Source: Dysgonamonadaceae bacterium (GTDB taxonomy: Bacteria; Bacteroidota; Bacteroidia; Bacteroidales; Dysgonomonadaceae). From it: 64,000 nucleotides of DNA. Shown here piece by piece: positions 1 through 64,000 of the stretch. The notes beneath the pieces are model-generated. The model was given only the letters and a program-made list of their open reading frames with translations. It made no database searches and was not told the DNA's origin. Numbering within the stretch: the first letter of the stretch is position 1; each line of letters opens with the position of its first letter. The stretch lies in assembly GCA_047605645.1 (NCBI GenBank), contig JASGFJ010000027.1:3329-67328 (forward strand). Reading direction: 5' to 3'. The translations under genes and the position numbers were made by a program.

Positions 1-1150
1 ATACATAGTCGTTGATTTTGGCACTTCCATCCATTTCCATACCAATTTGCATTTGAGCAAAGTAATCATACTGGTTGTAAGTCAAGGAGGTTTTGGACAT
101 CCATTTATTATTGAATGAATGACTCCATCCGGCAGACAAAAACCGATTTCCCCAACTCATTTCTGCAGCATCTTTTAAGACCATTCTATCCTTACCCAGG
201 TAGCCGGACACTGTCAACCGATCTTTCTCGGAGAGAGCAAAATTCAGTTTGGCATTCAGATCGTAAAAATAAAGATAGGCATCGCTTGCTTCTTTTACAC
301 CCGACAAACGGGCAATGGCATCCGCATAAGTACGTCGGGCTCCGAATAAAAATGAAGATTTCCCTTTCTGAATGGGACCTTCTGCATTGATATTGGAGGA
401 TATCAACCCGATGCCTCCTGCAACTTTATATTTTTGATTGTCCCCGATGCGTTGCTGAACATCCAGAATGGAGGATAAGCGTTCTCCGTATTGAGCAGGC
501 ATAGCTCCTTTGTATAAAGTAACATCGCGGATCACCTCCGAATTGAAGGTCGAGAAAAAGCCCATCAGATGAGAGGCATTATATAAGGATACATCATCGA
601 GAAGAATCAGGTTTTGATCGGCAGTTCCACCTCTGACATAAAACCCGGAACTACCTTCACCGGCACCCTGTACACCGGGCATCAATTGAATTGTTTTGAT
701 AATATCTCTTTCTCCAAGCAATACTGGCAGTTTATTTATCTCCGCCATCTCGATTTTCTGTACACCGGTTTGAGGAGCCGATACATTGGCATCGGGACGT
801 TGCGCCGAAACCACAACCTCCTTCAATCCTATTGAAGATTGTTTCAAGTCAATATTCCGGGATGCATTCGACTGTAACGAGAGGCTTATTTCCTGTTCTT
901 CATATCCCATATTACGAATTAAAAGACTATAGTTACCTGAAGGTAGGGATAATTTATATCTTCCATTCTGGTCAGAAGCCACCGATCCGGATTCTCCATC
1001 TTTTACAACCACTTGAACCCCGACAAGCGTTTCCCGGGTATCTTTATCCCGAATAATTCCACGAACGGTATACCTGGTTTGTGCTTGAGTATAGACTGTC
1101 GACGACAGCAAAAAAAGACATAAAAAAGCAAAAAGCTGCTTTGATTTCAT
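1..1150 (-). CDS. TonB-dependent outer-membrane receptor with N-terminal carboxypeptidase-regulatory-like domain and plug (5' part; runs off the left edge)
   Basis: Manual translation from ATG at 1150: MKSKQLFAFLCLFLLSSTVYTQAQTRYTVRGIIRDKDTRETLVGVQV...LPVLLGERDIIKTIQLMPGVQGAGEGSSGFYVRGGTADQNLILLDDVSLYNASHLMGFFSTFN. The frame is open to base 1, so the ORF track missed it. Confidence 0.93.
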   Translation of the reverse strand, partial: MKSKQLFAFLCLFLLSSTVYTQAQTRYTVRGIIRDKDTRETLVGVQVVVKDGESGSVASDQNGRYKLSLPSGNYSLLIRNMGYEEQEISLSLQSNASRNIDLKQSSIGLKEVVVSAQRPDANVSAPQTGVQKIEMAEINKLPVLLGERDIIKTIQLMPGVQGAGEGSSGFYVRGGTADQNLILLDDVSLYNASHLMGFFSTFNSEVIRDVTLYKGAMPAQYGERLSSILDVQQRIGDNQKYKVAGGIGLISSNINAEGPIQKGKSSFLFGARRTYADAIARLSGVKEASDAYLYFYDLNAKLNFALSEKDRLTVSGYLGKDRMVLKDAAEMSWGNRFLSAGWSHSFNNKWMSKTSLTYNQYDYFAQMQIGMEMDGSAKINDYV

Positions 1151-1242
1151 ACGATTAAATTTTTACGATTAGCTGGTATAAAACTCGCCTGGTTTTTGAA
1201 TCATTATTTTGCTGATTGGATAAAAATAAGGCTTCGTTTCAT
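1151..1242 (-). repeat. Dispersed ~93-bp leader element, copy B, abutting the TBDR start codon
   Basis: Minus strand: ATGAAACGAAGCCTTATTTTTATCCAATCAGCAAAATAATGATTCAAAAACCAGGCGAGTTTTATACCAGCTAATCGTAAAAATTTAATCGT-ATG. Mini-ORF MKRSLIFIQSAK* at 1204-1242. Confidence 0.85.
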
Positions 1243-1336
1243 ATACGATTAAATTTTTCTGTTAGAAGCTATAAAGCTCTTTTTATGAATGAATCATGAG
1301 CCGAAATAATTGAATAAAAATCAACTCTCTTCTATT
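1243..1336 (-). repeat. Dispersed leader element, degenerate copy A, in tandem upstream of copy B
   Basis: Minus strand ...TTGATTTTTATTCAATTATTTCGGCTCATGATTC...GCTTCTAACAGAAAAATTTAATCGTAT-ATG. It keeps the left arm and the terminal motif; the left boundary is approximate. Confidence 0.6.
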
Positions 1337-2063
1337 CGGCATAACACTCGACAAAATGCAAAGAACAAACAATCATCAATCAGTTATAAGCTCATTCTTA
1401 AATTACGAAAAAGGAGCCGCTTCAAAACACCGACAGCCACATCGGGCTGATAATTATTCAATATGCATTTTTAATGAGTATAAACTCCGATTTGTCACGA
1501 ATTTAATCCGGGCGACAGGATATCTTTACCAGACAACACTTCCCTGCTAAGCCTGAGTCTTAGGTAACATCTTGATAGAATCGGTAACGAGATTTTATAT
1601 TCACAATCACGAATATCGGATATCATCCGGATTATTTTGTGATAGACAGGTCGTTCATGTTTATTTCTCATTCTATTGTTTACAAAACAAAGATAAAAAG
1701 TGAATAAATATTTTTTCTAAATTATAGACCAAACCGCAGAATTGAGAGACCAAAATTGAAAAAACCCTGCTTTTATATCGTATTTGTAAGTGAATGTATC
1801 AAAAAAACAGAATTTCATTTTATGGCAAATTGACACTCTATCCTATGTGTTAATGAATCAATGAGTCATCACAAAAGTTCAACATAGCACCCGATAAAGA
1901 AATGTCATTGACTGGTCAATAAATATAATTACCGACATACAATAATCACCTGATTATAAACACGAAACAAGAACTATTCTTTCCAATTCACTCCTATATC
2001 CGTCTAAAGCTAGTATCTCCGGGTTTTCTGACAGTATATTTCCTGAGATAATAGAATATAATG

Positions 2064-2071
2064 TACCTTTG
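2064..2071 (+). promoter_or_regulatory. Bacteroidetes -7 promoter element upstream of serine dehydratase
   Basis: TACCTTTG matches TAnnTTTG, 22 nt before the ATG at 2094. Confidence 0.6.
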
Positions 2072-2093
2072 TCCACATTTAAAATTTGGCTTT

Positions 2094-3293
2094 ATGGAAT
2101 CGATACGAAGAATATACAAAATAGGATATGGCCCTTCCAGCAGCCATACAATGGGACCGCGGGAAGCTGTAAAGATATACAAAAAAAGGTATGTTTCAAA
2201 CAGTTATCGGGTAACACTGTATGGCAGCCTTGCAGCAACAGGCAAAGGGCATCTCACCGACAAAGCCATTATTGATGAATTTTCGCCGGCTCAGGTGGAA
2301 ATTATCTGGCAACCAGATATTCTTCTACCTTTTCATCCTAACGGAATGAAATTTGAGCGGAAAGACTCCCTTGGTAATTATATCGATGAATGGATGGTCT
2401 ACAGTGTTGGCGGAGGAGATTTAGCAGAAGAGGGTTCAACCCCATCAGAGAGCCATATCTATCCGCTAACGAATATGTACAACATCAAATCTTATTGCCA
2501 GCAAAAAGGATTGGCCTTCTGGGAATATGTTTATGAAGTGGAAGGAAAAGAAACTTTCGACTATCTGGCGGAAGTATGGGAGGTGATGATGGCGGCAATC
2601 GAAAGAGGACTTAACGAGGAAGGAGTACTTCCCGGAGGATTGGGCCTTCGTCGGAAAGCATCTTCGTATTATGTAAAATCTAGAAGTTATCAGGGTTCCT
2701 TAAAAAGCCGTTCACTTATCTATGCATACGCTTTAGCTGTTTCGGAAGAAAATGCAGCCGGAGGAAGAATTGTAACAGCACCTACATGCGGGTCGTGTGG
2801 CGCCATGCCGGCAGTGCTTTATCATTTGAAAAAAAGTCATGACACAGACGACAAACGTATTATCCGGGCTTTGGCAACAGCCGGATTAATCGGAAATATA
2901 GCCAAGTACAATGCATCTATCTCGGGCGCGGAAGTAGGCTGCCAGGGAGAAGTGGGAGTAGCGTGTGCGATGGCGGCAGGAGCAGCCAATCAACTTTTCG
3001 GAGGAACCATTTCTCAAATTGAATATGCCGCAGAAATGGGCCTAGAGCACCACTTGGGATTAACCTGCGATCCGGTGTGCGGCTTGGTACAAATTCCATG
3101 TATTGAGCGAAACGCATTTGCTGCTGCCCGGGCATTGGATTCATGTACCTTTTCGACATTGTCAGACGGCAATCACCTCGTTAGTTTCGATAAGGTAGTC
3201 CGCACAATGAAAGAAACAGGGCATGACCTGCCCAGTCTTTATAAAGAAACCTCTGCAGGAGGCTTAGCCAAAAATCACAAACGAATGAGATAA
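2094..3293 (+). CDS. sdaA: Fe-S L-serine ammonia-lyase (single-chain alpha+beta)
   Basis: IYKIGYGPSSSHTMGP, YGSLAATGKGH, IVTAPTCGSCG, GAEVGCQGEVG, GLTCDPVCGLVQIPCIERN motifs. The start is moved from 2061 to ATG 2094 because a promoter motif lies within the longer ORF. Confidence 0.93.
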   Translation: MESIRRIYKIGYGPSSSHTMGPREAVKIYKKRYVSNSYRVTLYGSLAATGKGHLTDKAIIDEFSPAQVEIIWQPDILLPFHPNGMKFERKDSLGNYIDEWMVYSVGGGDLAEEGSTPSESHIYPLTNMYNIKSYCQQKGLAFWEYVYEVEGKETFDYLAEVWEVMMAAIERGLNEEGVLPGGLGLRRKASSYYVKSRSYQGSLKSRSLIYAYALAVSEENAAGGRIVTAPTCGSCGAMPAVLYHLKKSHDTDDKRIIRALATAGLIGNIAKYNASISGAEVGCQGEVGVACAMAAGAANQLFGGTISQIEYAAEMGLEHHLGLTCDPVCGLVQIPCIERNAFAAARALDSCTFSTLSDGNHLVSFDKVVRTMKETGHDLPSLYKETSAGGLAKNHKRMR

Positions 3294-4091
3294 TCAGTCT
3301 TTTTGGGGAGTTTGACAACTACAGTTTTCGTGGTTGTGAAGCAATCGCATCGGCAAACCGTTGACAGGGCTATGGCCTATGATATCAATCGGATATGAGT
3401 ATGCCTTCTCAAGCCATTCGGAAGAGATATTGGTTCCTTCGTGGTAATGAAGTCCCTCGTTCACACAGGCAATATTTTTGACGAGCGACACAACGGAACC
3501 AATATCGTGCGATACCAGAATAATGGCCGTATTTTTATTTATTTCAAGTAAAATTTTATAGAAGTCAGACTCAAACTTTTTATCTACATAAGAATTCGGT
3601 TCATCCAGAATCAGGATATCGGGCTCATCTACAATGGAGCGTCCCAACAACACCCGTTGTAATTGCCCGCCGGATAACTGCCCGATAGGACGTGATAAGA
3701 AGTCCTGAAGCCCCATTTGCTGGGCCACATCCACCACTTTCTTCTTCTGCCGCGATGAATATCTTCCGAAAAGCCCCCGTGGCTGAGTCAACCCGGAGGA
3801 GATCACCTCGCGCACCGAGATTGGGAATTTCTTATCAACCTGATTAATCTGTGGCATATAACCGATATTAACCTTATCGGTAGACTGTCCGTTTTTATAA
3901 AACGTAATTTGCCCCGAAAACGGTTCTACAAGTCCCATAACAGACTTTAGTAAAGTAGTTTTTCCACCACCATTAGGTCCGATTATACCCAGAAAGTCAT
4001 TCTCATATACCGTCAGATTCACACCATTGAGCACCTGGTTGTCCTTTCCATAACCGGCACATAAATTCGCTATTTTCAGCACTTTATTCAT
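3294..4091 (-). CDS. znuC: Zn/Mn-type metal ABC transporter ATP-binding protein
   Basis: Walker A GPNGGGKT, signature LSGGQLQR, Walker B LILDEP, His/Cys tail HNHENCSC. Its stop abuts the convergent sdaA stop. Confidence 0.88.
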   Translation of the reverse strand: MNKVLKIANLCAGYGKDNQVLNGVNLTVYENDFLGIIGPNGGGKTTLLKSVMGLVEPFSGQITFYKNGQSTDKVNIGYMPQINQVDKKFPISVREVISSGLTQPRGLFGRYSSRQKKKVVDVAQQMGLQDFLSRPIGQLSGGQLQRVLLGRSIVDEPDILILDEPNSYVDKKFESDFYKILLEINKNTAIILVSHDIGSVVSLVKNIACVNEGLHYHEGTNISSEWLEKAYSYPIDIIGHSPVNGLPMRLLHNHENCSCQTPQKD

Positions 4092-4987
4092 TGGTTCGCT
4101 ATGGCTTTGGCAATTTTAATCATTTCATCTTTCCATTCGTAGGCCAGAGGATTTATTTCAAAGACCCTGCCGCCGATTTCACGGGCAAGCACCTGTGCAT
4201 TTTTCTTATCAAATTCCGGCTGAATAAAAATAGTTTTTATCCCCTTGCTTTTTGCTTCTCGAATGAGAGAAGTCATTTGTGAGGGCGACGGGCTTTTCCC
4301 GTTAAATTCTATAGAGAGCTGTTCCAATCCATATTCATCGGCAAAGTACGACAAGGCCGGATGATAAATAATAAAGGTTTTCTTCTGAGCCGATGCAAGA
4401 ATCGTGCGGACTATGGAATCCGTTTCACTGATTTCGTTTTTCAGATTGCTAAAATTCTGTTCGTAATAACTCTTGTTTACCGGATCCATTTTGACAACAC
4501 CCTCAAAAATACATTGAGCTACCAACAAAGCTGTCTTCGGAGAATTCCATATATGCGGATCAACAGTTCCGTGGCTGTGTCCTTCATGCGCATGTTCAGC
4601 AGATTGCATAAGAGACTTATCCTTTTGGATAGAAGAAGAACAGTCTACCAAGAGCATTTCAGGATTACTTTGGCTCAGATTATCTTTCCAGACTTTCTCA
4701 AATCCGAAAAGCCCAATCATAAAATAAGCTCTGCTATCTCCCAGTATCATCATTTCAGAAGGTGCAGGATCAAAAGATTCAGGATTACTACCTGCCGGAA
4801 CAACGGATTTGACAAGGAATTTATCCCCGACTATTTTCTCGGCAAAAAAACGTTGCGGTTCAATAGATACGGAAATATAATTATTGTTTTTGGTTGTCGC
4901 CTTTTTGGTACATCCGACAACAAAAATGCCGAAGAATACAAAGAGACAAAGTAATTTTAGATTCATTCTGTCAATTTTCAGTTTCAT
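4088..4987 (-). CDS. znuA: Zn/Mn ABC transporter substrate-binding lipoprotein (ZnuA/TroA family)
   Basis: Lipobox VVGC, VVPAGSNPESFDP, His-rich loop HAHEGHSHGTVDPHIWNSP, FIIYHPALSYFA. Confidence 0.88.
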   Translation of the reverse strand: MKLKIDRMNLKLLCLFVFFGIFVVGCTKKATTKNNNYISVSIEPQRFFAEKIVGDKFLVKSVVPAGSNPESFDPAPSEMMILGDSRAYFMIGLFGFEKVWKDNLSQSNPEMLLVDCSSSIQKDKSLMQSAEHAHEGHSHGTVDPHIWNSPKTALLVAQCIFEGVVKMDPVNKSYYEQNFSNLKNEISETDSIVRTILASAQKKTFIIYHPALSYFADEYGLEQLSIEFNGKSPSPSQMTSLIREAKSKGIKTIFIQPEFDKKNAQVLAREIGGRVFEINPLAYEWKDEMIKIAKAIANQ

Positions 4988-5021
4988 ACAAAGATACGAC
5001 TTTCAGACTGAAACCGATGTA

Positions 5022-5669
5022 TCATTTTTTAGTAAGGTCGTATATTTTACGTATTCCCTCCAGTTCTTTTTCAAAATCAATATTCAAATCCACAAGTCTG
5101 CCATTATGCAGGTCGTATACCCAGCCGACCACCCGCGGATATCCGGTTTCGTAGAAAGACTTCTGCACCTCTGCTGTTTTGATCACATTCAGGCATTGTT
5201 CTTTTACATTGATTTCAACAAATCTCCGATATCGCTCATCCACATTCGGTATTTCATCCAGTTCGTTTTGGTGTAAGCGATATACATCGCGAATATTACG
5301 AAGCCAGGGATTGAGAATACCTAAATCGCGAGGTTCCATTGCTGCTTTGATGCCACCACAATTATAATGTCCGCAAACGATTACATATTTTACTTTCAGA
5401 TGCACAACCGCATAATTAATCACCGACAATGCATTCAAGTCCGCATTCACCACCATATTTGCGATATTCCGGTGCACAAAAACCTGACCGGGCTCCAATC
5501 CCATAATTTCATTGGCATGCACCCGACTGTCGGAACATCCAATATAGAGAAAATCGGGATTTTGCTCTTTTGCCAGATGTTCAAAAAAGTTGGCATTATC
5601 TTTGGTTTTGGCTTCCACCCATGCTTTGTTTGCTTCAAATATATTTTGATATAACTCTTCTGTGCTCAT
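5022..5669 (-). CDS. can: Beta-class carbonic anhydrase
   Basis: CSDSRV and HYNCGG Zn ligands, GQVFVHRNIANMV. Likely start is ATG 5669 (MSTEELY). Confidence 0.93.
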   Translation of the reverse strand: MSTEELYQNIFEANKAWVEAKTKDNANFFEHLAKEQNPDFLYIGCSDSRVHANEIMGLEPGQVFVHRNIANMVVNADLNALSVINYAVVHLKVKYVIVCGHYNCGGIKAAMEPRDLGILNPWLRNIRDVYRLHQNELDEIPNVDERYRRFVEINVKEQCLNVIKTAEVQKSFYETGYPRVVGWVYDLHNGRLVDLNIDFEKELEGIRKIYDLTKK

Positions 5670-5954
5670 ATATTGTCGTTGATTGATTTGCACTCATAAC
5701 ATACAAACTTAATATCTCTACCAATAAGGAATACTATTTTTGTTGTTATGTAAAACAAAAAATCAGCCACAATGTTGAAGCGAATGGAAAATTTATCTCT
5801 TTTTTTATTCCCTCGAATTGGATTAAGAGCATCATTGAAACAAAAATAAAAAGAGAGTTTAAATCGCCATTTCACGTTTCTAAAGAAGTTTTTATGAATT
5901 ATATTGATGAAAGATGTATTACTTTTGCATATTCTTAAGCATTGAAACTCCATT

Positions 5955-6983
5955 ATGGTCAAAATAGAAAATATTTCAAAAACATTTTATCGGAAAGGTG
6001 TTCCTTTCAAGGCTTTGGATGATGTAAGCCTGGAGATAGAGGAGGGCCAAATTGTGGGCATTATCGGAAGCTCCGGAGCAGGAAAAAGCACCTTAATACG
6101 ATGTGTCAATCTCCTTGAAAAACCGGATTCCGGAAAAGTGCTAATCGACGGAATAGACCTAACCAGCTTACCTTCAAAAAAGTTGGCAACGGAGCGGAAA
6201 AAGATAGGTATGATATTTCAGCATTTCAACCTGCTATCTTCCCGTACGGTTTTCGAAAATATTGCTCTCCCTCTGGAATTAGACAAAGTAGATAAGGGTA
6301 AAATAGAGAAAAGAGTATCCGAGTTACTTCAACTGGTGGATCTGGAGGAAAAAAGAGACGAATATCCTAAAAATCTTTCCGGTGGACAAAAACAACGGGT
6401 TGCCATTGCCCGCGCCTTGGCCAATGAGCCGCACCTGCTTCTTTGCGACGAAGCAACCAGTGCTCTTGACCCGTCCACTACTTTATCCATCCTCCGCCTG
6501 CTGCGTGACATCAACAACCGGTTGAATATAACAATTCTATTGATCACGCATGAAATGGATGTTGTGAAAACGATTTGCGACAATATTGCGGTGATAGATC
6601 AGGGTAAAGTAGTTGCAAACGGTACATTGGAAGAACTTCTCACCAAAGATTCGCATCCGATTCTCCGCAAATTTATGCAAACCAATTCCTTAGGACTTCC
6701 TCAGGAGCTTCACAAAAAGCTTCGCAAAACACAGGAGAAAGGATTGTATCCGGTAATAGAACTCGAGTTCAACGGAACAATGGCTGTGGACGAATTATTG
6801 TCATACATCCAAGAAAATGAAACGACAACATTCTCCACGATCAAATCCGACATGGAAACGATCGGCAACAAGAGTTATGGCAAGCTTATTTTACATGTGA
6901 AGGCCGAACAAGGCAAATTCGATGTAATTGCAAGTTATTTAAACAACAATCAGATAAACATAAATCTTCGGGGATATGCTTGA
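5955..6983 (+). CDS. metN: Methionine ABC transporter ATP-binding protein
   Basis: GSSGAGKSTLIRCVNLLE, KIGMIFQHFNLLSSRTVFENIALPLE, LSGGQKQRVAIARALA, LLCDEATSALDP, plus a C-terminal extension. Confidence 0.92.
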   Translation: MVKIENISKTFYRKGVPFKALDDVSLEIEEGQIVGIIGSSGAGKSTLIRCVNLLEKPDSGKVLIDGIDLTSLPSKKLATERKKIGMIFQHFNLLSSRTVFENIALPLELDKVDKGKIEKRVSELLQLVDLEEKRDEYPKNLSGGQKQRVAIARALANEPHLLLCDEATSALDPSTTLSILRLLRDINNRLNITILLITHEMDVVKTICDNIAVIDQGKVVANGTLEELLTKDSHPILRKFMQTNSLGLPQELHKKLRKTQEKGLYPVIELEFNGTMAVDELLSYIQENETTTFSTIKSDMETIGNKSYGKLILHVKAEQGKFDVIASYLNNNQININLRGYA

Positions 6984-7629
6984 TGCCACCACACTATTAT
7001 TGCTAAAAGGGCTTTGGGAAACAATCGTTATGACGTTTGCTTCCGGATTTTTTGGTTTTCTCATTGGCCTTCCTGCCGGAACAGCTTTGTTTTTGACAAG
7101 AAAAGGACAATTGCTTGAAAACAAGACGTACCACCGCCTGCTGGCTACACTCGTGAATGTATTCCGATCAATCCCCTTTATCATATTGATTGTCTGGATG
7201 ATTCCATTCACCCGGATGCTGGTAGGGACATCCATTGGAATGGCTGCAGCACTTGTACCGTTAAGCATCGGCGCAGCACCTTTTATCGCACGGCTGGTAG
7301 AAAACAGTTTATTGGAAGTACCCGGCGGACTGATAGAAACGGCCCGATCAATGGGAGCTACTCCGTTTCAGGTTGTAACGAAAGTACTTTTACCGGAAGC
7401 TCTACCTTCGTTGGTCAACAATGCAGCCATTACACTCATTACATTGGTCGGATATTCGGCAATGGGAGGTGCCGTGGGCGCCGGAGGATTAGGGCAGATC
7501 GGATATCAATACGGATACATCGGATACGATACATTCATTATGAATACAGTACTTGTGCTGTTGGTTGCGCTGGTATTTCTTATTCAATTTGCCGGAGATA
7601 AAATTTCTCGAAAACTGAATCACAAATAG
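6976..7629 (+). CDS. metI: Methionine ABC transporter permease
   Basis: RSIPFIILIVWMIPFTR, GLIETARSMGAT, ITLVGYSAMGGAVGAGGLGQIGYQYGY. Confidence 0.93.
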   Translation: MLDATTLLLLKGLWETIVMTFASGFFGFLIGLPAGTALFLTRKGQLLENKTYHRLLATLVNVFRSIPFIILIVWMIPFTRMLVGTSIGMAAALVPLSIGAAPFIARLVENSLLEVPGGLIETARSMGATPFQVVTKVLLPEALPSLVNNAAITLITLVGYSAMGGAVGAGGLGQIGYQYGYIGYDTFIMNTVLVLLVALVFLIQFAGDKISRKLNHK

Positions 7630-7663
7630 AATTGTTTAGTGTAAATAAAAACAAAACATAGAT

Positions 7664-7755
7664 ATGAAGCAAAGCATGATTTTTATTGAATCACTCTAAA
7701 GGAAGATTAAAAAAATCAGGCAAGTTCCATACCACCTACTAGTAAAAATTTACGT
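7664..7755 (+). repeat. Dispersed leader element, copy C, between metI and metQ
   Basis: ATGAAGCAAAGCATGATTTTTATTGAATCACTCTAAAGGAAGATTAAAAAAATCAGGCAAGTTCCATACCACCTACTAGTAAAAATTTACGT-ATG(metQ). Mini-ORF MKQSMIFIESL* at 7664-7699. Confidence 0.88.
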
Positions 7756-8565
7756 ATGAAAAAATTAACTATCCGGAATCTGATTCTTGTCGGAACCATT
7801 CTCTTAAGTTCTTGTGGTAAATCGTCAAAATCGGATACGCATTTCATTCAAGTGGGAATTTCGGCCGGACCGGAAAAAGAACTGGCAGAGGCTGCAAAGA
7901 AAGTGGCAAAAGAAAAATACAACCTCGATGTGGAGTTGGTCGTTTTCAACGATTATGTAATGCCGAACGAAGCACTCAGCAACAAAGAGATTGATGCCAA
8001 TGCCTTTCAACATATTCCTTATCTGGAAGAGCAGTCCAAACAGAGAGGTTACAAACTGGTAGTGGTCGGAAAAACATTCCTCTACCCTATTATCGCGTAT
8101 TCAAAAAAAATTAAATCCGTATCGGAATTACAAAACGGCAATACTGTTGCTATCCCGAACGACCCGACAAACGGCGGCCGGGCTTTGCTCCTATTGCAAA
8201 AAAACAAACTAATCAAGTTGCGCGACGGTGTAGGTCTGCTACCGAAAGTGACTGACATTGTCGCGAATCCGAAAAATCTGAGAATCCTTGAAATAGAAGC
8301 TCCTCAGTTGACGAGAGTAATTGACGACAAAGATGTGGTGGTAGCTATTATCAATAATAATTTTGCCTCACAGGCAGGACTCGATGCCTCCCGGTATGGC
8401 ATCATGACCGAAGATAAAGAATCTCCTTACATGAATGTGATTGTAGCCAGACCGGACAATAAGAATGCAGAAAATGTCAAAAACTTTGTCAAAGCTTATC
8501 AGTCGGCTGAAGTTGAAAAAACAGCAGAGAAAGCTTTCAAGGGACAAGCAATCAAAGGTTGGTAA
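7756..8565 (+). CDS. metQ: Methionine ABC transporter substrate-binding lipoprotein (MetQ/NlpA)
   Basis: Lipobox LLSSC, FNDYVMPNEAL, DANAFQHIPYL, VAIPNDPTNGGRALLLL. Confidence 0.93.
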   Translation: MKKLTIRNLILVGTILLSSCGKSSKSDTHFIQVGISAGPEKELAEAAKKVAKEKYNLDVELVVFNDYVMPNEALSNKEIDANAFQHIPYLEEQSKQRGYKLVVVGKTFLYPIIAYSKKIKSVSELQNGNTVAIPNDPTNGGRALLLLQKNKLIKLRDGVGLLPKVTDIVANPKNLRILEIEAPQLTRVIDDKDVVVAIINNNFASQAGLDASRYGIMTEDKESPYMNVIVARPDNKNAENVKNFVKAYQSAEVEKTAEKAFKGQAIKGW

Positions 8566-8569
8566 TATT

Positions 8570-8661
8570 TCTCTCCGTTATGAGTGTTAGGGTGAATGAA
8601 ATTCGCCTGTTTCTTGAATCATAGATCGGGGAGTTCTAATAAAATTCAGGCTTTGTTTCAT
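8570..8661 (-). repeat. Dispersed leader element, copy D, antisense just downstream of metQ
   Basis: Minus strand CGA-ATGAAACAAAGCCTGAATTTTATTAGAACTCCCCGATCTATGATTCAAGAAACAGGCGAATTTCATTCACCCTAACACTC. Mini-ORF MKQSLNFIRTPRSMIQETGEFHSP* at 8587-8661; there is no gene downstream in its orientation. Confidence 0.8.
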
Positions 8662-8812
8662 TCGGGAATGCCCCTAATTAGCTGTAAGTATATACACCTA
8701 TAACTCGATAAAAAATAAGCAACATCGAAAATCAGATACATAAAACTAATTTTTCATGGAGCGACTTCGTATATTATCACAACATTGGATATAGGCAATT
8801 ACTGCGATACTC

Positions 8813-8904
8813 GTGTGACACCATCACTAGCGTTAGTGTGATACCTTCACTCGTGCTAGTGCGATACCCTCACTAGCGTTAGTGTGACATCATCATCCGT
8901 ACGC
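8813..8904. repeat. 23-bp tandem minisatellite, about 4 units
   Basis: Units GTGTGACACCATCACTAGCGTTA / GTGTGATACCTTCACTCGTGCTA / GTGCGATACCCTCACTAGCGTTA / GTGTGACATCATCATCCGTACGC, starting at 8813, 8836, 8859 and 8882. Confidence 0.85.
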
Positions 8905-9130
8905 GTGTCATATCTTCATAAAAAATAGGACTGAAAATAGCGGAAAACGAAGGTCAAGTATTTTAGCCGAATGAAAAAAATACCGAATTTGGCATGTTGG
9001 GGCAGATTTGCAATGCTTACGCAATTCTCCAAAGGACACTACGCTAGAAGGAAGTTGTTTCCAAAGAAAATAAAGTTTAACAGAATAAATAGTTGCAAAC
9101 ACTGTCGGGTAGAAGCACCCAAGCATCGCA

Positions 9131-9164
9131 AAAGAGGTTGTTCCGCCGTTTGGAACAACCTCTT
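9131..9164. terminator. Intrinsic terminator hairpin downstream of hppA
   Basis: AAGAGGTTGTTCC-gccgttt-GGAACAACCTCTT, a 13-bp perfect stem with A/T-rich flanks. Confidence 0.75.
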
Positions 9165-9235
9165 CTTCCTTTTATAATAACTCATCCTCATTCCGATGAG
9201 GACATAAGATTCATCAACTCATTTCATGTAACCGA

Positions 9236-11668
9236 TTACTTCTGGATACGCATTTTATAGAAAGAGCGATACACAAAAACAAGTGCAATAATAAGAAAGA
9301 CAACACCAAAATAAGGAGCTATATCTCTGAAGTTTTCACTGATGGCTATTTCCATTGCCAATAAACCAAACAATGTCGTAAATTTGATAATCGGATTTAA
9401 TGCCACAGAGGAAGTATCTTTAAACGGATCGCCGACCGTATCACCCACAACCGTCGCATCATGAAGCGCTGTACCTTTTGCATTCATGTCCACCTCAACC
9501 ACTTTCTTTGCATTATCCCAGGAACCTCCTGCATTGGCCATAAAGACAGCTTGGAAAAGGCCGAACACAGCAATGGCAATCAGGTAACTCACAAACAAAG
9601 CGACAGCATGATTCCCTCCTACTCCCGACGGTGACGACAGGCAGGCAAAAGACAAGGCAAAGAGAAATACGGCGATGAATATATTGAACATCCCTTTCTG
9701 AGCATATTGCGTACAAATTTTCACCACTTCAGTAGATGATTTCTCGTCGGCCTTCTTCGGTGAGTTCGGGTCCAAATTGATATGCTTCTTAATAAATTCC
9801 ACTGCCCGAAAAGCTCCGGTCGTAACCGCCTGAGTAGAAGCCCCTGTAAACCAATACACAACAGATCCACCAAGAAGAAGTCCAAGGATCGTATACGGAT
9901 TCAACAGGTTAAGAATATCTTCCGGCCGCACACCAAGAGTCTTCTGAATCATCAGAATCAATGAAAAAATCATGGTCGTTGCTCCGACTACGGCTGTTCC
10001 AATCAGTACCGGTTTGGCCGTTGCCTTAAAAGTATTTCCGGCTCCATCGTTAGCTTCCAGGTAATATTTGGATTTTTCGAAATCAGGTTTAAATCCGAAA
10101 TCACGTTCTATTTCCTCCGAGATATTGGGTATTTCTTCTATTAAAGACAACTCGTATACCGACTGGGCGTTATCAGTAACCGGACCGTAGCTATCCACAG
10201 CAATCGTCACCGGCCCCATTCCCAACAAACCAAATGCAACAAGCCCAAACGCAAAAATAGAAGGATAAACCATAATGGACTCCAATCCCATTGTACTGAA
10301 AAGATAGGCCACAAACATCAATATAAAAAATACAAATCCTTTCCAGAAAGCACTGAAATTACCGGCTACAAATCCGGATAAAATCACCAGGGAAGCCCCA
10401 CCTTCTTTTCCGGCATTCACAATTTCCTTCACATGTGCTGATTTGGGCGAAGTGAAAAGTTTTGTAAATTCAGGAATCAACGCGCCACCCAGCGTTCCAC
10501 AACTAATAATAGAGGAGAGTATCCACCACATATCCGTATTCCCGTTTAAATCGCGAATCACGAAATAACTTCCTGCAAAAGTAGCTGCAATAGACAACAA
10601 AGAGGTGATCCAAACCAGAGTTGTCAAAGGTTTCTCAAAATCCAGATTTTCACTGTTCCCGTAGACAGCTTTACTAATAAATCCGTTTATATAGAATGCT
10701 GCAAGTGATGTAAGCACCAGCAATATGCGCATAACAAAAATCCATGTCAGAAGCTGTACCTGAAGCCCGGCAGTAAGTTCACCGTTTCCGACCACTCCAA
10801 CAGCCAGAAGAATAAAAGAGACCAACGCAACGCCAGTTACACCGTAGGTTTCAAAGCCATCGGCCGTAGGGCCAACGCTGTCACCGGCATTGTCTCCGGT
10901 ACAGTCAGCAATTACTCCGGGATTGCGGGGATCGTCTTCGCCAATCTTAAATACCACTTTCATTAAATCGGAACCGATGTCAGCTATTTTTGTAAAAATA
11001 CCACCGGCTATACGCAAAGCGGATGCTCCGAGAGACTCCCCGATGGCAAACCCGATGAAACAGGCTCCGGCCAAACGTCCGGGCATCAATAAAAGGATGA
11101 CCAGCATAAGAATTAACTCAACGCAAATCAGCACGACGCCAATACTCATACCTGCATCAAGCGGGATATTCAAGAGGTGAAGAGGCTTGCGGCGCAGAGA
11201 AGCGAAAGCCATGCGCGCATTAGCCAAAGTATTCATGCGTATCCCGAAAGCCGCAACAGCGTATGAACCTAAAATACCAATCACAGTCCAGGCAAGAATC
11301 AACAAAACACCACCTATACCAAAGAGCTGGTGTCCGTTGTGATCTTTAGCCAGAAACCCGAAGTAGCAGGCGACTGTCGCTCCGATAAAAATGAAAAGAA
11401 TCGCAAGGAATTTCCCTTGCTGTTTCAGGTACGCTGAGCAAGTTTTGTAAATTACTTCTGAAATTTCAAGCATCGCCCGATGGGCAGGCACCTTTCTAAT
11501 TTTCAGAAAATGATACACTCCGAATAAAATTCCAAGTAGAGTTACCAGAAATCCCCAATAGAGGATCGATGATTGTTTTATTCCGTCAGGAACAACTAAG
11601 TCCGCCTCACTACCTCGAACAATAAAAGGAGAGGCAAAAGATAAAATTAAAATCAGTAGCTTTTTCAT
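9236..11668 (-). CDS. hppA: Membrane-bound ion-translocating pyrophosphatase
   Basis: GGIFTKIADIGSDL, EDDPRNPGVIADCTGDNAGD, DSYGPVTDNA, GNTFKA, NAGGSWDNAKK, GDTVGDPFKDTS; many transmembrane helices. Confidence 0.95.
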   Translation of the reverse strand: MKKLLILILSFASPFIVRGSEADLVVPDGIKQSSILYWGFLVTLLGILFGVYHFLKIRKVPAHRAMLEISEVIYKTCSAYLKQQGKFLAILFIFIGATVACYFGFLAKDHNGHQLFGIGGVLLILAWTVIGILGSYAVAAFGIRMNTLANARMAFASLRRKPLHLLNIPLDAGMSIGVVLICVELILMLVILLLMPGRLAGACFIGFAIGESLGASALRIAGGIFTKIADIGSDLMKVVFKIGEDDPRNPGVIADCTGDNAGDSVGPTADGFETYGVTGVALVSFILLAVGVVGNGELTAGLQVQLLTWIFVMRILLVLTSLAAFYINGFISKAVYGNSENLDFEKPLTTLVWITSLLSIAATFAGSYFVIRDLNGNTDMWWILSSIISCGTLGGALIPEFTKLFTSPKSAHVKEIVNAGKEGGASLVILSGFVAGNFSAFWKGFVFFILMFVAYLFSTMGLESIMVYPSIFAFGLVAFGLLGMGPVTIAVDSYGPVTDNAQSVYELSLIEEIPNISEEIERDFGFKPDFEKSKYYLEANDGAGNTFKATAKPVLIGTAVVGATTMIFSLILMIQKTLGVRPEDILNLLNPYTILGLLLGGSVVYWFTGASTQAVTTGAFRAVEFIKKHINLDPNSPKKADEKSSTEVVKICTQYAQKGMFNIFIAVFLFALSFACLSSPSGVGGNHAVALFVSYLIAIAVFGLFQAVFMANAGGSWDNAKKVVEVDMNAKGTALHDATVVGDTVGDPFKDTSSVALNPIIKFTTLFGLLAMEIAISENFRDIAPYFGVVFLIIALVFVYRSFYKMRIQK

Positions 11669-13074
11669 AAAACAGAGAGATAAGGTTTATATCACATCTC
11701 TTTAAAAAGTAAAGAGATTCACAACGATTTCATCCAAAAAAAATGAATATATCATTCATTTACGCTAACTGAAAATTCAAGGCTAAGTTACAAAAAAGAA
11801 ATTATTCATTTTACAAAAAAGCTCAAAAAAAATTGGTTATTTTTACTAAACGAGAGAATGAACTATCAACAGTAACCAACTGATTCTGAAAACAAATAAA
11901 GAATGTCACTTTATTTTGGCAATAAGCATCCTTTTGATATAAAACAAGCATTCAAAACAGCTATTTTTTTCTTTACAAAAGGACAGTACTTCTCTCTCCA
12001 ATTATTCCATTCCGGGCTTCACCCGACAGAGATAATCCCGATTGAAGTAAGCTCTTTTTCTCAGATTTAGCCTCATCGCTCCAAATAGATGACCATTACA
12101 AGAAAAGGGAGCAACTTTGCAAACTGAAATTTTAGGGAACAATTCCTCCGGATTCAAAACTGAACTTCCGGGCAATCGTTTTACAGAACAAACAAAGCTA
12201 AACAACCGGATATACCCGTTTGCAATCATCCGTTCCGCTTCCGGAGCCTTGTTTGGGAGTAATTGCCGGCAACAATATTCATTTACTCCGGCAAATAGAA
12301 TGGAATTCTACACTGTTGCTCTTCATCAATGAAGTATGATAATATATACCACACATTGAAGACATTTGCCATACACAAGCAATTTACGGTGTTGCCCTGA
12401 ATAAATTTTTAGAATGGTGTGATTCGCATTACAAAGCAAGCACATCCCTAAAGAGCACAACAACGGACTAAAACTTAGAAAGCCAAAGCCTTCTGAAGAA
12501 GATAAAAAAGAAGCATTACAGAAGCCTATTTGCAATGATTTATACTAAAAAGTACGAGCCACATTCTATATATAAGGAATGTATTCCAGTAAGCAAACGT
12601 TCATAATTAGCTGCAAGCAGATACACGCGTATTATACGTGATAATAAAAAATAGGAGGAATTGTATACCTAAAACTTATTTTATGGGGCTACTTACCAAA
12701 ATATAGCTTTACCTAAAGACAGAAGGATTTTCCCATTCCTGAATTATCCATTTAAAGAGACACAAGCTTGGCTATCGCTCACATTCGAAAAGAAACCTGA
12801 AATCAACCGTCATAAATGCGACGAGACAGTCACACCTTAACAAATCCATTCCGACTGCACCAATCACATACCAATTGCCTTCGCTCAAACAGAACCTTAT
12901 TTTTGAAGTCAAACAAAAGAAACCGATAAACAGAATTCACACAAAGGGCAGAATTTGCAACGCCGGCAAAAGAGTCATAAAAAAATAAGTCCGGCATCAG
13001 AAACCATATTCCATCCGCCGGACTCAAGAATCAAATATAAATAGCCTGTAAACTTTCCCTCAGGCATTCATGTA

Positions 13075-14760
13075 TTATTTAGTTCTCCCCATCAAATTTC
13101 GGGTTACAAACAGAATTAAATGAATAGCTGCAAATATCAAAGAGAAATAAAGCAGGGCAAAGTCATTGGCTCCAAAATAGAAATGATGAAGTAAAGTCAC
13201 AATTACCAACACGACAGAAAGTATCAGACCAACAATTCCCACTAATCGGTTGGCCTGAGGAACAGTCTTAGGATCGGTACTGGTGAGTTTGCTGTGCCGA
13301 ACTCCATAGAACAGATAAATATCCAATCCAACAATCATCCAGACAATCAAACGAATCCAGGTATCAAACGGAAGAAAAACCATCATAAAGAAACAAACAA
13401 TAATTCCTAAGACAGGAACAAGAGGCACCAACGGAGTACTGAAAGCACGAGGTGCTTCGGGCATTTTCTTTCGCATCACCATCACCCCAATACATACCAG
13501 AATGAATGCAAACAAAGTACCGATACTAGCCATTTCTCCAACGACCCTACCGGGTATGAAAGCAGCAAACAGGCTAACAAGCAACATAAAAAACAGATTC
13601 GCCTTATAAGGAGTTTTGAATCGGGAATGCACATGAGAAAAACGACGGGGAAGAAGTCCATCCTTACTCATCGAATAGAATACACGGCTTTGTCCCAAAA
13701 GAAGAACTAGAATGACAGAGGCATACCCTAAAAGAACAGCAACAAGAATACAGGTATTCAGCCACGGATAAGCAGGAACAACGATTCCGCCGGCCCCCAT
13801 TTCACCCATATTTTTAACCGCTATTGCTATCGGTGCAAGATGATCACCGGCATCACCGCTGTTGAAAGCTTTATAATTCACAACTCCTGTCATTACAAAA
13901 GCAAAAATGACATATAAAATCGTACAAATCAATAAAGAGCCTAGAATACCTATCGGCATCGATTTTTTGGGATTTTTTGTTTCCTGTGCAGCAGTACTGA
14001 CAGCATCAAACCCAATGTAAGCAAAAAAGACGACAGCAGCGGCACGGATAACTCCAGTCCACCCAAAATGTCCGAACTCTCCTGTGTTTTGAGGAATGAA
14101 AGGAATATGGTTTTCGGGACGAATATATTTAAATCCGACTATAATGAAGATCAATACAATCGAAACTTTCAGAACCACAATAATGAGATTGAACAACGAA
14201 GATTCGCCTGTACCCTTTATCAGAATAAGTGAAGTGAGCACTACGATAAAAACTGCCGGAAGATTAATAATACCGTGTACGACTTGTCCCCCGACAAGTG
14301 CTGTATCAAAAGGAGTCATTATCAATTCGGGAGGTAGTGAAAGGTCGAAAGCATGAAACAAAGCATTCAGGTAGCCCGACCAACTGGAAGCAACCGTAGC
14401 AGACGCAACAGCATACTCCAACACCAAATCCCATCCGATTATCCAGGCTATGAATTCTCCCATTGTCGCATACGAATAAGTATAAGCACTTCCAGCTACC
14501 GGAATCATAGAAGCAAACTCAGCGTAGCACAGTCCGGCAAAACAACACCCTAAAGCTGCAATCACAAACGAAAATACAATGGCAGGCCCGGCATAATTGG
14601 CAGCAGCCATACCGGTAATTGAAAACAGTCCGGCACCAATAATGGCACCGATTCCCAACGAAATCAGCCCCATCGAGCCCAGAGATTTTTTCAAAGCATG
14701 TTCACCTGTACTTTGAGATTCACTTAACAGGTCTGCAAGCGGTTTTTTAGCAAATATCAT
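13075..14760 (-). CDS. APC-family amino acid permease (cationic amino acid transporter-like)
   Basis: LGIGAIIGAGLF, GLCYAEFASMIPVAGSAYTYSY, FFAYIGFDAVSTAAQE. The start is set to ATG 14760 because a promoter motif lies at 14784-14791. Confidence 0.92.
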   Translation of the reverse strand: MIFAKKPLADLLSESQSTGEHALKKSLGSMGLISLGIGAIIGAGLFSITGMAAANYAGPAIVFSFVIAALGCCFAGLCYAEFASMIPVAGSAYTYSYATMGEFIAWIIGWDLVLEYAVASATVASSWSGYLNALFHAFDLSLPPELIMTPFDTALVGGQVVHGIINLPAVFIVVLTSLILIKGTGESSLFNLIIVVLKVSIVLIFIIVGFKYIRPENHIPFIPQNTGEFGHFGWTGVIRAAAVVFFAYIGFDAVSTAAQETKNPKKSMPIGILGSLLICTILYVIFAFVMTGVVNYKAFNSGDAGDHLAPIAIAVKNMGEMGAGGIVVPAYPWLNTCILVAVLLGYASVILVLLLGQSRVFYSMSKDGLLPRRFSHVHSRFKTPYKANLFFMLLVSLFAAFIPGRVVGEMASIGTLFAFILVCIGVMVMRKKMPEAPRAFSTPLVPLVPVLGIIVCFFMMVFLPFDTWIRLIVWMIVGLDIYLFYGVRHSKLTSTDPKTVPQANRLVGIVGLILSVVLVIVTLLHHFYFGANDFALLYFSLIFAAIHLILFVTRNLMGRTK

Positions 14761-14783
14761 ATCTTTTTGGTTGGTTATTTCTG

Positions 14784-14791
14784 CAAAGATA
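14784..14791 (-). promoter_or_regulatory. Bacteroidetes -7 promoter element of the permease
   Basis: Minus strand TATCTTTG. Confidence 0.6.
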
Positions 14792-14985
14792 GTCGTATGT
14801 TTCACAAAAAGGGCACAAACCAATTAAAAAGATACTTTTCGCTCCAAAATACATCCATTTTGAATAAAACATCCGCACATAATTAATCTTTTTGACATCA
14901 ATATTCTTTTAGAAAGATAAATCTCTCAACCATAAAATTGAATTACCGGTATGGTAATAGAAGTTCGAAATCGAAAAAAAATAGC

Positions 14986-14993
14986 TATTTTTG
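14986..14993 (+). promoter_or_regulatory. Bacteroidetes -7 promoter element of ettA
   Basis: TATTTTTG, 39 nt upstream of the ATG. Confidence 0.5.
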
Positions 14994-15032
14994 TAAAAAA
15001 ACAAAGCATAATTATCACAACCAATTTCAGTT

Positions 15033-16718
15033 ATGGCAGACGATAAAAAAATTATTTTTTCGATGATTGGGGTCAGTAAAATCATCCCCCCTCAAAAACA
15101 AGTATTAAAGAACATCTATCTTTCCTTCTTCTATGGGGCGAAAATCGGAATCATCGGATTGAATGGTTCAGGAAAGTCCACATTGATGAAAATCATTGCC
15201 GGTATCGACAAAGAATATCAAGGAGAGATCGTATCAGATAAAAGTTTCTCTGTCGGTTATCTGGAACAGGATCCTCAACTCGATCCCACCAAGACCGTAA
15301 AAGAAATCGTACAGGAAGGAGTACAACCCATTATCGACCTACTCTCCGAATACGAAAGCATCAATGAAAAATTCGGCTTACCCGAATATTATGAAGATCC
15401 GGACAAGATGGACAAACTCTTTGCCCGTCAGGCAGAATTGCAGGACAAAATTGATGCAGTGGATGCATGGAATCTCGACAATAAATTAGAGAGAGCAATG
15501 GATGCATTGCGCTGTCCTGACGGCGACGAATCCGTCGCCCATCTTTCAGGAGGAGAACGCCGCCGCGTCGCTTTATGCCGTTTACTCCTTCAAGAACCGG
15601 ACGTGCTACTACTCGACGAGCCAACCAACCACCTGGATGCAGAATCCATCGACTGGCTGGAACAACACTTACAACAATACCAGGGAACAGTCATTTGTGT
15701 CACTCACGACCGTTACTTCCTGGATCACGTAGCAGGATGGATTCTCGAACTCGACCGCGGAGAAGGAATTCCCTGGAAAGGCAACTACACTTCCTGGTTG
15801 GAACAAAAAACCAAGCGAATGGAACAGGAAGAGAAACAAGCGAGCAAACGCCGGAAAACACTTGAAAGAGAGCTAGATTGGGTGAGAATGGCTCCTAAAG
15901 CACGCCAGGCAAAAGGAAAAGCACGTTTGAATTCTTACGAAAAATTACTGAACGAAGATCAGAGAGATCGGGAAGAAAAGCTGGAGATATTTATCCCTAA
16001 CGGTCCTCGCCTGGGCAATAAAGTGATTGAAGCACACGGTGTAGCTAAGGCATTCGGCGAGAAACTACTATTTGACGACCTAAACTTCATGCTGCCTCCT
16101 AACGGGATTGTAGGAATTATTGGACCGAATGGAGCCGGAAAAACAACTCTTTTCCGATTGATCCAAGGACTGGATACTCCCGACAAAGGAACATTTGAAG
16201 TGGGTGAAACGGTGAAAACAGCATACGTAGATCAGGCACACACAGCTATCGACCCAAACAAAACCGTATACCAGGTCGTTTCGGAAGGAGCAGAATTCAT
16301 CCGCGTGGGAGGCAAAGAAATCAATGCACGTGCCTATCTGTCAAAATTCAATTTTGCCGGAGCCGACCAGGAGAAACTTACCGGAGTACTTTCGGGAGGA
16401 GAACGCAATCGTCTCCATCTGGCTTTAACCTTAAAGGCAGAAGCCAATGTCTTGCTACTCGACGAGCCGACAAACGATATCGATGTAAATACGCTTCGGG
16501 CACTGGAGGAAGGATTGGAGAATTTTGCGGGTTGCGCGGTTGTCATTTCTCACGACAGATGGTTCCTCGACAGAATCTGTACACACATTCTGGCTTTCGA
16601 GGGAAACTCTGAGGTTTATTATTTCGAAGGTTCGTACAGCGAATACGAGGAAAACAAAAAAGCACGATTAGGAAATATTGAACCCAAAAGAGTGCGTTAT
16701 CGCAAATTAATGAATTAA
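15033..16718 (+). CDS. ettA: Energy-dependent translational throttle ABC-F protein
   Basis: Two ABC domains (GLNGSGKST, GPNGAGKTT), LKNIYLSFFYGAKIG N-terminus, LELDRGEGIPWKGNYTSWLEQK. Confidence 0.95.
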   Translation: MADDKKIIFSMIGVSKIIPPQKQVLKNIYLSFFYGAKIGIIGLNGSGKSTLMKIIAGIDKEYQGEIVSDKSFSVGYLEQDPQLDPTKTVKEIVQEGVQPIIDLLSEYESINEKFGLPEYYEDPDKMDKLFARQAELQDKIDAVDAWNLDNKLERAMDALRCPDGDESVAHLSGGERRRVALCRLLLQEPDVLLLDEPTNHLDAESIDWLEQHLQQYQGTVICVTHDRYFLDHVAGWILELDRGEGIPWKGNYTSWLEQKTKRMEQEEKQASKRRKTLERELDWVRMAPKARQAKGKARLNSYEKLLNEDQRDREEKLEIFIPNGPRLGNKVIEAHGVAKAFGEKLLFDDLNFMLPPNGIVGIIGPNGAGKTTLFRLIQGLDTPDKGTFEVGETVKTAYVDQAHTAIDPNKTVYQVVSEGAEFIRVGGKEINARAYLSKFNFAGADQEKLTGVLSGGERNRLHLALTLKAEANVLLLDEPTNDIDVNTLRALEEGLENFAGCAVVISHDRWFLDRICTHILAFEGNSEVYYFEGSYSEYEENKKARLGNIEPKRVRYRKLMN

Positions 16719-16742
16719 TTAAAGTTTTTTATTCTTATATTT

Positions 16743-16778
16743 AACGGGCAAATCCAATAGTAACAGGATTTGCCCGTT
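16743..16778 (+). terminator. Intrinsic terminator after ettA
   Basis: AACGGGCAAATCC-loop-GGATTTGCCCGTT followed by TCTT. Confidence 0.8.
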
Positions 16779-16850
16779 TCTTATTAATATAAAGGAGATA
16801 CAAACTACACAGGATGAGAATGGATTGTGTGTAGAGAAAACTGAAAGAAA

Positions 16851-19250
16851 GTGTACACGAATCACACCCCAACATACCTTGTTATTTTGCTGATTCTGAT
16901 CCTAAGTGGCCTATGCGTTTCACTGAGTTCTCAGAGTCAGAATACCTCTATAGCGCCGTATGAGCAGTTGGAAATCGGCGACACCTCCATTGTATCACTA
17001 AAACTACCACCGAAAGGAGCGGATGACAAGTTACTCCTTCCCAAATCGGTTAAATTCAGAAGTACAAAAGAAGCTCTAAGCATCGCGAGAAATGTGATTA
17101 AGCACAAAAAAAGTTATCTGTATACCTCTGAAGCCTATTGCAACTACGACGTTTACGATAAACTGATGCTTGCCTGCTATAATTTCGATCCTGAAAATAA
17201 ATACATGCGCAGATGGCCCTTTCTGAAAATATATTCCGACACCACATTAGTGGGTCGGAAATCGATACTGCCTTTTGCGATGTACGAGGCCTACACTTCC
17301 AATTTTCACAGAAAGGAGAATAATTTATTCAAACAAATAGTAAGAGGGAGACACATCTATGGCATTACCGACGAACTCCATGCGGAAGATTTGTGTGAAG
17401 ATTTAATCAGGACGTTAGAAAATGTAGATATCAGAAACAATGACTTTCGTATCTACTTCAACAAAATTATCTCTCCGCTAAACGACACTTACGGCACAAA
17501 CTTTTATAGATGGCAAATCATGGATACGGTACAAATAGAAGGAAAACCATACACCGTACTTGCCTTCCGCCCAAGTTCTTTGCTTGAGCTCGGGTTTACA
17601 GGAAATATTTATGTCTCGACAGATGGCAACTATTCAATAAAGAAGTCTGTTATGAAAATTTCCCGCGCCATGGATCTTAACTTCATCGAAGAATTTTTGA
17701 TATCCCGAGAATATCTGGAACTTCCGACAAAAATATGGATCCCGACAAAAACCAGTGTGATTTCCAAGGTTTCATTTTATGGAATTATCAAAAACTGGGT
17801 GGAATTCGGGCGTTCATACGACAATTTTCAATTTTCCCCGGCACCCGACTCCGTGTATAAAATGGACAAGAGAATTGCTTTCGACAAAGGCTATCTCCGT
17901 AAAGACAACTCCTTCTGGGAAAGCAAACGTGTTCTTCCGTTCACCGTTAAAAGCAATGAATATATCACCGATAGCATCGTGAAGCATGTCACAAGAATCC
18001 CAACAATCAAATATTCTACCGCTGCATTTAATTTTCTGACAACCAGCTATTTTCCATTATCCAAAGATCCGATGAAGAACAAGCTGAATATTGGCTCCTT
18101 CGACACCTTCTACAGTATGAATACCATAGAGGGCAGCCGATTGAGACTATCAACATTTACAACAGCAAACCTCCATCCACACCTCTTTTTGTCGGGATAT
18201 GGCGCTTATGGTTTTAAAGATGAAAAATTCAAATATTCGATGGAAACAATCTGGGCCTTCAACAAACCACTTTTGTATCCAAAGGAATTTCCTCAAAACA
18301 ACCTTTCTTTTACATACGAATACGATCTAAACGCACTGGGAGAGAACAATCTGTATGTCAAAAAGAACAACATTTTGTTATCACTGCTTCGAAACCGGAA
18401 CCTGCAACGCATGACCTACGCACGGCGATACCAACTGACCTATATCAAAGAATACCTAAATGGGTTATCTTTTCAATTGTTATTCAAATCACAAGAAGAA
18501 AGGCCAGCCGGAACCTTCATGTTTGAAAAATACAATGCCGAAGGAATGCGAACCCGGGTCAATCAGATGCAGACTTCCGAAATAACGACCATCATGCGGT
18601 TTGCCAGCAAAGAAAGATTTCTTCTCCGCAACTATGAAAGGAAAGAACTCCCCGGTGAACGGTTTGTTGTCAGCCTGACAAACACCATTGGATTGAAAGA
18701 TTTTCTGGATGGCGAATACGGATATTACAGAGCACAGCTACATATTATTAAAGATTTCTGGCTGGCAAGCTTCGGACAACTAAAGTCGTCTTTCAAACTC
18801 GAAAAAGTATGGGGAACACTCCCCTACCCGCTGCTCTTATCGCCCAATGCAAATAATTCCTACACTCTTCAAAACGAAACTTTTTACCTGATTCACCCGT
18901 TGGAGTTCATCAACGATCGCCAATTTTGCTGGGATATAGATTACAATATGCGAGGATGGCTTTTCAGACAAATCCCGCTAATAAAACGTCTTCGGTTGAG
19001 AGAAGTAATCGGAATTTCGGGCTTTTGCGGAAAATTATCCCCTAAAAACCTTCCGGAAAACAGTCATAACCTCTTAATCTACCTTCCCGACAGCAGACTT
19101 ATGGAGCCGGGAAAACCATATATAGAAGCAAACCTGGGGCTAGGAAACATCTTGCGAATTCTTCGCTTCGACTACATTCGCCGGCTGACTTACCTGCAGG
19201 GCAATGTCAAACGAAGCGGATTTCGGGTTTCTGCCCAATTGCGTTTCTGA
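16851..19250 (+). CDS. DUF5686-like outer-membrane beta-barrel protein
   Basis: Signal peptide, YCNYDVYDKL, NTIEGSRLRL, LSGYGAYGFKDEKFKY, NILRILRFDYIRRLTYL, terminal Phe; assigned by recall of the family. Confidence 0.7.
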   Translation: MYTNHTPTYLVILLILILSGLCVSLSSQSQNTSIAPYEQLEIGDTSIVSLKLPPKGADDKLLLPKSVKFRSTKEALSIARNVIKHKKSYLYTSEAYCNYDVYDKLMLACYNFDPENKYMRRWPFLKIYSDTTLVGRKSILPFAMYEAYTSNFHRKENNLFKQIVRGRHIYGITDELHAEDLCEDLIRTLENVDIRNNDFRIYFNKIISPLNDTYGTNFYRWQIMDTVQIEGKPYTVLAFRPSSLLELGFTGNIYVSTDGNYSIKKSVMKISRAMDLNFIEEFLISREYLELPTKIWIPTKTSVISKVSFYGIIKNWVEFGRSYDNFQFSPAPDSVYKMDKRIAFDKGYLRKDNSFWESKRVLPFTVKSNEYITDSIVKHVTRIPTIKYSTAAFNFLTTSYFPLSKDPMKNKLNIGSFDTFYSMNTIEGSRLRLSTFTTANLHPHLFLSGYGAYGFKDEKFKYSMETIWAFNKPLLYPKEFPQNNLSFTYEYDLNALGENNLYVKKNNILLSLLRNRNLQRMTYARRYQLTYIKEYLNGLSFQLLFKSQEERPAGTFMFEKYNAEGMRTRVNQMQTSEITTIMRFASKERFLLRNYERKELPGERFVVSLTNTIGLKDFLDGEYGYYRAQLHIIKDFWLASFGQLKSSFKLEKVWGTLPYPLLLSPNANNSYTLQNETFYLIHPLEFINDRQFCWDIDYNMRGWLFRQIPLIKRLRLREVIGISGFCGKLSPKNLPENSHNLLIYLPDSRLMEPGKPYIEANLGLGNILRILRFDYIRRLTYLQGNVKRSGFRVSAQLRF

Positions 19251-19315
19251 ATACTCACAATAAAGAATATACTGTTCCGTTTCAAATAGATAAACAATCT
19301 TCAACATTGTTGAAT

Positions 19316-20203
19316 ATGAAAAAAATATTTCTCATCGCCGCAATGTGTTTCTGCATTCATCTCCTTCAGGGACAAGAACTGAATGCCAAACTGACATTGA
19401 ACACATCCAAAATAGCAGGTTCGGAAAAATCGGTTTTCACAACCCTTCAAAATTCACTGGAGCAATTACTTAACGGGACAAAATGGACAGAGACCAATTT
19501 TGCATCGAATGAAAAGATAGAATGCAGCTTTACGCTGATTTTAAACTCGATATCGGACAATACGTTCTCCGGTGAGCTGCAAGTTACCTCCTCGCGTCCG
19601 GTATATAACGCGTCCTACACAACACCGATGTTCAATTTCCGCGATGTGAACATTACATTCAACTACACCGAAGGAGAAACCCTTCAATATTCGCCAAATG
19701 ACATTTCAAGCAACCTGATAGCTACAATGGCCTACTACGCCTACATTGTTATCGGACTGGACTTCGACTCCTTTGCCATGAACGGTGGTGCCCCTTATTT
19801 TCAGACAGCTATGCAGATTGTAAATGCGGCTCAGGCGCTGAATGTAAAAGGATGGGCAGCTTTCGACAACAACAAGAATCGTTATGCTCTGGCTCTGGCC
19901 CTAACCGAAGAGAGCATGAAGCCATTTCACGAGATGTGGTACCAGTATCATCGCCTGGGAATGGATGATCTGGCAGCAAATGTCAATCGGGGAAGGACAC
20001 AGATCAGCTCTTCTCTGGATGCGCTTTCAAAAATAAAAAACATCCGTACCGCCAATGTGGCGATTGCATTCTTTGGTGATACAAAATTGGAGGAAATAGG
20101 CCAGGTATTTGGCCAGGCATCTTCCGACCAGAAACAATCCTTGTACAAACTTCTAAATGAAATATATCCGACAAAGACTTCTGTTCTGAATAAACTGAAG
20201 TAA
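19316..20203 (+). CDS. DUF4835 family protein (annotated elsewhere as T9SS component PorD)
   Basis: Signal peptide followed by QELNAKLTLN, LNGTKWT, YYAYIVIGLDFDSFAMNGG, YQYHRLGMD. Confidence 0.75.
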   Translation: MKKIFLIAAMCFCIHLLQGQELNAKLTLNTSKIAGSEKSVFTTLQNSLEQLLNGTKWTETNFASNEKIECSFTLILNSISDNTFSGELQVTSSRPVYNASYTTPMFNFRDVNITFNYTEGETLQYSPNDISSNLIATMAYYAYIVIGLDFDSFAMNGGAPYFQTAMQIVNAAQALNVKGWAAFDNNKNRYALALALTEESMKPFHEMWYQYHRLGMDDLAANVNRGRTQISSSLDALSKIKNIRTANVAIAFFGDTKLEEIGQVFGQASSDQKQSLYKLLNEIYPTKTSVLNKLK

Positions 20204-20356
20204 TTTTTGCGGGAGTGTAATGGCATATTTCAAACTCATCAGAAAATACGGAACTTCGTGTTTCCTGAAGAGATAAACTACACCCGGAAAGAAGGTATTT
20301 ATCGAACTCCTGCTGTCAATAAAGTATTGCCTATATTGGAGAGGATGGAGTTCTGA
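20204..20356 (+). pseudogene. Remnant resembling the C-terminal tail of Bacteroidetes tRNA-integrating recombinases
   Basis: Start-less frame FLRECNGIFQTHQKIRNFVFPEEINYTRKEGIYRTPAVNKVLPILERMEF*, resembling the KQKLQxLVFPEGIxY...YRTPxVN tail; it lies next to the tRNA 3' end. Confidence 0.5.
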
Positions 20357-20377
20357 TTATAGAAAATCACATAACAA

Positions 20378-20404
20378 AAAAGGATTGCAAAATTGCAATC
20401 CTTT
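20378..20404 (-). terminator. Terminator hairpin downstream of tRNA-fMet
   Basis: AAAGGATTGCAA-AA-TTGCAATCCTTT palindrome with a T-run on the minus strand. Confidence 0.75.
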
Positions 20405-20412
20405 CTCTTTAG

Positions 20413-20484
<72 letters not shown>

Positions 20485-20495
20485 ATTTCATGATG

Positions 20496-20503
20496 CAAAG
20501 GTA
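20496..20503 (-). promoter_or_regulatory. Bacteroidetes -7 promoter element of the tRNA
   Basis: Minus strand TACCTTTG, 11 nt upstream of the mature 5' end. Confidence 0.7.
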
Positions 20504-20608
20504 GACAAAATTTATTCAAAACCAAACATTCCCGCACCTTTTTATAAAATAAAATCCCCCTATCCGAACATCCAACTGAGGATAAGCAGATTAGACAGGT
20601 ATTTTTTT

Positions 20609-22015
20609 TCACCATTTGTATGTTATTCCAAATCCGACAAACTCCTTATACTGAAAATATCCCAATGACGCGCTTTTATTTGCAACGCCGACTCCATCGT
20701 CATACCTCATATAAAGATACAAAGAGGAAGACAAGAGGCGTGTAAACGCAAAATCAAACTTATTTTCACTTTCCATCACCACTTTTGAATAACTTGTAAA
20801 GTACCTCCATCGGGAGGTCAAGGTTGCATAACGATTATAAGAATACACCAGATTCAGATTGTAAGTAGATCCCAAATCCAAATTAGCCTTCTTTCCCTGA
20901 GTCACCCCAAATTTAGTAACATCAACTCCCGTGTCTGCAACATATACATAATTCAGAGAGAATGGAGACAAATCGAGAGTAAGTGCCAACTTGCGAAACT
21001 TATACGCAGGAGAAGTTTTTGTCAAACTGTATGTCATACCAATACCGGTATTTACCTGAAAAGGTGAAAACAAAGCTGCTGATTTTACTCCCGAGTTTAC
21101 ACCATACATATTAAACAGGGATGTTTTGATTTCATTCTTAATGGAATAAGACCATTTTGTTTGGGCGGCATCAATTCCAATTACAGAATAGATGCGTAAA
21201 TAATCATCATTGACACTTATCTTATGTAATGAATCGGCCGGTGTGCTTTGAAAGTTTAGCTTCCATTCGAAAGTATTATTCCAGGAAACTTTATTTTTGC
21301 GGTAGTTGAGTAGTATCTTATGATAATTGCTCACACTGTAATTATTCACCCCTCCCGAAGACCAATTATCCGAAAACTGATTTTGATTGGCCTGCAAAGT
21401 ATGCTCACCGGATTTCGTCCAGTAAATTCTTCTGGGGATAAATTTTTGAACATTGATAGTTGTATTTATCTCATTTTTCCTGCCGACGATTTCTTTTTTT
21501 AGCTCCTTCGGAGAAACAAGCTCTTGATCTTCGATGGAAGGAAGGTTCTTAAATCCGAAAATAGAATATTGAACAGCACTCAAATTCTGTGTATAAAAAT
21601 TCTGCCGAACAGCTTTCCGCCATTGATTCCGCTCAATTTTAGACTGAAATGTCTTGTCACGGGGAAGCAGATGGAAGGCCCACTGCGTCTGAGAAGTGCT
21701 GTCCGAATTATAAAAATTCAAATTACTCGGAAGGATACGCCCATCAAAGACCACCGGCAAAAAAATAGGATTAAAAAACATGGTGTCTCGAAACGATAGG
21801 GATGAATTGACGGGGGTCCAATTATTGATCGGAATCAATATCCCATTCTGCCTCACAAATTTTGTCGAATCCGGATTATATTGATTAATAATATTCGAAA
21901 AATTCACCACAGATTGTCTCTTGCCACCTAAAGCCGCCTGAGCAGTTGAAGCCATAAACAACAAACAGAAAGCGGAAAACAAAGTAACTTTATTTATACT
22001 AGTCATACCTTTCAT
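20609..22015 (-). CDS. DUF3078-like outer-membrane beta-barrel protein
   Basis: Signal peptide; C-terminal half with QNQFSDNWSSGGVNN, ISVNDDYLR, SALFSPFQVNTGIGM, YFTSYSKV. Confidence 0.72.
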   Translation of the reverse strand: MKGMTSINKVTLFSAFCLLFMASTAQAALGGKRQSVVNFSNIINQYNPDSTKFVRQNGILIPINNWTPVNSSLSFRDTMFFNPIFLPVVFDGRILPSNLNFYNSDSTSQTQWAFHLLPRDKTFQSKIERNQWRKAVRQNFYTQNLSAVQYSIFGFKNLPSIEDQELVSPKELKKEIVGRKNEINTTINVQKFIPRRIYWTKSGEHTLQANQNQFSDNWSSGGVNNYSVSNYHKILLNYRKNKVSWNNTFEWKLNFQSTPADSLHKISVNDDYLRIYSVIGIDAAQTKWSYSIKNEIKTSLFNMYGVNSGVKSAALFSPFQVNTGIGMTYSLTKTSPAYKFRKLALTLDLSPFSLNYVYVADTGVDVTKFGVTQGKKANLDLGSTYNLNLVYSYNRYATLTSRWRYFTSYSKVVMESENKFDFAFTRLLSSSLYLYMRYDDGVGVANKSASLGYFQYKEFVGFGITYKW

Positions 22016-22129
22016 ATTAACACATTACCTATAGGATCCAGTTTTGCGACAGCTCACTCTGCCATTTTTCACAAAATCTGGACATATATATTTTCAAAGA
22101 TATATGTTCTGTTTCGAAAGAAAACGGAT

Positions 22130-23350
22130 TTATTGCTCAACAGCTGCAAACTTTAAGCATACCGGTTTATCAATATGTATATCTTTCTTCATATCAGTGA
22201 GCATTCCGGTGGTCTGATTAATCGCAAAAACCTGAATGGTATTGCTATCCCGGTTTGCTACTAACAACATTTTTCCGTTGGGGGTGATAATAAAATTTCG
22301 GGGATGTATTCCGGTTGGTTGATATCCGATTTTTGTAATCTTTCCATCCGTTTTAGAAACAGAGAAAATAGAAATCCCATCATTCTTAAGACGATGAGAG
22401 GTATATAAAAAGCGGCCATTGGGCGTGAGATGAATATCTGCACTTCCGCGTCCCTTAAAGCCATCCGCCATGACAGCCTGAATTTCTTTGATTTTCCCAT
22501 CGTGGTAATTAAAAACATTCACTTTTCCCGAATATTCATTTATCATGTACAACACCTTACCCGATGGGCTAAAAGCCAAATGACGCGGCCCGGCTCCAAT
22601 CTCCAAATTAACAGTACTTAGTTTTGCCGTTTGCAGAAGTTCTTTGGCCTGCTGCGCGCTCTTATTTATTTCAAAACAATACAAACGATCTTTTCCCAGG
22701 TCTGTAGCCAGAAGGTATTTTCCGTCAGGACTCATCACAATCGTATGAATGTGTGATTTGCGACGAAACTCCTGTTTAGGTCCTTGCTTGAACCCGATAA
22801 TATCTCTGTCTTCAGACAACGTACCGTCTTCGCGAATACTAATTACAGAGATGGTTCCTCCTAAATAATTGGCTGTAATAACAAAGCGTTCGGAAGGATC
22901 CAGGTTGATATAACAAGGAGCACCGCCACCTGTCTGTACGGAATTCTGGAGGCTAAGGACAGATGTTCTCCGATCAAAAGAGAAAGCATTAGCCGAAGCT
23001 GTGGAATCTTCGTTTTCTGTAACAGAAAACACCCGGTTTTGGTCCTTACTCAAGACCAGATACGAGGGATTTTCGACCGAAGTGGATTGACTCAGATAAT
23101 CACTGCCACCATCAATCGTATCAAAGCGATATACATATATCCCGTCGCTTCCCCCCGAAGTATATGTTCCTATTAAAAGATAAAGACTATTTGCCATATT
23201 GACATTACCAATCGTTATTTCTTTTTTTGACCCGGATTTTGTGCAGCCTGCAGAAACTAACATACAAGACAATAACACCGTAATCCACCCCAGACCTACT
23301 TTCTTCATTGAAACACCATTTAGGCCAATCTTTTTCCTTGTCCTCATCAT
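22130..23350 (-). CDS. Lactonase-family seven-bladed beta-propeller (6-phosphogluconolactonase-like) lipoprotein
   Basis: LLIGTYT, ENPSYL, GGAPCY, SHIHT, GAGPRHLAF, SADIHLTPNGRFLYTSHR, HPRNF. Likely start is ATG 23308 (lipobox SAGC). Confidence 0.88.
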   Translation of the reverse strand: MMRTRKKIGLNGVSMKKVGLGWITVLLSCMLVSAGCTKSGSKKEITIGNVNMANSLYLLIGTYTSGGSDGIYVYRFDTIDGGSDYLSQSTSVENPSYLVLSKDQNRVFSVTENEDSTASANAFSFDRRTSVLSLQNSVQTGGGAPCYINLDPSERFVITANYLGGTISVISIREDGTLSEDRDIIGFKQGPKQEFRRKSHIHTIVMSPDGKYLLATDLGKDRLYCFEINKSAQQAKELLQTAKLSTVNLEIGAGPRHLAFSPSGKVLYMINEYSGKVNVFNYHDGKIKEIQAVMADGFKGRGSADIHLTPNGRFLYTSHRLKNDGISIFSVSKTDGKITKIGYQPTGIHPRNFIITPNGKMLLVANRDSNTIQVFAINQTTGMLTDMKKDIHIDKPVCLKFAAVEQ

Positions 23351-23548
23351 CTAAATCAAATTATATTACAACTATTGCTATGCTCGTCGAAAATAATAAC
23401 AAAATAAACAAAACAAATCCAAACGGACAACCGTCAAAGAGCATAAAATAATAGATAAGGGAAAGTTTATACCCTGACAAGAAAAATTAACACCGCAACA
23501 AATTCCAAAAAATAAAGAAATTATCTTTTCCATATCCAAAACATTTCA

Positions 23549-23556
23549 TATCTTTG
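23549..23556 (+). promoter_or_regulatory. Bacteroidetes -7 promoter element of rpmE2
   Basis: TATCTTTG. Confidence 0.6.
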
Positions 23557-23606
23557 CACTCCAAATTGCGTATAAGAATAATAATAACAAAAAAATATAG
23601 ATTGCA

Positions 23607-23867
23607 ATGAAAAAAGGAATCCATCCTGAATCTTACCGTCCAGTTGTATTCAAGGACATGTCAAATGACGAGATTTTTATTTCTCGTTCAACTATACAAG
23701 CCAAAGAAACAATTGAAGTTGATGGAGTTGAATACCCATTGATAAAACTTGAAATCACCAGTTCTTCACATCCTTTCTATACAGGAAAACAGAAATTGGT
23801 AGACACGGCTGGTCGCGTTGACAAGTTCATGAGCAGATATGCAAAACGCGCACAGAACAAAAAATAA
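23607..23867 (+). CDS. rpmE2: 50S ribosomal protein L31 type B
   Basis: [43 protein letters not shown]; no Cys. Confidence 0.96.
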
Positions 23868-23895
23868 TTTGTTTCGGTAATTTGATACAAAACAT

Positions 23896-23930
23896 TGCCT
23901 CTTCAGCCTGCTGAAGGGGCATTTTTGTTT
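23896..23930 (+). terminator. Intrinsic terminator after rpmE2
   Basis: TGCCTCTTCAG-loop-CTGAAGGGGCA followed by TTTTTGTTT. Confidence 0.75.
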
Positions 23931-24263
23931 TCCCCTTGCTGGATATTTTTCTACAAAACACCACATCAAACTAAACACACAAAAACCATTTGCCTGTCAG
24001 ACCCGATAATAACTAAAGGATGGGCTGGAATTATGGAAACAAACAAACTTTCACTCGGCCATCAAAAAAAACTATCTCCCTCAAAACAAAGAATATACAA
24101 TAAGAGCCGAAAGACAAATCTGAAACAAATAATTATAGCCCGATTCAGAACTCTATTTGTTCGGATAAAAATAAATGGAAAGGATTCTCCCAACATAGTT
24201 CACAAGTACAGGAAAATATCGTAATTTTGAATTTAGTTATTAGATCCATTTAGTTTAAGAGGT

Positions 24264-25169
24264 ATGAGTCCGGAAAAAGGTATCAGGGAAATTATTGACA
24301 ACAATATTGAAATATTAAAATCAGAGGAAGAGAAATCGGACAATCAATACGTCTCGAGATGCAACTGTCCCTTCCCATCGCACGATAAACTTATTGAATT
24401 CGTCAATTATGTAAGAGACATTTGTTTTCCGGGTTATTTTGAACATGTGGAAGAGGAGGATGCCGAGCATAAGTTAAGGGATTGCTTTCATCGCATTTAT
24501 CATATTTTGCCCGATCAGATATATTTCGGCATGTCTTTTTCAAAGACGGATGATTGTAATTTGAAAGATCGCAGCAAAGAACTGACCGTTGAGTTTATCA
24601 ACAAAATACCCGAAATCAAGCGACTGCTGGGTACTGATGTGAAAGCCATGTTCAAGAACGATCCGGCTGCCCGTGATGAAACAGAAGTAATCTTATGTTA
24701 TCCCGCTATACGCGCCATGCTCCACCACCGAATTGCCCACTATTTGTTTGTAATGGGTGTGCCTATTCTTCCAAGAGTAATATCAGAGATCGCTCATTCG
24801 GATACAGGAATCGACATACATCCCGGCGCACATATCGGTGAATATTTCAGCATCGACCACGGCACAGGGGTAGTTATCGGACAAACATCCATCATTGGTC
24901 ATCACGTATGCATCTATCAGGGTGTGACATTAGGTGCAAAAAGTTTCTCACTCGACCCGCAGGGCAAACCTATCGATTTGCCACGCCATCCGATTATTGA
25001 GGATTATGTGACCATTTATTCCAACGCATCTATCCTGGGACGAATTACAATAGGGAAACACTCCATAATCGGCGGTAATATCTGGGTAACAAACAGCGTA
25101 CCGGCATTCTCCAGAATCGTCCAGCAAAGAGCAATGGATGTATCATTCAGCGATGGAGCCGGCATTTAA
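24264..25169 (+). CDS. cysE: Serine O-acetyltransferase
   Basis: [57 protein letters not shown]. Confidence 0.92.
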
Positions 25170-25192
25170 TAGAAAACAGAAGAAAGTTTAAG

Positions 25193-25987
25193 ATGAAACA
25201 ATATTTAGATTTATTACAACGGGTGCTTGACGAAGGTGTGAAAAAAGAAGATCGTACCGGAACAGGCACAATCAGCATATTCGGACATCAGAGCCGGTAT
25301 GATTTATCGCAGGGCTTTCCGGTGCTGACAACTAAAAAGCTCCATCTCAAGTCGATAATATACGAACTACTTTGGTTTCTGAAAGGAGATACCAATGTAA
25401 AATACTTGCAGGACAATGGGGTTCGCATCTGGAATGAATGGGCGGATGAAAACGGTGATCTGGGTCACGTCTATGGTTATCAATGGCGTTCCTGGCCGGA
25501 TAATCAGGGCGGAGTGATCGATCAGATTTCGGAAGCTGTAGAAACCATCAGGAAAAACCCAGATTCCCGGCGAATTATTGTCAGTGCATGGAACGTAGCC
25601 GACATTCCGAATATGGCTTTACCTCCTTGCCATGCTTTTTTCCAGTTTTATGTAGCAGAGGGAAAATTAAGCCTTCAGCTTTATCAACGCAGTGCAGACA
25701 TTTTCCTGGGAGTACCTTTCAACATTGCCTCTTACGCGCTTCTTTTGAAAATGATGGCGCAGGTCACCGGATTGCAGGAAGGAGAATTTATTCACACACT
25801 GGGAGATGCCCACATCTATCTGAATCATTTGGAGCAAGTGAAACTGCAGCTTAGCCGGGAACCGCGACCACTGCCGCAGATGAATATCAATCCGGATGTA
25901 AAAAGTATTTTTGATTTTAAATTTGAAGATTTTAAACTGGAAGGTTATGATCCTCATCCTCATATCAAGGGTGAAGTAGCTGTGTAA
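25193..25987 (+). CDS. thyA: Thymidylate synthase
   Basis: [50 protein letters not shown]. Confidence 0.97.
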
Positions 25988-25996
25988 TTTCAAATC

Positions 25997-26722
25997 ATGT
26001 CTCAATTGAAACCTCTAAAATTTATTCTCACTTGCAGTGTAACAACTTTAATTATATTCTCCTGCAGTAGTGAGAAGAAGAATAAAGATTCCCATAAAAA
26101 GCCTCCTTTTAAATTTGGAGAGGTCATCGTTGACACCCTCAACCGGGGAAAAAAGTTGCCCCGATCTATTGGAGATTATAATCACGAATTCAACGACCTG
26201 GTCGATTTACACCTGCAAGCAGCCATAGCAAACGGAGTGGAACCTATGAATTTGCGGGCAGATACCAATAAGTATGTCAAAGACAATGAGCTTATCCGCT
26301 TGCCTGCACAGATTGAACTTTTCAGAGTAGACGATTTGAAACACTCTATCCCCTACCTGGTGCCACAAGCGGCTCGCCTGCTTGTCATCATTGCAAAGGA
26401 TTTCCGCGATTCATTGACCCGTAAAGATTTACCCCTTTATCGGATTGTTATCACCAGTGTAACCCGCACAGCTGAAGATCTCGATGTATTGGTAAAACGA
26501 AACGGGAATGCCATCCAGGGCTCAGCTCATAGTTACGGAACGACTTTTGACATTTCCTGGAAACGTTTTGACAAACGGCCTTCCCACGATTCAACACAGG
26601 ATGTATCGGTAGACAGGCTGAAATTCATCCTCGGGCAAACGCTCTTCAATTTAAAGAACAGGGAATTATGTTATGTAAAACATGAACGCAAGCAAGCCTG
26701 CTTTCACATAACCGTTCGCTGA
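25997..26722 (+). CDS. DUF5715-like lipoprotein
   Basis: Lipobox IIFSC; HSIPYLVPQAARLL, ITSVTRT, SAHSYGTTFDISW, CYVKHERKQACFHITVR. Confidence 0.7.
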   Translation: MSQLKPLKFILTCSVTTLIIFSCSSEKKNKDSHKKPPFKFGEVIVDTLNRGKKLPRSIGDYNHEFNDLVDLHLQAAIANGVEPMNLRADTNKYVKDNELIRLPAQIELFRVDDLKHSIPYLVPQAARLLVIIAKDFRDSLTRKDLPLYRIVITSVTRTAEDLDVLVKRNGNAIQGSAHSYGTTFDISWKRFDKRPSHDSTQDVSVDRLKFILGQTLFNLKNRELCYVKHERKQACFHITVR

Positions 26723-26738
26723 TAAATTATTTTTTTAG

Positions 26739-27494
26739 ATGAACAGGTACTTTATATATCTTTCGTATAACGGGAAAAACTTCTGCGGATGGCAGACCCA
26801 GCCCAACGGAATATCGGTGCAGGAAAGCATCGAAAAGGCATTAACCATGATTCTGCGCGAAGAAACTCCGATTGTAGGGGCCGGGCGTACCGATGCAGGA
26901 GTGCATGCTTCCGAAATGGTGGCGCATTTCGATTCGGACAAGGAGAAACACTATATTACAAATGAACTGCCGGAACGTCTGAACCGCGTTCTTCCCCGTG
27001 AAATAGCCATCCAACGCATTGTGCCTGTCAGAGCCGATGCCCATGCCCGTTTTGACGCGATATCGCGGGAATACAAATATTATCTGTGTTCTCAAAAAGA
27101 TCCTTTTTGTTACGATCTGAAATATTTGAATTATTTTCCGTTGGATGTGGAGCGGATGAATGAATTGGCGCAAATATTGTTTGAATATACCGATTTCACC
27201 AGCTTCAGCAAACTGCATACCGATGTGAAAACCAATAATTGCAGAATTATGAAAGCCGAATGGAGTCGTTCGGATGCGCACAATCTGGTTTTCACCATTC
27301 AGGCCGATCGTTTTCTGCGCAACATGGTGAGAGCCATTGTCGGAACGCTACTGGAAGGCGGACGCGGCAAATTAGACGCACGCGGATTCCGCCGGATTAT
27401 TGAGGCAAAAAACCGCAATGTAGCAGGAACTTCCGTGCCGGGACATGCTCTTTTTCTTCACAAGGTAGATTATCCCGAAGAGCTATTCGAATGA
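26739..27494 (+). CDS. truA: tRNA pseudouridine(38-40) synthase
   Basis: [43 protein letters not shown]. Confidence 0.96.
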
Positions 27495-27719
27495 ATCTCA
27501 GAAAGGGTCGAAGAATTTGAAAGTAATGCCGTGAAATCTGGTTTCAGGCATCTCTTTTCCACATCTCTTATTTTCTGCATATTACATCGGTTATTTTCAG
27601 AACATTGCAAATACATATACTTACAACAACTGATAAATGGGCAGTTAACATCTATTCTTCAAATGGAAATACCGAACTAACATTTCATTTTTGCCCAATC
27701 GTATTCTTTCTGAAAAAAA

Positions 27720-29153
27720 TCAGAACTTCTTTAAATATTTGTCCAGACGCCGTTTCAGTTCACCAATCTGGCTGGGCGGCGGCAAATTATTATCGAGTAG
27801 TTCTCCTTCGGGTGAAAGCAGGATACTACGGGGAACGACGAAATTTCCGGTTTTGTATACCTGCTTGTAAATGTCATTTTGCAACTGCTCCGATGCCCTC
27901 AGATGAAAGCCCTGCAAGTCTATTATATTTACCTGACTTCTCCAATGCTCTTCCTGTTGAATATCGTCTAAGGAAATATATATTTTCACTAAATCTCTAT
28001 ATCCGGCCAGTACCCTGTCTAATTGTTCATTGTGACTGAATTCCATTCTACATGGCGCACACCAAGTTGCCCATACATCTATGTATAAAAACTTCCCATT
28101 TAAAACCTCTTCGTAAGATAAATCACGCAGAGAGGGCACCTCCTTGTCAATAAACAGAATATGTCCCTGTTCTTTCTTTGCTTTGCTCATTATTAAAGGA
28201 GTGAGTATTGCCACATATTCGCTTTGAGGATATTTTGCCGTCAAATAGTCCAATAGCAACACATCGTCAAACTCGACAATTTTATATTGGTTTTGCAATA
28301 CGATTGCAGTACCCAAGGCAGGAAGCCGGATATAATCGGGAGCAAGGAACCAGGGAATTTCATTTCCCGACATTTGACTGTATTTTTTCTTCAGTTTAGT
28401 TTTCTGCCTTTCATCCAATTGCTCGAAACAATACTTGAAATAAAAGCTTAGATACACAGCAGAGTATCTATATTTAATACCCTCTCTCTCCCATGGAGGC
28501 AATGATTTGACCATTAAATCTATTCCCTGCCGGACACTGGCGGCATTCTTTTGATTTTCAAGTGAATTAATATATTGGAATAAAAGAACACTATTGCAGG
28601 AATAAAGCACTTCTTTCTTGATGATTTCACAGATTCGTTTACTTATCCGATTCTCCACGAATAGCTTGTTGAGATAGTCAAAGTCCTTTTCTTGCGCTTC
28701 CGATACAGACGTCATTATTTTATGAATATCTATCCCGTCGTTTGTAGTTTCTTTCAGGCTTTTGCGAATAAGATATGCATACCGGGGCGACCATCCGCTG
28801 TTATAGAAATCCTGTGCTAAAGAGTTTTTCCCGGATATCGTTACGCTCTTTGAAGTGTATCTTAAGTTGATGGTGTCGTTTTCGAGTAGAATAATATCAA
28901 CTTTTTGATTGTCGGAAAATTTACAGGCAACGATCGAAAAGTCTGATACTTTAAATCTACAGGTGCTTTCTTCTTTAGGGCTGAGGTTAAAATGATTGGA
29001 TGCCATGTAAGGATTGTATGCTCCATCGACAGGCCGGCAAACCTCAACAGATACGGTTGTATCAGAGTTGAATATGATGACTGAGCCTTGTGCTTTTGCT
29101 CCTACTGACAATATATACAGCCCCCATACCATTATTTTTTTCATTCTATTCAA
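27720..29153 (-). CDS. Exported TlpA/thioredoxin-like disulfide oxidoreductase
   Basis: Signal peptide and C-terminal thioredoxin fold GKFLYIDVWATWCAPC...VPRSILLSPEG. Confidence 0.85.
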   Translation of the reverse strand: MNRMKKIMVWGLYILSVGAKAQGSVIIFNSDTTVSVEVCRPVDGAYNPYMASNHFNLSPKEESTCRFKVSDFSIVACKFSDNQKVDIILLENDTINLRYTSKSVTISGKNSLAQDFYNSGWSPRYAYLIRKSLKETTNDGIDIHKIMTSVSEAQEKDFDYLNKLFVENRISKRICEIIKKEVLYSCNSVLLFQYINSLENQKNAASVRQGIDLMVKSLPPWEREGIKYRYSAVYLSFYFKYCFEQLDERQKTKLKKKYSQMSGNEIPWFLAPDYIRLPALGTAIVLQNQYKIVEFDDVLLLDYLTAKYPQSEYVAILTPLIMSKAKKEQGHILFIDKEVPSLRDLSYEEVLNGKFLYIDVWATWCAPCRMEFSHNEQLDRVLAGYRDLVKIYISLDDIQQEEHWRSQVNIIDLQGFHLRASEQLQNDIYKQVYKTGNFVVPRSILLSPEGELLDNNLPPPSQIGELKRRLDKYLKKF

Positions 29154-29295
29154 TTTTCACCGTTCAACTGGAGGAAAAATCTGCCAGATATCTTAATCAA
29201 GGCTTCAGATTTCATCAATAGCTGACTTCGTGTGCTGTACGATTTGAAATAAGGCTTTCGGAATGCCACACTCATCACACCCCAATAAGCTACAA

Positions 29296-29592
29296 CTATC
29301 CAGGGATTTCCCTGTATACCTTCACGCATCCTCCCTGTCCGTTTGTACAATGATTGCTTACCATAGAGACCATTGCCGTAAAAGAAGAATTACAGGGCAT
29401 TTGCCATGTGGAAGCTTCTTGTGAGCCGGAAGCAGGAGAAATTCCGTTGTCGCATGCACAACTAAAATATGCACAGACCTTTTTCGTCTCCCCTCCTACA
29501 GTTCCGCTACCCAATCCGCCCACAACAGTTTTCATTTCCCTATTATTCAGAACGATAGCATTATTTAATCTGATTTTATCAAGTTTTTTCAT
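29296..29592 (-). CDS. Double-glycine-leader Cys-rich peptide precursor (TIGR04149-like GG-Bacteroidales family)
   Basis: Leader MKKLDKIRLNNAIVLNNREMKTVVGG followed by a 72-aa core with six Cys. Confidence 0.8.
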   Translation of the reverse strand: MKKLDKIRLNNAIVLNNREMKTVVGGLGSGTVGGETKKVCAYFSCACDNGISPASGSQEASTWQMPCNSSFTAMVSMVSNHCTNGQGGCVKVYREIPG

Positions 29593-29598
29593 TTGAAT

Positions 29599-29880
29599 CT
29601 ATTTATTGGCACATATTCCATTTTTTTTAATTTCCTCTGTGATACAGCTCTTATTACATTTCAAATCCGATTTCCGGCTTTGAGGGCTAAAGAGCATACG
29701 GTTGAAACGGGTCACGACATCGATCACGGTTTCACGCTTGAACTCAATCCCTTCTTTCTGCAATTTGTCCACAATACCGCCTATCCCGATGCTCCCGATA
29801 GTGACGGGGACAGCTATATAGTCTGTCGGATCAGGGGTCAGCGGATTTTTACGAATCCATACATTCAATTTCTTTGCCAT
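29599..29880 (-). pseudogene. Truncated HU/IHF-like DNA-binding protein (N-terminus of the DUF4469-associated family)
   Basis: MAKKLNVWIRKNPLTPDPTDYIAVPVTIGSIG...EFKRETVIDVVTRFNR resembles the family start; resemblance ends after TRFNR (~29700). Confidence 0.6.
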
Positions 29881-30557
29881 AAGATTATAGCTTAGTTTAG
29901 AAGTTCAATGGGAAGACAGTTTCCCTTTCGTAATTCACGTTGTTTTCCCAATACATTCGACAAGTTAGTAAGCATATCCGGAAAATAGGATCCGGAGAAA
30001 GCTTCCTTGAGAGGAAAAAGCCGCAGGGGGCTTTCAGGGGGACAATCTGCATACCACGAACAGCGGAATGGAACAGATTTTTCAGAGCACAGGTCTCTGT
30101 CTTGATATATTTATGCCTAAATTGAAAACTAATGTCATTGCAAGTCAGAATTATCAGCAAAACAAATCACGAGCTAACTTACTGAAATAAAAGGAAAAGA
30201 CCTATTTTATTTAGTTTTCTTATGTTTTTATTTTTTCCGACAAGTCGGGATTGAGAAAAAGTCAGCTTACTTTCGTTTTTTTTACATACAAGTTTAATAT
30301 CCTGCTTTTACGAAATGGCAGATAAAGAGAGAAGGAAAGAAAAGAAAAGACAATAACAGACTAATAGAAAAAAGCAAATATCCGTTGTTATCTTTGAATG
30401 CCGAGTAGTCAAACTACCGATTTCTGCATACAAGAGCAAACATCCCGCCTCTATTCGACAACAAACCATCGATAACCATTCGTAAAGGCATTGTTGATCT
30501 GAATAGATTAGTTAATGCTTAGAACGAGTTTATGTTAATTAACATCTCTAAATGCAA

Positions 30558-30821
30558 TTAATTTTTCACAAACAGCGCATAGAATGGAATCTGTTTGTTT
30601 AATTTCTTTTCGACCAGTTGTTCTGGAATAAAAACATCTTCTGAAGAAAGTACAACTCTTTTGAAATCAAGAGAATCTGTTTCTGAGAGCATTTTGTTTA
30701 TTGGGACAAAAGCAACTGTATAATATAAACCTCAGGTATCAATGTGCTGTGTTTGTATATTTATGCACACAACTGCAACAAATAGGATTAATGAAATTCG
30801 GTTTAATATTTTTGTAATCAT
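30558..30821 (-). pseudogene. Degenerate small exported protein (immunity-like) with an in-frame TGA
   Basis: Manual translation MITKILNRISLILFVAVVCINIQTQHIDT*GLYYTVAFVPINKMLSETDSLDFKRVVLSSEDVFIPEQLVEKKLNKQIPFYALFVKN*; internal stop at 30732-30734; AT-rich. Confidence 0.45.
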
Positions 30822-30835
30822 AACACTTTATCTGG

Positions 30836-31030
30836 TTACATATTACGTCCTTGTTTAATAAGATATAATCCATTCAAGTTGGCTGCTCTGTACAATGCAT
30901 TATTAGATATTTCGTCAACGTCTATCATAACACCATTTACATTCAATCCTTTAACTATCAAATAATATGAACCCGCTAATTCAACATCAAGAATCCATTT
31001 TTGCTGCGTAACACACGTACGAAACGTCCG
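30836..31030 (-). pseudogene. Start-less C-terminal protein fragment (orphan toxin-tip-like)
   Basis: Open frame RTFRTCVTQQKWILDVELAGSYYLIVKGLNVNGVMIDVDEISNNALYRAANLNGLYLIKQGRNM*, ending 14 nt before the next ATG. Confidence 0.4.
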
Positions 31031-31069
31031 CTAGAGCGCGGAATTTATAAATCTATCTATTTTCCCTTT

Positions 31070-31780
31070 TTAGAAACTACAGGCATATCCAATTGTAGCC
31101 AACGAGTTATTTGTTGTCGGTCTATTCAGAGCTGACCGCCACTGGAAATTATAAGCCAGGGTGATTGAATGCCGCTGTATAGGCGAATACGAACTATTGA
31201 TACGGCACATAAATACCTCATTCTGCTTTCTACCCTCCAGGCTTCCGGTATTATAGGACAAAGCTCCCGCCAGGTTGACTTTCTTTTTTAAAAGCCGGCT
31301 CGAAGCACCGATTGTCGGGCCCCAGGTAAAGGTATTCCCATTCACTATCTTACTGTTATTGAAATTCAATGCCCCGTTTAGAGATACACCCGATTTCAGG
31401 AAAGTCCAGGAATAGGAAGTACCGGCATTGATCATTTCAGTCACGCTTCCCGGATGGTAAATTCCACCCTGTTTATTGGCGGCATCCTGGTACGAGATAT
31501 TGATATTCAGGTTATGCACCTGGAGTTCATTTTTCCGGGTGATAATATTCAGATTTAGATTGGCCGACTGGCTAAGTTGCACAAAGTTCAGCGTATCGAG
31601 CCTGTCAAGGTTATTCTCCTGATTAATGAGCTCAAAGTTGGAACGTACATTGGTATACGTTTGAAAGTTAGTATAGGAAAGGTTTGCATTCACCTTTTCG
31701 CTGAAGGCGGCTGTTATATTTCCGGAAGCTACAACCCTTGACGAAGCGCTGACCTTGCTTTTTTTTAAGTCGTATAATAA
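31070..31780 (-). pseudogene. 3' fragment of an outer-membrane beta-barrel gene (5' part deleted)
   Basis: Frame is open from ~31795 (LLYDLKKSKVSASSRVVASGNITAAFSEKVNANLSYTNFQTY...) with alternating beta strands and terminal GYACSF; no signal peptide or credible start. Confidence 0.72.
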
Positions 31781-34101
31781 GCAGGGGTTTTCAGATTAGA
31801 TTGTTCATCTCCTCTATCAAAGAAATAGGATTGATTATATCGATCTTCCAGATCAAATTTCACATAAGGCGAATAATATGTTTCAACTTTTAACTTTCCA
31901 ATTTCTTTATTATCTGATTTCGTTTTTACGATCAGCTCATTGTTTGCATTTAAAGTTGTTTTATTGATTAAAATCTGGACAAATCGTGTGACAATATTTT
32001 TATTATCCTTAATTATGGAATCTTTTTCTAAGACAAGAACACTAGTTCCTCCTCCAGAGCCACTCTTTTTCAGGGACACCTCTAAATCAGTCCATACAAT
32101 ACTAGTTGTATCATAAATTGAATGCAATTCTATACGTACTCTCTTATTAGTATACATAGATGTATATTTTTGATTATATGCATAGTTGTTATTTTCAATT
32201 TTAAATCGAATAATTTTATCTGCAACCGCGTATCCAGAAGTAATAGCTTCACTTATATTAACTTGAGTCCCATCATCGCCATCTTCACGTTCCGTAATTT
32301 CATACTCATTCCCCTCCTTATCCAGAAGAGTTGCAGGTAATTCTTTCACTTTAACCTGATGTTTGTTTCCGTCGGTATCAGTCAGGGTAATAATGCAGTA
32401 AGATTCATTCTTGCCTTTAGATAATTGGTAATCTTCGCTTTCTTTAATCTCGTCTTTCGATGGTTCTATGTATGTATAAGTTCCTCCCAAATCAGAATTA
32501 AGAGTATAATCGATTATATACCGTTTTTTTTCTTCGCCGCTGCGGATATCCCCTACTCCTTTACCTCCTGTCTGGTACTGGTCGCCATCGAACAGCAGGT
32601 TATTGTTCTTCGTGTCGTATTTCGTTTCGAAGAACCCTTCAACCAGCCGGTTATCGGTATTGACAACAATATCTTTGAAAGTGACCGCTATTTGCGCACC
32701 CTGCAAGTACGGGATACCGACATAGCCTTCTCCTGTAAACCGCCCCGAACCGCTTACCTTTGTGATAAATACAGGGAAATCACCCACCAGCACGGGCATG
32801 CCCGATTGCAGTTCGCGGGCAGGAGTCCGGTTCGTTAAATTAACATCCGGCATCAGTCCGCAATTCGGCCCGCTCTCCTGCCTGTCGGGTATACGGAAGG
32901 CCTGAAGATCATTATACAGGAAGGCATCTCCTGCCACGCATCTCGACCCGATGCGGTATTCATACTCTTTGCCGGCCTGCAAATTATATAAGCGACTTAA
33001 CAGGGGCTTATCAATAGTTCCGGTATACCATCTGCTTGTTCCCTTTTTGCGGTATTCAACGGTATATTCCATTGCCCCCACATCCTGCCAGCTAATATCT
33101 ACATATCCGCTCTCATAAATAGCTCCACTGTTTTGTACGGTCTTGCAATCGGCCGTATAGTCAAACCAGGATACCTGGCTGAAACCGTTATTCTTAAAGA
33201 CGCTGATCTCATCGACTCCTTCACGGGCTTTGGCCTGTACCCGCCAGGCATAGCGCATGCCCGGAATCAATAACGGTTGTGCAGCAGTATGGATAAAAGA
33301 TGTGGATTTGATCGTTTCGGTATAGAGCACCCTCGAATAATCAAAGGCGGCTTCAGGCGCGACCTGTTTGTCATAGATTTCGACCAGCGACAGAGCGTAT
33401 TCCATCCCGTAAGCAGCAGCTGTGGAGTTCATGTGCCGGGGCGTCCACGAGAACATGATGGACGGGATATTGCTCTCTGTTATCACCGTTCCCTTTTGCG
33501 GCAGGTTGAGAATGGGCGGTTCTCCCGAAGCAATCATTGCCTGGGCAAATCCCATTCGGGGATTACTGACCAAGCGGTTTGTCCCTTCTTCGTATACTTC
33601 AAAATAAAACCGATAGAAATTGTCAGGCAGCATCTGAGTCCGGTAAAACTCACTCTGCCCGCCGCTGATGCGTAAATTCTCTTTCTTGAAATAAGGAACC
33701 AAATCGTTCAGCGATAAAGACAGGGGAACTCCAGCCTGAAGCTCAAGGCCGGGAGTATACACCTCCGGCGGGGTAACCAGCGACAAGGAGGAGGATAGTA
33801 TCTTCATGCGCAGATATACCCTGACCAGCGGCTGCTGCATATCGGTATTGACAAGCATTAACCGGAGCTTGGCCTGTGTTCCCGTATAGTAAGCCGGCAG
33901 ATGAGGCGTATATGGAGGCGTCAACTGCGTGTATACCTGCACCGGATAGGTTTGTTGCTGTGCATACATTCCGCCACTGCTCAGGCACAGGAGCAGGATA
34001 TACATCCAATGCAGCCATACCTTGTTTATAATCTGTCGCTTATTATACTGAGGGCTCATCTGTATTTTCGTTTTATGATTTGCTACTCTTCTTATTCTCA
34101 T
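31765..34101 (-). CDS. Exported Fn3-domain protein with TANFOR-like N-terminus and variable C-terminus; appears 3'-truncated
   Basis: Signal peptide, YPVQVYTQLTPPY start, YAWRVQA and YEYRIGSRC Fn3 motifs, GEGYVGIPYL module, AT-rich variable tail; the stop overlaps the barrel fragment. Confidence 0.75.
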   Translation of the reverse strand: MRIRRVANHKTKIQMSPQYNKRQIINKVWLHWMYILLLCLSSGGMYAQQQTYPVQVYTQLTPPYTPHLPAYYTGTQAKLRLMLVNTDMQQPLVRVYLRMKILSSSLSLVTPPEVYTPGLELQAGVPLSLSLNDLVPYFKKENLRISGGQSEFYRTQMLPDNFYRFYFEVYEEGTNRLVSNPRMGFAQAMIASGEPPILNLPQKGTVITESNIPSIMFSWTPRHMNSTAAAYGMEYALSLVEIYDKQVAPEAAFDYSRVLYTETIKSTSFIHTAAQPLLIPGMRYAWRVQAKAREGVDEISVFKNNGFSQVSWFDYTADCKTVQNSGAIYESGYVDISWQDVGAMEYTVEYRKKGTSRWYTGTIDKPLLSRLYNLQAGKEYEYRIGSRCVAGDAFLYNDLQAFRIPDRQESGPNCGLMPDVNLTNRTPARELQSGMPVLVGDFPVFITKVSGSGRFTGEGYVGIPYLQGAQIAVTFKDIVVNTDNRLVEGFFETKYDTKNNNLLFDGDQYQTGGKGVGDIRSGEEKKRYIIDYTLNSDLGGTYTYIEPSKDEIKESEDYQLSKGKNESYCIITLTDTDGNKHQVKVKELPATLLDKEGNEYEITEREDGDDGTQVNISEAITSGYAVADKIIRFKIENNNYAYNQKYTSMYTNKRVRIELHSIYDTTSIVWTDLEVSLKKSGSGGGTSVLVLEKDSIIKDNKNIVTRFVQILINKTTLNANNELIVKTKSDNKEIGKLKVETYYSPYVKFDLEDRYNQSYFFDRGDEQSNLKTPAYYTT

Positions 34102-34117
34102 TTGTGTTACCGGCTGC

Positions 34118-37100
34118 TTACCCGATAATCATTTTCAGATTCATATATCCCGATGCTGTTTCCAGAACGATGATATAGACTCCCGAAGTAAGGGATATCC
34201 TGTAAGGGATATCGTACTCCTTTTCTCCCGCGTACTTTTTGTCACTAACGGTATTCCCTGTACCCACATGAATGATGCGCAAACGGATGGCGCTGGTTTT
34301 ATTCAATGTAACCTTCACTTGAAAGTTGCCGTGGTTGGGATTAGGGTATATCTGGTATTTTTCAATAATAGATTCCCCGAACGAATCGTCTCCCGTATCG
34401 TTCTTGTCCAAAACTGTGATTGTCTTGAATATTTCCTGGAAACAATCCCCTTGATGAGCCCTGAGACCAATCTTGTAATATCCCTTTTCAGAGAAAAGAA
34501 CCTTGGCATAATGCCCATCCCACTCAACGACTTTCAACGAGTCGGTGTCATCCAATAACCATTCCACCCGATCGGGGTTCGGATTGCTGATATTGACGAT
34601 AACGATTGTATCTCCCGCAAAGACTTCGGTAGCTACCAATATCTCCGAGCTGATGTCTACATCCTTTAGGCTGATGTTTATTTCATCCGTGGCCTGGCAT
34701 CCTTTGCTGTCACTGATTGTCAATCTATAAGTTCCTGCTTTAGCGACTGTAATTTCAGAAGACACGGCTTTGAACGAATCCGGGCCTGTCCAGTGGAATT
34801 TTGTTTTCGGGTCTGTGACAAGAGGGGCTAAAGTCAGGCTCTGCCCCTTACACAATGTCCGGTCTTCACCGAGATATACAGTGAGTGGCTCCGGATCGGA
34901 AAGGACAATGTTATCCGTATATGTGCATCCGTCTTTGTCGGTGACAAGTACGGTATATAATCCGGCCTGGATATTGTCCAACTCTTGGGTTGCCGCTCCG
35001 TTAGTCCATTGGTAGGTATATGGAGCCGTACCGCCTGTAACCTGTAGCTTAATACTTCCGTTATTTGCCCCGTAGCATACAGGGTTTGTTTTTACGGCAG
35101 TAACCTGTAAATCGGCAGGTGTAGATACTTTTGCGACGGCTGTAGTTTCACATCCCCGGCTGTCGGTGACAAATACGAAATAACGTCCCGGCGTCATGTT
35201 ATTCACCGATGCAGTCTTGTCTCCAGTGCTCCACTGGTAACTGTAAGGAGCTGTTCCTCCAGTAACTGTTACAGCTATCCGGGCAGTTTGCCCGCAGGTG
35301 ATTTCCGTGTCTGTTGCCGTAGCCTGCAAAAGCTGCGGCTGCTGCAGCTTGTAATCGACAGAGAGAGTATTTGCCACACGACTGTAGTCTTCTATTTCGA
35401 CTTTGTAATTACCGGCTGATTTATGCAAAAGGACACTGTCCCGTTCGTTGGCAAGCAGGGTATATCCTGTTCCCGGTTCTTCCTTATACCACTTGTAGAT
35501 ATAAGGCAAGCGTCCGGCTACCGGATTCCGAATACCTCCTGTGGCATGAACCGTAAGCTGCCCGTCGGACATGCCGTTGCAGGATATAAAATGGGTTTCT
35601 TCTACCTCAGCCAACAGCTCATCAGGCTCGGAAATGGAATAAAGCTCCTGCACGATACAAGATGAATTCGCAGTAGGATAAGCACCTGCATAATTCCGGT
35701 CTTTTATTTCGACCTGATAACTTCCTTTCGGAATATTATTTAATAAAGAAACATATTTACCATTTTCGAAGAGACCTGTTGCCGACAGAGTCTGCCCGGC
35801 TTCATTCTTCCATATCAAATCGTATGTATTATCCGGATAGGGTGTTCCTCCTTCTATCGTAATTTTTATATCACCATCTGAACGGCCGTAGCCGGAAGCA
35901 TCGGTTTTGGCCATCGCGGAAATCACCAACGGAGCGGCAGGCTGAGTCAAAGTAACTTCATGGATATCCTGAGAATTTATCTGAGCGTAACACCCATTGG
36001 CATCCTGAATATAGAGGCTGTAAGTTCCGGAGTAAAGGTTGTTTATCAGAAAGGTCGTATTGTCTGATTCAATGGCATGTTCTCGATATCCGGCATCGGA
36101 GTCTTTTTTACAGAATAACCTGTATCCGCCAACTCCTCCGGAGACTTTCACCCGGATAAAACCATCGTTTAAGGCATGACAGGAACTATTCCGTGTAGAC
36201 AATACCGTGACAAGTAATGCCGGCTGGGTTATCTCGGATACTGCCGATTCAACCGTATTGGCGATACGGCTGAAGTCTTCGATACGTACTTTGTAGTGTC
36301 CAGCAGAACGTTGTACTAAAACGCTGTCTGTTTCGTTGGGAATAATTATGGCATTCCCGTTTTCTATTTTATACCATTTATAGGTATATGGATAAACCGC
36401 CTGATGGTTAGGCACTCCCCCTTTTGCGTATGCGACCAATGTCCCCGTAGCTTCTCCGTGACAGTAGATGCTGTCGGTTTGTAGCAGTTGTACGGTCAGC
36501 GGGTCGGGCTGTGTAAGAGAAAAAGTAGCTGTCGCATAACACGTATTAGCCGTGCCGCCATAGTTATTATCGCGGATCTCTACGGTGTATGTTCCTTTGG
36601 GAAGGTTCTGTATTTTGGAGGTAAATACCCCAAAGGAGTCAAAGGCATCGATACCGGTAAATACCGTTCCTCCGGTATTTTTCCAGATTATACTGTAATA
36701 CGGGGCAGCAGCATTGATTGTTCCTCCGGCTACTTTGATTGTTATCTCGCCGTCGGAACGTCCGTAACCGGATACATCGGTTTGAGCGCTTTCCGTTATT
36801 GTTAACGGAGCTGCCGGCTGCGTCAGAATAAATTCATGGATAGGATTACCGTTTATCCCGGCATAACAATTGTTTCCGTCCAGGAGATAGACACTGTATT
36901 TTCCGGAATACAGGTTATCCAGATAGAACGTATTGTCACCGGTGTTAATCGGGTATTCCCTGTAATCAGAATCCGTCCCTTCCTTTTTACAGAATAGCGT
37001 ATAACTGCCTGTCCCTCCCGATACATTTATATGAATAAAGCCTGTATTCTCACCATAACATCCGACATTTCGGGTTGTCGCTATTGTTGCAAGCAATGCG

Positions 37101-39916
37101 GGTTGTGTGATCTCAAAAACTGCCGACTCAATGGTATTGGGCGGATTACTGGCATCTTCAACTTTCACCTTGTACCTGCCGGCCCGACGATTCGACAGGA
37201 TACTGTCATTCTGATTGGAAATTACCGTAGCATTCCCGTTTGTGATTTCATACCATTTATAATTGTATGGCATACCGGAAAAACTGCCGGACACGCCTCC
37301 TGTCACATGAGCTGTTAATGCTCCGGTCTCTTCTCCGTGACAATAAACGCCGTTGGCATTTTCCAATTGTAAAGTCATTGCTTCCGGCTGGATAATTGTG
37401 AAGCTTGCAGTTACATAACAAGCATTGGACAGGCCTGCGTAGTTTTTATCCCTTATTTCAACAGTATAGACATTCTCCGGAAGATTTTCTATTTTCGAGG
37501 TAAAGACATTGTCGGTGCCGATCGCTTCGCTGCTTGCTACCGTTGTTCCCGAGGCATTTTTCCATATTACAGTGTAAAGCGGATTCGCCGGATGAGGCGT
37601 TCCTCCTTTTATTTTTACGGTGATGCTTCCGTCGGAACGTCCAAAGCCGCTAACCGGTTTTACAGCGGCATGGCTTATCTCCAGAGCCTGTGAGGGCTGG
37701 CTAATCGTGATTTGCGCGACATCCGCACCTTCTATCGGAGCATAACAGCCATTGGCATCTGTTATGTATATCCAATATTCATTCGTGGTGAGATTATCGA
37801 GGGTGAATACGTTCCCCTGCGGATCCAACGGCTGTGCATAAGCTGCATCGTCTTTCAGTTTGTAATGCAGTTTATACCCTCCTGCACCTCCGAAAACCTC
37901 TATCCTTATCAAACCGTTATTTCCACCGAAGCATGTTACATACTGCTTCGTTACACTGGTCGATAAAATGGATGGCTGAGTGAGTGAAAATTCCTTTTCG
38001 ACCACATTCGCAATACGGCTCTTGTCTTTGACTTCGATTTTATAATCGCCTTGCCCTAAATTGGATGCAACACTGTCGGTTACAGCTATGGCTTGGTATG
38101 TCCCTCCATTCTTTTTATACCATTGATAGGTATATCCTTGTCCGACATCCGTCACCCCGCCTTCCGCGTGAGCCACCAACTCTCCGTTGGTATCGCCATA
38201 ACACAGGATTGGGTGTGTTTTTTGGATCATGACAACAAGTTCTTTAGGCTGGCCAAGAGTGATTTCATCTGTAAAGACGCAGTTATTCTTGTCTTTGATT
38301 GCTACAGTATAAGTCCCTGCGGGGATATTCTTTGCCGTGGTTCTGAATTTCGCTCCCGAAGGGTCGTTCTCTACAGCCGCTACAACCTGCCCCGTTTGCT
38401 TGTTTTTCCAGGTAACGGTGTAAGTATTACCGGGAAGTGGAGTTCCGCCATCTCCTGTGAGGACGGCAGAACCATCACTGCGCCCATAGCCCGAAGGTTC
38501 TGTGAGGTTCTGAAAAGCAAAGTCTAAAGCTTTATCGGGTTGAAGGAATGTTTCTGTGCGGGTAACGATATTGGCACTTTGATCACGCAGTTCGCAATCA
38601 TGCGTGTCGGTCACATAATATTCATAAGTTCCGGGTTCAAGATTAGACAGGGAAGTCTGGTTTGAAGACGTAAATGCTGTCGTGAGATATGCTCCGCCCT
38701 GTTTGCGCCAATAAAGCTGATAAGTACCGTCGCCTCCGGAGGCTGTAACGGTAATTCTACCATTATTCTCTCCGTAGCAGGTGATATCCGCTTTTGTTGT
38801 CGTTGAGTAGGTAAGAGCGGGAAAACTTTCTATTTTTCCAATCTTTTTATGATCCGCTCCATCGGAATAGGTTGCAACACCGTTGTAAAAGCCGGATACC
38901 TGAATTTGATAGCTGCCTGCGTCCTTGTTCTCAAGGAAAAAGCTATTGTCGCTATCCAGCACCGGGTCAGAAATATTACCAATAGCCGAAGATGCCAGAT
39001 TCTTATAATCAACCAACAGCCTTTCGCCGGGTAATAAAGCCCTGTCCAATTGCACTTTTAGCTTTCCGTTTGCCGTACCGAAACAGATTTTACCGGTAGC
39101 CGTAACACTGAGGATACGGGGAGCGGATTTCTGATTGCTTAACGAAAGCACATTGCTGCGTTGGGCTACTTTGGGATTATCCCGGTCTTTATAAATATAA
39201 TATTCCAAAGCCACCCATGTATTGGCTCCAATGGTCATTTTCGACTCGTAATTACTGCCGTAGATATCTTCTCCTGAAATATTCACCAAACGATTTCCCT
39301 GCAAGGAGCTATTGGCTATTTGATGCCAGGTAGAACCATTGTCGGAGGAATAGACCCATCTGTACGTATCGCTCGTATAGCCGGAAGGAGCTTCTAATTG
39401 AATTTTATCCAGCGTGGGCAATATCTGGGATGAGCCGGATTTGTACCCTATTTTCAGATTTTTAGGAAATACATAAATATCCATTATTCCGTGAAAACTC
39501 CAGTAAACTTGCGAATTGGTATATGTATATTTTTTATACCCGATATTTTCATTTCTTGTCTGGAGGGCAATGTTATCCTTCCACCCGTTATCGGGATCAC
39601 TTCCACCGGATTTATCCAGCTTCGTGTATACGCTGAAATTCAGTACACGCTGGGTTAATTGATAGGTTTTTATATCCGAATCACGATTCGTTGAATGACC
39701 GGAGGAAAGCCCCTTCAGATTTTCATCTACAAGTGTATGACTTGTACCATTAAGAGAGATATTGACCTTAATACTGCTTTTCTTTCCGGCTTTGAAGCCG
39801 TGATTATTCGTGATAGAGTTATTAATGCAAAACCCCCACTCTCCTGATATTGTCTGCCCCCGGGCATGGCTTAAGCTTACTATCGCCATTATGAATAACA
39901 CCATTATCTTTCTCAT
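34118..39916 (-). CDS. 1932-aa T9SS-secreted SprB-repeat adhesin-like protein with type A CTD
   Basis: Signal peptide; many C-x-G-x-x-x-G...GG-x-x-x-Y...W...L-x-x-G-x-Y-x-V-x-D-x-x-x-C SprB-like repeats; C-terminal YQIYPNPNHGNF...SGVYIIVL...KMIIG. Confidence 0.88.
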   Translation of the reverse strand: MRKIMVLFIMAIVSLSHARGQTISGEWGFCINNSITNNHGFKAGKKSSIKVNISLNGTSHTLVDENLKGLSSGHSTNRDSDIKTYQLTQRVLNFSVYTKLDKSGGSDPDNGWKDNIALQTRNENIGYKKYTYTNSQVYWSFHGIMDIYVFPKNLKIGYKSGSSQILPTLDKIQLEAPSGYTSDTYRWVYSSDNGSTWHQIANSSLQGNRLVNISGEDIYGSNYESKMTIGANTWVALEYYIYKDRDNPKVAQRSNVLSLSNQKSAPRILSVTATGKICFGTANGKLKVQLDRALLPGERLLVDYKNLASSAIGNISDPVLDSDNSFFLENKDAGSYQIQVSGFYNGVATYSDGADHKKIGKIESFPALTYSTTTKADITCYGENNGRITVTASGGDGTYQLYWRKQGGAYLTTAFTSSNQTSLSNLEPGTYEYYVTDTHDCELRDQSANIVTRTETFLQPDKALDFAFQNLTEPSGYGRSDGSAVLTGDGGTPLPGNTYTVTWKNKQTGQVVAAVENDPSGAKFRTTAKNIPAGTYTVAIKDKNNCVFTDEITLGQPKELVVMIQKTHPILCYGDTNGELVAHAEGGVTDVGQGYTYQWYKKNGGTYQAIAVTDSVASNLGQGDYKIEVKDKSRIANVVEKEFSLTQPSILSTSVTKQYVTCFGGNNGLIRIEVFGGAGGYKLHYKLKDDAAYAQPLDPQGNVFTLDNLTTNEYWIYITDANGCYAPIEGADVAQITISQPSQALEISHAAVKPVSGFGRSDGSITVKIKGGTPHPANPLYTVIWKNASGTTVASSEAIGTDNVFTSKIENLPENVYTVEIRDKNYAGLSNACYVTASFTIIQPEAMTLQLENANGVYCHGEETGALTAHVTGGVSGSFSGMPYNYKWYEITNGNATVISNQNDSILSNRRAGRYKVKVEDASNPPNTIESAVFEITQPALLATIATTRNVGCYGENTGFIHINVSGGTGSYTLFCKKEGTDSDYREYPINTGDNTFYLDNLYSGKYSVYLLDGNNCYAGINGNPIHEFILTQPAAPLTITESAQTDVSGYGRSDGEITIKVAGGTINAAAPYYSIIWKNTGGTVFTGIDAFDSFGVFTSKIQNLPKGTYTVEIRDNNYGGTANTCYATATFSLTQPDPLTVQLLQTDSIYCHGEATGTLVAYAKGGVPNHQAVYPYTYKWYKIENGNAIIIPNETDSVLVQRSAGHYKVRIEDFSRIANTVESAVSEITQPALLVTVLSTRNSSCHALNDGFIRVKVSGGVGGYRLFCKKDSDAGYREHAIESDNTTFLINNLYSGTYSLYIQDANGCYAQINSQDIHEVTLTQPAAPLVISAMAKTDASGYGRSDGDIKITIEGGTPYPDNTYDLIWKNEAGQTLSATGLFENGKYVSLLNNIPKGSYQVEIKDRNYAGAYPTANSSCIVQELYSISEPDELLAEVEETHFISCNGMSDGQLTVHATGGIRNPVAGRLPYIYKWYKEEPGTGYTLLANERDSVLLHKSAGNYKVEIEDYSRVANTLSVDYKLQQPQLLQATATDTEITCGQTARIAVTVTGGTAPYSYQWSTGDKTASVNNMTPGRYFVFVTDSRGCETTAVAKVSTPADLQVTAVKTNPVCYGANNGSIKLQVTGGTAPYTYQWTNGAATQELDNIQAGLYTVLVTDKDGCTYTDNIVLSDPEPLTVYLGEDRTLCKGQSLTLAPLVTDPKTKFHWTGPDSFKAVSSEITVAKAGTYRLTISDSKGCQATDEINISLKDVDISSEILVATEVFAGDTIVIVNISNPNPDRVEWLLDDTDSLKVVEWDGHYAKVLFSEKGYYKIGLRAHQGDCFQEIFKTITVLDKNDTGDDSFGESIIEKYQIYPNPNHGNFQVKVTLNKTSAIRLRIIHVGTGNTVSDKKYAGEKEYDIPYRISLTSGVYIIVLETASGYMNLKMIIG

Positions 39917-39936
39917 AACTTTATTTTTGTGCCGGG

Positions 39937-42012
39937 TTAATAATTAGCAGTTATTGTTTTCACTTTCGACGACCTGCCTTCATCGGTAATATACAGAACC
40001 GTATAAGTATAGTTGTTGCCCGCAGAAACGGTTTCATCCGTTACCCGTGTCTCTGATTGTCCCAGTTCTTTCCATAAAACCATCTTTCCGTCTTCAGCAG
40101 TTTTATAGATTCTGTATAGCTTTGCTTTTTCGTGCTTTCTCCAGGACAACTCGATATAGCCTTTATGGATATCTGCATAATAAGTCAGACCGGAAACCTC
40201 ATCAGGCGCTACACCTGCGTTAATATCAATCTCAAGGGGTTGCGGAGACAATGATTTCTTTCCATCCGGACTATAAGCTATCAGGGTATAACGGTAGCGG
40301 CCCGAAGTCGTTATTTCATCTGTGTAAGATGTGGTATGGTTGTCCCCCGAAAAGACTGTTCGTGTATCTTTGGGGTTATGGGAGTTTGTCCGGATTAATT
40401 TATACGTAATCGCAGGATGCTTCGGATCGGTTATCCATTGAATCGTAACTTTATTCTCCGTCACAAATGTATATCCGGTAATAACTGGCTCATCCGGAGT
40501 TTGATGGTTGGGTTTGATTGCTTTGACCGGCATACAGGGTGCCGATTCATTATAGCGTTCATCTATCGCTGTCAGGCAGTAATAGACATAAGTATTCCCC
40601 AAATCAAAGGAAAGCGTATCTGCATAATGGTTTTGGGTAATCAATTCCGGTGTTATCGAAGACTTTTCTTCACTTTGTGTGAAAGCACGCAAAATGCGGT
40701 AGCCGAATAAGTCAGGCTCCGTATTGGCATTCCATGTTAAATGAGCAATTCCCGCAGAGTCTACCTCTACCTTGAGTCCTGCCGGAACAGCCGGAGGTAT
40801 AGAATCTATCTGCGTAAGTAAAAAAGGAAAAGATTCCGTTTTGCGGCCATCCTTACTTTCGGCGCTCAATTTGACATAAGCGCGGGCTTCGGTTAACGGG
40901 AACTCCAAGTCTCTTCTATCTAAGGAAATATTGTTGATCTGGAGACGGTATTCTCCATCTATCTTCTGCGATACCGACAGACTGAATTTGTCGGCCTCAC
41001 TGTGGTCTTCGCACTGAAACTCCCAGTAGATTTTGGCCCGATCCTTATCTGTGAAATCCCCGTTGTAAATATGGGGAATACAAGTCAAGGCTTTTTCTCC
41101 TTTTCCGCCGACTTCTTCACTGCAAGGCCCGGTCTCATCAAATCCGGTCAATCCGGTTATCCGGTAGGTATAATGAGTTTCATTGTTAGCCAGGCTGTCG
41201 GTGTAGAAAATTTCTTTCATTTCCCCGTCGAGAGCCGTAAGGGGCAGCTTTGTTATCTTCTTAAAAATCCCTCCCTCTTCTTTCCGCTCGATATGATAGG
41301 AATGGTAAGTATCTGATAACAGGATATAGTTCCACGACAACATGGCTGCCTTATCGCCAAACAAAGCATTTAACCCGATGGGGCTGGGCAGTTCTTTTTT
41401 GTCTTCCACTCCGATATAAACAGCCGCAGTATCTCCCTTTGCTCCGTTCGGCGGATTTAGACAAATGCGGTATAAATACCGTTCATTTTCCTTTATTGTA
41501 TTATCCGTCCATGCCCAGCCGGCCAGTCCTGCGGCTTTATAATCATATTCAGCCATAAAAAGAGAGGTGGAAAAACGCTGTTCCAGCTCGTTCGCCTGAT
41601 TGATAATACCACCGATACCCTTGCCTCCGGATGCACTAAGCTCAAAATCCTCGCCATACAATGCCTGTGCAATAACCGCAGCATAATCCGACTTATTCGC
41701 ATATTCTACCCAGTCAGCCAAAGGCCGTGGCCGGAAATTTTCGACCAGGATTGCCTCTGCCGGAGCTTCCTGCCACCGCTTATCGATCATTACCGTGTAA
41801 CGCTTGATTGTATATCCGTATTTAATCCCGTCAGCCCATGCTCTTGTATTTCCCGGAGACCAACGCAGCCGTATCTCATCCTTATCTGCGACAAAACCTC
41901 TTGCCCGAATAGCTTCTTTGTGTATAGCCGCTTCTTCCTGCGCCGATATTCCCGAAGATATCGACCCTAGAAAAACAAAGAGTAGCAGTTGTATTTGTGT
42001 TATATATTTCAT
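39937..42012 (-). CDS. Exported multi-Fn3-domain protein
   Basis: Signal peptide; IRLRWSP, LPSPIGLNALFGDKAAMLSW, DSIPPAVPAGLKV, LTWNANTEPDLFGYRI. Confidence 0.8.
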   Translation of the reverse strand: MKYITQIQLLLFVFLGSISSGISAQEEAAIHKEAIRARGFVADKDEIRLRWSPGNTRAWADGIKYGYTIKRYTVMIDKRWQEAPAEAILVENFRPRPLADWVEYANKSDYAAVIAQALYGEDFELSASGGKGIGGIINQANELEQRFSTSLFMAEYDYKAAGLAGWAWTDNTIKENERYLYRICLNPPNGAKGDTAAVYIGVEDKKELPSPIGLNALFGDKAAMLSWNYILLSDTYHSYHIERKEEGGIFKKITKLPLTALDGEMKEIFYTDSLANNETHYTYRITGLTGFDETGPCSEEVGGKGEKALTCIPHIYNGDFTDKDRAKIYWEFQCEDHSEADKFSLSVSQKIDGEYRLQINNISLDRRDLEFPLTEARAYVKLSAESKDGRKTESFPFLLTQIDSIPPAVPAGLKVEVDSAGIAHLTWNANTEPDLFGYRILRAFTQSEEKSSITPELITQNHYADTLSFDLGNTYVYYCLTAIDERYNESAPCMPVKAIKPNHQTPDEPVITGYTFVTENKVTIQWITDPKHPAITYKLIRTNSHNPKDTRTVFSGDNHTTSYTDEITTSGRYRYTLIAYSPDGKKSLSPQPLEIDINAGVAPDEVSGLTYYADIHKGYIELSWRKHEKAKLYRIYKTAEDGKMVLWKELGQSETRVTDETVSAGNNYTYTVLYITDEGRSSKVKTITANY

Positions 42013-42136
42013 TTGTTATTTATTTTCATTCTTATGGAAAGATGAGATACACATGCCGGTCATTATTCTTATTGGGCGCGGCAGCTACAAAACATGCATA
42101 TTCCATCCGATTTAATTTTTACGGTCAGTAATCCGC

Positions 42137-42164
42137 ATGGAGACGTTGCATGCAATGTCTCTAC
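42137..42164. repeat. REP-like palindrome
   Basis: ATGGAGACGTTGCA|TGCAATGTCTCTAC, close to the GTAGAGACGTTGCATGCAACGTCTCTAC type of palindrome; intergenic. Confidence 0.65.
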
Positions 42165-42189
42165 GCGCCTGATGCCAGTTTTCCAATGA

Positions 42190-52461: not shown

Positions 52462-52554
52462 ATGAAACAAAGCATGATTTTTATTCAATCACTCAAAACA
52501 ATGATGAAAAAATCAGGCAAGTTGCAGGCCACCTAACAGTAAAAATTAAATCGT
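52462..52554 (+). repeat. Dispersed leader element, copy G, filling the susC-susD gap
   Basis: ATGAAACAAAGCATGATTTTTATTCAATCACTCAAAACAATGATGAAAAAATCAGGCAAGTTGCAGGCCACCTAACAGTAAAAATTAAATCGT-ATG(susD). Mini-ORF MKQSMIFIQSLKTMMKKSGKLQAT* at 52462-52536. Confidence 0.9.
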
Positions 52555-54102
52555 ATGAAAAAATATATATTTTTGATCGGATCGTTGTTTCTGTTTTTCA
52601 GCTGCATGGACGATAATATGAATAAAGATCCCTTTGGTGCTGACAGCGAATTAATGAATCGCACACCTGTCGGCTCCAGCCAACTCGCCAATTTACAGAA
52701 ACTGGTCCTCCCCGAACAGGAAAACTCATACCAAATGTGTTTTGATTTGTTCGCGACCAATTATGCCGGATATGCTTCTACAACTAAATTCTTTAGCGAT
52801 TATGTTGTGTACAACCCAAGAACATCCTGGGTAAGCTATCCTTTTGATGACACTTACCCTAAAATCTACACCCCGTTTCGTTTCCTTTATGAGACTTCCG
52901 GGGGAGATTACAGTAAGATTTATTATTCCTGGGGAACAATCTTAAGAATCGGAATTACCCAATGGTTGACTGACACATACGGGCCTCTGCCATATAGCCG
53001 GGTGCTGGGTGGAAAAATAGCCGTTCCTTACGATGACCAGAAATCCATCTACCTGGAAATGTGTTCCGAACTTCAAAAATCAATTGAAGCAATGAAGGTT
53101 AATTATCAGGAAGGAACATTGTATAAATCGTATGATTTAGTCTATGGCGGTAATTTTTCCAAATGGTTGAAATATGCCAATTCACTACTGCTGCGTTTAT
53201 CGGTGAGAATGTCGAAAGCCGCTCCGGCAGAAGCGAAGATGTATGCGGAATATGCGGTAGACAATGGCGTTATCACAGCCAATTCGGATAATGCGGCGCT
53301 GTCAACGACAAACAATCCGGTGAATATTGTTTCGAATCTTTGGGGAGACTCCCGCGTGAATGCGGAAATCACCGAATACATGAGAGCATTTTCAGATCCA
53401 AGACGCGAAAAGTATTTTTCGAAAGTTACTTCCAGAACAGGTGATTATGTATATTTCGGACTGAGAAGCGGCATCAACCCTTCTACGGTTATAACTCCAG
53501 CCAATTATTCCACTCCCAACGTGACAGAAAAATCACCCATCATTTGGATATCTGCTTCAGAAGTAGCTTTCCTGATGGCTGAAGGTGCCCTGAAAGGATG
53601 GAAAATGGGAGACACTGCTGAAAACCTTTATAAGAAAGGGATCACGTTATCCTTTGAACAATGGGGAGCATCGTCTTTATCGGACTATTTAAATAACTCG
53701 GTGAAAAGAGGAAATTATGTGGACGCACTTCAACCGGCTCTGAATGAGGCTTCCTTCTTGTCTGATATTACCGTAAAATGGAGTGATGCAAATGGTGATG
53801 CAGAAAAACAACTGGCTAAAATCATTACACAGAAATGGATTGCCATGTTTCCTTACGGAGCTCAGGAAGCTTGGGCGGAATGGCGCAGGACAGGGTATCC
53901 GAACTTGATGCCGACACAGGTAAACAGCAGTTCAAATACGGTAAAAAACATTGTGCAAGTCAACGGTAAAGATACCGGCGGAATGAGACGTCTTCCCTAT
54001 TCTCAAAAAGAGAAAGAAGGCAATAATGCCAATGTCCAGCAAGGGATACAATACCTGGGTGGACCGGACAACGGAGGAAGTGACTTGTGGTGGGCTAAAT
54101 AA
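52555..54102 (+). CDS. susD: SusD/RagB nutrient-binding lipoprotein
   Basis: Lipobox FFSC, TDTYGPLPYS, KWLKYANSLLLRLSVR, AEVAFLMAEGAL, IITQKWIA, EAWAEWRRTGYP. Confidence 0.95.
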   Translation: MKKYIFLIGSLFLFFSCMDDNMNKDPFGADSELMNRTPVGSSQLANLQKLVLPEQENSYQMCFDLFATNYAGYASTTKFFSDYVVYNPRTSWVSYPFDDTYPKIYTPFRFLYETSGGDYSKIYYSWGTILRIGITQWLTDTYGPLPYSRVLGGKIAVPYDDQKSIYLEMCSELQKSIEAMKVNYQEGTLYKSYDLVYGGNFSKWLKYANSLLLRLSVRMSKAAPAEAKMYAEYAVDNGVITANSDNAALSTTNNPVNIVSNLWGDSRVNAEITEYMRAFSDPRREKYFSKVTSRTGDYVYFGLRSGINPSTVITPANYSTPNVTEKSPIIWISASEVAFLMAEGALKGWKMGDTAENLYKKGITLSFEQWGASSLSDYLNNSVKRGNYVDALQPALNEASFLSDITVKWSDANGDAEKQLAKIITQKWIAMFPYGAQEAWAEWRRTGYPNLMPTQVNSSSNTVKNIVQVNGKDTGGMRRLPYSQKEKEGNNANVQQGIQYLGGPDNGGSDLWWAK

Positions 54103-54136
54103 CAATTCGTATTGATTGTAAATGAATATAAAAGAC

Positions 54137-55024
54137 ATGAAAAAAGAAATATTGATTATTTTCCTTATGTGCATTGCCATGCTGCCTTCTTGCACAAAGG
54201 AAGAACCGATAGAAGTGGTAGAAACTCATCGAGAAATAGATACAGAAAAACTTGCAGCACAGAAATCTAATTTGGAAAATCGTTTGATCTCCATCGGTCT
54301 TATGTATGGATGGGGACAAACCGACAAAAGCAACCTTTATCACACTCCGGACGACCTGGATATGATTGTCTTGAAAGATGGGTACACAAACGCTACTCAA
54401 TATCAACTGGCAGATCTGAAATCGGTTAAAGAAAAAAAAGCAACACGGGTGCTTGCCGGAGTCGATCTATCTGTGCTGGCTGATTCGACAGTTCCCCTCC
54501 CCATCAATCCCGATTCTCTGATCAGGCTTGTCAAAAAATACGGATTAGACGGAATCAGTGTACAACTCCCCGAAAGCGACACTGTTAAAACAGCTTATGT
54601 GACAAATTACCTGAAAACAATTGCTGCATTTGCAGGAAAAGGAACCAATTATTACCTCATTCTGGAAAATCCATTAACGCGATATGCTGAGAATTTCAAA
54701 AATGCGAATTGGGTAATCCGTATTCATAAATCAGTAGACACACCCACTTTAGCCGGCTTCACCGAAAGTGCTCAGCAATGGGCGGCATTCAAATTTGTTC
54801 CCGGGGTGGATTTCTCCCGAAAAGATCTTTCCGGTGGATTTGTCGACACAGAACACTTTGTTGCAGGAGGACGCCCTTCCATGGCTATTGACATCTGCGA
54901 CTGGAGTGCTCAAAATCAGGGTGGTATTGCTTTTTATCATATCGAGAAGAATTATACGGATATTGTCAACGCTGTAACATTTTCGACTTTCAGAAAAGCG
55001 TTAGCTAAACTTTATAGTAAATAA
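54137..55024 (+). CDS. GH18-like (DUF4849-type) lipoprotein lacking the DxDxE catalytic motif
   Basis: Lipobox LPSC; PDDLDMIVL and KATRVL family motifs; GLDGISVQLP stands where GxDGxDxDxE is expected. Confidence 0.65.
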   Translation: MKKEILIIFLMCIAMLPSCTKEEPIEVVETHREIDTEKLAAQKSNLENRLISIGLMYGWGQTDKSNLYHTPDDLDMIVLKDGYTNATQYQLADLKSVKEKKATRVLAGVDLSVLADSTVPLPINPDSLIRLVKKYGLDGISVQLPESDTVKTAYVTNYLKTIAAFAGKGTNYYLILENPLTRYAENFKNANWVIRIHKSVDTPTLAGFTESAQQWAAFKFVPGVDFSRKDLSGGFVDTEHFVAGGRPSMAIDICDWSAQNQGGIAFYHIEKNYTDIVNAVTFSTFRKALAKLYSK

Positions 55025-55031
55025 ATGAATT

Positions 55032-55138
55032 ATGAAACAATGCCTGATTTTTATAAAATCACCCAACACAAGGATTAAAAATCAGGCAAATTGAGACCTT
55101 ACATGTAGCGTCTCTACTAACAGTAAAAATTAAATCGT
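55032..55138 (+). repeat. Dispersed leader element, copy H (perfect 12-bp stem, REP-like insert)
   Basis: ATGAAACAATGCCTGATTTTTATAAAATCACCCAACACAAGGATTAAAAATCAGGCAAATTGAGACCTTACATGTAGCGTCTCTACTAACAGTAAAAATTAAATCGT-ATG. Mini-ORF MKQCLIFIKSPNTRIKNQAN* at 55032-55094. Confidence 0.9.
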
Positions 55139-56356
55139 ATGAAAAACAAACTGGTATATCTTAAACTATTTTCAGCTGCACTAATGCTCTTTGGGGTTAG
55201 TTGCACAACGGGAGAGACTTATTCCGATTTGGATGAAGAGGGACAGGATCTTTATTCTCAGCAAGCCATGATTTTCAAAGCAGACGGAACGAACAGCAAA
55301 CAAGCATTGTTCAGTGATGTTTCCGGAGCGATGCTCGATACGGATAGTGCTGCTGTTGCAAGCTTCCAGTTCAATGCTGTACTGGTAAAGAAAAACGCTC
55401 GGCGGGTAAGCTTGGCAATAGCATCAACCCCCAACCAGGTCGATGTATACAATCAGGTGTATGGAACATCTTACCTTCAGTTGCCTGAAGAATTAGCTTC
55501 TTATACCAAAACTTTGTCTATCGACTCGGCAAAGGTGCTTTCGGATAATGGAACATTGACGGTTAAATATTCTTCAAAATTGAAAGTAGGTCAAAAATAT
55601 CTTCTGGCATTGACTGCCTCTTCCCAAAGCGATGGCATTGGAGTTATGGAAACTACCAAGACCATGTTTTATTCTATTCAGTTGGAAAGCAATAAAGTGA
55701 CAACCTCGGCTTTATTAACACGTGAAACGTACTTTAAAATAAATAAGAACAACTCTAAAATCTCCGATTTAGGTACGACATTCACCCTTGAAGGGTTGAT
55801 CTGTGTCAGCAAGTTCCGCACGGCAAGTGATGTGGGAGATGCGCAAATCAGTACATTTATGGGAACAGAAGGAGGAACATTAGTTCGTTTCGGTGATGCC
55901 GGGCTGGATGGCAACAGGTTACAGGCAAACGGTACGGCTGTCGGAAGTGCCTTCTCTCTCAACAAATGGTATCACGTCGCATTGGTGGTCAACAATGGAA
56001 CTTCTTCTGTCTACATCAACGGAGAACCGGCAGGTACTTTTGCAAAAGCGGGAAGCATCGGCGAATTTTATATTGGTCGCAGCTATAACGACAATCGGGG
56101 CATTGATGCCAAAGTAGCTGAAATTCGTATCTGGAAGACTGCGAGAACAGCAGAGCAGATTAAGCAGTGCATGTACAAAGTTAAAGATTTGACGGGCATT
56201 TACGCTTATTGGAGAATGAACAGCATTACAGACGGCCTTATCCGGGACGATTCCGGCAACGACAACAATCTGGTCTTGTGGGGACAGCCAAGCAATGTAC
56301 AGAAAGTCATCACGTTGGTTGACGAAGGAGCAGACGGCGTGCAAGTTGGCAAATAA
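55139..56356 (+). CDS. Surface glycan-binding lipoprotein (DUF1735 + LamG/concanavalin-like domain)
   Basis: Lipobox GVSC; VYNQVYGTSYLQLPEE (DUF1735-like); FTLEGLI, KWYHVALV, VYING, AEIRIWKTART, AYWRMN (LamG). Confidence 0.85.
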   Translation: MKNKLVYLKLFSAALMLFGVSCTTGETYSDLDEEGQDLYSQQAMIFKADGTNSKQALFSDVSGAMLDTDSAAVASFQFNAVLVKKNARRVSLAIASTPNQVDVYNQVYGTSYLQLPEELASYTKTLSIDSAKVLSDNGTLTVKYSSKLKVGQKYLLALTASSQSDGIGVMETTKTMFYSIQLESNKVTTSALLTRETYFKINKNNSKISDLGTTFTLEGLICVSKFRTASDVGDAQISTFMGTEGGTLVRFGDAGLDGNRLQANGTAVGSAFSLNKWYHVALVVNNGTSSVYINGEPAGTFAKAGSIGEFYIGRSYNDNRGIDAKVAEIRIWKTARTAEQIKQCMYKVKDLTGIYAYWRMNSITDGLIRDDSGNDNNLVLWGQPSNVQKVITLVDEGADGVQVGK

Positions 56357-56365
56357 ATATGAATC

Positions 56366-57802
56366 ATGAAAACGTATAAAGCGATGAAAAAAACAATGAT
56401 AATATTGGGAACAGTCCTGGCTGTGATCTTATCCGGTTGTTCCGAAGACATAAAATACACCACCAACCTGCCTGAGAGCGGGTATATAAATTCCGGTGAG
56501 GGGGTTATTTATCTGAAAAACCAGAAAGAAGAGACACATGCTCTGTTGTGGAAAGACAGCACACTCACCTTTCAAGTGGAAATTCCGGAAGCTTTCGATA
56601 CAGATACGGTCATTCCCCTGAACACAAACCAGATATCGACAATCGTAGGTAATTACAATGAATTTATGTGCGCCGATCGTCCGGAAGCCAAAGATTATTC
56701 TGTATTTCCTTCCACAAACTATACTTTCTCGGGAGTAAACGTGAAAAAAGGAGAAACTTCAGCAGAGGCAACATTGGTCGTGAAGCAATTTACCGGCAGC
56801 AGCAATTATGGCGATTACATCCTGCCCATAAATTTCTCTATTCACGGGCGCAATTATCTCTATCATGTATTTGTCAGAAAGGACGGGGATTTTTCGCCGT
56901 TATCTGCCACAAATAAGAAAGCCATGCCTGCAGGAGCATACAGTTGTCCGGACAGAAAAGAACCGATGAAAATGATTGCTTATGTCGAAACCAACAATTA
57001 TGACATCCGTAATTATGGACAAGTGGTTTTGGAAAACACTAAAAAGCCGGTATTTGATGCGGTCGTTTTGTTTGCTGCGAACATGAATTACGATGCGACT
57101 GCCAAAAAGAGGGTCGTTTATTTCAACGATAAATTGCAACCCATCATCAAAAATCCGGAAAAATACATCAAGCCACTCACCGACAGAGGCATTAAAGTAA
57201 TCATCACTCTTCTCCCGAATCATCAGGGAGTGGGATATGCAAACTTCCAAAATTATAATGAAGCTCTTGCCTTTGCCAAAGATATGAAAGTATGGACAGA
57301 CAAACTTGGAATAGACGGATGGGATATCGACGAAGAATATGCCGATTATGGGAATCAACCTTCTCTTCCAACAACCGGAGTGCAGTCTTATTTCTGGTAT
57401 ATGAGGGCCATGAAGGAAGTGATGCCCGATAAAATGCTGACTCTCTACGACTATGGACATAGCCTGCAGGCAACATCTGTGGACGATCAAGGGAAAAAGG
57501 CATCGGATTACATCGATTTAAGCTGGACCGATTATTGGGTGCAAAAGCCCTCTTATGCAGGTATTCCCAACAACAGATTCGGGATTTATTCTTATGAAGC
57601 GAATCGCTACAATTTATCGTATGTGGAAAGTGCAGCGAAACTAAACTTGCAAGGTTGCTACGGATTGCAGATGTTCTTTAATATCAATCCTACTTCTTTT
57701 TTGGATGCCACTCAAATGACATACCTGAGCAAAGCCACTCAATTATTCTATGGCGAGCGTGCTGTTTTCTCCGGAAAATATCATGTTGGGCCGACAAAAT
57801 AG
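56366..57802 (+). CDS. GH18 endo-beta-N-acetylglucosaminidase lipoprotein (EndoF1/BT3987-like)
   Basis: Lipobox LSGC; AYVETNN, DAVVLFAANMNYD, LLPNHQGVG, intact GIDGWDIDEEY (DxDxE). Confidence 0.88.
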   Translation: MKTYKAMKKTMIILGTVLAVILSGCSEDIKYTTNLPESGYINSGEGVIYLKNQKEETHALLWKDSTLTFQVEIPEAFDTDTVIPLNTNQISTIVGNYNEFMCADRPEAKDYSVFPSTNYTFSGVNVKKGETSAEATLVVKQFTGSSNYGDYILPINFSIHGRNYLYHVFVRKDGDFSPLSATNKKAMPAGAYSCPDRKEPMKMIAYVETNNYDIRNYGQVVLENTKKPVFDAVVLFAANMNYDATAKKRVVYFNDKLQPIIKNPEKYIKPLTDRGIKVIITLLPNHQGVGYANFQNYNEALAFAKDMKVWTDKLGIDGWDIDEEYADYGNQPSLPTTGVQSYFWYMRAMKEVMPDKMLTLYDYGHSLQATSVDDQGKKASDYIDLSWTDYWVQKPSYAGIPNNRFGIYSYEANRYNLSYVESAAKLNLQGCYGLQMFFNINPTSFLDATQMTYLSKATQLFYGERAVFSGKYHVGPTK

Positions 57803-57871
57803 AAGCACAAAGAAACTCGTTCAGTAAGTTTTAGGAAAAAGATGGAAGTAAAGTTTTAGGAACATGAGGCG

Positions 57872-57907
57872 AATGCCCGAAGGAGATTTTCTTATCCTTC
57901 GGGCATT
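57872..57907 (+). terminator. Terminator-like hairpin closing the PUL
   Basis: AATGCCCGAAGGA-loop-TCCTTCGGGCATT, a 13-bp stem. Confidence 0.75.
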
Positions 57908-58465
57908 TCCGTTACCTGTGTTTTTTCGAAAGAATCAGAAGGCAATATGTAAATAAATATTCCTGATTAATGCGAACACATACTCCAACATCACACTGAA
58001 AATAAATAATATAACATACACAACAAATAGTAGAGAACTACTTATATAAATAACAAGCTGCCGGAGGAGAAGGCTGTTCGGGAGAAAGTTCCGTGAGACG
58101 GTTGCAGAAATACATCAGACAAAAAGGCAGTCAGGAGAAGGCTGTAGAATACACGGGTATTCCTTCGGAAAATACCCGGAAAGGTAGATAAGCCTGTTTC
58201 AAAGGAAAAAGTTCTTGAAAATAACAGCCGGAAAATGTTAAGCTAAAAAAAAGTCCGGTAGCTTCCGACTAAAAACGTCTAAACAACTGAATATAAAGTA
58301 AAAGTAACGCCATCTATCCTAAAACACATTGAAGAGACACACGAACGCACATCCAGCTATCCTTCGTTTACAGACAGGGAAATGACGAGTCCGGTCGAAT
58401 ACTGAATTTTATTAGAGAAATATATTTTTTATGATAAAATAATGTTGAATTAGTAGACTGATTTT

Positions 58466-58473
58466 TACCTTTG
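58466..58473 (+). promoter_or_regulatory. Bacteroidetes -7 promoter element of the DUF853 gene
   Basis: TACCTTTG, 38 nt upstream of the ATG. Confidence 0.6.
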
Positions 58474-58511
58474 TTATAAAAGACACAATTCTAAGAACAA
58501 AAATACGTCTT

Positions 58512-60053
58512 ATGTACGACAATGAACATCAAGCATTGACCGCCTTAGCTTCAGGAAAAGAAATCAACTTTCCCCCTAAAATGCTGAACAGACATGGTTT
58601 GATTACCGGAGCGACAGGAACCGGGAAAACCGTAACCCTGCAGACTTTAGCCGAAACCTTAAGTCAGATGGGAGTTCCGGTCTTTGCGGCAGACATCAAG
58701 GGCGATTTGTCGGGTCTGGCAAAAGCCGGCGGCGATAAAGACAGTGTGAACCAGCGGGTCAAGGATTTTCACCTCGCCGAAAAGGGATTTGCCTTTCAGA
58801 ACTTTCCTGTACAATTTTGGGATGTATTCGGCCAACAAGGCCATCCGGTGCGATGTACAATCTCTGAAATGGGGCCTGTCCTGCTCGAAAGATTACTTTC
58901 GCTGAACGAAACTCAGGGAACCGTACTTTCACTGGTTTTTAAAATAGCTGATGATAACGGTTTGTTGCTTATCGATTTGAAAGACTTGCAGAAAATGCTG
59001 GAATACGTAGGCAATAAGCGGAATGAATTTACCACAAAGTACGGAAATATTTCAGCGGCCAGTATTGGTGCCATACAGCGCAACCTGATGCGACTCGAAT
59101 CGGAAGGCGCCGCCAGTTTTTTCGGCGAACCGGCTCTGGATATTAACGATTTGCTCCAAACCGACCAGCAGAAAGGAGTGATTAATATCCTGGCTGCCGA
59201 CAAGTTAATGAATGCTCCGCGAGTATACACCTCCTTCTTGTTATGGATGCTGTCAAATCTTTATGAGAATCTGCCGGAAGTAGGAGATTTGGATAAACCG
59301 AAGCTGGTATTCTTTTTCGATGAAGCTCATTTGCTCTTCAATGATATGTCAACGGCTTTGTCGGAAAAAATAGTACAGATTGTCCGCCTTATACGTTCAA
59401 AAGGAGTCGGAATATTTTTTGTCACCCAAAATCCGGCCGATATTCCTCAAACGGTGTTAGGACAGCTCGGAAACCGGGTGCAGCATGCTTTGCGCGCTTA
59501 TACCCCCAACGATCAGAAAGCCGTGAAAATAGCGGCACAGACCTTCCGCGCCAATCCGGACTACTCCACAGAGCAGGTGATTACCGAATTAAATACCGGC
59601 GAAGCCCTCGTCTCTTTTCTGGATGAACAAGGAGCTCCGACAATGGTGCAACGTGCTTACATTGTTCCTCCTCAAAGCCGGATTGGCCCACTCACCCCTG
59701 AAGAAAGACAGCAAGTCATCAGGCAATCGTTGGTTTTCGGCATCTATGAGAAAGCGGAGGATCGGGAATCTGCTTATGAAATACTTTCGAATCGGCAACA
59801 AGCTGAATCCCTGGAAAAACAGAAAGAAGAAGATGAAAAACAACGGATACGGCAACAAAAAGAAGCACAAAAAGCACAGATAGAGGCAGAAAAAGCAGAA
59901 AGAGCTGCCGAACGCCAGCGTAAAGCAGAAGGTGGCGGGATACTGGAGGATATGCTCACGCAGATAGGGAAATCGGCTACGCGCCAAATCTCAAATCAAA
60001 TAGGGAGATCCATCGTCCGTACCATTTTCGGTACGTTTTTCGGAAAGAAATAA
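58512..60053 (+). CDS. DUF853/YjgR HerA-like P-loop ATPase
   Basis: [64 protein letters not shown]. Confidence 0.92.
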
Positions 60054-60098
60054 TTTTCCCTTATCGGGAACAAATAATGCTGAGATAAATAAAATCGC

Positions 60099-60199
60099 AT
60101 GAGGTAAAGTATGTTTTTTATTAAACCGACCAACATAATCATTAAAAAAAAACGAATAGAAACATTGAATACAACGTCTACCAGTAAAAATAAAATCGT
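60099..60199 (+). repeat. Dispersed leader element, degenerate copy I, abutting the Cof gene start
   Basis: AAATCGC-ATGAGGTAAAGTATGTTTTTTATTAAACC...CAACGTCTACCAGTAAAAATAAAATCGT-ATG; codon 3 is TAA. Confidence 0.65.
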
Positions 60200-61438
60200 A
60201 TGAAATACAAATTATTAGTTATCGATGTTGACGACACGATGCTCAACAGTCAGGGAGAGATATCCAAACGGACTCACGCTACGATAAGAAAAGTACAGCA
60301 AATGGGTATCAAAGTGGTGCTTGCCTCGGGAAGACCCACACATGGTCTGAAACGAATTGCAGAAGAGATTGAGTTGAAAAACTACGACGGCTATTTCTTA
60401 TCGTACAATGGAGGACAGATATTCAAATGTCAGAAAGGACATAACGAATTGCTCTTTGAGAAAAGGATCAATCCGGAACTGCTTCCCCTGCTGGAAGAAA
60501 AAGCACGTCAGTTAGACTTAGATATCTTCACCTATCATCAGGATTTTATCATCACCAACAATCCGGACAATCCTCATATCAAACGGGAGGCGGAAATTAA
60601 TCAGATGCGCCTGATACAGGTAGATAATTTATCAGAAAGCATTGATTTCTGGCCCTGCAAATGTATGTTGGTCAGCGACGATGAGAACATCTTGCTAAGC
60701 CTCGAAGAACACTGGCACAAACGATTGAATGGTTCGCTCGATGTCTTCCGTTCGGAATCTTACTACCTGGAAGCGGTTCCTCCTTTTATAGACAAAGGAA
60801 ACACCTTGGGAATATTACTTGACATCCTGAAGATTAAGCCCGAGGAAGTAGTTGCAATTGGGGATGGAGTCCGTGATTTTTCGATGATCCAGATGGTCGG
60901 ACTCGGTGTTGCGATGGGAAATGCCAAAGAATCGGTAAGGGCTTGCGCCGACATAGTCACTCTTAGCAACGACCAAGACGGTGCTGCGGCGGCTATTGAG
61001 AAAATCTTTTTGTCGGATATCCAACCTTCCAAAATTCCGCTCGAACAATTGAATGCCAGTTCCAAGTATGCCTTAATGGGAAACCTCGGAATTCAATACA
61101 CGTACGCAGATGAGTCGCGTATTGAAGCGACAATGCCTGTTGACGAACGCACCCGCCAGCCCTTTGGCATTTTGCACGGAGGAGCTACGCTGGCTTTGGC
61201 CGAAACCCTGGCTGGAATTGGTTCGTTGCTGATTTGTCCGCCCGACGAAATTGCCGTCGGAATGCAAATAAGTGGCAATCATATTTCCTCTGCACACCAG
61301 GGAGATACCGTCAGAGCTGTTGCTACCATCGTCCATAAAGGACGTTCTTCGCATGTCTGGAATATCGATGTGTTCACCTCCACCGGCAAATTGATTTCAT
61401 CGGTGCGTGTTGTAAACAGTATAATGAAAAAAAGGTAA
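60200..61438 (+). CDS. Cof-type HAD-IIB phosphatase fused to a PaaI/hotdog thioesterase
   Basis: DVDDTML, ASGRP, AIGDGVRD (HAD motifs) followed by RQPFGILHGGATLALAET and HKGRSSHVWNIDV (hotdog). Confidence 0.92.
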   Translation: MKYKLLVIDVDDTMLNSQGEISKRTHATIRKVQQMGIKVVLASGRPTHGLKRIAEEIELKNYDGYFLSYNGGQIFKCQKGHNELLFEKRINPELLPLLEEKARQLDLDIFTYHQDFIITNNPDNPHIKREAEINQMRLIQVDNLSESIDFWPCKCMLVSDDENILLSLEEHWHKRLNGSLDVFRSESYYLEAVPPFIDKGNTLGILLDILKIKPEEVVAIGDGVRDFSMIQMVGLGVAMGNAKESVRACADIVTLSNDQDGAAAAIEKIFLSDIQPSKIPLEQLNASSKYALMGNLGIQYTYADESRIEATMPVDERTRQPFGILHGGATLALAETLAGIGSLLICPPDEIAVGMQISGNHISSAHQGDTVRAVATIVHKGRSSHVWNIDVFTSTGKLISSVRVVNSIMKKR

Positions 61439-61469
61439 AACCATTTCACATACCCAATCTGCCTTATTA

Positions 61470-61512
61470 CGGAAAGCTGTACAAAATTTTCATAGAAATG
61501 TACAGCTTTCCG
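61470..61512. terminator. Long stem-loop between the Cof fusion and the OYE gene
   Basis: CGGAAAGCTGTACA-15 nt-TGTACAGCTTTCCG, a 14-bp perfect stem. Confidence 0.6.
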
Positions 61513-61551
61513 CTCTTTAACGAATCAAAAACAATAACAGGTATACGAAGC

Positions 61552-62667
61552 ATGGAAAAAAGTAAATTGTTTTCAGAAATTACCATTGGAAATTTACAAC
61601 TTAAGAATCGAATTGTAGTTCCTCCCATGTGCCAGTATTCGGCTGACAACGGACTGGCATCCGACTGGCACCTTGTGCATTATTCGGGTCTAGCCTTCTC
61701 CAATCCGGGATTACTCATCTTTGAAGCAGCAGCTATCAGTCCGGAAGGGCGCATTTCGTATGCCGATTTAGGCTTATGGGATGAAGATACAGCCAATGCA
61801 CTAAAACGGATTACCCGGTTTATCAAGCAACATTGCAACACGCCGTTGGCTGTTCAGATATCACATGCCGGCAGGAAAGCATCCACTGAAGTTCCCTGGA
61901 AAGGGCTTCAATCTTTGCCCATCGGGCATCCCGGCGGCTGGCAGACTTATGCCCCTTCGGCAATTGCTCAATCAACAGGCGGAACCGTCCCGTTAGCCCT
62001 TAGCGAAGACGAAATCACAAGCATTATCGGGCAATTTGCCACTTCTGCGAAATTTGCAGAGAAAGCCGGATTTGATGCAATAGAACTTCATGCAGCCCAC
62101 GGATATCTGATTCATCAGTTTCTCTCTCCGGTCACCAATCACCGCCACGATACATTTGGAGGATGTCTGGAGAACAGGATGCGTTTCGGACTGGAAGTCG
62201 TTAAAGCTGTAAAAAAAGCTGTTTCGAAAACGACTCCGGTCGGTGTTCGCATTTCAGCAGTCGACTGGGTTGAGAATGGTTGGAATATAGAAGAGAGCAT
62301 CTGCTTTGCAAAAGAGCTCGAAGCCCTCGGTATTGCATACATTCATGTTTCAAGCGGAGGTATCGACAACGGGTTGCAGCAACTTCCTCCTTTGACTACC
62401 GGTTATCAACTACCATTGGCGGAAGCTATCCGGAAAGCAGTTAGCATTCCCGTCATTGGAGTGGGATTGATTACAAATCCGCTCGATGCCGAAAGTGCAT
62501 TGCAGGCAGAAAAAGCCGACCTGATTGCAGTTGGCCGCGGTTATTTATTCAATCCTCATTGGAGCTGGCTGGCAGCAGGGATACTAAATAGCCAGGCAGA
62601 CGCACCCTCCCCGTATATGCGTTCTGCTCCCCGTGAATTTAAAGATATATTTCAGAATAATAAATAA
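61552..62667 (+). CDS. NADH:flavin oxidoreductase (old yellow enzyme, YqjM/NamA-like)
   Basis: LKNRIVVPPMCQYSA, QISHAGRKAS, ELHAAHGYLIHQFLSP, ENRMRF, DLIAVGRGYL. The start is set to ATG 61552, downstream of the hairpin. Confidence 0.93.
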   Translation: MEKSKLFSEITIGNLQLKNRIVVPPMCQYSADNGLASDWHLVHYSGLAFSNPGLLIFEAAAISPEGRISYADLGLWDEDTANALKRITRFIKQHCNTPLAVQISHAGRKASTEVPWKGLQSLPIGHPGGWQTYAPSAIAQSTGGTVPLALSEDEITSIIGQFATSAKFAEKAGFDAIELHAAHGYLIHQFLSPVTNHRHDTFGGCLENRMRFGLEVVKAVKKAVSKTTPVGVRISAVDWVENGWNIEESICFAKELEALGIAYIHVSSGGIDNGLQQLPPLTTGYQLPLAEAIRKAVSIPVIGVGLITNPLDAESALQAEKADLIAVGRGYLFNPHWSWLAAGILNSQADAPSPYMRSAPREFKDIFQNNK

Positions 62668-62687
62668 TTAAGGAGTAAACCTCTGTT

Positions 62688-62710
62688 GGGCGTAGGCTCC
62701 GCCTACGTCC
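62688..62710. repeat. Small REP-like or terminator hairpin
   Basis: GGGCGTAGGC-TCC-GCCTACGTCC between convergent genes. Confidence 0.5.
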
Positions 62711-62886
62711 TGACTAAGCCCAAACTACATTTGTGAATACAAATGAAGTATAAAAAGACAAGCGACAAAAAAAGCAATATTCGCGAAACTATCAACAGAT
62801 AAAATGCCTTTCTGCTTAGAATATATCGATTTAGAAGGCGGAGGAGGCAGAGGGGAATTGGTCAGAAGTTCTCAAAGCAAGACTGC

Positions 62887-63447
62887 TCAGATATTTTCAG
62901 GATATACTATCTTGAAATTTTGGAGAGGAAATGTTCCCTTTTCAAATATACAGATTTGGATTAAAGGTTGCATATCCAGCCGTTGATTATAATTTTTCCA
63001 TTTATTATTTTTCTTATATTTTATTGTCAAAGAATATTCATCATCATATCGCCTCGTTTCTAGACTTGATGCTCGAATTGCCTTATAGTTAAATTCTTTT
63101 ACCACCTTTCTTAATAAGGCAATAACATCCGAAACAACTATTTCATCTCCATATTTGCCACTTTCTTTCATCTCTTTGCATATTGCTGTAAAATCATTCA
63201 GATGTTCAGTGTTTCCCTGTAAATCAAAACAGTACGCCATATCAAAATCATATCGAGCCTCGCATATTATGTAATTTTGCGCATATCCTTTTCCACCCCA
63301 CCAATGAGCATTCCCAATAAATGTATCCCAGAAGTAATAACCGGGACCTAGCCATGCATCAAGATCTGGACACCGAAATGGGCCATCCCGTTCTACCTCA
63401 TCGTAGTTTCCTTTATTTTGAAGAGTTTGATACAATATCCTAGCCAC
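62887..63447 (-). CDS. Putative ADP-ribosyltransferase-fold toxin (CmdT-like)
   Basis: N-terminal YQTL...WLGPGYYFWD...AHWWG and C-terminal LIQICIF resemble the HGT/WLGxGxYFW/QIC pattern of CmdT-like ARTs; adjacent to a SecB-like gene. Confidence 0.6.
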   Translation of the reverse strand: MARILYQTLQNKGNYDEVERDGPFRCPDLDAWLGPGYYFWDTFIGNAHWWGGKGYAQNYIICEARYDFDMAYCFDLQGNTEHLNDFTAICKEMKESGKYGDEIVVSDVIALLRKVVKEFNYKAIRASSLETRRYDDEYSLTIKYKKNNKWKNYNQRLDMQPLIQICIFEKGTFPLQNFKIVYPENI

Positions 63448-63454
63448 TGCCTAA

Positions 63455-63874
63455 TTAATTATTTGAAATGGTAGTATTCTGTTTTAAAGGCTCTGCTAAT
63501 GATACCAGGTTCCATGTAGGTAGCATAATCGGCGGAAGAATATTAGCTTGTAAAGTTATAGTGCTTACAAATGCACGTACAAATGGGAATAGAATTGCGA
63601 TACTATTAGTATAAAAATAATCTGGAACCTCTTCAAAACGTATATTGCTCTCAAATTTAAATAAAGCAACACATCGAATTCTTATAAATGGTTTTTCTGG
63701 GTTCTTATCAAATGCAATAAATGTAAAAGTCAGCTCAAATGTACTGGATTCACTTTTTCTAAAAATACCAGCGGGTTTAAAGTCTATTTTGATTTCTTTT
63801 GAAGACTGATTTTCTAAATCTACAAAAATCTTATCAAATTTATATTCCTTCAATGAAAATGTTGCTTTGTCCAT
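63455..63874 (-). CDS. SecB-like chaperone
   Basis: 139 aa, FSLKEYKFDKI start, CVALFKF, NSIAILFPFVRAFVSTITLQANILPPIMLPTWNL (SecB C-terminal helix pattern). Confidence 0.88.
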   Translation of the reverse strand: MDKATFSLKEYKFDKIFVDLENQSSKEIKIDFKPAGIFRKSESSTFELTFTFIAFDKNPEKPFIRIRCVALFKFESNIRFEEVPDYFYTNSIAILFPFVRAFVSTITLQANILPPIMLPTWNLVSLAEPLKQNTTISNN

Positions 63875-63927
63875 AGTAATAGATAAATTACATCGTTTTT
63901 AATCTGAAACAAACTGAATATGAGAAC

Positions 63928-63935
63928 CAAATATA
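63928..63935 (-). promoter_or_regulatory. Bacteroidetes -7 promoter element driving the SecB-like/ART pair
   Basis: Minus strand TATATTTG, 53 nt upstream of the ATG. Confidence 0.6.
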
Positions 63936-63936
63936 T

Positions 63937-63964
63937 AAAAAAATCCGAAGAAATCTTCGGATTT
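63937..63964 (-). terminator. Terminator of an upstream gene outside the window
   Basis: Minus strand AAATCCGAAG-ATTT-CTTCGGATTT followed by a T-run. Confidence 0.8.
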
Positions 63965-64000
63965 ATGAGTTTTATTTGAGAGGTTTAATTTCCACGGATC

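Follow-up and report, generated by a model that had tools for sequence, protein, structure and literature searches.

A dispersed repeat immediately upstream of ATGAAA gene starts in a Dysgonamonadaceae genome, probably a fossil mobile element of a Bacteroidales-type superfamily

The nine repeats dispersed over a 64-kb window (the whole stretch of Dysgonamonadaceae DNA that was analysed, 64,000 nucleotides) are probably the fossil remains of a mobile DNA element that is non-autonomous, specific in both site and orientation, and a member of a Bacteroidales-type superfamily. The element inserts immediately 5' of ATGAAA, the start codon and lysine codon of about one quarter of the genes of this genome. 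The native leader stays upstream of the 5' ATGAAAC, and an A/T-rich tail that mimics the native SD-less initiation region stands ahead of the gene's real ATGAAA. In this lineage the family is inactive, and its copies are old and decaying neutrally. The element is apparently undescribed and widespread in Bacteroidales. No description of it was found in searches of Rfam and the literature, in keeping with the earlier note on this DNA, which had recognized no named Rfam family: a scan of the window returned one tRNA only, and a permissive scan of copy G returned only chance-level matches.

Copies in the window

The earlier note had listed nine copies, and the coordinates of all nine are correct. 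An HMM built from them recovers the same nine in the window, at E-values between 1.6e-19 and 2.4e-7 when the complete 4.78-Mb genome is searched. A tenth, partial copy was absent from that list. Five copies (B, C, G, H and I) are fused directly to gene starts, and their downstream genes are those that had been named.

1243-1336 (-): copy A, decayed; stands upstream of copy B in a head-to-tail pair (nhmmer C27:4574-4661, E-value 2.7e-11)
1151-1242 (-): copy B, full short form (E-value 7e-18); last base adjoins the ATGAAA (1150) of a TonB-dependent receptor gene (CarbopepD_reg_2 + Plug)
7664-7755 (+): copy C, short form; preceded by an ABC permease gene ending at 7629 and followed by the NlpA/MetQ ATG at 7756
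8570-8661 (-): copy D, orphan; 3' tail decayed, not followed by a gene start
42097-42164 (-): partial tenth copy; second palindrome and tail (CCGTAAAAATTAAATCGG), then ATGGAA, approximately 85 nt upstream of a gene starting at 42012
47418-47518 (-): copy E, strongly decayed (E-value 2.4e-7); upstream member of a tandem pair with copy F
47336-47417 (-): copy F, orphan, followed by ATGGAA and a frame of a mere 21 codons
52462-52554 (+): copy G, the best-scoring copy of the genome (E-value 1.6e-19); within an operon, between a susC-like stop (52453) and a susD-like ATG (52555)
52462-52468 (+): copy G, 5' ATGAAAC
52472-52518 (+): copy G, hairpin
52521-52527 (+): copy G, decayed internal guide GTTGCAG
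52528-52554 (+): copy G, A-rich tail
55032-55138 (+): copy H, long form with a second palindrome; adjoins the ATG (55139) of a Laminin_G_3/BT_3987-like_N protein
60099-60199 (+): copy I, decayed long form; adjoins the ATG (60200) of a Hydrolase_3 (Cof-type HAD) + 4HBT thioesterase fusion

Genome-wide abundance and forms

The same HMM detects 184-192 copies in the genome, 176 of them at E<1e-5, and chance AT-rich similarity, to which a lack of enrichment would have reduced the repeats, can therefore be dismissed. The consensus of all genomic copies is ATGAAACGAAGCCTGATTTTTATTAAATCACCCAAAACAATGATTAAAAAATCAGGCGAGTTCCATACCACCTAACAGTAAAAATTAAATCGT (93 nt), which corrects the one proposed earlier. 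The termini share just ACGA...TCGT and terminal inverted repeats are otherwise absent. Short forms have one hairpin; long forms, which make up approximately one fifth of the copies and include H and I, have a second, unrelated palindrome (GTAGAGACGTTGCATGCAACGTCTCTAC) about 20 nt from the other end. Identity to the consensus has a median of 80% and a maximum of 95% among the copies of this genome. Nine tandem pairs are present, as would be expected were the target regenerated at each copy. The 'mini-ORF' that had been read into the element does not survive this larger sample: its start codon is kept in only 117 of 149 full copies, the frames range from 1 to 33 codons and three-base periodicity is absent.

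Target site and translation initiation

Exact ATGAAA directly follows the element in 121 of the 173 copies having a 3' end, in a single orientation throughout. On the bottom strand TTTCAT precedes the element, and the same oriented flank is found in all other families. An ORF of at least 60 aa starts at offset 0 behind 105-114 of these 173 copies; at approximately one third of copies no gene follows. Of the crude gene calls, 25% (844) begin with ATGAAA, about 1 in 8 of the genes that start in this way has a copy, and the element is enriched at gene starts compared with non-genic ATGAAA (66% vs 35%). The 5' ATGAAA may be a duplicate of the target, as two GTG...GTG copies and one ATA...ATA copy hint, or a part of the element: 5' ATGAAAC is retained at several genes that start with ATGAGA, ATGAAG or ATGACA. 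One copy lies inside another repeat, MITE2, which when intact has a single ATGGAA/ATAAAA hexamer at that point. The strict ATGAAA target had been overlooked in the earlier note, as had the internal GTTCCAT, which is complementary to both the 5' end of the element and the target.

The A-run of the tail lies at -14 to -10, coinciding with the native A-rich peak, and in an initiation-region PWM the tail scores above native starts (3.75 vs 2.85, p = 0.005). The 25 nt 5' of the element score 2.20, near the native value, whereas those upstream of non-genic ATGAAA score -1.08 (p = 1e-16); this supports gene starts that pre-dated insertion. It had been suggested that the element supplies a ready-made translation start. 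It does bring a good SD-independent initiation region, but not the start codon, since empty orthologous sites already have the ATGAAA of the gene. With the element tail as its leader the gene stays translatable, so that insertions are tolerated, in operons too. Eighty-four gene-start copies have a gene upstream on the same strand, and 24 of them lie no more than 30 nt from its stop and so need no promoter of their own. In two copies there is in-frame read-through into the downstream gene.

Filled and empty orthologous sites

Two syntenic loci carry the element in G001 and are empty in G000. At nrfH-nrfA the element is present in G212 and G328 but missing from G325 and G031; the native spacer is kept and the gene start is ATGAAACC in 4/4. 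No other change accompanies the filled and empty states. This comparison of orthologous regions, which shows presence or absence in relatives at both the G001/G000 loci and nrfH-nrfA, lends support to the earlier proposal of a non-autonomous mobile module in front of unrelated genes. One orthologous copy is common to G000 and G001 and is heavily decayed in both species. The distribution is patchy: 2 of 4 congeners have the element, as do 15 of the 300 other genomes that were sampled from the order. At least 39 copies occur in G212; five reach an identity of 97% or more, which shows recent activity outside this lineage. Strain-level presence/absence, excision junctions and circle junctions were looked for and none were seen.

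Superfamily architecture and covariation

A covariance model detects the same arrangement in approximately 15 further families of the order: ATGAAACGA(A)GCATG is followed by a variable hairpin, then by CATGCGAGTTCCAT-NNN and a tail rich in A and T, and last by N'N'N'|ATGAAA. This order-wide superfamily membership was also missed previously. In the between-family stems, 16 of 22 pairs are compensatory and the covariation score is 0.299, compared with 0.105 shuffled (0/500), the pair counts being somewhat inflated by an alignment fitted to the model structure. Covariation is thus strong between families, but within the genome compensatory changes show no excess over shuffles and G.T stem mismatches (126) are no commoner than A.C (139). 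The 'RNA-level structure' previously deduced from the stems and from copy F is accordingly not upheld at individual loci, and the single 'G-U-compatible' change in that copy carries no weight.

The triple NNN is fully paired with the terminal triple in 16 of 23 dereplicated cases (6.1 expected, p<5e-5; in silico). This covariation with the last three bases of the element implies that an internal guide pairs with the insertion junction. On the bottom strand ATGGAAC lies 2 nt 5' of the stem and is complementary to the TTTCAT at both ends. The invariant C of GTTCCAT makes an A.C mismatch on the sense strand and a G.T wobble on the bottom strand, and in ssDNA folds the bottom strand alone closes the guide helix with this C.

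The same features could be read as a maintained cis-regulatory RNA leader, in which a long hairpin and two exclusive helices act as a translational switch or a processing/stability module selected before approximately 110 genes. The helices would be 5' AUGAAAC:GUUCCAU and, masking the real start, GUUCCAU-NNN:N'N'N'-AUGAAA. Both exist, and the second covaries between families and falls within the predicted minimum-energy fold in some of them, but both are weakened in sense RNA by the conserved A.C mismatch and the within-genome data given above show no compensation. Copies do have the sense orientation within 5' leaders and intercistronic regions, although approximately one third are followed by no gene and the genes that do follow are functionally unrelated. 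The tail is a good initiation region and start-region pairing is used in Bacteroides regulation by FopS/GibS (PMC11697453), but the hairpin, the sole candidate sensing part, varies most, copies have decayed to 65-80% identity, the copy shared with G001 is degraded in both species, and orthologous loci carry or lack the element without any other change. Such a leader is improbable as an explanation of the family. Target specificity, the native upstream leader, the filled and empty loci and uncompensated decay all indicate selfish DNA rather than a maintained RNA switch. An RNA-level role additional to mobility may exist at some loci.

Proposed insertion mechanism

If the element is mobile, it may have inserted via a folded single strand, with an internal guide base-pairing with both junction and target; this model is given somewhat less than an even chance. 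The guide, lying beside the hairpin foot, would be GTTCCAT-NNN on the sense strand and NNN-ATGGAAC on the bottom strand. It would pair with the 5' end of the element together with its last three bases, forming the joined-ends junction N'N'N'|ATGAAAC, and would likewise match the target TTTCAT/ATGAAA. The logic would be that of IS200/IS605 'peel-and-paste', the mobilising enzyme presumably being absent or dead in this genome. A broader version, which is considered unlikely, is guide-programmed, start-codon-homing insertion, in which an internal guide of 7-10 nt recognizes the complement of the gene start used most often in the phylum. The enzyme would then lie outside Y1/IS200, IS110 and integron integrase and would represent new single-strand, sequence-directed machinery with a 'harmless landing' (the old start hidden in the hairpin and a new leader supplied).

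The only Y1 transposase of G000 is a pseudogene, and an intact RAYT/Y1 gene is absent. An IS110-type transposase was searched for in G000 and not found, and no G000 protein matches the integron integrase model (TIGR02249) above cut-off. Element ends were found at 0/26 Y1_Tnp loci in 10 genomes (including the G000 pseudogene locus), and the presence of Y1_Tnp in relatives does not track the element. Replication-strand bias does not exceed the gene baseline (67% of gene-start copies on the G-rich strand vs 60% of ATGAAA genes, p = 0.22), as judged by local GC skew on draft contigs and from old insertions. Membership of IS200/IS605 is unsupported because no Y1 transposase is linked, strand bias is absent and there is usually a single hairpin.

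Folding of a single strand is also a feature of integron attC sites. The base of their imperfect hairpin carries a conserved AAC/GTT; an unpaired spacer and a second box are also present, and the terminal structure differs greatly from site to site. An attC-type site, at which a tyrosine recombinase would exchange strands between the ATGAAA core and a chromosomal ATGAAA, would have ATGAAAC and GTTCCAT as its paired boxes (AAC...GTT), together with an internal loop, GCATG/CATGC as a further box and the terminal hairpin, variable in length and sequence. The identical core on both flanks, the strict orientation and the generic tyrosine recombinases of G000 would all suit this arrangement. It is nonetheless improbable that the element is of this type: the integrase search scored nothing above cut-off, copies are single and dispersed before syntenic core genes rather than in cassette arrays, the boxes depart from the RYYYAAC/GTTRRRY purine/pyrimidine pattern, and a tail of approximately 27 nt, which attC sites do not have, separates the GTT box from the junction.

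An ordinary MITE, mobilized by a DDE transposase with duplication of the target (ATG or ATGAAA), is the least probable reading. In its favour, the hexamer stands on both flanks, two copies have GTGAA. and one has ATAA.. at both ends (GTG...GTG and ATA...ATA), and non-consensus bases common to both hexamers marginally exceed shuffles (9 vs 4.9, permutation p = 0.05). Against it, terminal inverted repeats are lacking beyond ACGA...TCGT, the element is strictly oriented to an asymmetric target, all families keep the 5' ATGAAAC unchanged, including at genes starting ATGACA, ATGAGA or ATGTAT, and a parent IS with these ends was sought in G000 and G212 and not found.

Implications

If the copies are indeed relics of a start-site-specific mobile element, approximately 1 in 8 ATGAAA-initiated genes had its leader replaced by selfish DNA, even in operons (susC-susD), and the nrfH-nrfA leader was likewise replaced in another lineage. 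Much unannotated variation of 5'-UTRs in Bacteroidales would stem from this element. Its copies yield false 'MKRSLIFIKS...' micro-genes and wrong start calls in annotation. The tail would constitute a natural portable SD-less initiation region, providing a test set for good Bacteroidota leaders and a candidate expression-design part for laboratory Bacteroides strains. If base pairing guides the choice of a 6-7-nt target and no known transposase is linked, the insertion machinery would be worth finding.

Comparison with known systems

In common with integron attC sites, the element has AAC...GTT at the foot of an imperfect hairpin, a variable terminus and structure conserved over sequence, but it lacks cassette arrays, IntI and consensus boxes and has the extra tail between hairpin and junction. 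REP/BIME sequences with RAYT are also high-copy extragenic palindromes, and the second palindrome of the long form starts with GTAG and ends with CTAC; the main element, however, is AT-rich, approximately 93 nt long, strictly start-codon-associated and single-oriented, in a genome without intact RAYT/Y1.

The closest analogues are PATEs and Neisseria REP2. IS608 has no inverted terminal repeats, inserts in one orientation by a short specific sequence kept on one flank and has a hairpin near its end; an internal sequence beside the hairpin foot is complementary to the cleavage/target sites, and the end of the element repeats the target motif (PMC5934647). The present element matches IS200/IS605 (IS608) and the gene-less PATEs in all of these respects. 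It differs in its target (6-7 nt, TTTCAT on the bottom strand, rather than the 4-5 nt of the IS608 type), in usually having a single hairpin with one guide serving both ends, in guide pairing that spans the junction (3 nt of element and 6-7 nt of target), in showing no lagging-strand bias where IS608-type elements have a strong replication-strand bias, and in having no linked Y1 TnpA in the 10 genomes checked.

Neisseria REP2 and Borrelia IR-A/IR-B are dispersed repeats of approximately 100-150 nt with internal stem-loops and without terminal inverted repeats; REP2-type repeats lie directly upstream of unrelated ORFs, with a ribosome-binding region fused to the ATG (PMC3184786). The present element is likewise TIR-less and stem-looped, with its 3' end fused to the ATG of unrelated ORFs; the analogy is functional, and the sequences are unrelated. 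A promoter and an SD-type RBS are part of REP2, which occurs in approximately 25 copies (PMC3184786), whereas the leader described here is SD-less and A-rich and is found in approximately 190 copies. The present element also has a definite hexamer as its target as well as an internal guide, and its orthologous sites are clearly filled or empty.

Copies and consensus of the element

All nine intervals of the window in which the earlier note placed a repeat carry the same unit, approximately 92-107 nt long when the sequence is read directly (HMM scores of the nine copies: E = 1.6e-19 to 2.4e-7). An HMM of these copies found 184 matches in the window's own genome (G000; 4.78 Mb in 97 contigs, 39.8% G+C), and 192 after one iteration (176 at E<1e-5). 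The consensus over the genome-wide copies is ATGAAACGAAGCCTGATTTTTATTAAATCACCCAAAACAATGATTAAAAAATCAGGCGAGTTCCATACCACCTAACAGTAAAAATTAAATCGT. A long form with a second palindrome, GTAGAGACGTTGCATGCAACGTCTCTAC, makes up 33 of the 149 full copies (about a fifth), and this palindrome is also present with the tail but without the first hairpin. Nothing in Rfam reached the gathering threshold, a permissive scan returned chance-level matches only, and the viral contigs and plasmids searched contained no match. No description of the family was found in Rfam or the literature searched; the element is unnamed, as the earlier note had supposed. The repeat is quite probably a non-autonomous mobile element that targets start codons. 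The window features discussed are as follows.

5955-8661: ABC permease and NlpA/MetQ genes
7664-7755 (+): element copy C, beside metQ
8570-8661 (-): element copy D, beside metQ
12591-12694 (+): second, unrelated MITE (approximately 103 nt)
42097-42164 (-): second palindrome and tail without the first hairpin
42137-42164: palindrome GTAGAGACGTTGCATGCAACGTCTCTAC
52462-52554 (+): element copy G, between susC-like and susD-like genes

The second palindrome (GTAG...CTAC, REP-like) has 58 sites in G000, 38 in or beside the element and 20 elsewhere, including a tandem array with a 67-nt period (contig C14:4586-4747); the palindrome may be a nested repeat in its own right. At C8:82693-82801(+), the first hairpin is flipped relative to all other copies (loop and arms), an outcome that intramolecular recombination, or replication across a DNA palindrome, would produce.

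Position relative to genes

ATGAAA lies exactly 3' of 121 of the 173 copies having a 3' end. An ORF of at least 60 aa begins at offset 0 behind 105 of these copies, and within a few bases behind 114. The window genes behind copies have unrelated functions (TonB-dependent receptor, NlpA/MetQ, SusD-like protein, Laminin_G_3 lipoprotein and Cof-HAD/thioesterase fusion). For 84 of the 105 gene-start copies in G000 the upstream gene is on the same strand, and many copies are intercistronic, since the upstream stop is within 30 nt in 24 of the 84; copy G begins 8 nt past the stop of the susC-like gene and directly adjoins the susD-like start. ATGAAA opens approximately 25% of crude gene calls in G000 (844), which means that a copy precedes about one in eight of these genes. 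Among ATGAAA sites outside gene interiors, gene starts account for 66% of copies versus 35% of sites.

Several neighbouring features were also recorded. In two copies (G000 C8:51421(-) and C30:12590(-)), the element's own 5' ATGAAAC, here called the decoy, is in frame through the whole element into the gene behind it; were this start used, approximately 33 N-terminal residues would be added, which makes it an annotation trap. The second MITE (approximately 45 genome copies, such as C20:18489-18591) has the inverted ends AAGTAAATGTTCATAATTAG and CTAATTTTATTGAACTACTT, and its flanks are consistent with a TA target. Six or more of its copies, in both orientations, sit at one identical position, the TA step (between T and A) formed by the last base of the first element and the ATGAAA of the gene. 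Four congeners and two genera elsewhere in the family lack the ABC permease and NlpA/MetQ genes, which are most similar (70% identity) to genes of Limibacterium, Chryseobacterium and Sphingobacterium and may be a horizontal acquisition. metQ lies between the inverted copies C and D.

Insertion at pre-existing start codons

The element inserted at start codons that were already in place. A position-weight model built on 1,818 unambiguous native starts has a Bacteroidota-type A-rich peak at -14..-10. By this model, the 25 nt 5' of the element's ATGAAAC score 2.20, similar to native leaders (2.85), while sequence upstream of non-genic ATGAAA scores only -1.08 (p = 1e-16). Two loci that carry a copy in the congener G001 lack it in G000, where the gene has its own ATGAAA. 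The cleanest filled/empty case comes from another family, in the intergenic region of nrfA (Cytochrom_C552) and a c-type cytochrome gene. A 98-nt copy is found there in G212 and G328 (94% identical) and the site is empty in G325 (76%) and G031; the native spacer is kept 5' of the element and the gene opening is ATGAAACC in all four genomes. One G000 copy is within an unrelated TA-targeting MITE, intact copies of which hold a single ATGGAA/ATAAAA hexamer at that point. The element is present in two of four congeners. These filled and empty orthologous loci, the native-like upstream sequence and the patchy distribution support the earlier claim of a mobile module.

A gene starting with ATGAGA had no close orthologue among the relatives, and metQ, absent from the congeners, provided no anchor for empty sites. 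Metagenome contigs checked for strain-level empty sites or circle junctions span or break in copies, with no skip joints. In a C8 tandem pair compared with its C3 paralogue, the exact element boundary is ambiguous because the tails are alike.

Upon insertion, the native leader would be left driving only the decoy, which would be buried in the hairpin foot, and the real start now stands behind AGTAAAAATTAAATCGT, the A-run of which falls exactly on the native -14..-10 optimum. In the position-weight model the element tail scores 3.75 versus 2.85 for the average native leader (p = 0.005), and the consensus scores 6.0. This arrangement accounts for the tolerance of insertions both at gene starts and within operons. 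The proposed "ready-made start site" thus holds for the leader tail, which scores above native leaders; the ATG is the gene's own.

An order-wide superfamily

A covariance model built from 48 copies (G000, G001 and G004) was run on 300 genomes of the order. Matches were found in 15 other genomes, representing approximately 14 other families. All share the architecture ATGAAACGA(A)GCATG - variable hairpin - CATGCGAGTTCCAT-NNN-ACC - about 20 A/T-rich nt - N'N'N'^ATGAAA (^ marks the element boundary). The hairpin stems are wholly different between families yet paired, with both-side changes in 16 of 22 pairs; the between-family covariation score, from an alignment fitted to the model, is 0.299 versus 0.105 for shuffles (0/500) and at most 0.064 for slid controls. 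The helix ATGAAAC:GTTCCAT does not vary between families. The NNN that follows GTTCCAT covaries with the terminal triple (CCG/CGG, ATG/CAT, ACG/CGT, CTG/CAG, AAG/CTT), and the two are fully paired in 16 of 23 dereplicated combinations (6.1 expected; p<5e-5). Within G000, this pairing decays, as does the hairpin.

At least 39 copies are present in G212, and five of these reach 97% identity or higher. Besides long forms that carry a small additional hairpin, this genome has a sister subfamily (ATGAAACCTCCATG…CATGGGGTTCCAT) and non-coding cargo forms approximately 350 nt in length, and every form ends directly on a gene's ATG. The cargo forms at L162, L163, L164 and L165 (contigs C73, C59, C5 and C110) contain GTCATT(A/G)NT arrays and, after them, iteron-like AAATGAC repeats. 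In lake and marine metagenomes, word depth points to more than 100 copies.

Proposed mechanism and search for an enzyme

The internal guide, GTTCCAT-NNN, is complementary to the 5' end of the element, to its last three bases and to the target hexamer. Joined ends (N'N'N'^ATGAAAC) would pair with the guide in a perfect 10-bp helix, and the integrated right junction (N'N'N'^ATGAAA) would match it nearly as closely. The invariant C of GTTCCAT gives an A.C mismatch on the sense strand and a G.T wobble on the bottom strand, and the bottom strand is the only one on which the helix closes in ssDNA folds. The bottom-strand layout is TTTCAT ^ tail … guide - hairpin … GTTTCAT ^. If the repeat is a mobile element, a guide-directed single-strand mechanism can be tentatively proposed, and by analogy we think that the element may work like IS200/IS605-type peel-and-paste elements. 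Recombination of the folded strand in the manner of attC sites is a live alternative.

A Y1 transposase partner was sought in G000, 40 relatives and seven element-rich genomes. Neither the covariance model, run with filters off, nor the GAGTTCCAT motif revealed a link to the element in the flanks of 26 Y1 loci, and such a partner is rejected for the loci searched. The element is not filed as an IS200/IS605 member because the sole Y1 (IS200-like) homologue in G000 (L111, C20:28295-28588(-)) is a pseudogene with TAG and TAA stops, the Y1 genes of relatives do not follow the element's distribution and lack its ends, copies show no replication-strand bias and short forms have a single hairpin; the absence of an IS110-type transposase and an integron integrase from G000 is a further reason. 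No autonomous copy was found in G000 among 5'-only and 3'-only partial matches and ORFs opening with ATGAAACGA, and partial matches in G212 are long forms or the non-coding cargo forms.

Decay and selection

Full copies have a median identity of 80% to the consensus (maximum 95%) and nearest neighbours at 81%, the pattern of a star-like old burst. The window copies examined are all kept in metagenome strains diverged by up to 4%. The hairpin is real, with pairing in 88% of cells across G000 copies versus 26-46% when partners are slid. A maintained RNA hairpin, the structured RNA of the earlier note, is rejected: compensatory changes within the genome show no excess over shuffles, and mismatches of the G.T type (126) do not outnumber those of the A.C type (139). 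Three metatranscriptome runs covered too little of the locus to serve as RNA evidence. The "mini-ORF" likewise fails as a feature and a leader peptide is rejected, as the start is kept in 117 of 149 copies (lost in 21%), the length is 1 to 33 codons, three-base periodicity is absent and, in other families, a stop follows after 4-8 codons. FopS sRNAs, trans-acting RNAs of 65-70 nt with their own promoters (PMC11697453), are not the element. Such decay is characteristic of selfish DNA with a structure important for movement, and not of an RNA element under selection at each locus.

Comparison with known systems

In mechanism, the closest systems are IS200/IS605 elements and PATEs. IS608 keeps its target on the left flank, with the guide 5' of the hairpin foot and the cleavage motif at the right tip, and its intermediate is a circular single-strand junction (PMC5934647). 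The bottom-strand layout of the element is the same, but the element differs from IS200/IS605 in the single hairpin of its short forms and in its lack of replication-strand bias. In function, and with no sequence kinship to these or to the preceding group, the closest are Neisseria REP2 and Borrelia IR-A/B, TIR-less stem-loop repeats in which an RBS is fused to the ATG of unrelated genes (PMC3184786).

Follow-up and report, generated by a model that had tools for sequence, protein, structure and literature searches.

The locus examined here raises the question of whether a SecB-like chaperone gene and a gene for a CmdT-like predicted ADP-ribosyltransferase make up a defence module by themselves or belong to a larger one. 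An earlier note on this DNA had proposed, as its central claim, a two-gene operon free of any antitoxin. The stretch that was analysed, hereafter the window, comprises 64,000 nt (GCA_047605645.1, JASGFJ010000027.1 positions 3,329-67,328) and ends at position 64000, inside the operon. Features beyond this edge are given as window equivalents, the window coordinate being the coordinate in locus L004 (contig C27 64328-70832) plus 60999. As our comparative analysis suggests, the locus is very probably a complete, intact and horizontally acquired module of the CmdTAC (PD-T4-9) type, arranged in the order cmdA-cmdC-cmdT and carrying inside cmdA a hairpin that is probably an attenuator. The family is known and the arrangement is new; the regulatory feature, the hairpin in cmdA, was an unplanned finding that is worth testing.

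Gene content and order of the module

The operon lies on the minus strand and encodes, in operon order, cmdA (85 aa), cmdC (139 aa) and cmdT (186 aa). The latter two are the genes that had been described from the sequence, and both were confirmed: the 139-aa gene occupies 63455-63874 and the 186-aa gene 62887-63447, 7 nt apart. The 186-aa protein contains all three motifs attributed to it (YQTL, WLGPGYYFW and LIQIC) and matches the PADLOC toxin model PD-T4-9_A (PDLC04068) with E=1.7e-60 over residues 3-185 of 186 and model positions 4-180 of 187. Its candidate triad is Q7-Y38-Q164. All 149 representatives of the toxin family have Y38 and 141 have Q164, while the first position is occupied by Gln, as here, in 118 and by His in 29, the two residues interleaving among the closest representatives. 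The published triad is H-Y-[E/D/Q], and Y41 is essential in E. coli CmdT. The AlphaFold2 model of the toxin (pLDDT 87, pTM 0.83) found the PARP-1 ART domain as its top Foldseek match in the PDB at a non-significant level (E=0.14, probability 0.60, TM 0.39), other ART toxin domains recurred among its weak, likewise non-significant matches, and a search of solved structures with the toxin-family sequence profile returned none.

The 139-aa chaperone matches the PADLOC model PD-T4-9_C (PDLC04072) with E=1.3e-54. It matches Pfam SecB at E=2.8e-4, below the gathering score, and the profile of its family matches solved SecB structures at E=1.1e-3. Being adjacent to the toxin gene, the chaperone gene falls within the proximity rule by which the system is called, that is CmdT and CmdC within two genes of each other (PMC11618068). 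The strong matches of both proteins to the PD-T4-9 models bear out the family assignment made in the earlier note.

That note had also reported no small ORF before the genes. One does exist: an 85-aa ORF runs on the minus strand from window-equivalent 64156 down to 63899 (L004 2900-3157), leaving 24 nt between its end and the start of the chaperone gene. It was missed because the window edge cuts it, leaving only its last 33 codons and the stop codon (63899-64000) inside. The profile of this small-ORF family matches the ORFs in the CmdA position of T-A-C (toxin-antitoxin-chaperone) loci (L119, 9e-11; L066, 3e-8; L102, 1e-7; L121, 2e-5) and, by hhalign, the CmdA of a Vibrio phage (E=3.8e-4). 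The same hhalign comparison gave no signal against the Acinetobacter CmdA or the CmdA-like ORF of contig C14; these are too divergent for single-sequence comparison. A viral-contig search with the Vibrio CmdT yielded no more than a pair of near-identical loci, from which no canonical CmdA profile could be built. The first 45 codons of cmdA carry a coding signature, purifying selection, and the codons after the hairpin described below are without constraint. The AlphaFold2 model of CmdA shows helices over residues 3-50 and a low-confidence or disordered tail over residues 45-85, in agreement with the published description of CmdA as N-terminal helices followed by a disordered tail (PMC11618068). 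The protein ends in ...HIQFVSD and thus lacks the C-terminal Ala-Ala of canonical CmdA (...GFAA, ...QIAA, ...AIAA), which in E. coli is a ClpXP degron, an AA-to-DD mutant being stabilised against ClpXP (bioRxiv 10.1101/2024.02.24.581848).

For the comparison at least 100 loci were fetched. The order A-C-T (antitoxin-chaperone-toxin) is common to 100 related loci, besides which 13 further loci with chaperone and toxin, mostly cut at contig edges, were recovered; a Riemerella locus is among the related loci. The canonical order T-A-C was found in L032, L033, L034, L035 and L038, which include a Vibrio phage and an Acinetobacter plasmid. The reversed order claimed earlier is therefore correct insofar as the order differs from T-A-C, but A-C-T is a cyclic permutation of it and involves no reversal. 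Counted against the CmdTAC reading were this non-canonical order, Gln in place of the published His, the lack of a significant ART fold match, the missing Ala-Ala degron and the failure of the PADLOC antitoxin model PD-T4-9_B to detect the small ORF. That model matched nothing in this genome, the 85-aa ORF included, and touched only 2 of 25 members of the cmdA family (E>=0.015); Pfam gave no match to the 85-aa ORF either.

A number of observations point to horizontal acquisition. The AT-richness of the block noted before was confirmed, with a GC content of 0.27-0.39 against 0.45-0.52 in the adjoining genes. The module is absent from the 4 same-genus and 20 same-family genomes examined, and relatives of it occur on 15 viral contigs. 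It is bracketed by a 69-bp direct repeat (left copy at 62702-62770, right copy at window-equivalent 64472-64540), whose copies are 87% identical and the only two in the 4.78-Mb genome; in a DNA run, one contig of 1799 nt spans exactly the interval from repeat to repeat. An empty-site comparison with same-genus genomes gave no alignable intergenic region, and the flanking old-yellow-enzyme gene was only ~65% identical. The toxin family comprises 587 clusters at 50% identity (E<=1e-10), nearly all of them labelled 'hypothetical protein'. A decayed T-A-C copy with a nonsense codon in its toxin was found elsewhere in the genome, on contig C14.

It is very improbable that the locus is the decaying TAC remnant that the earlier note had considered; such a copy does exist in the same genome, on contig C14, but the three ORFs at this locus are intact, full length against their models and keep their invariant residues. 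The two-gene module, in which the SecB-like protein would restrain the toxin directly, is scarcely credible even though the window shows only two complete genes and PADLOC no antitoxin, since an intact small ORF with a selected N-terminus starts just beyond the edge and the neighbourhood survey proposed for the two-gene architecture instead revealed three genes in 100 loci, with the small ORF conserved ahead of the chaperone gene and homologous to T-A-C CmdA, an unannotated antitoxin ORF of the kind that the note had named as grounds for abandoning its claim; on those grounds the claim is refuted.

A covarying hairpin and U-tract inside cmdA

In the last third of cmdA a hairpin with a 10-bp stem and a 4-nt loop (63941-63964, minus strand, dG -11.8 kcal/mol) is located, the arms of which encode K-S-E-D-F-F-G-F. 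It is directly followed on its 3' side by a T-run, TTTTATATAT on the minus strand (63931-63940). Together they resemble an intrinsic terminator: the stem-loop is stable, and a U-tract comes immediately after it on the transcribed strand. The upstream terminator of the earlier note is thus a real element, but it sits within the cmdA ORF.

The hairpin occupies the same place in 71 of the 100 A-C-T loci, which provide 45 distinct sequences. In the covariation analysis 95.9% of the cells are paired, and 7 of the 10 pairs show changes on both sides; cells changed on both sides number 24, as opposed to 6.4+-2.1 in shuffled data (reached in 0 of 500 shuffles), and pairing collapses to at most 59.5% when the stem register is slid. 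In the tract of the 45 distinct hairpins, Phe is encoded by TTT 86 times and by TTC once; elsewhere in the operons the counts are 1051 and 247 (Fisher p=7e-7). In every case the hairpin lies 5-75 nt ahead of the cmdA stop codon, and what follows it varies in length and shows no constraint. A search of Rfam gave no family match at the locus. The hairpin and U-tract are absent from those canonical Vibrio, Acinetobacter and C14 T-A-C loci that were examined; one close-relative T-A-C locus, L066, has the hairpin and is without the -AA end.

From these features we infer that the hairpin and U-tract most likely constitute an intra-operon attenuator, that is a partial intrinsic terminator. Transcription would start at the Bacteroidota-type promoter upstream of cmdA, and the polymerase would have to pass the hairpin and U-tract to reach cmdC and cmdT, so that partial termination would leave more cmdA message than cmdC-cmdT message. 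The protein-level steps of the mechanism were derived by homology to the E. coli system, and the biochemical activities and the defence role are ascribed on the same ground: CmdA would fold and neutralise CmdT via its N-terminal helices, a tetramer of the SecB-like CmdC would hold and protect the disordered aromatic tail of CmdA, and a phage protein titrating the chaperone would cause the loss of CmdA, whereupon CmdT would abort the infection. The known CmdTAC system acts by ADP-ribosylation of mRNA, and its trigger is a structural protein of the phage. Two observations were counted against the attenuator: the published 1:1:4 T:A:C stoichiometry is hard to reconcile with attenuation ahead of cmdC, and in the T-A-C locus L066 the hairpin would reduce the message of the chaperone, not of the toxin.

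Upstream of cmdA the promoter motif TAnnTTTG is conserved, with 66 of 75 distinct loci having it, and is found here at window-equivalent 64210-64217, ~61 nt before the cmdA ATG. The promoter motif pointed out in the earlier note, TATATTTG, is present at 63928-63935 on the minus strand and is of the Bacteroidota -7 type; its position is within the cmdA ORF, 61 nt upstream of the cmdC start, and not upstream of the operon. It may possibly act as an internal promoter at this locus only. A separate promoter for cmdC-cmdT was rejected as a conserved feature, as such a motif occurs at 3 of 24 A-C junctions. A single low-depth RNA contig from one metatranscriptome covers cmdA at L004 2984-3166 and stops 19 nt before the hairpin, and the same low-depth metatranscriptome shows nothing comparable over cmdC or cmdT. 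Cultured carriers include Arcicella aurantiaca DSM 22214 and Cecembia rubra DSM 28057; a search for RNA runs of the Riemerella locus or of a cultured carrier found none.

Alternative readings of the hairpin

Because the hairpin precedes the cmdA stop codon, any terminated transcripts would be non-stop, and the hairpin is possibly a generator of them. It is conceivable, although doubtful, that it serves as a programmed source: termination in the U-tract before the stop codon would stall the ribosome at the 3' end, and tmRNA would add an SsrA tag, a ClpXP degron supplied in trans. This tag would replace the Ala-Ala encoded by canonical CmdA, and it would be shielded by the chaperone sitting on the neighbouring FF tail. 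The invariable place of the hairpin ahead of the stop codon and the unconstrained sequence of varying length behind it speak for such a role, as does the stabilisation of E. coli CmdA by the AA-to-DD exchange in its -AA end (bioRxiv 10.1101/2024.02.24.581848). Moreover, 27 of the 29 A-C-T loci without the hairpin, namely all intact ones, encode an antitoxin ending in -AA or -AV, and several of these tails are near-copies of the SsrA tag ('...KNNDYALAA'); the tmRNA tag of this genome is GENNYALAA. Non-degron ends were found in 65 of the 71 hairpin loci, and the only hairpin-bearing T-A-C locus, L066, lacks -AA as well. Nevertheless, the pattern comes from a small number of independent events, ~3-4 changes being needed on the toxin tree, whose well-supported branches are compatible with a single origin, and one lineage combines the hairpin with '...FFYLAA'. 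Non-stop messages are, furthermore, usually wasteful, and read-through would still be required for the expression of cmdC and cmdT.

More doubtful still is the generalisation that throughout a large, mostly Bacteroidota CmdTAC clade the degradation tag of the antitoxin is supplied by trans-translation via a terminator in cmdA, with the terminator-less lineages encoding an SsrA-tag mimic (...YALAA). If it were true, this would be a defence system that sets the lability of its antitoxin by programmed non-stop transcription and ribosome rescue, and that might in addition respond when a phage disturbs the coupling of transcription and translation.

The position and covariation of the hairpin would equally suit a post-transcriptional 3' stabiliser or RNase processing site, owing to which the cmdA segment would outlive cmdC-cmdT with no termination involved. 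Stem-loops that set the stability of individual segments are an established way to tune operon stoichiometry, which was counted in favour of this role. The role appears improbable: it would have no need of a U-tract, whereas selection acts on the nucleotides of the T-run, and the cut would fall in the cmdA ORF before its stop codon.

It is decidedly improbable that the hairpin has no function at the RNA level and is a by-product of selection on a chaperone-addiction peptide, N-P-K-F-T-S-D-F-F, in which the codons are self-complementary by chance (AAA/TTT, GAA/TTC, TCC/GGA). The reading frame through the element never varies, the encoded aromatic residues are such as SecB-like chaperones recognise (Mets et al.), and its loop (xTTTAC, Phe-Thr) is fairly conserved. 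Compensatory changes preserve the stem, however, while the peptide changes non-conservatively; for instance, a synonymous change in Asn (AAT to AAC) pairs with Asp GAT to Gly GGT, and Ser TCG to Leu CTG pairs with CCG to CCA. The drop in pairing when the register is slid, and the use of TTT over TTC in the tract compared with 81% TTT elsewhere, which indicates selection on U and not on Phe, speak against the peptide as the cause, and lineages without the hairpin are without the motif altogether. A protein operator and an integron attC-like site were both rejected, as complementarity is conserved and not sequence, and as the element is short and a selected U-tract follows it.

Comparison with known systems

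Annotation is affected first: with an antitoxin that is small, encoded at the head of the operon and undetected by the current model, a large set of CmdTAC modules will be taken for incomplete or two-gene systems. The clade also offers natural contrasts between loci with the hairpin and loci that encode an SsrA-like tail, together with a lineage combining the two and a two-gene form that has no chaperone, and these make the setting of antitoxin lability and stoichiometry in chaperone-gated defence testable.

The closest known system is CmdTAC/PD-T4-9 of E. coli ECOR22 and O112ab:H26 (PMC9519451; PMC11618068; bioRxiv 10.1101/2024.02.24.581848). Common to both are a homologous toxin with the catalytic Tyr and Gln at the third position of the triad, a homologous SecB-like chaperone, a likewise homologous small antitoxin with N-terminal helices and a disordered aromatic tail, tight linkage, and an accessory or mobile, partly phage-borne distribution. 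The present locus differs in its order, A-C-T and not T-A-C, in Gln instead of His at the first triad position, and in an antitoxin that has no Ala-Ala degron and goes undetected by the PADLOC B model. It further differs in the covarying hairpin and U-tract in the antitoxin gene, a feature missing from the Vibrio, Acinetobacter and C14 loci but shared by the close-relative T-A-C locus L066, and in its Bacteroidota-type host.

The classical TAC system HigBA-SecB of M. tuberculosis likewise has three components, and its antitoxin is chaperone-addicted, the SecB-like chaperone being bound by the C-terminal tail of the antitoxin (PMC3581621; PMC5105189). According to Sala 2012 (PMC3581621), every TAC system known at the time had its antitoxin downstream of the toxin. 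In contrast, the antitoxin comes first at this locus, and the toxin is a predicted ART, not an RNase. In translation-coupled attenuators of the pyrBI type an ORF extends across the hairpin of an intrinsic terminator, and a ribosome close behind the polymerase could suppress termination. The cmdA ORF runs through its terminator-like hairpin in the same manner; whereas the pyrBI-type ORF encodes a leader peptide, that of cmdA encodes a presumably functional 85-aa protein.

The chaperone-toxin pair and its toxin family

The two-gene pair described in the earlier note is present as minus-strand ORFs 7 nt apart, a chaperone gene at 63455-63874 (139 aa) and a toxin gene at 62887-63447 (186 aa), and the motifs YQTL, WLGPGYYFW and LIQIC all occur in the 186-aa protein. 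The block is AT-rich as that note had observed (GC 0.27-0.39 vs 0.45-0.52 in adjoining genes). Its assignment of both proteins to the CmdT and SecB-like chaperone family was right: the toxin matched PADLOC model PD-T4-9_A (E=1.7e-60) and the chaperone PD-T4-9_C (E=1.3e-54), PD-T4-9 being CmdTAC (PMC9519451, PMC11618068). SecB models matched the 139-aa protein weakly and under their cut-offs (Pfam 2.8e-4, NCBIfam 2e-5), and the chaperone-family profile matched SecB among solved structures at 1.1e-3. The toxin sequence profile found no relative among solved structures. AlphaFold2 models it with confidence (pLDDT 87), and in the suggested Foldseek comparison, made against the PDB, the PARP-1 ART domain did head the list, but at E=0.14, every match being non-significant. 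For these reasons the predicted ART assignment of the toxin rests on homology to experimentally characterised CmdT rather than on an independent fold match.

At the first position of the catalytic triad, canonical members carry F-H-x-C and the clade of this locus [YF]-Q-T-[LV]. Among the 149 closest 50%-identity representatives, Gln (118) and His (29) are interleaved at this position, Tyr38 is invariant (149/149) and Gln164 is found in 141, which gives a family signature of [H/Q]-Y-Q. Gln at position 1 is a tolerated state rather than a mark of decay, though any activity of the Gln form is putative. A Lachnospiraceae MAG (L026 3227-4129) encodes a CmdT-like ORF of 300 aa, which extends C-terminally some 120 residues beyond the homologous part (residues 9-178).

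The antitoxin gene across the window edge

The window corresponds to G000:C27:3329-67328. Reading the contig past the window end (locus L004) revealed a minus-strand cmdA-like ORF of 85 aa at L004 2900-3157, equivalent to window positions 63899-64156, with its stop 24 nt ahead of the chaperone start. Only its last 33 codons lie inside the window, where it appears as an ORF open at the 5' end; the reported lack of an antitoxin ORF was therefore an artefact of the window edge. The 85-aa ORF had no match in Pfam or PADLOC, and a search of the locus with the PD-T4-9_B model found nothing. It is nevertheless the antitoxin gene, on several lines of evidence. Of the 27 loci from species genomes, all but two have a small ORF ahead of the chaperone gene; the exceptions are L021, where the contig starts immediately before the chaperone gene, and L024, where no chaperone was matched. 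The chaperone precedes the toxin in 26/26 loci having both. After the survey was enlarged by 80 metagenome and 15 viral loci and scored with an HMM pipeline, antitoxin-chaperone-toxin (A-C-T) order was found in 100 loci, and 13 further loci, mostly cut by contig edges, were scored 'CT'.

The small-ORF profile matched the CmdA-position ORF of loci in toxin-antitoxin-chaperone (T-A-C) order (L119 9e-11, L066 3e-8, L102 1e-7, L121 2e-5; about 5e-3 for the Vibrio-type L034 and L035), and hhalign aligned it with annotated Vibrio phage CmdA over the N-terminal 44 columns (E=3.8e-4). The N-terminal 45 codons of cmdA bear a coding signature, with differences by codon position ranking 3>1>2 and synonymous changes making up 41% of the codon differences that involve one base. 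The AF2 model of the 85-aa protein, with helices over 3-50 and then a low-confidence tail, matches in shape the published description of CmdA (PMC11618068). The earlier note had itself named an overlooked antitoxin ORF as what would speak against its reading; since the 85-aa ORF is an antitoxin gene conserved in related loci, that reading falls on its own terms.

A different two-gene variant occurs at L116 2265-3031 and L117 1956-2722, with no SecB-like gene nearby: a full CmdT-like gene begins 14 nt beyond a 70-aa CmdA-like ORF that has no FF tail, hairpin or -AA end. This chaperone-less form is a naturally occurring TA equivalent of TAC.

The hairpin within cmdA and the antitoxin tail

The terminator-like hairpin noted upstream of the chaperone gene is present, but it lies inside the cmdA ORF (63931-63964, minus strand), where a 10-bp stem with a 4-nt loop precedes a T-run and the arms encode K-S-E-D-F-F-G-F. 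With its T-run it recurs at the same place in 23/24 of the first loci (dG -9 to -16 kcal/mol) and in 71/100 A-C-T loci (45 distinct sequences), in every case in the same reading frame and 5-75 nt ahead of the cmdA stop codon. Its distance upstream of the chaperone start has a median of 31 nt, spanning -41 to 252 overall and 15-66 nt among the first 23 loci. In a 24-sequence alignment the stem is paired in 95.9% of cells, with changes on both sides at 7 of 10 pairs and 24 double-change cells vs 6.4+-2.1 in shuffles (0/500); sliding the stem registers lowers pairing to <=59.5%. In some compensatory pairs one arm changes synonymously while the opposite arm takes a non-conservative substitution in the peptide, so selection acts on stem pairing, and the Phe codons of the T-run tract (TTT 86 : TTC 1 vs 1051 : 247 in the rest of the operons, p=7e-7) show that the U-tract is selected as nucleotides. 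Beyond the hairpin, cmdA differs in length between loci and shows no constraint (20% synonymous). The Rfam search at the locus yielded no matching family. No such hairpin was seen at the end of cmdA in the canonical T-A-C loci examined; three Vibrio-type T-A-C loci carry a terminator-like hairpin 3' of cmdC instead.

As the Bacteroidota -7 motif TAnnTTTG sits upstream of cmdA in 66/75 distinct loci and at the A-C junction in only 3/24, cmdC and cmdT are necessarily transcribed through the hairpin. The TATATTTG motif reported earlier is indeed present (63928-63935, minus strand), adjoining the 3' side of the T-run 61 nt ahead of the chaperone start; comparable motifs at this junction occur only in L013 and L025, and it could be a candidate internal promoter particular to this locus. 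Read most conservatively, the hairpin is a partial terminator, which would raise cmdA message over cmdC-cmdT message, a surplus that fits a labile antitoxin needing over-production. The sole RNA signal, a 183-nt metatranscriptome contig on cmdA that starts 9 nt upstream of the ATG and stops 19 nt short of the hairpin, with nothing comparable on cmdC and cmdT in the same metatranscriptome, is compatible with attenuation and far too thin as a demonstration. Pure attenuation does not fit the placement ahead of the cmdA stop codon, nor the presence of the hairpin in the T-A-C locus L066, where chaperone message alone would fall. Because of these two features, further readings stand beside attenuation: the hairpin may serve translation-coupled anti-termination of the pyrBI type, or it may generate programmed non-stop transcripts and thereby SsrA tagging of CmdA, the degron being supplied in trans. 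Canonical CmdA encodes its own degron (bioRxiv 10.1101/2024.02.24.581848).

Every intact hairpin-less A-C-T locus encodes a CmdA with an -AA end (11 loci) or an -AV end (16 loci of one human-gut lineage), and several of these tails nearly copy the SsrA tag ('...KNNDYALAA', '...KYCLAA', '...QYGMAA'); the tmRNA tag of the window's genome is GENNYALAA. Degron-free, variable ends are found in 65/71 hairpin loci. One lineage (L079, L080, L081, L098, L120, L126) has the hairpin and T-run followed directly by an SsrA-like end ('...NPEFTLDFFYLAA' / '...GNPEFTLDFFYLAA') and may be intermediate between the encoded-degron and hairpin states. The distribution is phylogenetically clustered, with about 3-4 changes on the best tree, though the pattern may have a single origin; hairpin and degron tail form a suggestive complementary pattern, not a replicated association. 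Among IMG/VR viral loci, the L128-L135 group is hairpin-less with '...YCLAA' type tails, and L123, L124, L125 and L127 have the hairpin.

Mobility, the second locus and known CmdTAC systems

The module is accessory, mobile cargo: it was absent from the 4 same-genus and 20 same-family genomes searched, and the A-C-T module occurs on 15 viral contigs (L122-L136, IMG/VR). The 1.77-kb module is flanked on both sides by a 69-bp direct repeat (62702-62770 and L004 3473-3541, window-equivalent 64472-64540), whose copies are 87% identical and occur at no other site in the genome; the repeat was probably left by an insertion or duplication. The interval between the copies contains no recombinase gene, and a GGCGTAGGC...GCCTACG hairpin stands ahead of each copy. 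Immediately right of the module a high-copy repeat (L004 3498-3700 onward to the contig end) is spread over many partial contigs, with a summed contig depth of 3467-7201 vs ~115 for the module (run X1), and is probably why the contig ends ~3 kb further on.

The same genome holds a second CmdTAC-like locus in canonical T-A-C order (L038, G000:C14:11406-14546, locus coordinates ~1495-2748). Its toxin frame keeps the His ('MYHTQ') but reads TAG where GYYFW has its invariant Trp ('WLGEGYYF*'); a 108-aa ORF ending '...NYAIAA' and a 134-aa chaperone (PD-T4-9_C 1e-25) follow. This appears to be a copy in which the toxin has been inactivated and the antitoxin and chaperone kept.

In the toxin tree the outgroup comprises T-A-C, His-type proteobacterial members, and the A-C-T members make up a large clade, drawn mainly from Bacteroidota but also including some from Bacillota and viral contigs. 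T-A-C is the canonical order, seen in a Vibrio phage whose genes are annotated as PD-T4-9 A, B and C, and on an Acinetobacter plasmid, and the antitoxin lay downstream of the toxin in all TAC systems then known (Sala et al., PMC3581621). The locus is a variant CmdTAC, ordered A-C-T, in which the toxin carries a Gln-type triad, the antitoxin lacks a degron, and a covarying terminator-like hairpin sits within the antitoxin gene. As mobile cargo it resembles the prophage-borne CmdTAC of E. coli (Mets et al., bioRxiv 10.1101/2024.02.24.581848). Its toxin is Gln-type whereas the canonical toxin is His-type, and its gene order does differ from T-A-C as the earlier note had claimed, though with cmdA included the change is a cyclic permutation, A-C-T, in which A still adjoins C.
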